Shown: positions 1 to 32,000, counted from the first letter of the stretch. The stretch: DNA of 32,000 bases from Candidatus Scalindua sp. (GCA_031316235.1 JALDRA010000001.1:90001-122000), one strand, 5' to 3'. Notes: a model not told the origin generated them from the sequence alone. Numbers and translations: made by a program.

Positions 1-138
1 AAAGAGGTCCGGTATGGTAGAGCTATAAAAAACACCTCCTGCGGTAAACAGTATGAAAGGAACAATAAAAAACCACTTGCGTCTTAAAAACAGTTGTAGG
101 TATCTTTGTATATCTATTTGTGTTTTTTTATTTTCCAT
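1..138 (-). CDS. Wzz/GumC-like polysaccharide chain-length determinant, N-terminal 46 codons (gene runs off the left edge)
   Basis: Own minus-strand translation from ATG at 138-136: MENKKTQIDIQRYLQLFLRRKWFFIVPFILFTAGGVFYSSTIPDLF. A polar leader, YL.LF.RRKW box and TM helix are the usual Wzz-domain N-terminus. Below the 60-aa cutoff of the ORF track. Confidence 0.5.
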   Translation of the reverse strand, partial: MENKKTQIDIQRYLQLFLRRKWFFIVPFILFTAGGVFYSSTIPDLF

Positions 139-264
139 AATTTAATGACAACGTTCCCCTGAGAGCTATGTATGAAGAGTGATGAATCACTCATTTTTGA
201 ATTTTGATTAGAATCGATGAAGGGAATTTTTTCCATTTTTCTTTTTTTAAATTTATCACGCCAC

Positions 265-458
265 ATGGCTGATGGCTCATGGCTGATGGCTGATGGCTCA
301 TAGCTCATGGCTGATGGTTAAGCGTTCAGAGGTTCAGCGTTCAAAGGTTCTGGGTTCAAGGTTCAGAGGTTCTGGGTTCAACGTTCTGGGTTCTGGGTTC
401 TGGGTTCAGCGTTCAAAGGTTCATGGCTCAAGGTTCAGGGTTGATGGCTGATGGTTGA
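265..458 (+). repeat. Heptamer/octamer tandem array 1 (GGTTCWG-type core flanked by ATGGCTSA-type units)
   Basis: Read directly: ATGGCTGATGGCTCATGGCTGATGG..., then GGTTCAG/AGGTTCAG/CGTTCAA/GGTTCTG units, then GTTGATGGCTGATGGTTGA. Abuts the stop codon of 4HB copy B1. Confidence 0.9.
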
Positions 459-461
459 TAA

Positions 462-796
462 TTATTTCGTGATTGTTTTCTTTATTGAATTACGCCATTT
501 ACCTTCAGCAATATACTAAAACCGATTTGGTTTTCGGTTTTTCTGAAAAACAAATCTTGGTGAAGGTATACTCGCTCCGTTTTTACTCGGATTTTATCCG
601 AAAACTATTATGAAATGAGTATATTTGCTGAAATTGATGTTGCGGATGATTCTAATTGTTCTATCAATCTATAATGATTGCGATCAGAATTCATTGTATC
701 TGCAATGCCAATAACACTCACTGCAAAATCTATAGATTTTTGCCTGACATCTAAATCTTCAAAACTAAACTTTATTTCACACATTTTCTCCATCAT
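462..796 (-). pseudogene. Four-helix-bundle (23S rRNA IVS protein / S23-IVP family) gene copy B1, internally deleted and split by a MITE
   Basis: ORF 608-796 (MMEKMCEIKFSFEDLDV..SISANI) matches the 74-aa copies at 6597 and 8298. The 3' tail (..RNSIKKTITK*) lies at 462-513, separated by a 110-bp insertion at 514-623. Confidence 0.8.
514..623 (-). mobile_element. Correia-like MITE copy C1, inserted in 4HB gene B1
   Basis: Empty site in B3/B4 reads cagcaaTAtttgctg. The filled site here reads cagcaaTA-tactaaaacc...atgagta-TAtttgctg. Confidence 0.85.
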
Positions 797-835
797 TAAC
801 CATCAGCTATGAACTATGAGCTATCAACCATGAGC

Positions 836-1030
836 TCTGTGCAATCTACGGATGAATGTTTTTAAGTTTTTCTGATAAAACGGTCTGTGTTACCGCTGCT
901 ATAGAATTTGAAGGGACGTCTCTGATTTACCACTCTGCCTCCACCAGCAATTGAGTTTCGTCCCAAACGTATTGATTACAGGGGGAGTTCCCAATGGGCA
1001 TATCGATACAAATCATGTCATTATGAGTTT
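836..1030. repeat. Conserved ~195-bp segment U (copy 1) upstream of the 4HB ORF
   Basis: Near-identical to 6861-7056, 8562-8757 and 16715-16910. Confidence 0.8.
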
Positions 1031-1175
1031 TATACTCATCTTATAATGGTTTTCGGGGAAAATCCGGGAAATAACGGAGCGGGTACAAGTCCTCGGCGTT
1101 TTTTGTCCGGGTAAAGTCCTCGGCGCCTGGTTTTGTCCGGGGATACCAGCAAGCCATGCTTTGGTTTTTAGTATA
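1031..1175 (+). mobile_element. MITE copy C2 (variant with duplicated GC-hairpin module)
   Basis: tatactcatcttataatggttttcgg...agtcctcggcg..gtccggg (twice)...ctttggtttttagtata. Confidence 0.8.
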
Positions 1176-1434
1176 TCACGCCAAGCCGCTAAGAACGTAA
1201 AGCATAAAAACTTTTAAAATCTTTCTCCTCGTAGCAGGCTAACAGTAAGTTCTCAAGTGATTTCACGTAGTAAAAGTTAAGTATTCCAATGAAACAATTT
1301 AAGCTTTTACAGGACAGGTGCAATGAGGTCTTTCTTCTTGTGTGAAAGGTAAAATCATTTTATAACAGGCATACTATCTACAGCTCCGCCCTCTCGGTTA
1401 CATTGCTTATGCAACTTACAGATATAAAGTGTTT

Positions 1435-1556
1435 GTTTGAACGAAAACTACCTATCTACGGCGTTACTGTAATAATGACGCAATCCTCACGTACTTGAGT
1501 ACGCTCCGGTTACCTAATTATTTCGCGCCTTGTACCTAAGCAGTTTTGGTTCAAAC
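1435..1556. mobile_element. IR-bounded 122-bp element J
   Basis: Left end GTTTGAACGAAAACTacctatctacggcg. Right end (reverse complement) GTTTGAACCAAAACTgcttaggtacaaggcg. Left-end fragments recur at 9003-9025, 18303-18340 and 24515-24572. Confidence 0.55.
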
Positions 1557-1986
1557 ACGGGGTATCCGTTCAACCCCAAGGTTTCCGTTCAACCCCAGGG
1601 TTTCTGTTCAAGCACTGACTATGTATACCCAATTACAGAAAACCCCGCCCAGAAATCTTTGTATTTCCACCATAACCCGAACAGGCAGAAGGTATCGAGT
1701 CAGTATATCCTGAACCACTCTTTCAAAATGACTACAACTACTTCCCTATAGTTGCTTATCTCCCTTTTGGGTATGTGCTTCAGCACAACAAAACAAGATG
1801 GTAAATACTTTTTGTTGTACTCCTCACTAATTCAATTCTCACTTTTTTGAAATGGGACTCCTATTTTGTCCTCAGCCTCCATTCAAATGGAAAATTGTTT
1901 TTGCACTGTTTTGGTTACTATGCCCCCCTGCCCGGAACCCGGAGGACGGGCGTACACTAACCCGGCCTGCAACGCAGTCTCGCCTG

Positions 1987-2778
1987 CTATGGTAATGGAT
2001 TAGAGAGATAATGATGGATCAGCTTTTTCCCCTCTTTTTTTATACCCTCGAAACGAACACCTATAGATGTTTTATGCTTCTCCCTATCCTGCCAGACACA
2101 GACTCCGTCTGTCTCAATAGTCATCAATTCGTCAAATAATTTGATCTTGATTTCAAAGCATCGCTTACCGTTTACTGATGGGTAATCAATTAGCTTTCCG
2201 TTTTCCAGACCAACGGCTGTAATTAAATCCGAAAAGATACCTCCTTTGCTTAAATTCAAGACGTTTGCCACACATTGAATAACACCATTCTGGCTGCATT
2301 GGTATTTGAATTCTTTCTGCCCAAACACCATAGCCCGCGCATGCTGCCTTCTCTTGATTCTATCTTTGACAGTATCGCCTATTTTCAGTATCTCCTCATT
2401 AACCAACGAAATAGCCTTTTCAGAATCTGTTTCATTAATCATCACAATGATATCTTCTTTTCCAGACAACCGTAAGATACTCCGAATATCTGTCTGCACA
2501 TTGAAGAGTCTGATCAGAATGCCTCTCTTTATAAAATAGTCAAATATGTTAATTCCAAGACCATCAATTTTCTGCACATGCTTCAGATCAATCAGCTGAA
2601 AATATTTCCCCTCATCTAAACAGGCAAACAGGTACTCCTGAAGAATCAGCGACTCTCTGCTGATTAAGTCACCCACAACCTCGATAAAGTTTACACTTTG
2701 ATTAGCTGCTTGTTTCGTTATAATTTCCATCGCTCTCTTTTTTCTTTTCAGATGATTACTGTTCGTATGTAATAACAA
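1987..2778 (-). CDS. STAS-domain / PilZ-domain fusion protein (putative c-di-GMP receptor); alternative start at 2730 (MEIITKQ)
   Basis: The N-terminal half resembles anti-sigma-factor antagonist STAS domains. The C-terminal half carries PilZ motifs RQHAR (RxxxR) and NLSKGG (D/NxSxxG). Confidence 0.7.
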   Translation of the reverse strand: MLLHTNSNHLKRKKRAMEIITKQAANQSVNFIEVVGDLISRESLILQEYLFACLDEGKYFQLIDLKHVQKIDGLGINIFDYFIKRGILIRLFNVQTDIRSILRLSGKEDIIVMINETDSEKAISLVNEEILKIGDTVKDRIKRRQHARAMVFGQKEFKYQCSQNGVIQCVANVLNLSKGGIFSDLITAVGLENGKLIDYPSVNGKRCFEIKIKLFDELMTIETDGVCVWQDREKHKTSIGVRFEGIKKEGKKLIHHYLSNPLP

Positions 2779-3028
2779 ACAATATGCCAGAATGCAGAAT
2801 ATGAAAATATAACATATAACATATCTATACCATTGATGTTAGGAAGGAACGGACTCTTCACAAAAATGACCAGGTGTTAATTTACTCACACCTGGAATAA
2901 CATACTTTCAGAATTATTTCGGTTGCTCTTGACGCAAAACAACTTAGAAACTGTTAAAAAACTAACAGGCTTATGTGAACTTTCTAACAGGTTATGCATT
3001 GCTAAGGTGATTGAGTGGCGGAGGGGTC

Positions 3029-3322
3029 ATGGCTGATGGCTCGTGGCTGATGGCTGATGGTTAAGCGTTCAGGGGTTCTGGGTTCAGAGGTTCGGGGTTC
3101 AGCGTTCAGGGTTCAGCGTTCAGGGTTGATGGCTGATGGCTCATAGCTCATGGCTCATGGTTAAGCGTTCAGAGGTTCGGGGTTCTGGGTTCAGAGGTTG
3201 ATGGCTCATGGCTCATGGTGGTTGGCTCATGGTTAAGCGTTCAGGGGTTCGGGGTTCAGAGGTTCGAGGTTCAGCGTTCAGAGGTTCTGGGTTCAAGGTT
3301 CAGGGTTGATGGCGGATGGCTT
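3029..3322 (+). repeat. Heptamer/octamer tandem array 2
   Basis: Three alternating blocks of ATGGCTSA units and GGTTCWG units, read directly. Confidence 0.9.
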
Positions 3323-3399
3323 AAAATTGATGGTGCATATAGCGAGATGGGTAAGAGGACAAGGCTGGAGGGGTTATGGCAGAAGGCACCTATCGTGAT

Positions 3400-3512
3400 T
3401 ATACTCATCTTATAATGGTTTTCGGACAAAATCCGAGATAAAATTGAGGGAGTATATCAGCAACCAAGATTTTGTTTCCGGTAAAACCGAAAACCAAATC
3501 GGTTTTAGTATA
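3400..3512 (+). mobile_element. MITE copy C3
   Basis: tatactcatcttataatggttttcggacaaaatccgag...aaaaccgaaaaccaaatcggttttagtata. Shares its terminal TA with C4 (tandem). Confidence 0.85.
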
Positions 3513-3844
3513 TACTCATCAGATAATAGTTCTCGGAGAAAATCCGGAAAAAAACGGAGGGGGCAAAGTCCTCGGAGCCTGGGGAAAGTCCTCGGCGCTT
3601 TTGTCCGGGGATACCATCAATCAGGCTTTGGTTTTTAGAAAAATCCAGTAGTGTCCGGTTAGGTTTTTGCGTATTTAATTTATAGCCCCAAAACTGTCAT
3701 TCCCGCATGTTTTTAGCGGGAATCTATTATGAAACGAGTCTCTGGATACCCGATAAAGACGTTCGGGTATGACAAAAGCCGCCTACGCAAAAACCTAACC
3801 GGACAATGTTGAGAAAAATCTAAAACCAAAGTGGTTTTAGTATA
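3511..3844 (+). mobile_element. MITE copy C4 carrying a nested element E
   Basis: Left part runs to ...ggctttggtttttagaaaaatc (3645). It resumes at agaaaaatctaaaaccaaagtggttttagtata (3812-3844). Confidence 0.8.
3646..3811 (+). mobile_element. 166-bp MITE E copy 1 (21-bp perfect TIR, 9-bp TSD)
   Basis: TIR GTCCGGTTAGGTTTTTGCGTA at 3653-3673 and its exact complement at 3784-3804. Direct duplication AGAAAAATC at 3637-3645 and 3812-3820. Uninterrupted target sequence is seen in MITE copies at 7450-7470 and 18958-18978. Confidence 0.85.
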
Positions 3845-3917
3845 ATCTGCAGATTTAACGGGGCAAGGCCTCCAGATGTTTAAAACGAAACTTTGTTTCA
3901 TACATTTTCTCCACCAT
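3845..3917 (-). pseudogene. 5' stub of a 4HB gene (copy B2), followed upstream by inverted ATGGCTSA units (3911-3980)
   Basis: Minus strand atggtggagaaaatgtatgaaacaaagtttcgtttt parallels atgatggagaaaatgtgtgaaacaaagtttagtttt of the other copies. It is truncated at the MITE boundary. Confidence 0.6.
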
Positions 3918-3986
3918 CAACTCTCCAACCATGAGCTATGAGCAATCAGCTATGAGCTATGAGCAATCAGCCATGATCCATATGCC

Positions 3987-5183
3987 CTACGCCTGATTTC
4001 TTTCTCTTGATACAAATTCCTTTATTTTCTCACAAACCCTTATCTGCTGATCGTGAGTAAGCTGCGGATACATGGGCAGGGAGAGAATTTCTGATGCTGC
4101 AGCCTCTGATACAGGAAAATCACCCTCTTTGAAGCCGAGGTGTACATAGGCTTTCTGAAGATGAAGAGGTATCGGGTAGTGAAGACCTGTATCAATATCG
4201 TTTTCCGATAGATACGCTTGAAGCTTGTCCCGATTCTTTGTACGTATGATATAAAGGTGATATACTGCCTTTGACCATTCGGGTTCGTAGGGTGTCTTTA
4301 ACCCTTTAACACCGCAAAGTATTTCATTATAACGGTTGGCATTCTGATAGCGATTTTCGTTCCAGGATGAGAGGCGCCTGAGCTTGACCTGTAAGATCCC
4401 CGCCTGTATTGCATCAAGCCTGCCATTGTACCCCTCCCTTTCATGATAATATTTCCTTGTCTGTCCATGATCACGCAGCAGGCGTATTGTCCGAGCTATT
4501 TCTTTATCGTTTGTTGTTATTGCTCCCCCATCTCCAAGCGCTCCCAGGTTTTTCCCGGGATAAAAGCTGAAGGCTGAGACCAGGCCCATTGATCCGGCAA
4601 CTTCCCAGTCTCCAGTTCTTTTTGACTGATATCGAGCACCATGTGCCTGGCACGCATCTTCAACGACAACCAGTTTGTACTTATTGGCGATTTCCATAAT
4701 CGTATCCATCTCAGCCACCTGTCCATAGAGGTGGACGGGTACAACCGCTTTGACTGGTTTTCCGGTTGAGGTGTTAATGAGTTGCTGAGTTTTATGGTCA
4801 ACGCGGCATCTGGTTTCAATATATTCTCTTAACAGGGCGGGATTCATATTATAGGTACGTTCATCAACATCGACGAAAACGGGTAAAGCGCCTGCCTGCG
4901 ATATTGCCTCTGTTGTGGCAATAAAGGTGTTGGGGACGGTAATTACGATATCTCCCTCTTTTATTCCAGCAGCCATCAGGCCGAATCTCAGCGCATCTGT
5001 ACCGCTATTCAGGCCCACACAGTATTTTGTGTTACAAAACGCAGCAAAGTCATTTTCAAAACTTTCGACCATGGGTCCGCCTATAAATCCGGCTGTACGG
5101 AGGGCTTTTTTGAATACTGTCAGAAACTCTTCTTCCAGTTCTAAATGGGGATTGATCAGGTCGATGAAGGGGATATTTTTCAT
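3987..5183 (-). CDS. DegT/DnrJ/EryC1/StrS-family PLP-dependent sugar aminotransferase
   Basis: 398-aa ORF. The N-terminus IPFIDL...GGPMVESFENDFAAFCNTKYCVGLNSGTDAL and the overall length are typical of the family. Confidence 0.9.
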   Translation of the reverse strand: MKNIPFIDLINPHLELEEEFLTVFKKALRTAGFIGGPMVESFENDFAAFCNTKYCVGLNSGTDALRFGLMAAGIKEGDIVITVPNTFIATTEAISQAGALPVFVDVDERTYNMNPALLREYIETRCRVDHKTQQLINTSTGKPVKAVVPVHLYGQVAEMDTIMEIANKYKLVVVEDACQAHGARYQSKRTGDWEVAGSMGLVSAFSFYPGKNLGALGDGGAITTNDKEIARTIRLLRDHGQTRKYYHEREGYNGRLDAIQAGILQVKLRRLSSWNENRYQNANRYNEILCGVKGLKTPYEPEWSKAVYHLYIIRTKNRDKLQAYLSENDIDTGLHYPIPLHLQKAYVHLGFKEGDFPVSEAAASEILSLPMYPQLTHDQQIRVCEKIKEFVSRERNQA

Positions 5184-5208
5184 TTTTTGTAATCCTTTAG
5201 AGGTTAAA

Positions 5209-5320
5209 AGGTTCTGGGTTCAAGGTTCTGGGTTCAGCGTTCAAAGGTTCTGGGTTCTGGGTTCTGGGTTCAAGGTTCAAGGTTAAAAGGTTCTGGGTTC
5301 TGCGTTCTGGGTTCAAAGGT
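5209..5320 (+). repeat. Heptamer array 3 (no ATGGCTSA flanks), between the intact 4HB stop and the degT-like start
   Basis: GGTTAAAAGGTTCTGGGTTCAAGGTTCTGGGTTCAGCGTTCAAAGGTTCTGGGTTCTGGGTTCTGGG... Overlaps the last codons of ORF 5313-5684. Confidence 0.9.
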
Positions 5321-5684
5321 TATTGTAGGTTAGCAAATATTTTATGAAACCACGTATAGTTGCTCTTGTACGTCCGGCATGATCATACACATCCTGAAAA
5401 TCAGCTTTCGTTATGTATTGTTGATCCAATGCAACATACAGCTCACTTTGGACCTCGGTACAAGATCGTTTTGCATATCGAAGAAAACGAACAAACTCAG
5501 GATTTGACTCAGAATCGAATCCTTCAGCAATATTGTGCATAGAAGAACCTGCTGCCCCCTGAATCTGTCTTTTCAAACCAAAGTCGCTATTAAATTTTTC
5601 TCTGTTCGTCAGCTTATAAACTTTCTGAGTTAACTCCCGTGCTAACTGCCACGCCTCAATATCCTCAAACCGTTCTATTTTCAT
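5313..5684 (-). CDS. Four-helix-bundle protein (23S rRNA IVS protein family), apparently intact, distinct subfamily
   Basis: 123 aa. FEDIEAWQLARELTQKVY...IAEGF...EFVRFLRYAKRSCTEVQSELYVA is the family signature. SD-like aggtga lies upstream of the ATG. Confidence 0.9.
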   Translation of the reverse strand: MKIERFEDIEAWQLARELTQKVYKLTNREKFNSDFGLKRQIQGAAGSSMHNIAEGFDSESNPEFVRFLRYAKRSCTEVQSELYVALDQQYITKADFQDVYDHAGRTRATIRGFIKYLLTYNNL

Positions 5685-5706
5685 GTCATCACCTACGAAA
5701 GCTAAC

Positions 5707-5846
5707 TATACTCATCTCATAATGGTTTTCGGATAAAATCCGAGATAAAATTGAGCAAGTAAAGTCCTCGGCGCTTTTTGTCCGGGGATAACTGCAACCA
5801 AGCTTTGGTTTTTTAAAAAGCCAAAAACCAAATCGGTTTTAGTATA
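5707..5846 (+). mobile_element. MITE copy C5 (long variant)
   Basis: tatactcatctcataatggttttcggataaaatccgag...agtcctcggcgctttttgtccgggg...aaaaaccaaatcggttttagtata. Truncates the MazF-like ORF. Confidence 0.85.
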
Positions 5847-5988
5847 CATTTACAACAGGCAAAATTTGATTGATTTGGTCTTCGCTAATTACCATAACAG
5901 GGCGAGTCTTACCCTCCTCGGAGCCAATGGTTGGATGAAGATTAGCAAGATAAACGTTCCACCTAAAGAAGCCATTTATTACTGCCAC
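5839..5988 (-). pseudogene. MazF/PemK-family toxin, N-terminal ~47 codons only, truncated by MITE C5
   Basis: Own translation from GTG 5988: (M)AVINGFFRWNVYLANLHPTIGSEEGKTRPVMVISEDQINQILPVVNVY*. The ..dl.P..GSE.g..RPv.Vis.d motif is the MazF/EndoA N-terminal signature. The last codons and the stop come from the MITE. Confidence 0.7.
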
Positions 5989-6340
5989 TCCTCTAAGTCA
6001 ACGCATTTTAAATCTTCAGATATCTCTCTTAAATCACTCAAGAAAAGCTTATCCTGCATCACGTTTTTAAGTTCATTGATTTTGTTATACTCATCTCGTA
6101 ATGGTTTTCGGATAAAATCCGAGTTAAAATTGAGCGAGTATACCTTCACCAAGATTTGGTTTCCGGTAAAACCGAAAACCAAATCGGTTTTAGTATATTA
6201 TAATTATCAGTCTTTTTACGGAAAAATATAATGATCTCAATTGGATCGTTTTCTGGAACATGATCAGGAATCTTGATCAGAATCTCATGATTCTTGGGTG
6301 TTCTTACAATTTGCTTGATTGTATCCATATATTTCCGCAT
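5979..6340 (-). pseudogene. Putative antitoxin ORF split by MITE C6
   Basis: ORFs 6146-6340 and 5979-6182 share the MITE-derived middle. Deleting 6086-6195 (110 bp) fuses them in frame into an 83-aa ORF ending EEWQ*, which overlaps the toxin GTG by 10 nt. Confidence 0.6.
6086..6197 (+). mobile_element. MITE copy C6 (type copy, 108 bp plus TA)
   Basis: TA-tactcatctcgtaatggttttcggataaaatccgagttaaaattgagcgagtataccttcaccaagatttggtttccggtaaaaccgaaaaccaaatcggttttagta-TA. Removal restores an ORF. Confidence 0.9.
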
Positions 6341-6437
6341 TTGGGGTTAGAATTTCTTGATTTCTTTTAAGTTACATTACCCAAGATAAAAACTCAAGTA
6401 TTTTTCAGCAAATGACATTTAAGAATTAAAGTATATA

Positions 6438-6594
6438 GTTGATGGCGGATGGCTCATAGCTGATGGTTAAGCGTTCAAAGGTTCTGGGTTCTGGGTTCAG
6501 AGGTTCAGAGGTTCAGGGTTGATGGCTCATAGCTCATGGCGGTTGGCTCATGGTTAAGCGTTCAGGGGTTCAAGGTTGATGGCTGATGGTTGAT
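6438..6594 (+). repeat. Heptamer/octamer tandem array 4
   Basis: Read directly. Ends GTTGATGGCTGATGGTTGA, 5 nt before the stop of ORF 6597-6821. Confidence 0.9.
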
Positions 6595-6596
6595 AA

Positions 6597-6821
6597 TTAT
6601 TTCGTGATTGTTTTCTTTATTGAATTACGCCATTTACCTTCAGCAATATTTGCTGAAATTGATGTTGCGGATGATTCTAATTGTTCTATCAATCTATAAT
6701 GATTGCGATCAGAATTCATTGTATCTGCAATGCCAATAACACTCACTGCAAAATCTATAGATTTTTGCCAGACATCTAAATCTTCAAAACTAAACTTTGT
6801 TTCACACATTTTCTCCATCAT
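6597..6821 (-). CDS. Four-helix-bundle family protein, 74-aa in-frame deletion derivative (copy B3)
   Basis: Identical protein to 8298-8522. Compared with the 129-aa form reconstructable at 12065-12564 it lacks 56 internal codons (junction at GAATT). Confidence 0.7.
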   Translation of the reverse strand: MMEKMCETKFSFEDLDVWQKSIDFAVSVIGIADTMNSDRNHYRLIEQLESSATSISANIAEGKWRNSIKKTITK

Positions 6822-6860
6822 TAACCATCAGCTATGAACTATGAGCTATCAACCATGAGC

Positions 6861-7056
6861 TCTGTGCAATCTGCGGATGAATGTTTTTAAATTTTTCTGA
6901 TAAAACGGTCTCTGCTACCGGCTGCTATAGAATTTGAAGGGACGTATCTGGTTTACCACTCTGCCTCCACCAGCAATTGAGTTTCGTCCCAAACGTATTG
7001 ATTACAGGGGGAGTTCCCAATGGGCATATCGATACAGATCATGTCATTGTGAGTTT
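6861..7056. repeat. Conserved segment U (copy 2)
   Basis: Appears identical to 8562-8757. Close to 836-1030 and 16715-16910. Confidence 0.8.
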
Positions 7057-7169
7057 TATACTCATCTCATAATGGTTTTCGGATGAACTCCGGAAAAAAA
7101 CGGAGCGAGTACAAGTCCTCGGCGTTTTTTGTCCGGGGATACCACCAGCCAGGCTTTGGTTTTAGTATA
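7057..7169 (+). mobile_element. MITE copy C7 (GC-hairpin variant)
   Basis: tatactcatctcataatggttttcggatgaactccgg...acaagtcctcggcgttttttgtccggggataccaccagccaggctttggttttagtata. Confidence 0.85.
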
Positions 7170-7372
7170 TCACGCCAGGACGCTAAGAACGCAAAGCATA
7201 AAAACTTTTAAAATCCTTTATATACATCTTTTCCTGTAAAACAATAGACGCATCAACCACAACCTTGCCTATTTCATTTTCTGTCATTCTTCTTGCGTAA
7301 AAGGTAAAATTATTTTTTTAATTTCATATCCTTTGCGTTCTCTGCGGCTTTGCGAGAAACTATTTTTTGAAA
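7170..7372. repeat. Repeat H (203 bp), containing a GxxExxY-type gene stub on the minus strand
   Basis: Reverse-complement copy at 20105-20604 (with two insertions). Partial copies at 1176-1350, 10455-10515 and 12587-12670. Confidence 0.75.
7219..7287 (-). pseudogene. GxxExxY-type (PD-(D/E)XK_3) protein, N-terminal ~21 codons only
   Basis: Own translation: MTENEIGKVVVDASIVLQEKM then junk. The MTENEI..vvDaaI.vH..lG N-terminus is characteristic of the GxxExxY family, but the GxxExxY motif itself is missing. Confidence 0.55.
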
Positions 7373-7485
7373 TAGACTCATCTCATAATGGTTTTCGGTG
7401 AAAATCCGTGAAAAAACAGAGCGGGTAAATCAGCAGCCAGGCTTTGGTTTTTAGAAAAATCTAAAACCAACTCGGTTTTAGTATA
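7373..7485 (+). mobile_element. MITE copy C8 (variant without GC hairpin)
   Basis: tagactcatctcataatggttttcggtgaaaatccgtg...cagccaggctttggtttttagaaaaatctaaaaccaactcggttttagtata. Confidence 0.8.
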
Positions 7486-7494
7486 TTGCAAACA

Positions 7495-7698
7495 TTAACA
7501 ATGATTAACATCAAAAAAATTTGCTTCTTTTCCGATGTAACGTTTCAGTTCTTCAACATCAAATTTATCATACACCCTCCACCCCCGATAATTCCTCTTC
7601 GCTTTTTTGACTTTTCCTGTTTTTTCCCACCTCTTTATAGTCCTGGGAGTTATTCCTAACTTTTTTGCTACCTCCGTGATTGTCTTCATTTTATTCAT
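7495..7698 (-). CDS. Small MerR/excisionase-type helix-turn-helix protein
   Basis: 67 aa. TITEVAKKLGITPRTIKRWEKTGKVKKAKRNYRGWRVY resembles the MerR-like HTH of excisionases and of the N-terminus of IS607-type serine recombinases. No catalytic domain follows. Confidence 0.6.
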   Translation of the reverse strand: MNKMKTITEVAKKLGITPRTIKRWEKTGKVKKAKRNYRGWRVYDKFDVEELKRYIGKEANFFDVNHC

Positions 7699-8006
7699 GA
7701 GAAAAAAACCTTTCTTTCATCACTTTACATTTTATAGAATAGGAGCTCCCCCAAAAACTTATCTGATGATCATAATCAACAAATTCATCAAAACACTTGT
7801 ATATGCTTAACAATTTCTATACCTGACCAGGTAATTAAATAGTAAATTGTCTATAACCATTTGAAAAAACAGGAGCTTAAAACTTTTACCCCTCTGGGAA
7901 CCGTTGTCAGTGTGTCTGTTTTTCTTTACACTATTTCAGTATAATTGAAATTGTGAGTCCTGGGATTGAGATGTGTGCGTTGGTTGGGAAGAGGCTATAG
8001 TACGTC

Positions 8007-8294
8007 ATGGCTGATGGCTCATGGCTGATGGTTCTGGGTTCTGGGTTCAGGGTTCAGAGGTTCGGGGTTCAGCGTTCAGAGGTTCTGGGTTCTGGGTTGA
8101 TGGCTCATGGCTCATGGCGGATAGCTCATGGTTAAGCGTTCAGAGGTTCTGGGTTCAAGGTTCAGCGTTCAGAGGTTCGAGGTTCAGGGTTCAGAGGTTC
8201 AAGGTTCTGGGTTCTGGGTTCTGGGTTCAGAGGTTCGGGGTTCAGCGTTCAGAGGTTCTGGGTTCTGGGTTCTGGGTTGATGGCTGATGGTTGA
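8007..8294 (+). repeat. Heptamer/octamer tandem array 5
   Basis: Read directly. Two GGTTCWG blocks separated by an ATGGCTCATGGCTCATGGCGGATAGCTCATGG block. Confidence 0.9.
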
Positions 8295-8297
8295 TAA

Positions 8298-8522
8298 TTA
8301 TTTCGTGATTGTTTTCTTTATTGAATTACGCCATTTACCTTCAGCAATATTTGCTGAAATTGATGTTGCGGATGATTCTAATTGTTCTATCAATCTATAA
8401 TGATTGCGATCAGAATTCATTGTATCTGCAATGCCAATAACACTCACTGCAAAATCTATAGATTTTTGCCAGACATCTAAATCTTCAAAACTAAACTTTG
8501 TTTCACACATTTTCTCCATCAT
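8298..8522 (-). CDS. Four-helix-bundle family protein, 74-aa in-frame deletion derivative (copy B4)
   Basis: Same protein as 6597-6821. Flanks 8281-8786 read identical to 6580-7085. Confidence 0.7.
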   Translation of the reverse strand: MMEKMCETKFSFEDLDVWQKSIDFAVSVIGIADTMNSDRNHYRLIEQLESSATSISANIAEGKWRNSIKKTITK

Positions 8523-8561
8523 TAACCATCAGCTATGAACTATGAGCTATCAACCATGAGC

Positions 8562-8757
8562 TCTGTGCAATCTGCGGATGAATGTTTTTAAATTTTTCTG
8601 ATAAAACGGTCTCTGCTACCGGCTGCTATAGAATTTGAAGGGACGTATCTGGTTTACCACTCTGCCTCCACCAGCAATTGAGTTTCGTCCCAAACGTATT
8701 GATTACAGGGGGAGTTCCCAATGGGCATATCGATACAGATCATGTCATTGTGAGTTT
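8562..8757. repeat. Conserved segment U (copy 3)
   Basis: Appears identical to 6861-7056. Confidence 0.8.
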
Positions 8758-8853
8758 TATACTCATCTCATAATGGTTTTCGGATAAAATCCGAGATAAA
8801 CGGAGCGAGTACAAGTCCTCGGCGTTTTTTGTCCGGGGATACCAGCAGCCAGG
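8758..8853 (+). mobile_element. MITE copy C9, 3'-truncated
   Basis: Matches C7 up to ...ggggataccagcagccagg, then diverges. Confidence 0.75.
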
Positions 8854-9171
8854 CGGCTGGTATTTGGTGAAATGGCCAATGAGCTTCTCCTATCAAGCAC
8901 ACGAGTAGTACCAAAAAGGCTTTTAGAGTCATGATACCATTTCCAATATCCAGAACTTGAAAATGCCCCGGACCATATTTCACATTCAACATAAGTTATT
9001 GGGTGGCTGAACGAAAACTGCGCGGAGAGGGAAGTTTGGGTCATGGTTGAGGTATGACAGTACCTGGTTGATTGACAGCGCTTTGTCCCAAAGCTTTCGC
9101 CCTGTACCTTGCGTCTTCAATCATAAGCCATGAGCTAATATGCCATATACCATAAGCACTTGTGCAGGCTT

Positions 9172-9684
9172 TCATATGGAAAGATCGGGGATAAGGAGAG
9201 TATCGCCAACACGTAAGATATCAGGATCTTCAATCAGATCTTTATTTGCCTCGTAAATTTCACGCCATTTTTTTGCATCCCCATAATATTTTTGTGAGAG
9301 ATTATAGAGGTTATCTTGTGAAGAGACGGTGTGCATAATCTTTTTTTTTGGATCAGCGACTACGGTTTCATGCTCCCCTTCAACTACTCTCCCTTCTTCG
9401 CTAACCATTTCGGTTCTATTTTCTGCCTTATGAACAGATACGGACTCATCCTCCTCCCCTTTTCCCTCTTTTGAAACTTCAAATTGAATAGGTAATTCGA
9501 TACGTTCCTCCATTCCGAAACCTTGAATAATCTGACTCTCTTCAATAAAATTTTCTGTGCATACTGCCTGATTCATTACGGCAGCACTATGCCCGTTTTC
9601 AGAAACTCTCATCACATGAAGAATTGCAACAACTGCCAGAGCTGCTGCTGCTAGCGCAAAACCGATCCGGCTCTCTCTTTTCAC
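9172..9684 (-). CDS. Membrane-anchored LysM-domain protein
   Basis: N-terminal hydrophobic helix (IGFALAAAALAVVAIL), acidic linker, and a C-terminal LysM-like block HTVSSQDNLYNLSQKYYGDAKKWREIYEANKDLIEDPDILRVGDTLLIP. Confidence 0.8.
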   Translation of the reverse strand: MKRESRIGFALAAAALAVVAILHVMRVSENGHSAAVMNQAVCTENFIEESQIIQGFGMEERIELPIQFEVSKEGKGEEDESVSVHKAENRTEMVSEEGRVVEGEHETVVADPKKKIMHTVSSQDNLYNLSQKYYGDAKKWREIYEANKDLIEDPDILRVGDTLLIPDLSI

Positions 9685-9748
9685 TGTAAACCCATCCTTT
9701 TCAATTTTTTACACCCCCCATATCTGCAGCTACCTATCCAACACTTGA

Positions 9749-9860
9749 TATACTCATCTCATAATGGTTTTCGGATAAAATCCGAGATAAAATTGAGCGA
9801 GTATACCTTCACCAAGATCTGGTTTCAGGTAAAACCGAAAACCAAATCGGTTTTAGTATA
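9749..9860 (+). mobile_element. MITE copy C10
   Basis: Near-identical to C6. Confidence 0.9.
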
Positions 9861-9949
9861 GTATCCGTTTATCATTTTAAAACAGGCCATAATTAATAGT
9901 GCGTAATGGACATGCCCTTTGTTATGTTCGGTAAACTTTCGTATTATAT

Positions 9950-10062
9950 TATACTCATCTTTTAATGATTTTCTGATAAATTCCGTGAAAAAACAGCACG
10001 GGTACAAGTCCTCGGCGTTTTTTGTCCGGAGATATCAGCAATCTAGCTTTGGTTTTAGTATA
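9950..10062 (+). mobile_element. MITE copy C11 (diverged GC-hairpin variant)
   Basis: tatactcatcttttaatgattttctgataaattccgtg...acaagtcctcggcgttttttgtccggagatatcagcaatctagctttggttttagtata. Confidence 0.8.
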
Positions 10063-10071
10063 TCACGCCAC

Positions 10072-10450
10072 ATGGCTGATGGCTCATAGCTGATGGTTCA
10101 GCGTTCAGGGGTTCTGGGTTCAAGGTTCAGGGTTCAGAGGTTCAGCGGTTCAAGGTTCAGAGGTTCAGGGTTCAGAGGTTCAGAGGTTCAAGGTTCAGAG
10201 TTCAGAGGTTCTGGGTTCAGGGTTCAAGGTTCAAGGTTCAAGGTTCAGGGTTCAGAGGTTCAGAGGTTCAAGGTTCTGGGTTAAGCGTTCAGGGGTTAAG
10301 CGTTCAGGGGTTCTGGGTTCTGGGTTCTGGGTTCAAGGTTCTGGGTTCAAGGTTCTGGGTTCAAGGTTCAAGGTTCTGGGTTCAAGGTTCAAGGTTCTGG
10401 GTTCAAGGTTCTGGGTTCTGGGTTCTGGGTTCAGGGTTGATGGCTCATGG
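10072..10450 (+). repeat. Heptamer/octamer tandem array 6 (longest, ~380 bp; no 4HB ORF attached)
   Basis: Read directly. Includes GGGGTTCTGGGTTCTGGGTTCTGGG at 10307-10331 and a second four-run G tract near 10413-10437. Confidence 0.9.
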
Positions 10451-10625
10451 GGTAAAGATGTAGTAGATATTCATCGCGATCTCTGCGGCTTTGCGAGAAA
10501 CTATTTTTTGATATACTTATCTGCCGGAAGATTTTAAAGAAATTACCATTCAAACATATCTTTTTACCTTCTCTTAAAATTATGGTACACTGCGGCCTTT
10601 GAAACCTTACAAACCAGGAATTTTT

Positions 10626-10988
10626 ATGTCTATTTTTTCCGTTTCTCCAAAAAAGGAGCAGGCTCTTCTTGAGCGAATGAAGCAGTTACATGTTCGTGAA
10701 GACGATATTGAAGAAAAATTTATCTCTTCTTCCGGCCCGGGAGGGCAGAAGGTGAACAAGTCATCCACCTGTGTGCAGCTTCGCCATATCCCTACAGGCT
10801 TAACAGTAAAATACCAGCGGGAGCGCTCACAATCTCTCAATCGTTTTTTTGCACGCCGCTCTCTTCTGGATGAAATAGAACGGAAAGAAAACGGTACGGT
10901 GACGGCAGAACAGAGCCGTATTGAAAAAATCAGACGTAATAAGAGAAAAAGAGCAAAACGAACAAAGGATAAATATAAAAATACCTAG
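10626..10988 (+). CDS. RF-1 (GGQ) domain protein, ArfB/ICT1-like peptidyl-tRNA hydrolase
   Basis: SGPGGQKVNKSSTCVQLRHIPTGLTVKYQRERSQSLNR is a class-I release-factor catalytic domain, and the C-terminal tail is lysine/arginine-rich. ATG at 10626 preferred over the TTG at 10599 used by the ORF track. Confidence 0.8.
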   Translation: MSIFSVSPKKEQALLERMKQLHVREDDIEEKFISSSGPGGQKVNKSSTCVQLRHIPTGLTVKYQRERSQSLNRFFARRSLLDEIERKENGTVTAEQSRIEKIRRNKRKRAKRTKDKYKNT

Positions 10989-11081
10989 CATATTTTAATG
11001 CAAGAGGTTACACTTTCCACAACGTATAGTGTCTTATTCAATAGCAGGAAGCACGTTTGATCACGAAAGGGAGAATATAGT

Positions 11082-11849
11082 ATGAAAAAGTGCATTATTT
11101 TTTCTCTGGCAAACTTAAAAGGTGGGGTTGGAAAGACCTCAATAACCGTTAATTTAGCCGGATCATTAGTAACAGACCATGAGAAAATCCTGCTTATTGA
11201 CAATGATCCCAATGGCAATCTGTCATCTCATTTCGGACTGGTAATTAACGAAGAAAGCTATACCGTGGAAGACGTCTATGTCTCGAAGAACCCTCCCGGT
11301 ATATTTGATATGGCTGCTGAAGTAAGACCCAATTTGTGGGTTCTGGCTTCCAGCCCGGGTCTGGGGAGTGTTGTTTCGTATCTATCTTCCAAACCAAACC
11401 GGGAAATGCGTCTGAAAAACTTCCTCGATAAAACAAAAAAAGAGTTTGATTATATCCTGATCGATAATCCTCCTTCTTTAAATATACTTACCATAAACTC
11501 ATTAGTAGCCTCAAACCGGGTAATTATTCCAACCCAGTTAGAAGACTTTTCGGTGGAAGGTGTACAGAAAATCAGTAAAACGATTCAGGATATTAAGAAA
11601 CAGTTTAATCCGGAATTGAAAATCCAGGGAGTGCTGCCTAATATGGTAAATGACAGAAGAAATATCAGCAGATCTGCCCGTGAAAAATTGGAGAGTTTTA
11701 AGGTTCCCATCTTTAAATCCAGTATCCGAGCCTCTGTTAAAATACCTGAAAGTGCCGAAATGTATAAACTACTTATGGAACACGGGAAAAGTTCCGCCGT
11801 TTACGGAGATATTCTGAATTTCAGAGATGAATTGCTCAGTACCCTATGA
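11082..11849 (+). CDS. ParA/Soj-family ATPase
   Basis: Deviant Walker A KGGVGKTS at residues 13-20. 255-aa length and the DNPP motif are typical. No parB adjacent. Confidence 0.85.
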   Translation: MKKCIIFSLANLKGGVGKTSITVNLAGSLVTDHEKILLIDNDPNGNLSSHFGLVINEESYTVEDVYVSKNPPGIFDMAAEVRPNLWVLASSPGLGSVVSYLSSKPNREMRLKNFLDKTKKEFDYILIDNPPSLNILTINSLVASNRVIIPTQLEDFSVEGVQKISKTIQDIKKQFNPELKIQGVLPNMVNDRRNISRSAREKLESFKVPIFKSSIRASVKIPESAEMYKLLMEHGKSSAVYGDILNFRDELLSTL

Positions 11850-11910
11850 GACAGATATGGGTTCAGGGAAATATACTTTAACGGTCCGGATGGAAAGGTT
11901 TTAGTATATC

Positions 11911-12066
11911 ATGGCTCATAGCTCATGGCTCATGGCTGATGGTTCAAGGTTCAGAGGTTCAGCGTTCAGGGTTGATGGCTGATGGCTGATGGTTCAGCGT
12001 TCAAAGGTTCTGGATTCTGGGTTCAGAGGTTCAAGGTTCAGCGTTCAGAGTTGATGGTTCAGGGTT
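11911..12066 (+). repeat. Heptamer/octamer tandem array 7
   Basis: Read directly. Preceded by a MITE right-end remnant ggttttagtata (11897-11908). Confidence 0.9.
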
Positions 12067-12564
12067 ATTTCGTAATTGTTTTCTTTATTGAATTTATGAG
12101 ACTTGAAAGTTGTTTACCTATTGTATCTCCTACTATTCGTAAATCATTAAGCTTTGAATTGGAGATCCAATTCTTTTTGTAAAATATAGTTAAAAAAGTA
12201 ATTGTTTCAAATAGTGAGCCCCGTGCAATATATAGATATTGGATGAATTCTTTTTGGAATTACGTCCTTTCCCTTCAGCAATATACTAAAACCGATTTGG
12301 TTTTCGGTTTTTCTGAAAAACAAATCTTGGTTGCAGTTATACTCGCTCCGTTTTTACTCGGATTTTATCCGAAAACTATTATGAAATGAGTATATTTGCT
12401 GAAATTGATGTTGCGGATGATTCTAATTGTTCTATCAATCTATAATGATTGCGATCAGAATTCATTGTATCTGCAATGCCAATAACACTCACTGCAAAAT
12501 CTATAGATTTTTGCCAGACATCTAAATCTTCAAAACTAAACTTTGTTTCACATATTTTCTCCAT
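12065..12564 (-). pseudogene. Four-helix-bundle gene copy B5: undeleted (129-aa) form, disrupted by a MITE and a 1-nt frameshift
   Basis: After removing 12284-12394 and adding one A to the run at 12251-12255, the minus strand reads MEKICETKF...SISANIAEGKGRNSKKEFIQYLYIARGSLFETITFLTIFYKKNWISNSKLNDLRIVGDTIGKQLSSLINSIKKTITK*. Confidence 0.75.
12284..12394 (-). mobile_element. MITE copy C12 in 4HB gene B5 (same TA as C1 and C15)
   Basis: cagcaaTA-tactaaaaccgatttgg...atgagta-TAtttgctg. Confidence 0.85.
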
Positions 12565-12586
12565 CTTTAACCATCAGCTATGAGCC

Positions 12587-12622
12587 ATCAACCACAACCT
12601 TGCCTATTTCATTTTCTGTCAT
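12587..12622 (-). pseudogene. GxxExxY-type gene stub (12 codons) fused to the upstream IR of 4HB copy B5
   Basis: Minus strand ATGACAGAAAATGAAATAGGCAAGGTTGTGGTTGATGG = MTENEIGKVVVD. Confidence 0.45.
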
Positions 12623-13344
12623 TCTTCCTGGCGATCCCTGCGGCTTTGCGAGAAACTATTTTTTGATGTAAAAAATTCAATTATCCTGTTTGCAACATCA
12701 TGTTCTCTCCCGATATAGAAGTGGTCGCACTCTTGTAAGATTTCAAGCCTCTTCGGTTCAGCCATTGCCGACACTCCTTTTTTCACTTCCTCAATAGGCG
12801 TCGCAAAATCATTGTCTGCACAAACAATGTACTTAGGTTTCGTACAGTCAGCTAAGACATGAGTCTTAAACCTGCCGAATGGTAAAGAGATGAGTGCAAA
12901 TGAGCGGATCCTCTCATGCCGTGCACTGAGCATCATTGCAACTATTGCGCCAAATGAATATCCAACAGCATATATCACGTCTGAGCCGGTGACTGATTCA
13001 AGAAATTCCAGTGCCGCAGATGCATCCGCTAATGCGTCCGCGTAATCATCATTATTCAAGACATCTTCCCAGTAATTGTATTGTTCAGCGACATTCTCAA
13101 AACAGCTTTCGCTCTTACCGACACCGCAATAGTTAAACCGTAATGTGACAAACTCTCTCTCTGCAGATTCGCTGGCAAGTGTTGTAATTACATTATTATC
13201 CATATCACCACCAAGATGGGGATGGGGCGGACATAAGAGGAGTGCCGGAGGATTAATGACCTCTTCATCATAAGAGATAATCCCCTCTACCTTCATACCT
13301 CCTGATTTGAAATAGACGTGCTCCTCAATCATTACAATCAGCAT
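12619..13344 (-). CDS. Alpha/beta hydrolase (COG2945-like); the ORF track extends it to 13440
   Basis: PPHPHLGGDMDNNV, RFNYCGVGKSE and the nucleophile elbow GYSFGA. The last 15 codons (SKNSFSQSRRDRQEE*) are encoded by repeat H sequence. Start chosen at MLIVMIEEH by family length; no clear SD at any candidate start. Confidence 0.75.
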   Translation of the reverse strand: MLIVMIEEHVYFKSGGMKVEGIISYDEEVINPPALLLCPPHPHLGGDMDNNVITTLASESAEREFVTLRFNYCGVGKSESCFENVAEQYNYWEDVLNNDDYADALADASAALEFLESVTGSDVIYAVGYSFGAIVAMMLSARHERIRSFALISLPFGRFKTHVLADCTKPKYIVCADNDFATPIEEVKKGVSAMAEPKRLEILQECDHFYIGREHDVANRIIEFFTSKNSFSQSRRDRQEE

Positions 13345-13529
13345 TCGAGACTGTTTTCTGCGGCCCAGATAAAAGAGAATTTGACGATTGCCCTCCAATC
13401 CGTTTTCACAGAGTAATACTGTACCGGAAAACAGATACATGGAATAAAAACTGAAAATTCAGATATGGCAACAGAAAACCAGACCCGTGGTTTTACGAAA
13501 GGCTTAACTCCCGGTTTGCTCACAACCTC

Positions 13530-13667
13530 TTAGCCGGAACCTTTACCTCTTCCTTCTGTAGTATATAAATAGGTTGCACTATCGATCCAGATCAAAACCA
13601 CAAGGATTGGCACTAAAAAATAACAAGCCAACCGGTATATTTTCCCTAACTTCCTGGTGTTATGCAT
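13530..13667 (-). CDS. Small (45-aa) membrane protein, hypothetical
   Basis: MHNTRKLGKIYRLACYFLVPILVVLIWIDSATYLYTTEGRGKGSG. The ATG is preceded by aaaaaggagtgttacca (strong SD, 8-nt spacing). One TM helix. Confidence 0.4.
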   Translation of the reverse strand: MHNTRKLGKIYRLACYFLVPILVVLIWIDSATYLYTTEGRGKGSG

Positions 13668-13802
13668 TGGTAACACTCCTTTTTGATTAAGGTGAAAAAT
13701 ATTTGATCCTGCCAATGTGTCTCCCTGTTATTCACGAAGATTTATTATTGCTTTTGTTATTTAACCTGTCAATCATAAAAAGAAGAGAGTATAATCCTTG
13801 TT

Positions 13803-13856
13803 TATACGCATCGCATAATGGTTTTGAGAAAAATATAAAACCAAATCGTTTTCATA
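13803..13856 (+). mobile_element. MITE copy C13, degenerate with internal deletion
   Basis: tatacgcatcgcataatggttttgagaaaaatataaaaccaaatcgttttcata. Confidence 0.5.
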
Positions 13857-13874
13857 AAGTTTGAAAAGATCATC

Positions 13875-14171
13875 ATGATAACCAATCCTGATTGGCGTAA
13901 GCCGACATCAAAACCACTCTTCCATCAATTCTCTCTCGACTGTATTGATAAGCTGGAATACTTCCAGAAAAAACTTAGTGAGAGGAAAAGTGATGAAAAA
14001 GCCTGTCTCAAAGAGTTGGAACAGATGCTCTCCAGGGAAATTAAGAGAGCCGACTTCCTCGCCTTCGCTTTAAAGAACTATACCGAACTGCTCTCCTATA
14101 TTGCTTCAGGAAAAGTCTGCATCAGGATTCACAGAGACGAAGCAGGAATGATATGGTTTGGGGTAGGTTAA
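13875..14171 (+). CDS. Hypothetical protein (98 aa)
   Basis: Unique-sequence ORF with no repeat content. No family recognised. Confidence 0.45.
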   Translation: MITNPDWRKPTSKPLFHQFSLDCIDKLEYFQKKLSERKSDEKACLKELEQMLSREIKRADFLAFALKNYTELLSYIASGKVCIRIHRDEAGMIWFGVG

Positions 14172-14208
14172 TACCAGATAATGTTTTATACCCACTGCAA
14201 AATGATTT

Positions 14209-15953
14209 TCAGTTTTCAGAACCAGGTTTCACCTGAACTTTACATCTTTCTAAATGAATTTCTCCATCCTCTATAACAGCCTTGATATTGTCCCCTGCCT
14301 GAAATTTCCTGTTCACAATACACAGGGAGAGCGTGTTTTCCATCTCACGATCAATTTTGCCCTCTTGAGTGGCCGGGCACCATACCGGAGATCATATCCA
14401 TCAGACACAAGCTTTTCTTTTACCTCGAGTTCAATGTGAAGAGTAAGGTTATTGTCCTCCAATCTCCGGGTAAGCTGAGAGAGAAGTATTTCCAGAATAC
14501 GGGCTATATGCTCTTTCGACAGCGAATGAAAAACGATCATATCATCTAACCGATTGATAAATTCAGGTTTGAAATATTTCTTCACCTCAGAGAGGACAAG
14601 ATCTTTGGCTTCATCGTGGCTTATGATTCCAGGGCCTGCTTTAAAGCCGATTTCCTGTTTTTCCGCAAGCTTCTCACTTCCTATATTTGAAGTCCCGATG
14701 ATAATGGTATTTCGAAAACTTATCGCGTGGCCCTGTGCGTCAGTGAGCCGCCCCTCATCAAGTACCTTAAACAGCATATTGAAAACATCAGGATGCGCCT
14801 TTTCCACCTCATCAAGCAGTACCACGGCGTACGGAACACGCTTTATCTTTTCCGTAAGCTGTCCCCCCTCTCCATACCCTACATAACCAGGCGGGGATCC
14901 AATAAGTTTTGCAACTTCATGGCGCTCCATATATACTGACATATCCAGTCGAACAATACGTGTCTCATCATCAAACAGGAATTCAGCCAATGCCTTTGCC
15001 AACTCAGTTTTCCTGACCCCTGTCGGCCCAAGAAAGAGAAATGCACCAATAGGCCTTGATACCTCCCTGAGTCCTGCCCTGTTTCTTCTTATCGCATCAG
15101 CAATCGCCCTTACCGCAGCTTCCTGCGCAACAATTCGTTCATGAATCTTCTCTTCCATATGTGCCAGCTTTTCCGCCTCACTCTCAAGCATCCGTATTGC
15201 AGGTATACCTGTCCAGCTGGAAACAACAGCGGCAATGTCCTCGGATGTAATCGAACTGTCTTTTTCTTTCAATTCCTTTTGCCACTTTTCCTTCTGAGCG
15301 GCAAGCTTGGTTTCGATCACCTGGAGTTTTGCATGATGCTTTGTCGCCTCCTCAAAATCCTGCTGTTCAAATGCCTCTTTTTTAAGAGCGGTGTGTGTTC
15401 TTTTTTCGTTTTCTAATCTTTTAATTCCAGGTGGTGTATAATGCAATTCAAGATGCTTCTTTGAACCTGCTTCATCCAGTAGATCTATTGCCTTGTCAGG
15501 TTGCGCCCTGTCAGTTATATAGCGGTCAGAGAGCCGCGCAGCTGCATCTATCGATTCCGGGGTATAGGTAATCTCATGATGTTTTTCATAATAGGATTTC
15601 AGCCCTACAAGGATCTGTTTCGTCTCCTCAATCCCTGGTTCGCTTACTGTTACTGTCTGAAATCTTCGTGCAAGCGCCTTATCCGATTCAACATATTTAC
15701 GGTAATCATCGTAGGTAGTTGCACCTATGAGCTGCAGCTGGCCCCGAGCGAGTGCAGGCTTAAGGATGTCGTGCGCCCCCATACCGCCACTCCCTCCCCC
15801 GCCCCCGATACCAACGACGGTATGTAATTCATCAATAAAAAGGATAAACTCTGAAGTGAAAACATTACGCTTCATATTGACCTGTTCCATGGTCCCGATG
15901 TTTGTGGCATCGAGCACTTTCTTGGTACAATATCTTATATATTTCTGAAGCAC
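14209..15953 (-). pseudogene. clpC: ClpC-type AAA+ chaperone, probably pseudogenised (5' part missing, P-loop substitution, 3' frameshift)
   Basis: ORF 14313-15953 starts inside NBD1 (..ILFIDELH). It has a short M-domain with a UVR-like QDFEEA motif and an NBD2 Walker A reading GPTGVRKT instead of GPTGVGKT. After GARPLKRA a T-run at 14355-14358 shifts the frame. The +1 frame continues IDREMENTLSLCIVNRKFQAGDNIKAVIEDGEIHLE to a stop at 14209. Confidence 0.7.
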
Positions 15954-16074
15954 TGCATATCTCCCTGCTGGTAATTTCTATCGGATCACAGGAGCTTATA
16001 AAGGCATATCCACGTAAACTGATAGCTGAGGTTATTGATTATATAGGATCGTTCTTCATGAATACAAACTTATT

Positions 16075-16159
16075 TATACTCATCTCATAATGTTTTTCGG
16101 ATAAAATCCGAAATAAAATTGAGCGAGTATACCGGAAGCCAGGCCTTGGTTTTAGTATA
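16075..16159 (+). mobile_element. MITE copy C14 (short 85-bp variant)
   Basis: tatactcatctcataatgtttttcggataaaatccgaaataaaattgagcgagtataccggaagccaggccttggttttagtata. Confidence 0.85.
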
Positions 16160-16168
16160 TCACGCCAC

Positions 16169-16336
16169 ATAGCTCATGGCTGATGGCTCATGGTTCAGGG
16201 GTTCAGGGGTTCTGGGTTCTGGGGTTCTGGGTTCAGAGGTTCTGGGTTCAGAGGTTCTGGGTTCTGGGTTGATGGCTCATGGTTCAGGGGTTCAGGGGTT
16301 CTGGGTTCTGGGTTCTGGGTTGATGGCTGATGGTTA
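16169..16336 (+). repeat. Heptamer/octamer tandem array 8
   Basis: Read directly. Two blocks with 5-6 consecutive G3-4 runs spaced by TTCA/TTCT. Confidence 0.9.
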
Positions 16337-16340
16337 ATAA

Positions 16341-16675
16341 TTATTTCGTGATTGTTTTCTTTATTGAATTACGCCATTTACCTTCAGCAATATACTAAAA
16401 CCAATTTGGTTTTCGGTTTTTCTGAAAAACAAATCTTGGTGAAGGTATACTCGCTCCGTTTTTACTCGGATTTTATCCGAAAACTATTATGAAATGAGTA
16501 TATTTGCTGAAATTGATATTGCGGATGATTCTAATTGTTCTATCAATCTATAATGATTGCGATCAGAATTTGTTGTATCTGCAATGCCAATAACACTCAC
16601 TGCAAAATCTATAGATTTTTGCCAGGCATCTAAATCTTCAAAACTAAACTTTGTTTCACACATTTTCTCCATCAT
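16341..16675 (-). pseudogene. Four-helix-bundle gene copy B6, internally deleted and split by a MITE
   Basis: Same structure as B1. ORF 16487-16675 plus a tail at 16341-16392. Confidence 0.8.
16393..16502 (-). mobile_element. MITE copy C15 in 4HB gene B6
   Basis: Same insertion point and near-identical sequence to C1. Confidence 0.85.
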
Positions 16676-16714
16676 TAACCATCAGCAATGAACTATGAGC
16701 TATCAACCATGAGC

Positions 16715-16910
16715 TCTGTGCAATCTGCGGATGAATGTTTTTAAATTTTTCTGATTCAATGGTATCTTTTACCGGCTACTGTAGAATTTGAAGGGACGTC
16801 TCTGCTTTACCACTCTGCCTGCACCAGCAATTGAGTTTCGCCCCAAACGTATTGAGTACAGGGAGAGTTCCCAATGGGTATATCGATACAGATCATGTCA
16901 TTGTGGGTTT
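16715..16910. repeat. Conserved segment U (copy 4, most diverged)
   Basis: Aligns with 6861-7056, with scattered substitutions. Confidence 0.8.
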
Positions 16911-17010
16911 CATACTCATCTTATAATGGTTTTCAGATAAAATCCGAGAAAAAAAGAGCGAGCGTACCAGCAGCCAGGCTTAGGTTTTTAGAAAAATCTA
17001 AAACCAAACC
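16911..17010 (+). mobile_element. MITE copy C16, 3'-truncated
   Basis: catactcatcttataatggttttcagataaaatccgag...ccagcagccaggcttaggtttttagaaaaatctaaaaccaaacc. Confidence 0.7.
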
Positions 17011-17237
17011 GCTCTTCGGATACGGGAGGTGCTGGGAGCACTGGAAGGCGATTGTACGAATACTTCCCGGATAGAAAGATCGCTCATTTCCTAACCATAC
17101 TTCAGGATTAAGGAATGTTTACATGATTTGAGCAGGCGGGTAGTATTTGGGCAACCACCAGGTATCCGTTCAAGATCCGGATAGAGAAATACCGGCAGTG
17201 ATATTTTGCAAGAATGGAAGATGCTGTCTCTCCAGAC

Positions 17238-18122
17238 TTAACGCTTCAGGTTCAGTAACACAATTTTTCGATGGGAATCAGTTCGTGCTGCCAATCTCTC
17301 AACGATAGGCTTTGAGAGATCTTTCTTGATGCCTTCATCACCCGGGTGATCTTCCACAAGGTTCAGATAAATCAGTACAAATGCAGCCATAGCATCTATC
17401 GGCTGAACAAAAGTTGGATCTGACTGTTCAGATGTTTCAAAAAACTTGAATTGACCTTTTCTCTCTCCGTTTTCATCGGTGAAGAGCTCTACGATTGTAT
17501 AACTGCCTTTTACTGTCTTAGATAGTACGTTCTCAAACAAGCTGATAAGATTTTTCTTTTCTGAAGCAAGATGCTCAAAACCTTCTTTATAATGACCTTG
17601 TTCATCCAGTGCACCGGCAATTCGAAACCAGCCGGGAAAAGATATTTTTTTAAAAAATTTGTTTATCTCTCCACCGTACAGTACTTTTTCGGCAAGCTCA
17701 TTTTTTACAAGGAAAAAAAAGAAAGGGACATCTGCAGTATAGCTGAATGCTCTTATATCTGTCTGATTAACTAAATATTTAACAAATTCATCATTCCCGA
17801 TAGTATCCTCATTGATCTCGTATCCGAGATCTCTCCACTGACGTATTGTGTCAGTTAATTGATTTTCAGGAATCTCCAGCAGCTTTACCGTTGTATGCCC
17901 GCTTTTTTTTTCATTTACATGATCCGAAACAACGCTTCCTTTTCCGGTTTGTCTGTTTTTTATACAGGTAATCGCTGCCTGATATTGGGTGTAACTTTCT
18001 ACCGTTTCAGCGTTTGCACATTCAGATCCGGTACGCAGGACTTTTGATACAGGATTTATCGGATCAATTACGAAGATACATAGGGCCATGCTGAAAATAA
18101 GAATTCTGATTGTTATCTGCAT
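17238..18122 (-). CDS. Hypothetical secreted/membrane-anchored protein; the ORF track extends it to 18185
   Basis: Start chosen at MQITIRILIFSMALCIFV (signal-peptide-like, aaggaa upstream). No family recognised. Confidence 0.55.
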   Translation of the reverse strand: MQITIRILIFSMALCIFVIDPINPVSKVLRTGSECANAETVESYTQYQAAITCIKNRQTGKGSVVSDHVNEKKSGHTTVKLLEIPENQLTDTIRQWRDLGYEINEDTIGNDEFVKYLVNQTDIRAFSYTADVPFFFFLVKNELAEKVLYGGEINKFFKKISFPGWFRIAGALDEQGHYKEGFEHLASEKKNLISLFENVLSKTVKGSYTIVELFTDENGERKGQFKFFETSEQSDPTFVQPIDAMAAFVLIYLNLVEDHPGDEGIKKDLSKPIVERLAARTDSHRKIVLLNLKR

Positions 18123-18187
18123 CGAATCGATTTCCTTTATCTTAACGTTATTTATAATAAATAGTGTTTGAACAAAAACTGTCAAGG

Positions 18188-18278
18188 TATACGCATCTCA
18201 AAATGGTGTTCGGATACGAACAGCGCAAGTATACCATCAATCAGGCTATGTTTCTAGAAAAATAAAAAACTAAATCGG
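18188..18278 (+). mobile_element. MITE copy C17, degenerate
   Basis: tatacgcatctcaaaatggtgttcggatacgaacagcgcaagtataccatcaatcaggctatgtttctagaaaaataaaaaactaaatcgg. Confidence 0.5.
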
Positions 18279-18344
18279 ACGACACTGATTCCTTATAAAG
18301 TTTAACGGCTGAACGAAGATCCACCATCTGCTGCGCTTCGGTAA

Positions 18345-18456
18345 TATACTAAAACCGATTTGGTTTTCGGTTTTACCGGAAACCAAATCTTGGTGAAGGT
18401 ATACTCGCTCAAATTTATCTCGGATTTTATCCGAAAACCATTATAAGATGAGTATA
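18345..18456 (-). mobile_element. MITE copy C18
   Basis: Reverse complement is near-identical to C6. Confidence 0.9.
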
Positions 18457-18854
18457 ATTCGACTCTCTGCAGGTCCAGTAGTGCTTTTCGGATGCAGATT
18501 TTCCAGGGCAAGTCAGTGTTCAATTGGCTGGTTTTCCTCCATCCACGATTTATTTAATGCTTATCGTCATAAAAAAAATTATTTCCACTGTTTTTTTTCA
18601 GTTTTTGATTTTGATAATCTCTTATATTATTGATATCATATTACCTTTACTGATGAAAACCAGACGCCTGAATTTTAAATCCGTTATTCAGTGGTTGGAT
18701 AAAGGCTATCCATCTGCTGAATTGATGTGACATAAGTCTTAACCACCCGGTATATGAGTAAATTTCGGCTGTGAAATCAGCCTGACAGGTATCCGGGCTG
18801 TTTCAGTACAGCCACTGGAGTTTCTTTTCAGGCATTTTTTATTGAATCAGACCA

Positions 18855-18994
18855 TATAGACTCATCTTATAGTGATTTTCGGATACAATCCGAAAAAAAA
18901 CGGAGCGAGTACAAGTCCTCAGCGTCTGTCCGGGGATACCATTAACCAGGCTTTGGTTTTTAGAAAAATCTAAAACCAAATCGGTTTTAGTATA
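18855..18994 (+). mobile_element. MITE copy C19 (long 140-bp variant)
   Basis: tatagactcatcttatagtgattttcggatacaatccg...acaagtcctcagcgtctgtccgggg...tttttagaaaaatctaaaaccaaatcggttttagtata. Confidence 0.85.
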
Positions 18995-19051
18995 TTTAAA
19001 TAGAATTAGAGAAATTCTGATACCTCATTAAGACTATCACTGCGTATATAC

Positions 19052-19834
19052 ATGTTAAAATTATCTCCAAAATCAGCATTGTACCAGGTACCGGGAATTG
19101 CATTCCTCATTTCCAAAAGCAGAATCCAGATTGAGTATGACCTTTTGAGAAAAAAATCTCATGATTTGTTATACAGACGTGCTCACACCTTTACCGAACA
19201 GCTGTTGAAATTTCTCAAAGTAAAGATCGTGGTTTCAGGTCGGGAGAACGTGATTAACCAACCCGCAATAATCTGTCAAAACCATACATCAGTAATGGAC
19301 ATCCCTGCAATCCTGTACACTGTCGGCGGAAAATCTCTGTTCTGCACGAAGGAGGAGTTATTCAGGATCTGGGTTTTTGGTAAGGGCATTGAAATTCTGG
19401 GTATGATAAAAATATATAAGGATGATCGAATTACAGGTAAAGAGCTGAGAAAAGCTGCAAAAAACTTAAAAGAGCATGTCTGTATTAATGGAGCCTTGAC
19501 TCCCTACCTGGTTGCATTTCCTGAAGGCACACGAACAAAAGACAGAGGCTACAAAATGAACGAGTTCAAGCGCGGCCTGTTCAGTATTGCAATTAAATAT
19601 GATCTGCCAATTATCCCGATTGCATCATATGGCGGCCTGGATGTTACTCCAAAAAGCTCCTGGACATTTAACAGGGGAACCATCTATGAAAAAGTCTTAA
19701 AACCTCTTTTTCCAAAGGATTACAGTGGAGGGAGTATCAAGGAAAAATCTATCCGGCTTCAAAATGATACACAGCAGAGAATAAATCTTGGACTTCATGA
19801 GTTAATTCAGCTTTACGGTAAAGAAAAAACCTGA
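19052..19834 (+). CDS. Lysophospholipid (1-acyl-sn-glycerol-3-phosphate) acyltransferase, PlsC family
   Basis: HX4D motif NHTSVMD and FPEGTRT motif. Confidence 0.8.
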   Translation: MLKLSPKSALYQVPGIAFLISKSRIQIEYDLLRKKSHDLLYRRAHTFTEQLLKFLKVKIVVSGRENVINQPAIICQNHTSVMDIPAILYTVGGKSLFCTKEELFRIWVFGKGIEILGMIKIYKDDRITGKELRKAAKNLKEHVCINGALTPYLVAFPEGTRTKDRGYKMNEFKRGLFSIAIKYDLPIIPIASYGGLDVTPKSSWTFNRGTIYEKVLKPLFPKDYSGGSIKEKSIRLQNDTQQRINLGLHELIQLYGKEKT

Positions 19835-19991
19835 AGACTTCATTGTTTTCAGATACTTTTTCTTGTCCCGGCAGCATAAACCCACCGTGCTGTTTTTCGA
19901 AACCCTTTCATTCATTATGCTTTAACTAATAATCCGGGCAATTGTACCGATAGTTCATGTAATTAAAGATCCACTGGTAGTTACGTAAAAT

Positions 19992-20104
19992 TATACGAAA
20001 ACCGATTTAGTTTTAGTTTTTTCTAAAAAGCAAAGCTTGGTTGCTGGTATACTCGCTCCGTTTTTTCTCGGATTTTATCTGAAAACTATTATCTGCTGAG
20101 TATA
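19992..20104 (-). mobile_element. MITE copy C20
   Basis: Reverse complement: tatactcagcagataatagttttcagataaaatccgag...agcaaccaagctttgctttttagaaaaaactaaaactaaatcggttttcgtata. Confidence 0.8.
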
Positions 20105-20157
20105 TATAAAAAATAGTCTCTCGCAAAGCCGCAGGGATCGCGAAGAAGATGCAAATT

Positions 20158-20323
20158 CATCAATGTCCGGTTAGGTTTTTGCGTATTTAATTTATTGCCA
20201 CAAAACTGTCATTCCCGCATGTTTTTAGCGGGAATCTACGATGAAACGAGTCTCTGGATACCCGATAAAGGCGTTCGGGTATGACGAAAGCCGCCTACGC
20301 AAAAACCTAACCGGACGCTACTG
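20158..20323 (+). mobile_element. 166-bp MITE E copy 2
   Basis: TIRs at 20165-20185 and 20296-20316, identical to copy 1. Direct duplication ATGCAAATT at 20149-20157 and 20324-20332. Confidence 0.85.
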
Positions 20324-20375
20324 ATGCAAATTGAAAAATAAATAAAAAAATATTTTTACCTTTTAAGCAAGAAGA

Positions 20376-20444
20376 ATGACAGAAAATGAAATAGACAAGG
20401 TTGTGGCTGATGAGTCTATTGTTTTACAGGAAAAGATGTATATA
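20376..20444 (+). pseudogene. GxxExxY-type gene stub
   Basis: ATGACAGAAAATGAAATAGACAAGGTTGTGGCTGATGAG... = MTENEIDKVVADESIVLQEKM, cut by MITE C21. Confidence 0.5.
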
Positions 20445-20555
20445 TACTAAAACCGATTTGGTTTTCGGTTTTACCGGAAACAAAATCTTGGTTGCTGGTA
20501 TACTTGCTCAAATTTATCTCGGATTTTATCCGAAAACCATTATGAGATGAGTATA
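20443..20555 (-). mobile_element. MITE copy C21 inserted in repeat H
   Basis: Filled site gatgtataTA-tactaaaacc...gagta-TAaaagatttt. The homologous empty site (reverse complement of 7212-7230) reads gatgtatataaaggatttt. Confidence 0.9.
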
Positions 20556-20604
20556 AAAGATTTTAAATGTTTTTATGCTTTGCGTTCTTAGCGTCTTGGC
20601 GTGA

Positions 20605-20690
20605 TATACTGAAAACCAAAGCCTGTCTGCTAGTATACTCGCTCCGTTTTTTCTCGGATTTCATCTGAAAACTATTATAAGATGAGTATA
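20605..20690 (-). mobile_element. MITE copy C22 (short variant), 33 bp upstream of the glmS ATG
   Basis: Reverse complement parallels C14. Confidence 0.85.
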
Positions 20691-20723
20691 ACCTAAAACC
20701 TTTTTCCAATAGGAGATTACATA

Positions 20724-22550
20724 ATGTGCGGAATTGTCGGATATATCGGAAAAAACAGGGCAAAGCCTCTCCTTGTTGAAGGGATAAAAAAGTTGGAATA
20801 CAGGGGCTATGATTCATCAGGATTAGCCGTAATTGAGGACCACACCATTGTCTGCAAAAAAGCTGTAGGAAGGATAAGCGAGCTGGAAAAGATCCTGGGA
20901 GGCACTTGTGATAAAAGCAATATCGGCATAATCCATACAAGATGGGCGACGCACGGGGCACCGACATACAAAAATGCCCACCCCCATGTTGACTGTGCCG
21001 GTAAGATTGCCATTGTTCATAATGGCATTATTGAAAATTACAACTATTTAAAGACCAAGCTTCAAAAGAATGGGCACATTTTAAAGAGTGAAACGGATAC
21101 TGAAGTAATCGTCCATCTTATCGAGAGCTATTATGAAGGCAACCTTGAAGACGCCGTCAGAAATGCCTTGAAAGAAATTGAAGGTGCCTATGGCCTCGCC
21201 ATAATCCATCTTGATGAACCGGATAAATTAATTGCAGCACGTCATGGAAGCCCGTTGATTATCGGTATCGGCAATGAAGAGTATTTCGTCACTTCAGACG
21301 TCTCTGCAATTATTGAATATACAAAGAACGTTGTTTATCTGGATGATGGAGAACTCGTAGTACTTACAAAGGATTCAATGAAAACTACTGACATAGACAG
21401 CCTTCCCATATCAAAGCGGATTGAAGAGATACAGTGGGATGTCAACCAGGTACAAAAGAGCGGATATGAACATTTCATGTTGAAGGAGATTTACGAACAG
21501 CCGCAAACCTTACGTGATACCATGCTGGGAAGATTTACGACAGGTGATAGTGTTGTTCGTCTGGGAAGTCTGCAGGATAAAACTGAACTGCTTCGAAGCA
21601 TTAACCGATCGGTAATTGTTGCCTGCGGCACATCCTGGCACGCAGGACTTATTGGTGAATACATGCTTGAGGAACTGATGGGGATGCCTGTAGAAGTCGA
21701 ATACGCCTCAGAGTTCCGGTACAGAAACCCCATTATTGAAAAAAACACCATGATAATAGCCATCAGCCAGTCAGGAGAAACGGCCGACACGCTTGCTGCG
21801 ATTCGAGAAGCCAAGAGAAAAGGGGCAGTTGTTCTTGCAATTTGTAATGTTGTTGGAAGCAGTATCGCAAGGGAATCGGACTTCGGTATATTCCTTCACG
21901 CCGGACCGGAAATCGGGGTGGCTTCTACAAAGGCTTTTACTTCACAGATTGTGGCGCTGTTTCTGCTTACGATGCATTTAAGGCTAATCAGTGGAAAAGC
22001 TACGGATCTGGACATAGATCTGATAAAAAAATTGAAAGAGGTACCCAGCCAGGTGCAAAGCATCTTTAATAATGATAAGAAAATCAAGGAAATTTCCCGC
22101 ATTTATAAAGACAGCTCAAATATTCTCTATTTAGGGAGAGGGTATAATTATCCAGTTGCCCTGGAAGGGGCACTGAAGCTCAAAGAGATCTCATATATCC
22201 ATGCCGAGGGATATCCTGCCGCGGAGATGAAACATGGTCCTATCGCCCTGGTTGACAAGAATATGCCTGTTGTCTTTATTGCCACGAAGGACGCTACCTA
22301 TTCGAAGATTTTAAGCAACATAGAGGAGATCCGTGCACGAGGTGGAAAAGTAATCGCAATCGCAAGCGAGAGTGACAATGATATCTCAAAAATGGTAGAA
22401 CATGTTTTGTATATTCCGGAGACGGCAGATGCCCTGACTCCTATCTTATCGGTAATCCCTCTTCAATTATTATCCTATCATATGGCTGTTATGCGGGGAT
22501 GTGACGTAGACAAGCCTCGGAATCTAGCTAAAAGTGTTACGGTTGAATAG
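20724..22550 (+). CDS. glmS: Glutamine--fructose-6-phosphate aminotransferase (isomerising)
   Basis: N-terminal MCGIVGYIG (Ntn Cys2), two SIS domains, C-terminal KSVTVE, 608 aa. SD aggag lies 9 nt upstream. Confidence 0.97.
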   Translation: MCGIVGYIGKNRAKPLLVEGIKKLEYRGYDSSGLAVIEDHTIVCKKAVGRISELEKILGGTCDKSNIGIIHTRWATHGAPTYKNAHPHVDCAGKIAIVHNGIIENYNYLKTKLQKNGHILKSETDTEVIVHLIESYYEGNLEDAVRNALKEIEGAYGLAIIHLDEPDKLIAARHGSPLIIGIGNEEYFVTSDVSAIIEYTKNVVYLDDGELVVLTKDSMKTTDIDSLPISKRIEEIQWDVNQVQKSGYEHFMLKEIYEQPQTLRDTMLGRFTTGDSVVRLGSLQDKTELLRSINRSVIVACGTSWHAGLIGEYMLEELMGMPVEVEYASEFRYRNPIIEKNTMIIAISQSGETADTLAAIREAKRKGAVVLAICNVVGSSIARESDFGIFLHAGPEIGVASTKAFTSQIVALFLLTMHLRLISGKATDLDIDLIKKLKEVPSQVQSIFNNDKKIKEISRIYKDSSNILYLGRGYNYPVALEGALKLKEISYIHAEGYPAAEMKHGPIALVDKNMPVVFIATKDATYSKILSNIEEIRARGGKVIAIASESDNDISKMVEHVLYIPETADALTPILSVIPLQLLSYHMAVMRGCDVDKPRNLAKSVTVE

Positions 22551-22603
22551 GGGTTTTCGTAAAAACAATTTCCCCTTTCAAGCCCAGATAATTTCACTAC
22601 CGG

Positions 22604-22849
22604 TCAGGCAGGATTTCCGCTGATTCTGCTGATCTGCATCAGCTTGTTATTCTGGTCAACTACCATTTCAAACATCCCGTGTATTCCATTTCGTGTTACG
22701 AATTGTCTCAAGACAGAGGCAGGGAACTTTACCTTTCTGCCACAATAAGTCTCTACAAACACAGATGTTGCCAGACCTTTATAGTAAGCAGCGTAATCAT
22801 CAGGAGAGATGTGGAGAGAAAATTGAAACCGTTTATGTTCATCATTCAC
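22604..22849 (-). CDS. DUF2835-like small protein
   Basis: FQFSLHISPDDYAAYYKGLATSVFVETYCGRKVKFPASVLRQFVTRNGIHGMFEMVVDQNNKL matches my recollection of the DUF2835 pattern (F.L.IS...YY.G....V.....G..v.fPA...r.F.t..GI.G.F....d.nnk). Confidence 0.55.
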   Translation of the reverse strand: MNDEHKRFQFSLHISPDDYAAYYKGLATSVFVETYCGRKVKFPASVLRQFVTRNGIHGMFEMVVDQNNKLMQISRISGNPA

Positions 22850-22860
22850 TTTTTACCTGT

Positions 22861-23000
22861 TATACTCATCTTATAATAGCTTCCGGATACAATCTGAAAA
22901 AAAACGGACCAAGGAAAGTCCCCGGCGTTATCTATCCGGAGATACCAGCAACCTGGCTTTGGTTTTCAGAGAAATCTAACATTACAGCGGTTTTGGTATA
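22861..23000 (+). mobile_element. MITE copy C23 (long, diverged)
   Basis: tatactcatcttataatagcttccggatacaatctg...agtccccggcgttatctatccggagataccagcaacctggctttggttttcag...ggttttggtata. Confidence 0.75.
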
Positions 23001-23064
23001 CTGTACAAAATTTTCCCTCTCAATCAAGAAAAATTGTAAAACAGCTTTTCTCAAATTAAAATTA

Positions 23065-23093
23065 TTGACTCCTCATACATCTCCTTATACAAT
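23065..23093 (+). promoter_or_regulatory. Candidate sigma-70-type promoter (TTGACT-17 nt-TACAAT) facing the HtrA-type gene
   Basis: TTGACT at 23065-23070, 17-nt spacer, TACAAT at 23088-23093, in the only unique DNA between two MITEs. Sequence match only. Confidence 0.3.
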
Positions 23094-23183
23094 CTCACAT
23101 AAGTTCATTAACCGGAATCAGGCTTCTGATGCACTGTGTGACTCTGCGAGCTAAATTTCGTGCGGGAGAACATCGGACGAAAA

Positions 23184-23323
23184 TATACTCACCTTATACT
23201 AGTCTTCGGATACAATCCGAAAAAAACGGAACGGGTACAAGTCCTCGGCTCCTTTTGTCCGAGGATACCAGCAACCTGGCTCTGGTTTTCAGGAAAATCT
23301 AAAACCAGAGTGACTTTAGTATA
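23184..23323 (+). mobile_element. MITE copy C24 (long variant) in the putative 5' leader of the HtrA-type gene
   Basis: tatactcaccttatactagtcttcggatacaatccg...acaagtcctcggctccttttgtccgaggatacc...aaaatctaaaaccagagtgactttagtata. Confidence 0.8.
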
Positions 23324-23387
23324 TCATGGTATTTTTTCCTGAACCCTCAGCGGCCGTGGAACTTTTTCTCATCTTATATACGTAATT

Positions 23388-24512
23388 ATGATAAAACTTC
23401 CCCATACAACGAACCGTGTTTTCACCAAATGGATCAGAATTGCCATTATTCTGGTAACCGTACTGGTCGTGGCCAACTTCCTAGGCATCTCACCCTGGAA
23501 ACCCAAGGTAGAGATGCGCCCGGTAGTACAACCCGCAGGAGAGCTGGGTGTAGAAGAAAGAGTCACCATGGAAATCTTTGAAAAGGTATCTCCTTCAGTA
23601 GTGTATATAACCAACAAGAGGTTGAAACGTGATTTCTTTTCACTTACGGTTACAGAAATCCCCCAGGGTACCGGTTCAGGGTTTTTGTGGGATACTGAGG
23701 GTCATATTGTAACAAACTTCCATGTCATCTATCAGGCAGACGAGGTGGCCGTCAGGCTGCAGGATGGAAAAAGTTATGATGCGGTATTTGTAGGTGCAGA
23801 TCCTGACCATGATCTGGCTGTCTTACGCATAAATCCTGCAAACCTGAATATACCTCCGGTCATGATCGGCAGCTCCAAAGATCTGCGTGTCGGCCAGAAA
23901 GTGCTTGCCATCGGGAATCCCTTTGGTCTTGATTCAACTTTGACCACCGGCATAATCAGTGCCCTGGGGCGGTCTATTCAATCTATGACAAACCGATATA
24001 TTCATGATGTCATCCAGACGGATGCCGCAATAAATCCCGGAAATTCCGGAGGTCCCCTCTTAGACTCCTTTGGCAGACTGATAGGTGTAAATACTGCCAT
24101 CATAAGCCCGAGCGGTTCCTATGCAGGAGTAGGCTTTGCCGTTCCGGTGGATACGATCAACCTGATTGCTACACAACTGATCAATTCAGGTAAGGTGGAA
24201 CGACCAGGTCTCGGTGTTTCTCTGGTTCCCGACCATATCATGGCCAAGTGGGGTATTGAAGGAGTCTGTATTCTTCAGACACATAAAGGCGGTTCGGCTG
24301 AATCAGCAGGGCTGAAAGAGTCAATCAGGCTGCCAGGAGGACGAATTGAGTTAGGCGACATAATCGTTGAATGCGACGGCTCACCAGTAAAAACGAGCTC
24401 TGATCTTATCAAGATTCTCGACAGGCATAAAGTGGGGGATGAAATCGAGCTGGTAATTTTCAGAGACAGTAAAGAGAAGAGGATCATGGTGAAACTGCAG
24501 GCAGTTAATTAG
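23388..24512 (+). CDS. HtrA/DegP-family serine protease (trypsin-like domain plus one PDZ)
   Basis: Catalytic-triad contexts TNFHVI, HDLAVLRI, GNSGGPLLD. N-terminal TM anchor. C-terminal PDZ-like region. Confidence 0.9.
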   Translation: MIKLPHTTNRVFTKWIRIAIILVTVLVVANFLGISPWKPKVEMRPVVQPAGELGVEERVTMEIFEKVSPSVVYITNKRLKRDFFSLTVTEIPQGTGSGFLWDTEGHIVTNFHVIYQADEVAVRLQDGKSYDAVFVGADPDHDLAVLRINPANLNIPPVMIGSSKDLRVGQKVLAIGNPFGLDSTLTTGIISALGRSIQSMTNRYIHDVIQTDAAINPGNSGGPLLDSFGRLIGVNTAIISPSGSYAGVGFAVPVDTINLIATQLINSGKVERPGLGVSLVPDHIMAKWGIEGVCILQTHKGGSAESAGLKESIRLPGGRIELGDIIVECDGSPVKTSSDLIKILDRHKVGDEIELVIFRDSKEKRIMVKLQAVN

Positions 24513-24514
24513 TG

Positions 24515-24572
24515 GTTGAACGAAAACTGCCCATCTGCTGCGTTACGGTCTTAATTCCTTAATACTCCGGTA
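24515..24572. repeat. Element J fragment (left end with internal deletion)
   Basis: ggttgaacgaaaactgcccatctgctgcgttacgg...ctccggtac parallels 1437-1515. Confidence 0.5.
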
Positions 24573-24577
24573 CATTA

Positions 24578-24662
24578 GTACAAGTCCTCGGCTTTTGTCC
24601 AGGAACACCAGCAACCAGGCTTTGGTTTTCAGAGAAACCGAAAACCAGATCGGTTTTCGTAT
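24578..24662 (+). mobile_element. MITE copy C25, 5'-truncated
   Basis: gtacaagtcctcggcttttgtccaggaacaccagcaaccaggctttggttttcagagaaaccgaaaaccagatcggttttcgtat. Confidence 0.7.
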
Positions 24663-24675
24663 CCTCACAATAATA

Positions 24676-25953
24676 ATGACTGAAAGAGATAAAACAGAAC
24701 AAATACCGTTCGGTTTGAGGGCAAAATATTTGTTAACAAATCCAAATACCGTTATCGAGAACGGTGCCGTTATTATCAGAAATAGCAGGATAGCTTTTGC
24801 CGGAAGTTTCAGTGATATTCCCGGGAATCAGCCGCATGGCATGACAGACCTTGGAAACTCAGCAATAGTGCCAGGTCTCATTAATGCACATACTCATCTT
24901 GAGTTGACGCATCTTGATGGCAGGATCGATTTTACCGGAAGTTTTGCAGACTGGATACGTAAAATCATAGAGGCGAAAAAAGCCTGGACTGAGCACGACT
25001 GCACCTTATCGGTACGTGCAGGGATAAAAAAGTGCATTGAGGCGGGGACTACCACTATAGCTGATGTTACGAGAAACGGCTTTTCCCTGAAGGAACTGCA
25101 GAAGAGTAAACTCAGGAAGGTTCTGTTTTATGAGGTAATCAACTTTGATCCTTCTCAGGCAGAAGCTATAATGAGAGATTTCAAGACAAGGGTCACTGGA
25201 ATGAAAGAAGACCCCCTACTTGCGACCGGCATCTTTCCCCATTCACCCTATACGGTATCAAACGAACTGTATACCCGATGCAGCAACGTTTCAGACGAGT
25301 TGAAAATACTTATTTCTACCCATATCTGCGAAACAGATGAGGAAATTGAGTTTTTGACAAAAGGAACTGGAAATTTAGCAGAGCTGCTCAGCGACCTCAA
25401 TATGCTGAAGGAGTGGGCAGCACCCGGCTTAAGGCCAATAGCATATCTGGACAACCTGGGGATCTTGAAGCGTAATGTATTACTTGCCCATTGCAATTAT
25501 GTTTCACAGGAAGAACTCATGATGGTAAAGAGAGCAAAAGCACAGGTAGTCTTTTGCCCAAAAAGCCACCGCTATTTCCAGCACAAAAATCATCCCTTCC
25601 GTGAATTTATTGATCACAACATAAACACAGCCCTGGGAACTGACAGCCTTGCAAGTAATGACTCGCTCAGCATCCTGGATGAGATGAAACATCTTTACAA
25701 CCAGGAAAATGGCATGGAACCTCAAGACATTTTCTCAATGGGCACTGTCGGCGGTGCAAGAGCGTTAGGGCTGGGAGAAAGAACCGGCAGACTTGAACCG
25801 GGTTTTGACGCAGATATTACGGTAATACAGCTTCCTGAATATGATAATGAAAATTTTTTTGAAAATTTTTTTTCTCAAGAATCACACGCTATTTTCAGTG
25901 TTGTTTCCGGCTCTCTCTGTTTTGATAAATACGGGCTGTATAATCCATTGTGA
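24676..25953 (+). CDS. Metal-dependent amidohydrolase (chlorohydrolase/nucleoside-deaminase-like)
   Basis: [14 protein letters not shown] (HxH metal motif) and later HCNY / GTDS motifs. The ORF-track start at 24595 lies in MITE C25, so ATG at 24676 (MTERDK) is preferred. Confidence 0.8.
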
Positions 25954-26005
25954 CTCACTACAAAGTTCATCTGTCAGAAGAACCCATGCGAGGAGTAATT
26001 CCAAG

Positions 26006-27274
26006 ATGCTTGACATAAATCTTATCCGGCGGGATTTCGAAAAAGTAAAAAACGCCATTATAAATAAAAATGAAAAAACCTGCATAGAATCTTTACGAGA
26101 GCTTGATTCAAGACACAGGAGCCTTTTACATGAGTGTGAGCAGCTGAGACACCAGAGAAAGACCTCCTCGAAGCAGATAAGCGGATTAAAGTCTGGGCAG
26201 GAAGACGCTTCGGCCCTGATTAAGAGAATGAAGGGTGTCTCTGATGATATCAAACAATTAGAAGGAGAGATAAAAAAGATATCTGAGGAGATTCACTACA
26301 TGCTCCTGAGAATTCCCAATATTCCGGCAGATGATGTTCCCGTTGGAGCAGACCCGGAGTCAAACATCGAGGTTAAATCCTGGGGAGACAAAAAGGGTTT
26401 TACCTTTACCCCTCTCCCGCACTGGGAGCTTGGCAAGTCGCTTGATATCCTGGATTTTGAGAGGGCATCAAAAATTTCAGGGACAGGTTTTACCATTTAC
26501 AAGGGTGCTGGTGCACTGCTGGAACGTGCCCTCTACAGCTTCATGTTAGATCTTCACACCAGGGAACACGGGTACAAAGAGATAATTCCTCCACTTCTTG
26601 TAAACAGAGCTTCCATGATTGGTACCGGCCAATTGCCAAAGCTCGAAGAGGATATGTATAAGACTTCCGATGATGACCTGTTTCTCATTCCTACCGGTGA
26701 GGTTCCCGTAACCAATATCCATGCAAACGAGATCTTATCTTACCAGGAGCTTCCAATTAGCTACGCCTCCTGTACCGCATGTTTCAGGCGTGAAGCCGGA
26801 TCACATGGAAAAGACACCCGGGGCATGATGCGGGTGCATCAATTTAACAAAGTGGAGCTGGTAAAATTAGTACAGCCAGAGACCTCATACCAGGAACTTG
26901 AATCTCTCGTATCGGCAGCGGAAAAGGTTATGCAGTTATTAGGGCTGCAGTACCGGATAATAAAGTTGTGTACGGGTGACCTGAGTTTCGCTGCTGCAAA
27001 ATGCTATGACATTGAGGCCTGGTCACCCGGGATTAATAAGTACCTCGAAGTCTCTTCCTGCAGTAATTTTGAAGATTTTCAGGCAAGACGCTGTTCAATA
27101 CGATTCCGGGATGAAAACGGTACACTGAAATTCGTACACACATTAAACGGATCAGGGGTTGCGCTGCCGAGAACCATGATCGCAATCATGGAAACTTATC
27201 AGCAGGAAGACGGTACAATCGAAGTTCCACCAGTGCTGATACCTTACATGGGCGGATTGCGGTTCATACAATAA
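26006..27274 (+). CDS. serS: Seryl-tRNA synthetase
   Basis: [15 protein letters not shown]... coiled-coil arm, then a class-II core ([39 protein letters not shown]). The ORF-track start at 25841 overlaps the upstream gene, so ATG at 26006 is preferred. Confidence 0.95.
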
Positions 27275-27509
27275 ATGTCCTGTAAAATACCAAGGGGTAA
27301 ATAATTTTGAGAATACCAGGGTATGTGTTTGCGTGGAATTTCGATCTCCCGATTGAACAAAACCAGATGTCCGGCAATACGCAGCTGAGGATTTCTCCCG
27401 GAAAACAAAAGTCGAGGACTCCTTGATTGAGAGCCATGGTAATCACCGCAAGGATTGCACTCCTGCAGACCCGTCTCGTGAATCGGGCAGGGAAAGCTGA
27501 TTTGATTCG

Positions 27510-27992
27510 CTACCTCTCTTCTGACTTGATTAGTGTTACAACCGCTTGAGCCGCTGCTGCTTCAACTCTCCCGATCGAGCCCAGCCCTTCTGTTGTTGTT
27601 GCCTTTACGTTTACCCGCTCAGAATTAACATCCAATATTTCCGCTATACGGTCTGCCATTCTGCGCTTGTATCGACCGATCTTCGGCTCCTGGGAAATAA
27701 AGATAATATCAACATTATTCACACGCAAGTCTCTTCCTTTGACGAGCTGCATGATCCTTTCAAGCAAAATGTGGCTTGATACCCCTTTCCAATCGGGATC
27801 GGTATCAGGGAAGATCTCACCGATATCCCCCAGGGATGCAGCCCCCAGTAATGCATCGCCGATGGCATGCAATACAACATCGGCGTCAGAATGGCCTAAC
27901 AAGCCCAGAGGGTAATCTACCTGAATACCCCCGAGAATCAATTTCCTGTCCTTTACAAACCGGTGAATATCGTAGCCAATTCCTACATACAT
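27510..27992 (-). CDS. ispF: 2-C-methyl-D-erythritol 2,4-cyclodiphosphate synthase
   Basis: GIGYDIHRF...GHSDADVVLHAIGDALLGAASLGDIGEIFPDTDPDWKG, 160 aa. Confidence 0.95.
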   Translation of the reverse strand: MYVGIGYDIHRFVKDRKLILGGIQVDYPLGLLGHSDADVVLHAIGDALLGAASLGDIGEIFPDTDPDWKGVSSHILLERIMQLVKGRDLRVNNVDIIFISQEPKIGRYKRRMADRIAEILDVNSERVNVKATTTEGLGSIGRVEAAAAQAVVTLIKSEER

Positions 27993-28025
27993 GATGCGTT
28001 TAGGGCCCGTGAAGGCAAAAAAATA

Positions 28026-28904
28026 TCAGAGTCCCTGTTTTTTCAACTCCGTAATCTTTGCCTGGGCTTTCTTTCTCAGGTTCTCATCTTTACCCATTTT
28101 CAAGGCTAGTTCATAATACTGCAGTGCCCTGGCATTATCCTTAAGATGTTCTTCATAAATACTTGCAGCCATATACCTTGCCGGTCTGTTCGTATTCGGA
28201 TTCAAGGTAAAACATTTAACGTAATATGCTGCAGCCACTTCATAATCCTGAAAAAAGAATCCCGCAAAGATCTCAGCCAGTTCGTATGCAGCATCGTCTG
28301 CCAGATCGCTCCCGGGATAATAATCCAAAATCTTTTTAAACCGCTTAACCGCGGTATTTAAATTCGATTTTTTATTTATGATATTAAAAGATTTTTTATA
28401 CATCTTGCCATCCTCAAACAGGATATTTGCCTCCTCAATATTTTTATCTGGTTTGAACGTAACTGGTTCCTCTATGATCAGAAGGTACTCATATTCGGGT
28501 ATTTTATTGAGGGCTTTTGTCTCTTTTCTCACCTGCTCCAATCTCAGAGCATAGCCGATATCGAGATAAAACTGGGATAGATCCGCTAATGCTTTCTTAT
28601 AATTATTTCTCGATGAAATGAGGGAGTTTACCAGTTGCTCTTCCTTCGCTTTGTTTCCTGCCTGATCTCCCTTAAATTTCGTCTCACATTGAAAACAATA
28701 TTTCCTGCCGTCAGGAACTTCCGCAGGACAGTACTCACAGGTTACCGCCCAGGCGAAATCAGGCAAAACAAGTGTGTAAATCAAAAAAAATGCGGGCAAC
28801 AGAACTGCGGATAGATAACTCTTCCTATCGACAAAAGGCCGAATGCCGAAGGTACCTGTAGTGTGTTGAAGATCCTCTTGTTCAAAAAAATGTTGATCCT
28901 TCAT
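28026..28904 (-). CDS. Membrane-anchored protein with a Cys4 zinc-ribbon and a TPR-like C-terminal region
   Basis: TM helix (LSAVLLPAFFLIYTLVL), CEYCPAEVPDGRKYCFQC, then helical repeats (YPGSDLADDAAYELAEIF...ALQYYELALKMG). Confidence 0.6.
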   Translation of the reverse strand: MKDQHFFEQEDLQHTTGTFGIRPFVDRKSYLSAVLLPAFFLIYTLVLPDFAWAVTCEYCPAEVPDGRKYCFQCETKFKGDQAGNKAKEEQLVNSLISSRNNYKKALADLSQFYLDIGYALRLEQVRKETKALNKIPEYEYLLIIEEPVTFKPDKNIEEANILFEDGKMYKKSFNIINKKSNLNTAVKRFKKILDYYPGSDLADDAAYELAEIFAGFFFQDYEVAAAYYVKCFTLNPNTNRPARYMAASIYEEHLKDNARALQYYELALKMGKDENLRKKAQAKITELKKQGL

Positions 28905-29000
28905 GACAGACTCTCTCTCTAGAGTTTTGTGGAGCTGCAGAGCAGAAACGTCGTTTCTTACCGTGACAAAATTTATGAATCACAGGGGTTTCTCAGATGA

Positions 29001-30776
29001 TCAATTGCGGCTGCTTTTACGTATCAGCTCCTTCGTACGTTCGTACAGTAATTTTAAATCAGAAATCTGCCTGTTTATCTCTTCCCGTTCAGACCACCGG
29101 TGGTCTCTATGGGCAGATATCTTATTTCCGATCTCCTCGATTACCCGATCAACAACTTTTTCAAACTCAAACATCATTAAATTGTTGAATCTTTCACATA
29201 CGGCATCCGTTCTCTTAAAAAACTCTTTCCGATACTTTCTCCGTTTTATTGGAAAAATCACAAAACCTGCCCCTGCAAGAATTAATGTGAAGGAAACGCC
29301 TATAACATTCGGGATTACAAAGGCCAGAAAGGTTGTAAGGCTTATTATTATACCAATTGCAAGCCCTTCCAGAATAATGAAATTAACAAATCCATTTTGT
29401 ACCGCCCGGTGCATCCTCTCCACCTCTAATTCACCATCAAGTTCCTGGAATTGCTTTGCATACTCTTTTAAATTACCATACTCTTCAGCTCCGATGCTAT
29501 CGAAGTGATGGTCCTTCCGAACCAGTGAGGCTTCACCTGATTTGCGTTGATTATCAATTTCCGTTTCTACGTAATCATACGCCATGTCCCACAGGATATT
29601 GTTGTTTCTGTCGATATACTCAATAGCATCCTTTATGATTCTGTCTATATCAGTACCGGGCCCGGTAAACCCGAATACCTCCCGTTTAAACTTTTCATCG
29701 ATCTTATCCCGTGAAAATTTCATGGCAATTACCGATCTGATGTTCACATAATAATTCAGAAAGCTCTCGACTTTCTCTTTTAATCTTGAAAAAATTGCCT
29801 GGATCTCGGTCTGGTATTTAGCAAGATACTCACGCATATCTTTTTTCTTGTTTTCCAACCGCTTCTGAAACATTTCAACATTCTTAATTTCTGTATTACA
29901 CTGCTTTACTTTTTTATCAAGAATATCTCTGCGTTCATTTAAGATATTTAACAGGTATTGCAGCGGGCTCAATATCTTAAGGTCCATTCTGGACTCGAAA
30001 TCTAATTTATCATAGATAAAATCTTCTACCTCTTCAATGTTGCTTTTTATCAATAATTCTTTATCTTGAGAATGTTTGGCATTAAATGCATCCCTGGCTG
30101 ACACTTTAATGATCTTTGGTTCAAAGCCAAAGATCCTGTAAAAGTTTTTCTCGATGAAGGGCAATATTTCATTCGTGTCTTCATCGGTTTTCAGGTCAAT
30201 CTTATTGAGTATGACCACCAGTTTTCTCCCCCACTTTCCCTTGAGAAGCTGCAGAAACAACTTTTCACTTTCAGTAAAGGGCCGGTCTGCTGATGTGATA
30301 AAAAGAACCAGCTCAGCCCGATGGATAAACCCTTCGGTAATCGCCTGATGCTCAGTGATTATTGAATTTGTTCCAGGTGTATCGACAACGGTAATATCCT
30401 TTAGTGCATTAAGAGGATATGTCATCCTGCATTGATGATCATCAACCTCTTCAGAAGAGATATCATCACCATACGTCAGGAGCGTAATTTTGTGTGTGGA
30501 AGGAGTCGGTCCTGCGGGTAATATCTTCTGTCCGCAAAGTGCGTTAACGAGGCTGGATTTTCCGGCATTATACTCCCCGGCTACAATGATATAGAGAGGC
30601 TCCCTCATCTGAGACGCCATTTCTGCAACCTTTTTTTCTATCGCGACATCTCCAACTCGATAAAAAAACCCTTTCGCTTCTTCGAGGAGATTGATAACGC
30701 GGGAGAATCTATCCTCTTTTTCTTCAGTTTTTGCTATTTCCAACATAATATTCATAGTGATTAACAAGCCAGCCAC
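29001..30776 (-). CDS. Bacterial dynamin-like GTPase
   Basis: G1 GEYNAGKSSLVNAL, G3 DTPG, G4 NKID. Long helical stalk and a hydrophobic hairpin near the C-terminus (FIILEGLAIGIIISLTTFLAFVIPNVIGVSFTLILAGAGFVIF). Confidence 0.8.
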   Translation of the reverse strand: MAGLLITMNIMLEIAKTEEKEDRFSRVINLLEEAKGFFYRVGDVAIEKKVAEMASQMREPLYIIVAGEYNAGKSSLVNALCGQKILPAGPTPSTHKITLLTYGDDISSEEVDDHQCRMTYPLNALKDITVVDTPGTNSIITEHQAITEGFIHRAELVLFITSADRPFTESEKLFLQLLKGKWGRKLVVILNKIDLKTDEDTNEILPFIEKNFYRIFGFEPKIIKVSARDAFNAKHSQDKELLIKSNIEEVEDFIYDKLDFESRMDLKILSPLQYLLNILNERRDILDKKVKQCNTEIKNVEMFQKRLENKKKDMREYLAKYQTEIQAIFSRLKEKVESFLNYYVNIRSVIAMKFSRDKIDEKFKREVFGFTGPGTDIDRIIKDAIEYIDRNNNILWDMAYDYVETEIDNQRKSGEASLVRKDHHFDSIGAEEYGNLKEYAKQFQELDGELEVERMHRAVQNGFVNFIILEGLAIGIIISLTTFLAFVIPNVIGVSFTLILAGAGFVIFPIKRRKYRKEFFKRTDAVCERFNNLMMFEFEKVVDRVIEEIGNKISAHRDHRWSEREEINRQISDLKLLYERTKELIRKSSRN

Positions 30777-30925
30777 AAATTGGATACCCTGATATGGATC
30801 TGTATCTAAACCTCCCTCTCAAAAAGATTATATGCTCTCATATGTATGCGTCAAGCAAATTTTCTCTTCATACTCATTGCAATTGAATCAGGTAATCGGG
30901 CAAAGTTCTGCCGCAATAGCTGTAA

Positions 30926-31843
30926 TTAAAACCCTCCACTTAATTGTTTATATATCGATACCTCCCGCATTGCCTTATCCTTATCTCCCTTATTCCAATA
31001 CGCATAGCCGAGATTATTGTGGGCATCAGGAAATGTGGGATTTATCTCTATCGCCTTGAGAAGTATGGTTATGGCCTCATCAAACATCCCCTTTTCACAA
31101 TAAATCATACCAATGTTACTATACGCTTCAACAAATTTTGAATCAAGCTCTATCACCTTCTGAAATTCCTTTATTGCATCATCATGCATTCCACGTTCAT
31201 AATAAAGAAATCCAAGGTTATTGTAGGCTTCCTTAAAATTCGGGTTAAGTTCTATGGACTTCTTAAGTTCAGAAATTGCTTCATCGTACAATCCCATACC
31301 ATGAAGAACATTTTCAAGTGTGTAGTGAATATCCGGATTATCGGGATCAATATCAAGCGCTGACTTAAGTTCCGCCATGGCCTTTTCAAGAAAACCCAGC
31401 TTGAAATAAGCATGCCCGATGTTCCGATACGCTTCAGCATTTCCGGGTTCAATTTCGAGCACTTTCCGCAGCTCTTCAATACTTTCGTTATACTGCTCCT
31501 GATCAGCGTAGAGAAGTGACAGATTGGTTCGTGCCTCAATAAAATCGGGTTTTATCCTGATAGCCTTTTTATACTCAACGACTGCGTCATTATACCTCCT
31601 TTTCTTAGCATACAGAATACCAAGATTGAAATGCGCATCCGGGTTTTCAGGATTTGTCTCAACTTCTTTATTATAGTGTATAATTTTTTTGTCATCTTCC
31701 TTCATACCATGAGTATGCTTGTCTATATGCTCGGCATACTCTTTATCCAAATGCTCCTGATCTTCATCAGCCGCATAGCTGCAACCCGTAAAACCAAAAG
31801 CAACTACCCAAAACACAAAGATGATACACATACACTTGCTCAT
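30926..31843 (-). CDS. TPR-repeat lipoprotein
   Basis: Lipobox-like FGFTGC after a signal peptide. About 7 canonical TPR units (A..Y..A..L.P...A..NLG). Confidence 0.8.
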   Translation of the reverse strand: MSKCMCIIFVFWVVAFGFTGCSYAADEDQEHLDKEYAEHIDKHTHGMKEDDKKIIHYNKEVETNPENPDAHFNLGILYAKKRRYNDAVVEYKKAIRIKPDFIEARTNLSLLYADQEQYNESIEELRKVLEIEPGNAEAYRNIGHAYFKLGFLEKAMAELKSALDIDPDNPDIHYTLENVLHGMGLYDEAISELKKSIELNPNFKEAYNNLGFLYYERGMHDDAIKEFQKVIELDSKFVEAYSNIGMIYCEKGMFDEAITILLKAIEINPTFPDAHNNLGYAYWNKGDKDKAMREVSIYKQLSGGF

Positions 31844-31886
31844 GACTCCCTCTCTTTATTTTCAAAAAACCCTGTTCCGATTGAAA

Positions 31887-32000
31887 TATACTAAAACCGA
31901 TCTGGTTTTAGATTTCTCTGAAAACCAAAGCCTGGTTACTGGTATTCCCGGACAAAAGTCGCCGGGGACTTTCCCCTGACACAAAACGCCAAGGACTTTA
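31887..32000 (-). mobile_element. MITE copy C26 (duplicated GC-hairpin variant), cut by the window end
   Basis: tatactaaaaccgatctggttttagatttctctgaaaaccaaagcctggttactggtattcccggacaaaagtcgccggggacttt... Confidence 0.75.

What the first reader, a model, noticed from the sequence alone, without database searches (positions are those of the whole stretch)
255..16920. Repeated four-helix-bundle (S23-IVP/Avd-type) gene cassette joined to heptamer arrays: seven loci in 17 kb, all in one orientation
Seven loci carry a gene or remnant of the four-helix-bundle family. One is an intact 123-aa copy of a distinct subfamily (5313-5684). The others are near-identical copies at 462-796, 3845-3917 (5' stub), 6597-6821, 8298-8522, 12065-12564 and 16341-16675. 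All are on the minus strand.

Read on the plus strand, the recurring layout is: heptamer array, ATGGCTSA units, ORF, inverted ATGGCTSA units, then (in four copies) a conserved ~195-bp segment and a MITE. The stub and the intact copy each carry only part of this layout. Regions 6580-7085 and 8281-8786 read identical over about 500 bp, so some copies are very recent or are being homogenised.

The cassettes sit between unrelated housekeeping genes. They stop after about 17 kb, whereas the MITE family continues to the end of the window.

This protein family is known from ORFs inside 23S rRNA intervening sequences and as the Avd accessory protein of diversity-generating retroelements. Here there is no rRNA, no reverse transcriptase and no template/variable repeat pair, so neither known context explains the cassettes. 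I do not know of a described element with this ORF-plus-satellite structure. It may be a self-propagating or gene-conversion-maintained cassette.
Basis: partly seen in the sequence, partly recalled or inferred. Interest (0 to 1): 0.8.

Follow-up and report, generated by a model that had tools for sequence, protein, structure and literature searches.

The report
Repeat-bracketed four-helix-bundle gene elements, amplified and decayed
The window holds one intact and six broken copies of a small gene bracketed by inverted 7-base repeat arrays, the design known from intervening sequences in ribosomal RNA genes, and I found the same design around relatives of this gene in many bacteria, where it behaves as a small insertion between genes that the literature I could search does not describe.

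Summary
Seven minus-strand PF05635/TIGR02436 loci are each joined to heptamer arrays. There is no rRNA, reverse transcriptase or TR/VR pair.

Four share one ~170-bp internal deletion, one has a frameshift, and three carry a MITE. They therefore cannot propagate themselves.

ORF plus inverted heptamer arrays is a hallmark of the family, not a local oddity:
- 54 of 67 independent metagenomic relatives exceed the 95th percentile of 299 control ORFs for inverted flank complementarity.
- Only period 7 stands out.
- The two flanks co-vary within a locus (p = 3e-13).
- 8 of 11 named cyanobacterial and Riemerella examples exceed the highest control score.

Neighbouring genes are co-oriented (51:4 and 53:6). 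Two related Nostoc plasmids give filled and empty sites, showing discrete ~440–510-bp insertions between a stop codon and the next start codon. A syntenic sister genome has no arrays or cassettes.

Best reading: these are 23S-IVS-type elements living in mRNA operons. Here their 3' arrays have expanded into minisatellites, and a dead copy was spread by recombination between MITEs and arrays. The mode of movement and the protein's role are inferred, not shown. I rate it a new variant of a known kind.

The parts
264..460 (-). Cassette A: 3' heptamer array (ATGGCTS units 264-317, GGTTCAG-type units 316-442, closing units 443-460)
   Evidence: TRF; sequence
462..796 (-). Cassette A: four-helix-bundle pseudogene with a ~170-bp internal deletion, interrupted by a MITE at 512-623
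   Evidence: Pfam and NCBIfam; alignment; MITE ends
798..1206 (-). Cassette A: 5' inverted units (798-836), conserved leader (837-1030) and MITE (1031 to about 1206)
3015..3330 (-). Cassette B: 3' array with a higher-order 72-bp period. It is separated from its stub by three MITE copies (3400-3512, 3511 to about 3640, and one abutting the stub at about 3833-3845) and a 190-bp repeat (3641-3830)
3850..3976 (-). Cassette B: 5' units (3929-3976) and a roughly 20-codon 5' stub of a four-helix-bundle ORF, truncated by a MITE. It lies directly downstream of DegT
   Evidence: 81.7% identity to copy C
5202..5321 (-). 3' array of the intact copy (NNGAACC units). The TGA stop codon is the first unit, and the array ends 19 nt before the DegT start codon
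5313..5684 (-). Intact 123-aa four-helix-bundle gene of a distinct subfamily (24% identity to P0001)
   Evidence: PF05635 100.5 bits and TIGR02436 95.3 bits; PDB 2GSC E=6e-11; identity
5685..5846 (-). Remnant of the 5' units (GTTAGCTTTCGTAGGTGATGAC), cut short by a MITE at 5707-5846
6436..6596 (-). Cassette C: 3' array
6597..6821 (-). Cassette C: four-helix-bundle pseudogene (74 aa, internal deletion, no MITE)
6823..7205 (-). Cassette C: 5' units (6823-6861), leader (6862-7056) and MITE (7057 to about 7205)
8005..8297 (-). Cassette D: 3' array of about 35 units
8298..8522 (-). Cassette D: pseudogene identical to copy C
   Evidence: 511-bp exact identity
8524..8860 (-). Cassette D: 5' units, leader and MITE (8758 to about 8860)
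10071..10453 (-). Solo array of about 48 units, the longest in the window, with no ORF. A MITE lies on its left (9950-10062) and the 49-bp repeat on its right (10467-10515)
11909..12066 (-). Cassette E: 3' array
12065..12564 (-). Cassette E: full-length four-helix-bundle gene inactivated by a MITE (12282-12394) and a frameshift. With these removed it is 99% identical to the intact P0001 gene in L001
12566..12596 (-). Cassette E: 5' units. There is no leader, and the 49-bp repeat follows at 12622-12670
16075..16340 (-). Cassette F: MITE (16075-16159) joined through TCACGCCA to the 3' array (16168-16340)
16341..16675 (-). Cassette F: pseudogene with the deletion and a MITE at 16391-16502
16677..17022 (-). 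Cassette F: 5' units (16677-16715), leader (16716-16910) and MITE (16911-17022)

Best explanation
WHAT IT IS. The loci are copies of an intervening-sequence-type element. Its core is a PF05635 four-helix-bundle ORF enclosed by two arrays of heptamers in inverted orientation. On the coding strand the 5' units are AGCTCAT/GGCTGAT-type and the 3' units are ATGAGCY/NNGAACC-type.

SHOWN.
1. This ORF-in-inverted-heptamers design is the norm for the protein family across Planctomycetota (Kuenenia), many metagenomic lineages, Cyanobacteria and Bacteroidota.
2. The elements sit inside operons and are co-oriented with their neighbours. Relatives of the repeated copy lie mostly in polysaccharide-biosynthesis operons.
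3. They are discrete insertions. Filled and empty sites in two Nostoc plasmids place ~440-510-bp inserts exactly between a stop codon and the next start codon, and for one of the two inserts the arrays reach its very ends. A syntenic sister genome of this window has no arrays or cassettes.
4. In this genome the 3' arrays have grown to 17-48 units.
5. One paralogue was copied at least five times within 17 kb, together with a ~165-195-bp leader and adjacent MITEs. This happened although it is dead: four copies share one deletion.

INFERRED.
- The two arrays pair in the host transcript. MFE and centroid folds close the element with a 20-35-bp stem. As in the 23S IVS, RNase III would then excise the ORF-bearing RNA from the polycistronic transcript.
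- Arrays change length by slippage. One-unit differences are seen between near-identical metagenomic copies.
- The local spread of the dead copy occurred by ectopic recombination or gene conversion through the flanking MITEs and arrays, not by the ORF's own activity.

SPECULATIVE. The homopentameric protein binds the roughly five heptamers on each side.
For: Family membership and the state of the copies:
- Family membership.
- Pseudogene status and the shared deletion.
- An intact 129-aa version (P0001) lies on an independent contig with the same leader, units and MITE.
- The Kuenenia orthologue is flanked by heptamers.

Statistics on 67 non-redundant metagenomic loci:
- Median inverted flank score is 15.5, against 7.5 for direct orientation, 7.2 for shuffles and 7.5 for 299 control ORFs. 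The control 95th percentile is 10 and the control maximum 12.5. 54 of 67 loci exceed the 95th percentile.
- Period 7 gives 20 of 28 matches, against 10-12 for every other period from 4 to 12.
- Matched flanks score higher than mismatched flanks, p = 2.7e-13.
- The median is about 5 units on each side.

Context and mobility:
- Named examples.
- Neighbours are co-oriented 51:4 downstream and 53:6 upstream.
- Of 20 downstream neighbours scanned, about 13 are polysaccharide or sugar-nucleotide genes.
- Filled and empty sites in the Nostoc plasmids.
- The syntenic genome L090 has no tandem repeats and no cassette homology.
- Cassettes E and F are insertions relative to L090.
- RNA folds of L001, window copy C and Kuenenia all close with a terminal stem.
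- The Coxiella IVS has the same ORF family, a 28-bp terminal stem cut by RNase III, and variable GACAGAT heptamers before the ATG: PMC4990558.
- A one-unit array length difference separates L100 from L104.
Against: - Mismatches in the arms show no G·U over A·C excess (84 vs 79) and include many transversions. There is therefore no positive evidence that sense-strand RNA pairing is what selection maintains. The arms could instead be inverted protein-binding sites or DNA-level terminal repeats.
- Whole-element fold z-scores are modest: -2.7, -1.7 and -1.2.
- About 7 of 67 metagenomic loci, and the Pseudanabaena example, have arrays in direct rather than inverted orientation.
- No cleavage, transcript or protein-binding data exist.
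- No enzyme for insertion is encoded, and no clean target-site duplication was found.
- The intact 123-aa copy has lost most of its 5' arm to a MITE.
Confidence: 0.6

Rival explanations
1. The module is a host regulatory device, a contingency locus. Slippage-prone heptamer arrays on both sides of a small RNA- or DNA-binding protein gene would tune or phase-vary expression of the downstream operon genes, often surface polysaccharide genes. The four-helix-bundle protein would be the cognate array-binding regulator rather than a selfish passenger.
For: - The elements sit tightly inside co-oriented operons, frequently before polysaccharide genes.
- Unit number varies between near-identical copies and between Coxiella strains.
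- The start codon of the downstream gene often lies in the last units.
- Heptamer repeats acting together with an RNase III-targeted 5'-UTR element drive phase variation in Haemophilus, according to the title and abstract of PMC12721329 listed.
Against: - The same module occurs in rRNA, in cas operons and in plasmid operons of unrelated function.
- It is present or absent between close relatives at different junctions of one operon.
- In this window most copies are dead and are not followed by any gene they could regulate.
Confidence: 0.15
2. The local copies were spread as composite transposons. Two MITEs with TA target duplications (IS630/Tc1-like) bracket array, ORF and leader, and a transposase supplied in trans moved the whole block.
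For: - Cassette F is bounded by two MITEs in the same orientation.
- The junction TATCACGCCA-CATRGCT between a MITE end and an array recurs at 255, 10051 and 16148.
- The MITE-leader junction is identical in A, C, D and F.
- The MITE insertion in the ORF is flanked by TA.
Against: - Homology between copies ends at different points inside the right-hand MITE, which fits recombination better than transposition.
- No shared outer target duplication was found.
- Cassette E lacks the leader and the right-hand MITE.
- No transposase of that type is present in the window.
Confidence: 0.2
3. This is an ordinary host gene family whose flanks merely accumulate simple repeats. The window copies would be plain segmental duplications, and nothing would be mobile.
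For: - C and D are 511 bp identical and only 1.7 kb apart.
- All copies lie within 17 kb and share one orientation.
Against: - Unit sequences differ between loci, yet the two arms co-vary.
- The Nostoc filled and empty sites show discrete insertions.
- A further near-identical copy lies in an unrelated genomic region (L001).
- The copies are separated by unrelated genes that are syntenic with a cassette-free genome.
Confidence: 0.08
4. The loci are degenerate parts of a diversity-generating retroelement (Avd genes), or the copies are an assembly artefact.
For: The protein family includes Avd. Repeats are hard to assemble, and short-read contigs of the same genome break at them.
Against: - No reverse transcriptase and no TR/VR-like repeat pair occur in 32 kb.
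- The copies differ by specific mutations, MITE presence and flanks.
- The same cassette appears in an independent assembly.
Confidence: 0.03

Closest known systems
23S rRNA intervening sequences carrying an S23p ORF (Leptospira, Coxiella burnetii, Xanthomonas, Brucella)
   Same: They share the ORF family (PF05635). The ORF lies in the loop of a long stem made by terminal inverted repeats. In Coxiella, tandem heptamers of variable number sit just before the start codon. The element is transcribed only as part of the host transcript, and the ORF often decays (PMC4990558).
   Different: The window elements are not in rRNA (no Rfam hit). They lie between protein-coding genes. The arms are multi-unit heptamer arrays, here expanded to as many as 48 units. 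There are many copies per genome. RNase III excision is not demonstrated.
Avd accessory protein of diversity-generating retroelements
   Same: It has the same four-helix-bundle superfamily fold and is a homopentamer, according to the paper read. The PDB relatives 2GSC and 2RLD each have five chains per entry.
   Different: There is no reverse transcriptase and no template/variable repeat pair. Avd genes are not described as bracketed by inverted heptamer arrays.
Cyanobacterial STRR (short tandemly repeated repetitive) heptamers and other intergenic heptamer arrays such as TAACTGA in Beggiatoaceae (PMC4679880)
   Same: These are tandem heptanucleotide arrays in intergenic regions, close to start codons, variable in copy number and patchy in phylogenetic distribution. 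In the cyanobacterial plasmids I examined, such arrays bracket four-helix-bundle genes.
   Different: To my knowledge and in the papers I searched, STRR and TAACTGA arrays have not been tied to a particular gene family. This organism is a planctomycete, not a cyanobacterium.
REP sequences with their RAYT genes, and MITEs
   Same: A short repeated motif flanks a small gene in inverted orientation and is also dispersed without the gene (the solo array at 10071-10453). Non-autonomous dead copies are amplified.
   Different: The protein here is not a HUH or DDE transposase. The repeats are tandem heptamers, not single palindromes. No transposition chemistry can be assigned.

Membership tests
PF05635 / TIGR02436 four-helix-bundle (S23-IVP, Avd-like) proteins | HMM score above the curated cutoff | tested here: met
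   The intact copy scores 100.5 bits (cutoff 33.8) on PF05635 and 95.3 bits (cutoff 24) on TIGR02436. The four scanned fragments score 35.6-56 bits.
PF05635 / TIGR02436 four-helix-bundle (S23-IVP, Avd-like) proteins | Conserved NIAEG core motif and sequence similarity to solved pentameric members | tested here: met
   N-I-A-E-G is invariant in alignment A2. 2GSC matches at E=6e-11 and 8e-12, and 2RLD at 2e-8 for P0001 but only 3e-3 for the intact 123-aa copy; each entry has five chains. The oligomeric state of these proteins themselves was not tested.
23S rRNA intervening sequence (IVS) | S23p-family ORF enclosed by terminal inverted repeats that can form a closing stem | tested here: met
   Inverted flank scores are 12-20 for window copies A, C, D, E and F, against a control maximum of 12.5. 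Terminal stems appear in the MFE and centroid folds.
23S rRNA intervening sequence (IVS) | Located inside a 23S rRNA helix | tested here: not met
   No Rfam family reaches its gathering score anywhere in the window. The flanks are protein-coding genes.
23S rRNA intervening sequence (IVS) | Excised from the transcript by RNase III | not testable with these tools
Diversity-generating retroelement | Reverse transcriptase gene next to the Avd-like gene | tested here: not met
   No RVT-family hit among the window ORFs scanned, and nothing RT-like in the ORF lists.
Diversity-generating retroelement | Template/variable repeat pair | tested here: not met
   All direct-repeat families found are MITEs, arrays or cassettes.
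MITE with TA target duplication (IS630/Tc1-mariner-like) | Small size, short terminal inverted repeats, TA duplication, many copies | tested here: met
   The element is about 112 nt with TACT...AGTA ends. The filled site CAGCAA-TA-[MITE]-TA-TTTGCTG corresponds to the empty site CAGCAATATTTGCTG. About 25 copies lie in 32 kb. An orthologous copy is present in L090. This applies to the MITE component only. No partner transposase was identified.
Cyanobacterial STRR heptamer repeats | Tandem heptanucleotide arrays in intergenic DNA | tested here: met
   TRF finds period-7 arrays of 4-48 units. The host is a planctomycete, so these are the same kind of repeat but not the named cyanobacterial families.

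The most novel reading that the evidence does not exclude
PF05635 genes bracketed by inverted heptamer arrays form a widespread class of small elements, not described in the literature I could search, that insert exactly between genes of transcribed operons. The classical 23S rRNA intervening sequences would be the rRNA-resident special case of this class, and cyanobacterial STRR-type heptamer arrays would be its footprints. The pentameric protein would recognise about five heptamers per arm and take part in processing or propagating the element.
Probability: 0.35. Interest if true: 0.85.

Novelty: new variant of a known kind. Interest (0 to 1): 0.7.

Why it matters
Three observations have stayed unexplained and unconnected:
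- The origin and mobility of 23S rRNA intervening sequences and the role of their S23p ORF, open since the early 1990s.
- The meaning of tandem heptanucleotide arrays (STRR, TAACTGA and the like) in cyanobacteria and other bacteria.
- The repeated appearance of 'four helix bundle protein' genes inside cas, polysaccharide and other operons, where they have been read as possible accessory genes.

If ORF plus inverted heptamer arrays is one element type, all three become one directly testable problem. The tests are RNase III processing, binding of the pentamer to heptamers, and insertion polymorphism. Guilt-by-association annotations, such as CRISPR-associated 23S_rRNA_IVP, would need re-reading as passenger insertions.

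For this genome in particular, the arrays and MITEs explain why short-read assemblies fragment at these positions.

Tried and rejected
- An exact 34-mer of the cassette ORF searched in one genome per GTDB species gave no hit. The source genome and close strains are not among the representatives.
- DegT as a synteny and taxonomy probe in genome contigs gave best hits of only 65% identity, in Acidobacteriota. Those 80 loci did serve later as control ORFs and yielded three extra four-helix-bundle genes.
- An exact-protein look-up of DegT found nothing on record.
- A viral-contig scan with the 123-aa protein found nothing. The phage collection gave only two unannotated hits, which I did not pursue.
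- Rfam and tRNA scans found nothing.
- Sigma-70 promoter and terminator scans of the leader and of the intact copy found no minus-strand site and no excess over shuffles. This is uninformative for a planctomycete.
- The G·U versus A·C asymmetry test for RNA-level selection came out at 84 vs 79, no signal.
- The test for stop codons in all three frames of the arrays showed enrichment (66% vs 21%), but the control flanks are often coding, so I do not rely on it.
- Literature searches for a described link between heptamer repeats and this family found only the Coxiella heptamer note and the cas-locus association.
- The DGR reading and the assembly-artefact reading were considered and rejected for the reasons given under rival explanations.
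Full report

Yes.
- The intact ORF at 5313-5684 (123 aa, minus strand) scores 100.5 bits on PF05635 and 95.3 bits on TIGR02436.
- The ORF fragments at 608-796, 6597-6821, 12379-12564 and 16487-16675 also pass the curated cutoffs. 8298-8522 was not scanned, but its translation is identical to that of 6597-6821.
- Tandem Repeats Finder reports period-7 arrays with plus-strand consensus GGTTCAG at 316-442, 3059-3307, 5202-5321, 6480-6520, 8030-8278, 10095-10438, 11941-12066 and 16192-16321.
- ATGGCTS units sit at the left ends of the arrays. Their inverted form sits just to the right of each ORF.
- No such array occurs after 16715, while the roughly 112-nt MITE continues to the end of the window.
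- Copies C and D are exactly identical over 511 bp, 6574-7084 = 8275-8785.
- There is no Rfam hit, no tRNA and no reverse transcriptase.

**2.

Aligning the copies and removing the MITE from copy E shows that every near-identical copy is dead.
- A, C, D and F share one ~170-bp internal deletion. The protein reads ...AEGKWRNS|IKKTITK*.
- E is full length but frameshifted.
- A, E and F carry a MITE at the TA in the centre of the palindrome TTCAGCAA-TA-TTTGCTGAA.

My reconstruction of the undamaged protein is 100% identical to P0001 (129 aa), which sits on an independent ENA contig. There the gene has the same leader, the same 5' units, 3' units and a MITE. Because four copies share one deletion, the spread happened after the gene had died. 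It cannot have depended on the copy's own product.

**3. Organism and synteny**

- Short-read contigs from SRR28338161/2 match window 10486-11885 (99.7%) and 20580-23266 (100%). They end at the repeats.
- The closest ParA homologue with an organism name (84% identity) is from a Planctomycetes MAG.
- The closest named relatives of the repeated four-helix-bundle protein (85% identity) are from Ca. Kuenenia stuttgartiensis.
- A 2.9-Mb contig, L090, carries ParA at 91% amino-acid identity. It is syntenic at about 80-85% nucleotide identity, in the order MerR, LysM, RF-1, ParA, ClpB, acyltransferase, GlmS.
- L090 contains no tandem repeat at all in 20.8 kb and no cassette homology.
- Cassette E is an ~820-bp insertion between the ParA stop codon and the next gene.
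- Cassette F fills an intergenic space that is 300 bp in L090 and 1.2 kb here.
- One MITE copy is orthologous between the two genomes. The MITE family is therefore older than the arrays and cassettes at these sites.

**4. The design is general for the family**

The Kuenenia orthologue is flanked by GCTGATA/ATGGCTGA units on both sides.

I fetched 80 metagenomic loci encoding relatives at 51-80% identity and read their flanks. On 67 non-redundant loci:
- Median local-alignment score of the upstream flank against the reverse complement of the downstream flank is 15.5. It is 7.5 in direct orientation, 7.2 for shuffled flanks and 7.5 for 299 control ORFs.
- The control 95th percentile is 10 and the control maximum 12.5. 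54 of 67 loci exceed the 95th percentile.
- Only period 7 stands out: 20 of 28 matches, against 10-12 for every other period from 4 to 12.
- Unit sequences differ between loci, for example AGCTCAT, AGCTGAA or AAGCTCG. A locus's own two flanks match each other better than flanks from different loci do: 15.5 vs 9.0, p = 2.7e-13.
- The median is about 5 units per side. The detection threshold biases this figure upward.

More distant subfamilies in named organisms show the same design:
- Nostoc edaphicum: (GGGAGTA)x8 upstream and (TCCCTAC)x5 downstream.
- Calothrix: GGGTGTA and TACACCC.
- Anabaena sp. 90: GGTGACA and TGTCACC.
- Geminocystis, Nostoc sp. ATCC 53789, Stanieria and Picosynechococcus.
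- Riemerella: GGTTCAA and TTGAACC, the same unit as in the window arrays.

8 of 11 named examples exceed the control maximum. Pseudanabaena has arrays in direct orientation.

**5. Context and mobility**

- Neighbours are co-oriented 51:4 downstream and 53:6 upstream, with short spacers.
- Of 20 downstream neighbours scanned, about 13 are polysaccharide or sugar-nucleotide genes. They include epimerases, phosphomannomutase, DegT, WecG, CpsB, Wzt, Wzz, Wzy and a carbamoyltransferase.
- In the window, the intact copy likewise precedes DegT by 19 nt.
- In cyanobacteria the module sits between cas6 and cas4, or between cas10 and cmr3. An earlier survey recorded this as a CRISPR association (PMC3936711).
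- Two related Nostoc plasmids give natural filled and empty sites. N. punctiforme pNPUN02 has a four-helix-bundle element where Nostoc sp. ATCC 53789 has TAG-GTT-ATG. ATCC 53789 has a different element at the next junction, where N. punctiforme has TAA-TTT-ATG.
- The first of these inserts consists only of array, ORF and array, so the arrays are its ends. The second (ATCC 53789) also carries about 35 nt of non-array sequence after its 3' array.

**6. How it most likely works**

The anatomy matches the 23S rRNA intervening sequence: an S23p ORF in the loop of a stem made by terminal inverted repeats, excised by RNase III. In Coxiella, a variable number of GACAGAT heptamers sits before the ATG (PMC4990558).

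Folds of the intact L001 element, window copy C and the Kuenenia element all close with a long terminal stem, in both the MFE and the centroid structure.

I therefore infer an IVS-like element that lives in mRNA operons. It is transcribed from the host promoter, which explains the co-orientation, and is probably released by cleavage of the double-stranded stem.

The evidence has clear limits:
- Mismatches in the arms show no G·U excess (84 vs 79) and include many transversions.
- Whole-element fold z-scores are modest.
- The arms may therefore be maintained as inverted protein-binding sites or as DNA-level termini rather than as an RNA helix.
- No insertion enzyme is encoded, and I found no clean target duplication.

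That the pentameric protein (relatives 2GSC and 2RLD, five chains each) binds about five heptamers per arm is speculation.

**7. What is special in this window**

- The 3' arrays are expanded to 17-48 units of NNGAACC variants. These variants are one or two substitutions from ATGAGCC. The arrays also show higher-order periods. This fits slippage or unequal exchange. A one-unit difference between the near-identical loci L100 and L104 shows that such changes occur.
- The amplified unit includes non-element DNA. It carries a ~165-195-bp leader and MITE junctions that are identical between copies. Homology ends at different points inside the right-hand MITE. This favours ectopic recombination or gene conversion through MITEs and arrays over precise transposition. 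A MITE-bounded composite transposon remains possible.
- The deletion is present in A, C, D and F, and the MITE in A, E and F. This pattern is reticulate. It implies gene conversion, precise MITE loss, or repeated insertion at the palindromic TA hotspot. I could not resolve which.

**8. Novelty**

Already known:
- The protein family.
- The rRNA IVS.
- Heptamer repeats in the Coxiella IVS.
- Unexplained heptamer arrays in cyanobacteria and Beggiatoaceae (PMC4679880).
- The presence of these genes in cas loci.

My searches of the open literature found no description of the general rule. That rule is an ORF bracketed by inverted heptamer arrays, inserted between genes of operons. The searches also found no link between this rule and STRR-type repeats.

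The searches cover only open-access papers and preprints, so a prior description elsewhere cannot be excluded. I rate the finding as a new variant of a known kind, with interest 0.7.

Noticed in passing
window 14313-15953 (minus strand): The ClpB-like ORF (546 aa) is a pseudogene. Compared with the intact 817-aa gene in the syntenic genome L090, it lacks about 730 bp of the N-terminal region, and its C-terminus is altered.
   Followed up: partly
window, about 25 sites, e.g. 3400-3512, 6086-6197, 9749-9860, 18345-18456, 20443-20555, 22861-23000: A MITE family of about 112 nt (longer variants reach about 150 nt) has TACT...AGTA ends, TA target duplication and internal hairpins. It is very dense, about 25 copies in 32 kb. 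One copy (9749-9860) is orthologous to L090 8530-8672, and the L090 copy carries an extra 31-nt internal insert.
   Followed up: partly
window 7326-7374, 10467-10515, 12622-12670: A 49-bp repeat (…CTCTGCGGCTTTGCGAGAAACTATTTTTTGA…) is related to the extended MITE end. At 12622-12670 it supplies the last codons and the stop codon of the alpha/beta-hydrolase ORF.
   Followed up: no
window 3641-3830 and 20153-20342: A separate 190-bp repeat at 89% identity and of unknown nature. One copy lies among the MITEs that destroyed cassette B.
   Followed up: no
window 1573-7496 compared with L090 2941-3201: A 5.9-kb block is absent from the syntenic genome. It holds the PilZ/STAS gene, cassette B, DegT (best relatives 65% identical, in Acidobacteriota), the intact four-helix-bundle gene and cassette C. 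It may be a horizontally acquired island.
   Followed up: partly
L173 (Nostoc sp. ATCC 53789 pNsp_c) and L179 (N. punctiforme pNPUN02): Two different four-helix-bundle elements occupy adjacent gene junctions of the same operon in related plasmids, so each plasmid provides the empty site for the other. At junction 1 there may be an imperfect duplication, GGTTCTAG / GATTCTGA.
   Followed up: partly
L176 (Anabaena sp. 90), L177 (Picosynechococcus PCC 7003), L175 (Pseudanabaena galeata): Heptamer-flanked four-helix-bundle genes lie between cas6 and cas4, or between cas10 and cmr3. The reported 'CRISPR association' of 23S_rRNA_IVP genes may reflect passenger insertions. In Pseudanabaena the two arrays are direct, not inverted.
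   Followed up: partly
L092-L171 flanks; window arrays: Many heptamer units contain a stop codon (TAG, TGA), and the 3' units often contain ATG. Because 7 is not a multiple of 3, an array presents these codons in all three frames. 66% of upstream flanks have stops in all frames, against 21% of controls, which are imperfect. Start codons of downstream genes often lie in the last units.
   Followed up: partly
L001 7589-9652: A 687-aa DDE_5-family transposase gene ends about 140 bp before the leader of the intact P0001 copy. In the window copies, a MITE occupies the corresponding position.
   Followed up: no
L090 5169-6416: The syntenic genome carries a group II intron-type reverse transcriptase (RVT_1 plus GIIM) in a segment that is absent from the window.
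   Followed up: no

Follow-up and report, generated by a model that had tools for sequence, protein, structure and literature searches.

TA-targeting modular MITEs of Candidatus Scalindua and a candidate parent insertion sequence of the IS630 family

Main finding

A stretch of 32,000 nt from the marine anammox bacterium Candidatus Scalindua sp. (GCA_031316235.1 JALDRA010000001.1:90001-122000; hereafter, the window) carries numerous copies of a short MITE. Comparison of sequences makes it probable that these copies, which are non-coding and non-autonomous, derive from an IS of Candidatus Scalindua that belongs to the IS630 family (Tc1/mariner superfamily). The family itself is well supported as real and represents a new member of a type already known. 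An earlier note on this DNA had interpreted it as a TA-targeting modular MITE of the IS630/mariner kind with its transposase located elsewhere, and this interpretation was supported by eight TA target sites and by an IS with matching ends.

Copies and ends in the window

Manual curation resulted in 27 intervals, corresponding to about 26 copies (Table 1). Together they occupy 10% of the window (3,212 nt, with a foreign element of 160 nt inserted into one of the copies counted in), at a density of one copy per ~1.2 kb. Profile searches with nhmmer over the window returned ~25 matches for the left module and ~24 for the right one, in agreement with the ~26 TA-ended copies counted previously. Within the window, copies were 55-143 nt long, compared with 112-250 nt outside it. 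The termini are invariant (TATACTC...TTAGTATA): at up to three mismatches the left-end 24-mer was matched 17 times in the window and the right-end 24-mer 13 times, against an expectation of zero from shuffles. Both ends form imperfect inverted repeats with 16 of 24 identical positions, exactly as had been counted before (18 of 26 for the 26-mers), and have TATACT and TGGTTTTCGG in common. No ORF was present inside the element, which has no coding capacity. Thus, the copies are shorter than ~300 nt, multi-copy and non-coding, and possess terminal inverted repeats and a target-site duplication visible from filled versus empty sites, as is characteristic of prokaryotic MITEs.

It should be added that some of the 26 copies do not represent insertions of their own: those in the three 4HB genes, and those that follow the 4HB cassette on its downstream side, were multiplied by segmental duplication (repeat families D3, D4 and D10). 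Several copies in the window were multiplied together with their flanks, the 4HB cassette being present five times, and the right flank TCACGCCA is common to five copies with a short right module. These observations favour an explanation by which larger repeats carried the elements along as they recombined or underwent segmental duplication, or by which the elements are REP/BIME palindromes with a RAYT tyrosine transposase, with no TA-specific DDE transposition involved. REP/BIME are palindromes of 20-40 nt associated with a Y1 (RAYT) transposase and devoid of target duplication, whereas the Scalindua elements are ~112 nt long with terminal inverted repeats and duplicate TA. Moreover, no RAYT was seen among the window ORFs scanned or in the clustered multi-copy ORFs (at least 150 aa) of the matched loci, and REP/BIME with RAYT was rejected.

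Table 1. MITE copies and empty target sites in the window (L, left hairpin; G, GC hairpin; R, right hairpin).
Feature	Coordinates	Strand	Evidence
MITE, L+R (112 nt), in truncated 23S_rRNA_IVP (4HB) gene	512..623	-	empty paralogues at 6587-6708, 8288-8409
MITE, L + 2 G + short R	1031..1173	+	profile match, curation, TRF
MITE, L+R (113 nt), adjoins next copy, TA common to both	3400..3512	+	profile match, curation
MITE, L + 2 G + R; R loop contains a foreign inverted-repeat element of ~160 nt (3647-3808)	3511..3844	+	
MITE, L+G+R (140 nt)	5707..5846	+	profile match, curation, DNA fold
MITE, L+R (112 nt), splits small antitoxin-like gene	6086..6197	+	ORF restoration, homologue alignment
MITE, L+G+short R, within duplicated 4HB cassette	7057..7169	+	profile match, curation
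MITE, L+R (113 nt), diverged, begins TAGACTC	7373..7485	+	profile match, curation
MITE, L+G, R truncated	8758..8862	+	profile match, curation
MITE, L+R (112 nt)	9749..9860	+	profile match, curation
MITE, L+G+short R, then TCACGCCA and heptamer array	9950..10062	+	profile match, curation
Right-end remnant (GGTTTTAGTATA) beside heptamer array	11890..11912	+	repeat family D5, curation
MITE, L+R (113 nt), in 4HB gene copy	12282..12394	-	profile match, curation
Minimal diverged MITE, little beyond two terminal repeats (55 nt)	13803..13857	+	profile match, curation
MITE, L+short R (86 nt)	16075..16160	+	profile match, curation
MITE, L+R (112 nt), in 4HB gene copy	16391..16502	-	profile match, curation
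MITE, L+R, termini decayed	16911..17026	+	profile match, curation
Degenerate MITE copy	18188..18285	+	profile match, curation
MITE, L+R (112 nt)	18345..18456	-	profile match, curation
MITE, L+G+R (138 nt)	18857..18994	+	profile match, curation
MITE, L+R (113 nt), diverged	19992..20104	-	profile match, curation
MITE, L+R (113 nt), filled site vs empty 7212-7230	20443..20555	-	paralogue alignment
MITE, L+short R (84 nt)	20607..20690	-	profile match, curation
MITE, L+G+R (140 nt), diverged	22861..23000	+	profile match, curation
MITE, L+G+R (140 nt), diverged	23184..23323	+	profile match, curation
Partial MITE, G+R, left module lost	24560..24664	+	profile match, curation
MITE cut by window end, R + 2 G visible	31887..32000	-	profile match, curation
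Empty target site cagcaaTAtttgctg, TA centred in 8-bp palindrome, 4HB gene copies	6647..6661 and 8348-8362		
Empty target site of repeat H (partner of filled 20443-20555)	7212..7230		

Filled and empty target sites

Eight comparisons of filled and empty sites were made, two in the window, five in other Scalindua genomes and one against the S. japonica homologue of a split gene, and in all of them the filled site equalled the empty site plus the element and one TA, as the earlier note had claimed for every case it listed. The two empty paralogues of the 4HB gene (6587-6708 and 8288-8409) read cagcaaTAtttgctg, while 110-111 extra nt lie between two TAs at 512-623, 12282-12394 and 16391-16502. 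Repeat H, empty at 7160-7280 (CTT TA TATACATC) and filled at 20443-20555, has flanks that are 94% identical, with the element as the sole gap; both sets had previously been proposed as filled and empty sites, and both hold. The predicted recovery of an 83-aa ORF (minus strand) upon removal of 6086-6195 was likewise reproduced: its homologues of 79-80 aa and ~85% identity, among them a protein of Ca. Scalindua japonica whose gene lies upstream of one for a PemK toxin, align without gaps across the junction.

Flanks of the 132 unique complete elements found in 927 kb of matched loci were diverse, and their logo was A/T-rich and roughly palindromic, with A at -1 in 48% and T at +1 in 63% of cases, and with C depleted at -2 and G at +2. 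That the terminal TA never varies in this logo is in part a circular result, since profile matches had to reach column 1; the filled/empty pairs are unaffected by this. Eight sites with unrelated flanks, each precisely the element plus TA, and 132 elements in diverse contexts speak against spread with larger repeats, and that explanation is largely refuted by the filled and empty sites; we consider it highly improbable.

Distribution in Scalindua genomes

The 26-nt end pattern was present in at least 119 stretches, all of them from Scalindua/Scalinduaceae MAGs and representing four species-level genomes. The census of the 927 kb comprised 174 matches of the left module and 143 of the right one, and 48 of the complete elements fell into the 112/113-nt class. 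Rfam covariance models run over the whole window at gathering thresholds gave no matches, which answers the query whether the family was already catalogued there, and no description of it was found in the literature searched.

Module architecture and folding

A full-length element consists of the terminal TA, a left hairpin of ~55 nt, zero to four tandem GC hairpins of 27 nt each, a right hairpin of ~57 nt or its short form, and TA. The elements fall into length classes of ~112, 139, 166, 194 and 223 nt, i.e. with a step of 27 nt, and RNAalifold predicted for the left module an outer stem of 7+3 bp and a 7-bp tip, both in accord with the modular mosaic described earlier. A 27-nt period repeated 2.1 times was detected by TRF at 1080-1141, inside the copy 1031..1173, and the DNA fold of the copy 5707..5846 contained three hairpins (z = -2.5). 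As for the 'one or two right-hand modules' of the earlier note, the description of the module stands, but the short form is better read as the product of a deletion between two GGTTTT direct repeats.

The presence of two or three hairpins per copy would also suit a structured element selected by the host, such as a terminator, promoter, RNA-processing site or small RNA, the spread and conservation of which reflect function and not selfish transposition. When copies of the 112-nt class from different species were aligned, column identity averaged 94%, pairwise identities within and between genomes were about 87-97%, and some right-end hairpins with T runs and some terminal TATACT boxes scored as terminator- or promoter-like. 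Such sites were, however, not enriched over shuffles (promoter-like, 41 vs 48; terminator-like, 16 vs 17), compensatory changes affected only 2 of 28 predicted pairs, the copies split coding sequences, and the Rfam search was negative. Furthermore, host selection leaves the TA duplication unexplained and is in itself compatible with transposition; as an alternative to it, we regard this explanation as very unlikely.

Candidate parent insertion sequence

ORF scans and the IS search found neither a transposase nor an IS in the window, in concordance with the earlier note, whereas the search it had advised for an IS630-type transposase with the same ends yielded an IS of ~1,121 bp with end identity of 18-23 of 26. 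This candidate parent has one ORF encoding a 343-aa transposase with HTH and DDE_3 domains. Complete copies were identified in four loci (L121:2-1122, L122:100-1221, L123:69-1189 and L124:1-1122), each with one ORF of 343-347 aa, and another locus (L045:3-524) contained an IS630-like C-terminus followed by ...AATGAGTATA. The transposase scored 210 bits against NCBIfam NF033545 (IS630 family transposase; cut-off 100) and contained the Pfam domains DDE_3, HTH_33, HTH_29 and HTH_23 (PF13358, PF13592, PF13551 and PF13384), all above cut-offs; the helix-turn-helix domains are N-terminal, DDE_3 is catalytic, and the second D and the E are spaced by 35 residues, as counted by eye. The length of ~1.1 kb, single ORF, HTH and DDE_3 domains, imperfect terminal repeats and TA at both boundaries are shared with the IS630 family; unlike such an IS, the MITE encodes nothing.

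The Scalinduaceae genome CBDCUS harboured an identical transposase at five loci, and each of its IS copies is bounded by TA; telling this TA apart from the terminal repeat would require an unoccupied target of the IS. Within SCAELEC01, the genome with most MITE matches, three contigs start inside the 3' end of the IS and continue into flanks that differ between all three, and one contig terminates in its 5' end. Both genomes thus carry the IS alongside the MITE. Two Logan contigs with the transposase were also found, both from samples other than that of the window.

The MITE left end matched the right terminal repeat of the IS at 21-22 of 26 positions (23 of 26 in the L208 variant), and the right end at 18-20 of 26, with the likeness running on to ~42 nt; to both MITE ends the IS right repeat was nearer than the left one. 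The identity of 70-88% is short of full identity, and this would be expected if the element were an orphan MITE of the Correia/ERIC kind, mobile at TA via an unrelated or lost transposase and resembling IS630 through shared ancestry or convergence on TA-proximal sequence. Consistent with such an origin, neither the window nor the loci sampled from RBC_AMX3 showed the IS, though the latter genome has many MITE copies, and no element with exact MITE ends bounding an IS630-kind transposase was found. On the other hand, the match lies exactly in register at the IS terminus, in two blocks, TATACTCAT and ATGGTTTT-GG, and continues subterminally at the right end; the IS is multi-copy in two MITE-carrying genomes, and TA duplication is a hallmark of IS630-family transposases. 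We therefore regard an orphan origin as unlikely.

If the MITEs derive from the IS630-family element, IS copies at other places in the genome would provide the transposase in trans. The enzyme would bind the two MITE ends and excise or copy the element, which would then integrate at a TA dinucleotide, duplicating it, preferentially where the surrounding sequence is rich in A/T and roughly palindromic. Later diversification probably proceeded by gain and loss of tandem GC hairpins, internal deletions, nesting of small elements and segmental duplication together with flanks. From the ends and their co-occurrence with the IS we infer that this particular transposase is probably the mobiliser; the chemistry would presumably be the cut-and-paste typical of IS630/Tc1.

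Comparison with known systems

RUP of S. pneumoniae is a non-coding element of ~107 nt with about a hundred copies that inserts at TA, also into repeats and genes, and its ends resemble a resident IS630-family IS, IS630-Spn1, hence proposed as its mobiliser (PMC2229807). The pair of RUP and IS630-Spn1 is the closest analogue of the Scalindua MITE and IS, being alike in size, TA target, IS630-like ends and insertion into genes and repeats; as with RUP, TA is duplicated on insertion and the ends are similar to those of an IS630-family IS that two MITE-bearing genomes also contain. RUP was attributed to IS630-Spn1 on exactly this type of evidence, end similarity and TA target, which provides a precedent for the link proposed here. 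The hosts differ (Firmicutes vs Planctomycetota anammox bacteria) and no sequence similarity was recognised; unlike in RUP, the internal GC hairpins of the Scalindua MITE vary in number, and its two ends alike resemble the right repeat of the IS.

BOX of S. pneumoniae (boxA-boxB(n)-boxC) is similarly modular, with a middle module in variable tandem number, comparable to L-G(0-4)-R in Scalindua. BOX is not known to possess terminal inverted repeats that clearly match those of an IS or to duplicate TA, nor is it known to be related to the MITE in sequence.

Correia elements (CREE/NEMIS) of Neisseria are also small, have TA at both ends with TA duplication, occur in internal-deletion sizes near or in genes and form hairpins. 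Identity with them was rejected: TATAGCGGATTAACAAAAATCAGGAC, the 26-nt Correia terminal repeat, had no matches at up to three mismatches, only the terminal TATA being common. The label 'Correia-like' of the earlier note is thus valid as an analogy and not as an identity, the Correia repeat being absent and a candidate parent IS nameable; Correia elements are not known to have a parent transposase, in contrast to the IS proposed for Scalindua. Promoter, IHF-site and RNase III functions are attributed to Correia elements in a 2024 review (PMC10969869); for the Scalindua MITE they would be conjectural.

Significance

The Scalindua MITE would extend MITEs to a phylum missing from the passages on taxonomic distribution consulted in that review, and searching the paper for 'planctomyc' gave no match (PMC10969869). 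Mechanistically, it offers nothing new beyond RUP and IS630-Spn1. Genes inactivated by its insertion include a putative antitoxin gene of a toxin-antitoxin system and copies of the 23S_rRNA_IVP gene, and insertion polymorphisms could serve as strain markers.

Much of the ocean's nitrogen loss is carried out by marine Scalindua, of which no pure cultures exist and which are known almost exclusively from fragmented metagenome assemblies. The glmS gene of the window was located on one public contig only, a 2.7-kb short-read contig that ends where two MITE copies lie. An abundant MITE together with its multi-copy parent IS candidate helps to explain breaks in short-read assemblies, a role supported by the ends of this contig at MITE copies and of the SCAELEC01 contigs inside the IS.

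As a tentative and rather doubtful extension, the family may be currently active, exchanged among Scalindua species and also act as a nesting hub, with an IS110-family (DEDD) recombinase element inserting specifically into the GC-hairpin loop, hairpin loops collecting small GC-rich palindromes and the right-module loop collecting a second MITE-like element. If this were true, the repeat landscape of marine anammox genomes and the fragmentation of their assemblies would in large part be shaped by a single small element.

Copies in the window and anatomy of the element

Both 24-nt ends given in the earlier note proved to be multi-copy, with 17 (left) and 13 (right) matches in the window at up to three mismatches against none expected from dinucleotide-preserving shuffles. 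Left (L) and right (R) module profiles, built from ten copies, returned about 25 and 24 matches, respectively, and curation by eye gave 27 intervals: 25 that can be recognised as copies, a remnant of a right end and a copy truncated at the window edge. These intervals add up to 3,212 nt (10% of the window), in agreement with the previous estimate of about 26 copies making up roughly 9 percent. It should be added that the copies are partly non-independent, as copies within the 4HB cassette or downstream of it multiplied together with the cassette. The genes of the window are ordinary chromosomal ones (DegT aminotransferase, ParA, a ClpB fragment, GlmS, HtrA, SerS, IspF and TPR proteins); as noted previously, no transposase is among them, and a tRNA scan found no tRNA.

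Together with the window, 927 kb of Scalindua loci yielded 132 unique complete elements in size classes of 112/113 nt (48 copies), ~139, ~166, ~194 and ~223 nt, which correspond to zero to four tandem 27-nt GC hairpins (G; AAGTCCTCGG-loop-CCGGGGA, loop sequence CGGCGCCTGGTTT^TGTCCGGGG) separating L from R. The L hairpin combines an outer stem of 7+3 bp with a tip of 7 bp (TTCGGAT/ATCCGAG), R forms another hairpin, and a three-module copy folded as single-stranded DNA forms three hairpins (z = -2.5 against shuffles). The variable middle module resembles the boxB module carried by BOX elements of pneumococcus. The “short R” (…GGCTTTGGTTTTAGTATA) matches the product expected if R lost the segment between its two GGTTTT direct repeats, and the smallest copy, of 55 nt, extends barely beyond the two terminal repeats. 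The ends TATACTC…TTAGTATA are invariant in 132 of 132 elements, partly as a product of hit selection. Solo left or right ends in the loci shared no internal sequence; they were rejected as a distinct element, being truncated or nested MITE copies.

The possibility that the host maintains these copies by selection, as a structured RNA or regulatory element, was not supported. The Rfam scan of the window at gathering thresholds gave 0 matches, promoter-like and terminator-like sites were not enriched, and genes are interrupted by copies. Two of 28 predicted pairs showed any compensatory change, a low number because the copies are 94% alike, too similar for covariation analysis to be informative.

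Filled and empty insertion sites

All three comparisons of filled and empty sites made in the earlier note were borne out by alignment or ORF restoration. The 4HB gene (truncated 23S_rRNA_IVP four-helix bundle, Pfam) has five paralogous copies in the window: two read cagcaaTAtttgctg, and three hold 110-111 additional nt between two TAs exactly at the cagcaaTAtttgctg position, where the target TA is the centre of an 8-bp palindrome. The two stretches of repeat H are 94% identical, and the sole gap in their alignment is the MITE, with one TA becoming two. In the third case, deletion of the element restored a genuine 83-aa minus-strand ORF with 37 homologues 79-81 aa in length (85% identity over 95% coverage for the closest) and a gapless alignment across the junction with a protein of Ca. 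Scalindua japonica. In S. japonica DNA the site is uninterrupted and the gene lies upstream of a PemK-family toxin gene, so that the MITE has disrupted the antitoxin-like member of a toxin-antitoxin gene pair; the restored ORF matched no Pfam family. Downstream of the interrupted gene, the expected PemK/MazF-type toxin frame has stop codons, and the entire pair thus appears inactivated.

Further empty sites were searched for by joining the 60-nt flanks of each element at a single TA and querying them against the window and the Scalindua loci. This recovered the window's own comparisons and five independent ones in other genomes, in all of which the empty copy is colinear and gapless at the junction, with one TA versus TA-element-TA in the filled copy. 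The MITE has thus moved, with 2-bp TA duplication, in eight cases with unrelated flanks. TA duplications at unrelated sites contradict REP/RAYT or purely recombinational spread. Among the 132 elements, flanks prefer A (48%) at position -1 and T (63%) at +1 and are depleted of C at -2 and G at +2; the insertion context is A/T-rich and weakly palindromic.

Coordinates of insertion sequences, insertion sites, nested elements and neighbouring repeats
Feature	Sequence	Position	Remark
Complete IS	L121	2-1122
Complete IS	L122	100-1221
Complete IS	L123	69-1189
Complete IS	L124	1-1122	contig is the IS alone
IS630-like remnant	L065	1620-2072
Repeat H, empty vs filled	window	7150-7330 vs 20330-20640	latter reverse-complemented
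Element interrupting 83-aa ORF	window	6086-6195
Toxin frame with stops	window	5866-6340	minus strand
Filled vs empty pair	L112 vs L088
Filled vs empty pair	L054 vs L072
Filled vs empty pair	L030 vs L006
Filled vs empty pair	L042 vs L060
Filled vs empty pair	L018 vs L025
IS110-family element	L059	4440-6277
IS110-family element	L104	3148-5009
Nested ~160-nt element	window	3647-3808	in copy 3511-3844
Nested ~160-nt element	L068	near 3984-4003
Nested ~160-nt element	L113
Nested GC-rich palindromes	L104, L082, L062, L045, L093, L022, L073, L077
4HB cassette	window	541-920
4HB cassette	window	6566-6945
4HB cassette	window	8267-8646
4HB cassette	window	12312-12691
4HB cassette	window	16420-16799
Heptamer array	window	264-442
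Heptamer array	window	3059-3307
Heptamer array	window	5202-5321
Heptamer array	window	6430-6590
Heptamer array	window	8030-8278
Heptamer array	window	10095-10438
Heptamer array	window	11925-12066
Heptamer array	window	16192-16321
Short-R/TCACGCCA junction	window	1174 (+)
Short-R/TCACGCCA junction	window	7168 (+)
Short-R/TCACGCCA junction	window	10061 (+)
Short-R/TCACGCCA junction	window	16158 (+)
Short-R/TCACGCCA junction	window	20606 (-)

An IS630-family insertion sequence with similar ends

The defining traits of IS630/Tc1-mariner transposition are a duplicated TA, terminal repeats that are imperfect, and a transposase with DDE_3 and paired HTH domains. The 927 kb of Scalindua loci contained no large element bounded by the MITE ends with a DDE transposase; the only two large elements between such ends were MITE copies holding an IS110-family insertion. 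When the multi-copy ORFs of these loci were clustered, no IS transposase emerged, a group II intron reverse transcriptase being the sole exception. An IS630 transposase sequence, which served as a lead only, was then matched by tblastn to the start of L045, a CBDCUS Scalinduaceae locus (contig_13). Its reading frame ends with …NFQIIGTNT and a stop, is followed immediately by ACCTAAAACCATTTCGTAATGAGTATA and then by unrelated DNA; read outside-in, this IS end is TATACTCATTACGAAATGGTTTTAGG. Two other tblastn matches were rejected: that in L011 was spurious, its translation resembling a membrane transporter gene, and that in L065 is a different, degenerate remnant of an IS630-like transposase gene of Scalindua RBC_AMX3 (…LDNLKVHH…LPSYSPELNPDE…) with no MITE-like ends nearby.

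Comparison of the 166-aa L045 fragment with metagenome contigs gave 80 loci, several with the whole IS. Each complete IS is about 1,121 bp long, with one ORF of 343-347 aa and both ends TATAC…. The transposase scored 210 bits against NCBIfam NF033545 “IS630 family transposase” (cut-off 100), carries the Pfam domains HTH_23, HTH_29, HTH_33 and DDE_3, and has 35 residues, counted by reading, that separate the second aspartate (ICDNARYY) from the glutamate (NLIERLW). The MITE left end agrees with the IS right repeat at 21-22 of 26 positions (23 of 26 for the L208 variant) and the right end at 18-20 of 26, with a subterminal continuation (GGTTTT…AAACCAAT) to about 42 nt; both MITE ends are closer to the right than to the left IS repeat. 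A transposase of the type sought in the earlier note was located between similar ends of an IS630-family IS and not between exact MITE ends.

The identical 343-aa transposase (P0051) is encoded at five CBDCUS loci, where the IS copies share the same two ends, differ in their flanks and are bounded by TA on either side. SCAELEC01 has the most MITE matches among the matches listed; three of its contigs start inside the IS 3' end and each run into a different flank, and another contig stops in the IS 5' end. Contigs breaking inside an IS with varied flanks usually indicate that a short-read assembler has collapsed an IS present in several copies. The IS is present in genomes that carry the MITE (CBDCUS, SCAELEC01). 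The Logan contigs P0044 and P0060 came from samples different from the window's. That the MITE is an orphan of Correia type, moved by something else, would fit the imperfect match between MITE and IS ends and the sampled RBC_AMX3 loci, in which no IS was found; we nevertheless regard it as quite improbable, and the earlier IS630/mariner-type reading is supported by the TA duplications and by an IS with similar ends in MITE-carrying genomes.

Distribution and similarity of copies

A degenerate 26-nt left-end pattern, scanned against one genome per bacterial species, identified at least 119 stretches, which among the matches listed were all in Candidatus Scalindua or Scalinduaceae MAGs (SCAELEC01, RBC_AMX3, CBDCUS and OFTM1); none overlaps the window. 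Mean pairwise identity of copies was 87-97%, about equal between and within species, although selection of loci by an exact 26-nt pattern biases these figures to conserved copies, and some copies are identical across genomes of different species. The similarity between species fits recent activity, interspecies exchange or a conserved master copy.

Nested elements and neighbouring repeats

In RBC_AMX3, a ~1.7-kb IS110-family element (Pfam DEDD_Tnp_IS110 and Transposase_20; ORF frameshifted) occupies the loop of the 27-nt GC hairpin in each of two distinct MITE copies. Identity between the insertions is 99.5%, and the MITE backbones and outer flanks differ, which suggests site-specific targeting of the G hairpin, similar to other IS110 members that target REP sequences. 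As mobiliser of the MITE this element was rejected, given its location in the hairpin loop and not at the MITE ends, in two differing backbones. Another MITE-like element, unrelated to the first and ~160 nt long, with inverted ends GTGTCCGGTTAGGTTTTTGCGTA and TACGCAAAAACCTAACCGGACA, is nested in the R loop of one window copy and, likewise, at two loci of another genome. Many copies outside the window hold GC-rich palindromes of 27-60 nt (e.g. CCTGCCTGTGCGATGCACGCAGACAGG) in their hairpin loops, similar to the tiny nested repeats known from Nostoc.

Eight tandem heptamer arrays (GGTTCAG/GGTTCTG interspersed with GGCTGAT/GGCTCAT, reaching ~48 units) lie within the first 17 kb of the window and often adjoin MITE copies and the repeated 4HB cassette. 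The cassette gene encodes 74 aa, matching the Pfam model over its first half only, and is bordered by heptamer arrays upstream and a MITE copy downstream. Five short-R window copies with differing left flanks each run straight into TCACGCCA, beyond which lies a heptamer array or a common ~70-nt repeat; this junction was absent from 119 loci of other Scalindua genomes.

Discussion

“Correia-like”, the label used initially, holds as an analogy only, since the Correia terminal repeat had 0 matches in the window. The nearest analogue is RUP with IS630-Spn1. Pneumococcal RUP was assigned to IS630-Spn1 from end similarity and TA target (PMC2229807). From this precedent, the TA duplications and the similarity of ends, we conclude that the MITEs are probably IS630-derived and that this IS, or a closely related variant, probably moves them in trans. 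Its transposase would bind the MITE ends and mobilise the elements.

The literature search, combining Scalindua or anammox with MITE or transposase, found no description of this family and no MITE paper for Scalindua or other anammox bacteria. In a 2024 review of prokaryotic MITEs (PMC10969869), the term “planctomyc” had 0 occurrences and the phylum was absent from the passage on taxonomic distribution. The MITE family appears to be undescribed; the IS630-derived type of MITE is already known from RUP.

The only public contig found to encode the exact GlmS of the window, L120 (Logan SRR28338162; 2,687 nt, equivalent to window ~20580-23270), has ends that coincide with the MITE copies 20607-20690 and 22861-23000. 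As at the three SCAELEC01 contigs starting inside the IS, the MITE and IS repeats break short-read assemblies of these organisms.

Follow-up and report, generated by a model that had tools for sequence, protein, structure and literature searches.

Intervening sequences (IVSs) with an open reading frame (ORF) for S23p, a four-helix-bundle (4HB) protein, are known in helix 25 or 45 of the 23S rRNA of Leptospira, Coxiella, Xanthomonas, and Brucella. The protein family (PF05635/TIGR02436), which we take to be related to the DGR protein Avd, has, to our knowledge, no assigned function apart from DGR Avd. Reports of heptamer repeats in bacterial genomes go back to 1990 (STRRs); these repeats are statistically over-represented, and we know of no origin or function that has been established for them. 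The cyanobacterial STRR units of Mazel et al. from 1990 are reportedly CCCCAGT, TTGGTCA, and CAACAGT. REPs are single imperfect palindromes of 20 to 40 nucleotides (nt), and their partner gene, RAYT, is a Y1 transposase gene.

In the 23S IVS of Coxiella, two to three GACAGAT heptamers, variable among strains, precede the S23p ORF within an element closed by a terminal stem of 28 bp; the first repeat is where RNase III cuts, and the ORF, which has a 176-bp deletion in one strain, is decaying (PMC4990558). Rehm et al. (2015) reported for Xanthomonas 70 to 75 convergent pairs of GGGAATC repeats on opposite strands, with no gene linked to them; their length varies between species while the repeat type is kept, and both these and the Nostoc GGGGAYT repeats were read as G-quadruplex (G4) elements (PMC4692102). 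The TAACTGA repeats that MacGregor (2015) described in Beggiatoaceae, cyanobacteria, and Bacteroidetes lie just upstream of start codons in 2 to 6 copies and are nearly all direct (one inverted set among 170), with no 4HB link reported (PMC4679880). According to Zhang et al., 23S_rRNA_IVP genes occur inserted within cas operons (PMC3936711). Our searches of open-access and preprint literature found no published link between PF05635/TIGR02436 and heptamer arrays beyond Coxiella and no paper tying STRRs to a gene.

Results

Eight heptamer arrays in the window

We analyzed a 32,000-nt stretch of Candidatus Scalindua DNA, referred to as the window. Its GlmS shares 95% identity with the Candidatus Scalindua sp. 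AMX11 protein, and the other named matches listed are to Scalindua or Planctomycetes; exact-sequence searches with the DegT of the window and with P0121 gave no match. TRF detects period-7/8 arrays at 264-458, 3029-3322, 5202-5321, 6438-6594 (core 6480-6520), 8005-8294, 10071-10438, 11909-12066, and 16168-16321, agreeing within a few bases with the eight positions given in the earlier note. The unit spectrum comprises GTTCTGG (44), GTTCAGAG (26), GTTCAAG (22), and GTTCAGC (13). The longest array (10072-10450) contains 47 GTTC-centred units, with 140 G and 55 C on the plus strand, the sense RNA in the direction of the cassettes described below being about 37% C and 15% G. A chance origin of the arrays is excluded, because only about two occurrences of such a 21-nt pattern would be expected across the 596-Gb genome collection. 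GGTTCAG occurs 54 times on the plus strand of the window versus 2 times on the minus strand, and GGTTCTG 52 times versus once; on the plus strand there are no GAAC-type runs of at least three units and, over the whole window, no GAACC pairs spaced 6 to 9 nt. The strand uniformity claimed previously thus holds for the GGTTCNG arrays, all of which are G-rich on the plus strand; the cap-type units (ATGGCTS/ATAGCTC), however, are also arranged in short reverse-oriented arrays, at 798-836, 3929-3976, 6823-6861, 8524-8562, 12576-12594, and 16677-16715, so the repeat family is not strictly strand-uniform.

The arrays lie outside Pfam-supported genes and consist of tandem heptanucleotide units in noncoding DNA (TRF period 7). 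Coding repeats were dropped as a candidate, with a TGA in every unit of the C-rich strand and all frames closed within 21 nt. Plus-strand ORFs run across arrays at 8021-8287 and 10093-10284 and are translations of the repeat. A CRISPR array was ruled out, the 7- to 8-nt units standing head to tail without spacers, whereas CRISPRs have 23- to 50-nt repeats and unique spacers of similar length. No Rfam family, rRNA included, was matched in the window, no tRNA or known RNA family was found at the arrays, and PADLOC gave no match to an anti-phage defence family. Promoter-like sites (37 versus 43 expected) and terminator-like sites (13 versus 16 expected) are not enriched, and there are no intrinsic terminators at the arrays. 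The HIP1 palindrome (GCGATCGC), of which an excess had been reported to be lacking, has 0 matches in the window.

4HB genes beside the arrays

Seven of the eight arrays are located directly 3' of a minus-strand PF05635/TIGR02436 4HB gene or remnant, and in six of those seven cassettes a reverse cap array is found on the gene's 5' side, which gives the recurring layout of plus array, minus-strand 4HB gene, and reverse cap array. The minus-strand ORF immediately to the right of six arrays belongs to PF05635 (23S_rRNA_IVP), the equivalent of TIGR02436; ORF fragments of 62 to 74 aa at 608-796, 6597-6821, 8298-8522, 12379-12564, and 16487-16675 come from a second (type-B) subfamily. The satellite proposed from the sequence is therefore not autonomous, seven of the eight arrays being the 3' arm of a 4HB gene cassette. 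Like most local genes, all cassettes of the window lie on the minus strand; since array strand uniformity follows cassette orientation, a replication signal need not be invoked.

A contig of a close relative (L212), which carries the same MITEs at 97%, contains an intact type-B gene (129 aa); cap-type heptamers make up its 5' arm (5.6 units), and its 3' arm comprises about 10.6 heptamers, only 2 to 3 of which are of the CTGAACC type. When the L212 cassette is mapped on the window, the 74-aa ORFs are seen to derive from an internal deletion of about 153 nt, three copies are split by MITEs, and the arrays resolve into two to five tandem copies of the ~75-nt arm with additional expansion of the GGTTCNG core; the caps inside the arrays are there because the ~75-nt arm has been tandemly duplicated.

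From left to right, array 1 (264-458, plus strand) is the amplified 3' arm (cap, GGTTCNG core, cap) of a type-B cassette, delimited by TRF and matching the L212 3' arm. It is followed on the minus strand by a type-B 4HB pseudogene (459-796) that has an internal deletion, a MITE insertion at 510-623, and a residual ORF at 608-796 and is 99% identical to L212 cassette positions 1-224, and by the 5' arm (798-844; TRF), a reverse-complement cap array reading AACCATGAGCTATC on the plus strand. Array 2 (3029-3322, plus; TRF) is an amplified 3' arm with 72-nt higher-order repeats of cap-core blocks; MITEs occupy the gap between it and the relic of cassette 2 (3863-3981, minus), which retains the first ~50 nt of the type-B ORF (3863-3915) and the 5' arm (3920-3981) and is 79% identical to L212 cassette positions 1-103. 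Array 3 (5209-5320, plus; TRF) is the 3' arm of a type-A cassette, whose intact 4HB gene (5313-5684, minus; 123 aa) matches PF05635 (E=7.8e-29), TIGR02436 (E=2.3e-27), and PDB entries 2GSC (E=5.7e-11) and 2RLD. The TGA stop of this gene is within a repeat unit of array 3; on its other side the gene has no 5' arm, and a MITE is located at 5703-5846.

Array 4 (6438-6594, plus) contains about three tandem copies of the ~75-nt 3' arm (TRF and L212 comparison) and is followed on the minus strand by a 74-aa type-B ORF (6597-6821; PF05635 E=5.4e-15), recognizable by comparison with the intact L212 gene as having the internal ~153-nt deletion, and by a 5' arm (6823-6869; TRF). In the predicted RNA fold of 6430-6870, this 5' arm pairs with the outermost cap block of the array (z -3.9). 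In cassette 5, an amplified 3' arm (array 5, 8005-8294, plus; TRF and L212 comparison) precedes a 74-aa type-B ORF (8298-8522, minus) identical to that at 6597-6821 and with the same internal deletion relative to L212, and a 5' arm (8524-8570, minus; TRF and L212 comparison). Array 6 (10072-10450, plus), with its 47 GTTC units, is an orphan 3' arm without a 4HB remnant; its right end abuts a 49-nt element (repeat family D20) that is also found to the right of two other cassettes. Array 7 (11911-12066, plus) is a 3' arm about as long as that of the intact relative L212, to which the locus is 83% identical over 390 nt; its type-B gene (12067-12564, minus) has no internal deletion relative to L212 and is split by a MITE at 12280-12394, and the 5' arm (12566-12602, minus) was located by unit search and L212 comparison. 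Array 8 (16169-16336, plus; TRF) is an amplified 3' arm carrying two of the four G4 motifs of the window, beside a type-B pseudogene (16337-16675, minus; L212 comparison) with an internal deletion and a MITE at 16389-16502, and a 5' arm (16677-16723, minus; TRF and L212 comparison).

Segments 6566-6945 and 8267-8646 have flanks that are 99 to 100% identical and arrays of 157 versus 288 bp, indicating that the arrays change far faster than their surroundings. The variation in length and unit order between loci that had been described earlier is confirmed by copies with flanks 96 to 100% identical, and it fits slippage or unequal exchange; a two-unit deletion was also found in 1 of 10 near-identical metagenome loci. 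A protein ascribed to a Scalindua MAG matches the 74-aa ORF at 99% identity, and the syntenic region of Scalindua AMX11 has no arrays, no cassettes, and no MITEs. These comparisons show that the window arrays are amplified arms of mostly dead cassette copies.

Paired arms in type-A relatives

A metagenome scan with the type-A protein retrieved 80 loci (71 to 87% identical), and the wide sampling accordingly describes the type-A subfamily only. An alignment of diverse 4HB proteins contained no block conserved enough for a metagenome scan. Arms, defined as at least three units within 250 nt, were counted at the 66 loci where the sequence extends at least 150 nt to either side of the gene. GGTTC-type units are present upstream at 61 of the 66 loci, GAACC-type units downstream at 59, and both at 56, with a median arm of 5 units on each side, and few arrays are wrongly oriented (11 upstream, 3 downstream). 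Array density at type-A loci is 4.72 per kb beside the gene versus 0.136 per kb elsewhere, a 35-fold difference.

Neighbouring genes are mostly co-directional with the 4HB gene (55/63 upstream, 44/51 downstream), and the 114 neighbour proteins fall into 98 clusters, so the cassette occupies many different sites. Codons of the neighbours extend into the arms, namely, the stops of upstream genes and the starts of downstream genes, as with the dinB ATG in CTATGAACCC. The 4HB family is very large, and more than 5000 relatives of the type-A protein were found in the protein collection; among the 120 best matches identity is 83 to 89%, and those with names come from Desulfobacterales-type MAGs. In one relative (L121), a Y1-transposase-like ORF starts within the heptamer array; the weak Y1_Tnp match is confined to relatives L121 to L128, the PF01797 scan having covered part of the window ORFs.

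Complementarity of the two arms

On the sense strand of the gene, the 5' arm consists of GGTTCNG or ATRGCTS units and the 3' arm of their complement. The heptamer varies by locus, and the arms match each other, as in GGTTCAG/CTGAACC, GGTTCAC/GTGAACC, GTTTCCC/GGGAAAC (L179), and TTTAGGG/CCCTAAA (L160). Arms of the same locus are more complementary than arms taken from different loci (mean score 19.7 versus 17.4; 0 of 10,000 permutations, p<1e-4), and for L121 the predicted RNA fold closes a 37-bp stem round the ORF (z -4.7). Each arm is thus complementary to its partner and varies together with it and with the protein subfamily, and the features conserved across cassettes are the 7-nt period and arm-to-arm complementarity. 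Arm mismatches show no G.U-compatible excess in the sense strand (113 G.T-type versus 131 A.C-type, p=0.28), so the complementarity could equally be kept by a DNA-level process.

Other subfamilies, phyla, and plasmids

In Kuenenia, Nitrospira, Thermodesulfovibrionales, and a proteobacterial MAG, the type-B relatives lie within polysaccharide operons in all four cases, with AGCTCAT-type units upstream of the gene and ATGAGCT-type units downstream of it; at the Kuenenia locus (L213) the best flank-to-flank match is direct, not inverted. Further 4HB subfamilies have GGAGTGA/CACTCCA arms (L194), an ATCCTAC array past the stop (L029), or AAATCTC arrays (L098), and the flanking arrays are direct instead of inverted in L098, Pseudanabaena L225, and Kuenenia L213. 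An objective arm score exceeds z=4.9 in 13 of 19 non-type-A cassettes, with period 7 the best in nearly all.

A tblastn search against plasmids identified 23 records with 4HB genes, nearly all cyanobacterial. Thirteen plasmid genes were inspected (12 from cyanobacteria, 1 from Riemerella), of which 10 have inverted heptamer arms, 1 direct arrays, 1 a one-sided array, and 1 none. The arm units are GGGAGTA, CAGGAGT, GGTGACA, GGGTGTA, GGCAGAG, GGAGATA, and GGGAAAA, with GGTTCAA in Riemerella, and array-flanked genes occur in Nostoc, Calothrix, Anabaena, Aulosira, Stanieria, Geminocystis, and Picosynechococcus. A 50-kb stretch of the Nostoc punctiforme plasmid pNPUN01 has about 43 genes and four inverted heptamer pairs, and one of these pairs holds the 4HB gene; at this frequency, two-sided flanking by chance is of the order of 1%. 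Cassettes are located between protein-coding genes, including those of polysaccharide, SOS, and cas operons, and 23S_rRNA_IVP genes wedged in cas operons are seen here too, on cyanobacterial plasmids. The design of a gene between inverted heptamer arrays is present in every other sampled phylum, cyanobacteria included.

Heptamer hairpins without a gene

A scan for three consecutive GGTTCWG units, with one genome per species, gave at least 120 loci, and the matches listed include Acidobacteriota, Planctomycetota, Verrucomicrobiota, Lentisphaerota, Desulfobacterota, Chloroflexota, cyanobacteria, Bacteroidota, and others. Period 7 dominates the tandem repeats of the listed loci (295 of 758 TRF rows, versus 14 for period 6 and 35 for period 8), and about half of these period-7 arrays are built from unrelated units. 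The arrays often form inverted pairs with spacers of 7 to 165 nt, all G-rich-first (12 to 0), and the unrelated heptamer units likewise pair with their complement. The idea that every GGTTC array in other phyla lies beside a 4HB gene was rejected, 2 of the 120 listed loci holding one within 8 kb; solo hairpins therefore outnumber gene-bearing ones, and, together with the single gene-bearing pair among the four in 50 kb of pNPUN01, this indicates that arrays can exist without the gene. Solo hairpins may be relics, nonautonomous copies, or a pre-existing target of the 4HB gene.

Discussion

That the arrays are the arms of cassettes can be stated with high confidence, and the account as a whole, a 4HB gene cassette with inverted heptamer arms, decayed copies, amplified 3' arms, and IVS-like processing, is in our view probably correct. 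The cassette consists of a PF05635/TIGR02436 gene (for the "23S rRNA intervening-sequence protein," S23p) placed between two inverted tandem-heptamer arms and wedged tightly between genes, in the same direction as its neighbours; because the 3' arm is the complement of the 5' arm, the two can close a long stem that has the ORF in its loop. Most copies in this Scalindua genome are relics, the type-B ORFs bearing an internal deletion or a MITE and one type-A copy remaining intact, and the 3' arm has grown by two routes: the ~75-nt arm was duplicated in tandem, and slippage added GGTTCNG units. If the analogy with the 23S rRNA IVS holds, the transcribed arms may pair into double-stranded RNA, an RNase III substrate whose cleavage would free the insert from the host transcript, and the insertion would thereby be tolerated. 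This RNase III/stem mechanism is a tentative proposal, to which we give slightly less than an even chance. The arms are in a 7-nt register and their unit goes with the protein subfamily, which suggests that they are read by the protein or by some other factor. Two window features count against the account as a whole, namely, array 10072-10450, which has no 4HB remnant, and the type-A gene, which has no 5' arm, as do the cassettes with direct flanking arrays and the many heptamer hairpins elsewhere that have no 4HB gene nearby. The wobble test also counts against it, as it gives no sign of selection on a sense-RNA stem over a DNA-level process.

A rival reading is a DNA-level mobile element, in which the arms would be terminal inverted repeats of reiterated 7-bp protein-binding sites, like the subterminal repeats of some transposons or the paired REPs of REPINs; the arms would be bound by the 4HB protein, or by an enzyme that is RAYT-like or comes from the host, so that the cassette is moved or copied, and solo hairpins would be nonautonomous derivatives. 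Consistent with this are the nearly identical cassettes in many gene contexts (98 neighbour clusters among 114), the arm unit that tracks the protein subfamily across phyla, the 83 to 89% identity of the type-A protein to Desulfobacterales MAG proteins although the host is Scalindua, the syntenic AMX11 region without cassettes, the strand-symmetric spectrum of arm mismatches, the Y1-transposase-like ORF that begins in the L121 array, and the G-rich-first order of the inverted pairs (12 to 0 at the listed loci), which points to a polar process. However, no transposase is encoded next to the cassettes in the window, we know of no catalytic motif in PF05635, and the neighbours' start and stop codons inside the arms suggest long residence rather than recent hopping; a mobile element of this kind is a possible but less likely explanation. 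Transcription termination offers another reading, to which we assign a low probability: the sense (CUGAACC)n RNA of the amplified arm, C-rich, G-poor, and much longer than the 5' arm, would stay unpaired, resemble a rut site, load Rho, and act as an insulator that ends transcription past a dead cassette. The composition of array 10072-10450 (sense RNA with about 37% C and 15% G) and the lack of intrinsic terminators at the arrays would agree with this, and the G-rich-first polarity would hide the C-rich arm once made; the argument is one of composition throughout, and in the relatives short arms immediately precede the next start codon within an operon, a place at which ending transcription would do harm.

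The two readings closest to the earlier note fare worse. Free-standing STRR-like slippage microsatellites, with no functional or historical tie to neighbouring genes, would agree with the over-representation of heptamer simple sequence repeats (SSRs) in bacteria (PMC4692102, PMC6749651), with array lengths that differ between otherwise identical copies, and with the two-unit deletion in 1 of 10 near-identical metagenome loci. Slippage accounts for array growth, not for placement, and 7 of 8 arrays share position and orientation relative to a 4HB remnant, while paired arms are present in 56 of 66 relatives and density rises 35-fold beside the gene; this reading is largely refuted, and we give it very little credence. 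G4 elements, in which the G-rich strand would fold into G4 DNA or RNA and pause replication or transcription, with strand uniformity reflecting replication direction, could draw on the G4 formation of GGGAATC and GGGGAYT heptamers in vitro (PMC4692102) and on the four canonical G3+N1-7 motifs of the window, each with four or more G-runs; these lie at 10307-10331, 10413-10436, 16198-16231, and 16287-16319 and nowhere else, as had been claimed. Complete motifs occur in only two of eight arrays, though, most units having GG only, and the cassette-sense transcript carries the C-rich strand; the arms of relatives use units without G-runs (GGTTCAC, AGCTCAT, GGAGTGA, GGTGACA), and orientation follows the cassette, with reverse-orientation cap arrays also existing. 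Judged by sequence, G4 formation is possible at the four spots and does not appear to be a conserved property of the family, and as an explanation of the arrays it is highly improbable.

The cassette interpretation gives heptamers and 4HB proteins a testable context for each other, in which the arrays would be IVS-like arms and the protein would gain a candidate nucleic-acid partner with a 7-nt register. It would also account for the 4HB genes wedged in cas, SOS, and polysaccharide operons, and it provides an annotation rule, that a period-7 inverted pair round an ORF of about 120 codons marks such a cassette. A broader and speculative extension, which we consider possible but improbable, is that much of the bacterial heptanucleotide excess represents arms or gene-less relics of one widespread class of IVS-like selfish PF05635 cassettes. 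If so, a single class would cover cyanobacterial STRRs, the convergent GGGAATC pairs of Xanthomonas, and arrays in Planctomycetota, Desulfobacterota, Nitrospirota, Bacteroidota, and Acidobacteriota; the pentameric 4HB product would read its own arms in a 7-nt register and promote the processing or spread of the element, and there would be a hint at the origin of the DGR accessory protein Avd.

Compared with described repeats, the arrays share with STRRs the tandem 7-nt intergenic units and the many unit types per genome, and the analogy drawn previously goes deeper than was supposed, 4HB genes on cyanobacterial plasmids being array-flanked as well; the units here are GGTTCNG/ATRGCTS in a host from Planctomycetota rather than a heterocystous cyanobacterium. 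Like the GGGAATC and GGGGAYT repeats, they are intergenic G-rich heptamer SSRs, with convergent pairs in Xanthomonas, which also encodes a solved 4HB protein (Xcc0516, PDB 2GSC); unlike in those repeats, arm pairing round a 4HB gene is the main feature here, and G4 potential is incidental. The TAACTGA repeats, for which a post-transcriptional role was proposed, are likewise heptamer arrays with a patchy cross-phylum spread (PMC4679880). REP, BIME, and REPIN elements are similar in being dispersed, hairpin-capable intergenic inverted pairs in many copies, some with a dedicated protein gene, but here the repeats are tandem heptamers and the partner gene encodes a four-helix bundle, not RAYT. By its sequence features, the closest known system appears to be the 23S rRNA IVS with its S23p ORF, with which the cassettes share the PF05635 ORF, complementary termini for a long stem, adjoining variable heptamers, and ORF decay. 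In contrast to the rRNA IVS, the cassettes are not in rRNA and are flanked by protein-coding genes, RNase III processing would apply to them by analogy, and their arms are whole arrays, typically of about 5 units and up to 47 to 64, with the 3' arm amplified to 110 to 380 bp in the window. The object is an IVS-like element outside rRNA with heptamer-array arms.

Repeated elements and genes around the cassettes

The window carries a MITE-like element of ~115-120 nt (TATACTCATC...GGTTTTAGTATA) with hairpins inside. Complete and partial copies number at least 24 and occur in both orientations, including those at 510-623, 3399-3513, 5707-5846, 6082-6201, 7373-7487, 9745-9864, 12280-12394, 16389-16502, 18342-18457, and 20442-20556, and three copies are hosted by remnants of 4HB (PF05635/TIGR02436 four-helix-bundle) genes. 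The element is found at 97% identity in contig L212 of a close relative and is absent from that region of Scalindua AMX11 which is syntenic. A 49-nt repeat (..CTCTGCGGCTTTGCGAGAAACTATTTTTTGA..) occurs at 7326-7374, 10467-10515, and 12622-12670; the 3' end of an alpha/beta-hydrolase ORF (12619-13440) consists of one copy, and the longest heptamer array (10072-10450) is joined at its right end to another. A 190-nt direct repeat (3641-3830 and 20153-20342) has 89% identity between its copies. The ClpB-like ORF at 14313-15953, which adjoins cassette 8, encodes only 546 aa with the domains AAA_lid_9, AAA_2, and D2-small; it has no N-terminal part and looks truncated.

4HB cassettes and heptamer arrays beyond the window

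Named relatives of the type-A 4HB protein (5313-5684, minus strand) share 83-89% identity with it and bear the NCBI names of Desulfobacterales, Desulfatibia, and Desulfobacteraceae MAGs, whereas GlmS placement assigns the host to Scalindua (Planctomycetota); therefore, either the type-A cassette was transferred across phyla or the contigs are mis-binned. In the metagenome contig L192, a GAACC-type array of 64 units (447 bp, 2353-2799) lies 200 nt upstream of a type-A 4HB gene, and large array amplifications are therefore not confined to the window. Some type-A cassettes (L133, L145, L150, L164, and L192) have a short complementary run between the 5' arm and the start codon, so that this arm could have two alternative pairing partners, the nearby run or the remote 3' arm, and such a choice would be a possible switch.

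Inverted pairs of heptamer arrays enclosing no gene are found in many phyla (genome loci L001 to L120; for instance, L001 2359-2508, L046 7372-7547, and L078 1477-1960), and their polarity is always G-rich first (12 versus 0 in the opposite order). An ORF at 4604-5263 of the metagenome locus L121, between dinB and dnaE2, weakly matches the Y1 transposase (PF01797), and similar ORFs are found in L123 to L125 and L128. The start of the L121 ORF falls in a CTGGTCA heptamer array, a possible RAYT-like connection to the heptamer repeats. Three plasmids, from Pseudanabaena (L225), Anabaena sp. 90 (L227), and Picosynechococcus (L229), carry 4HB cassettes within CRISPR-Cas operons, with the gene order cas6-4HB-cas4 in two cases and cmr2-4HB-cmr3 in one, in agreement with the previously published association of 4HB with cas operons (PMC3936711).
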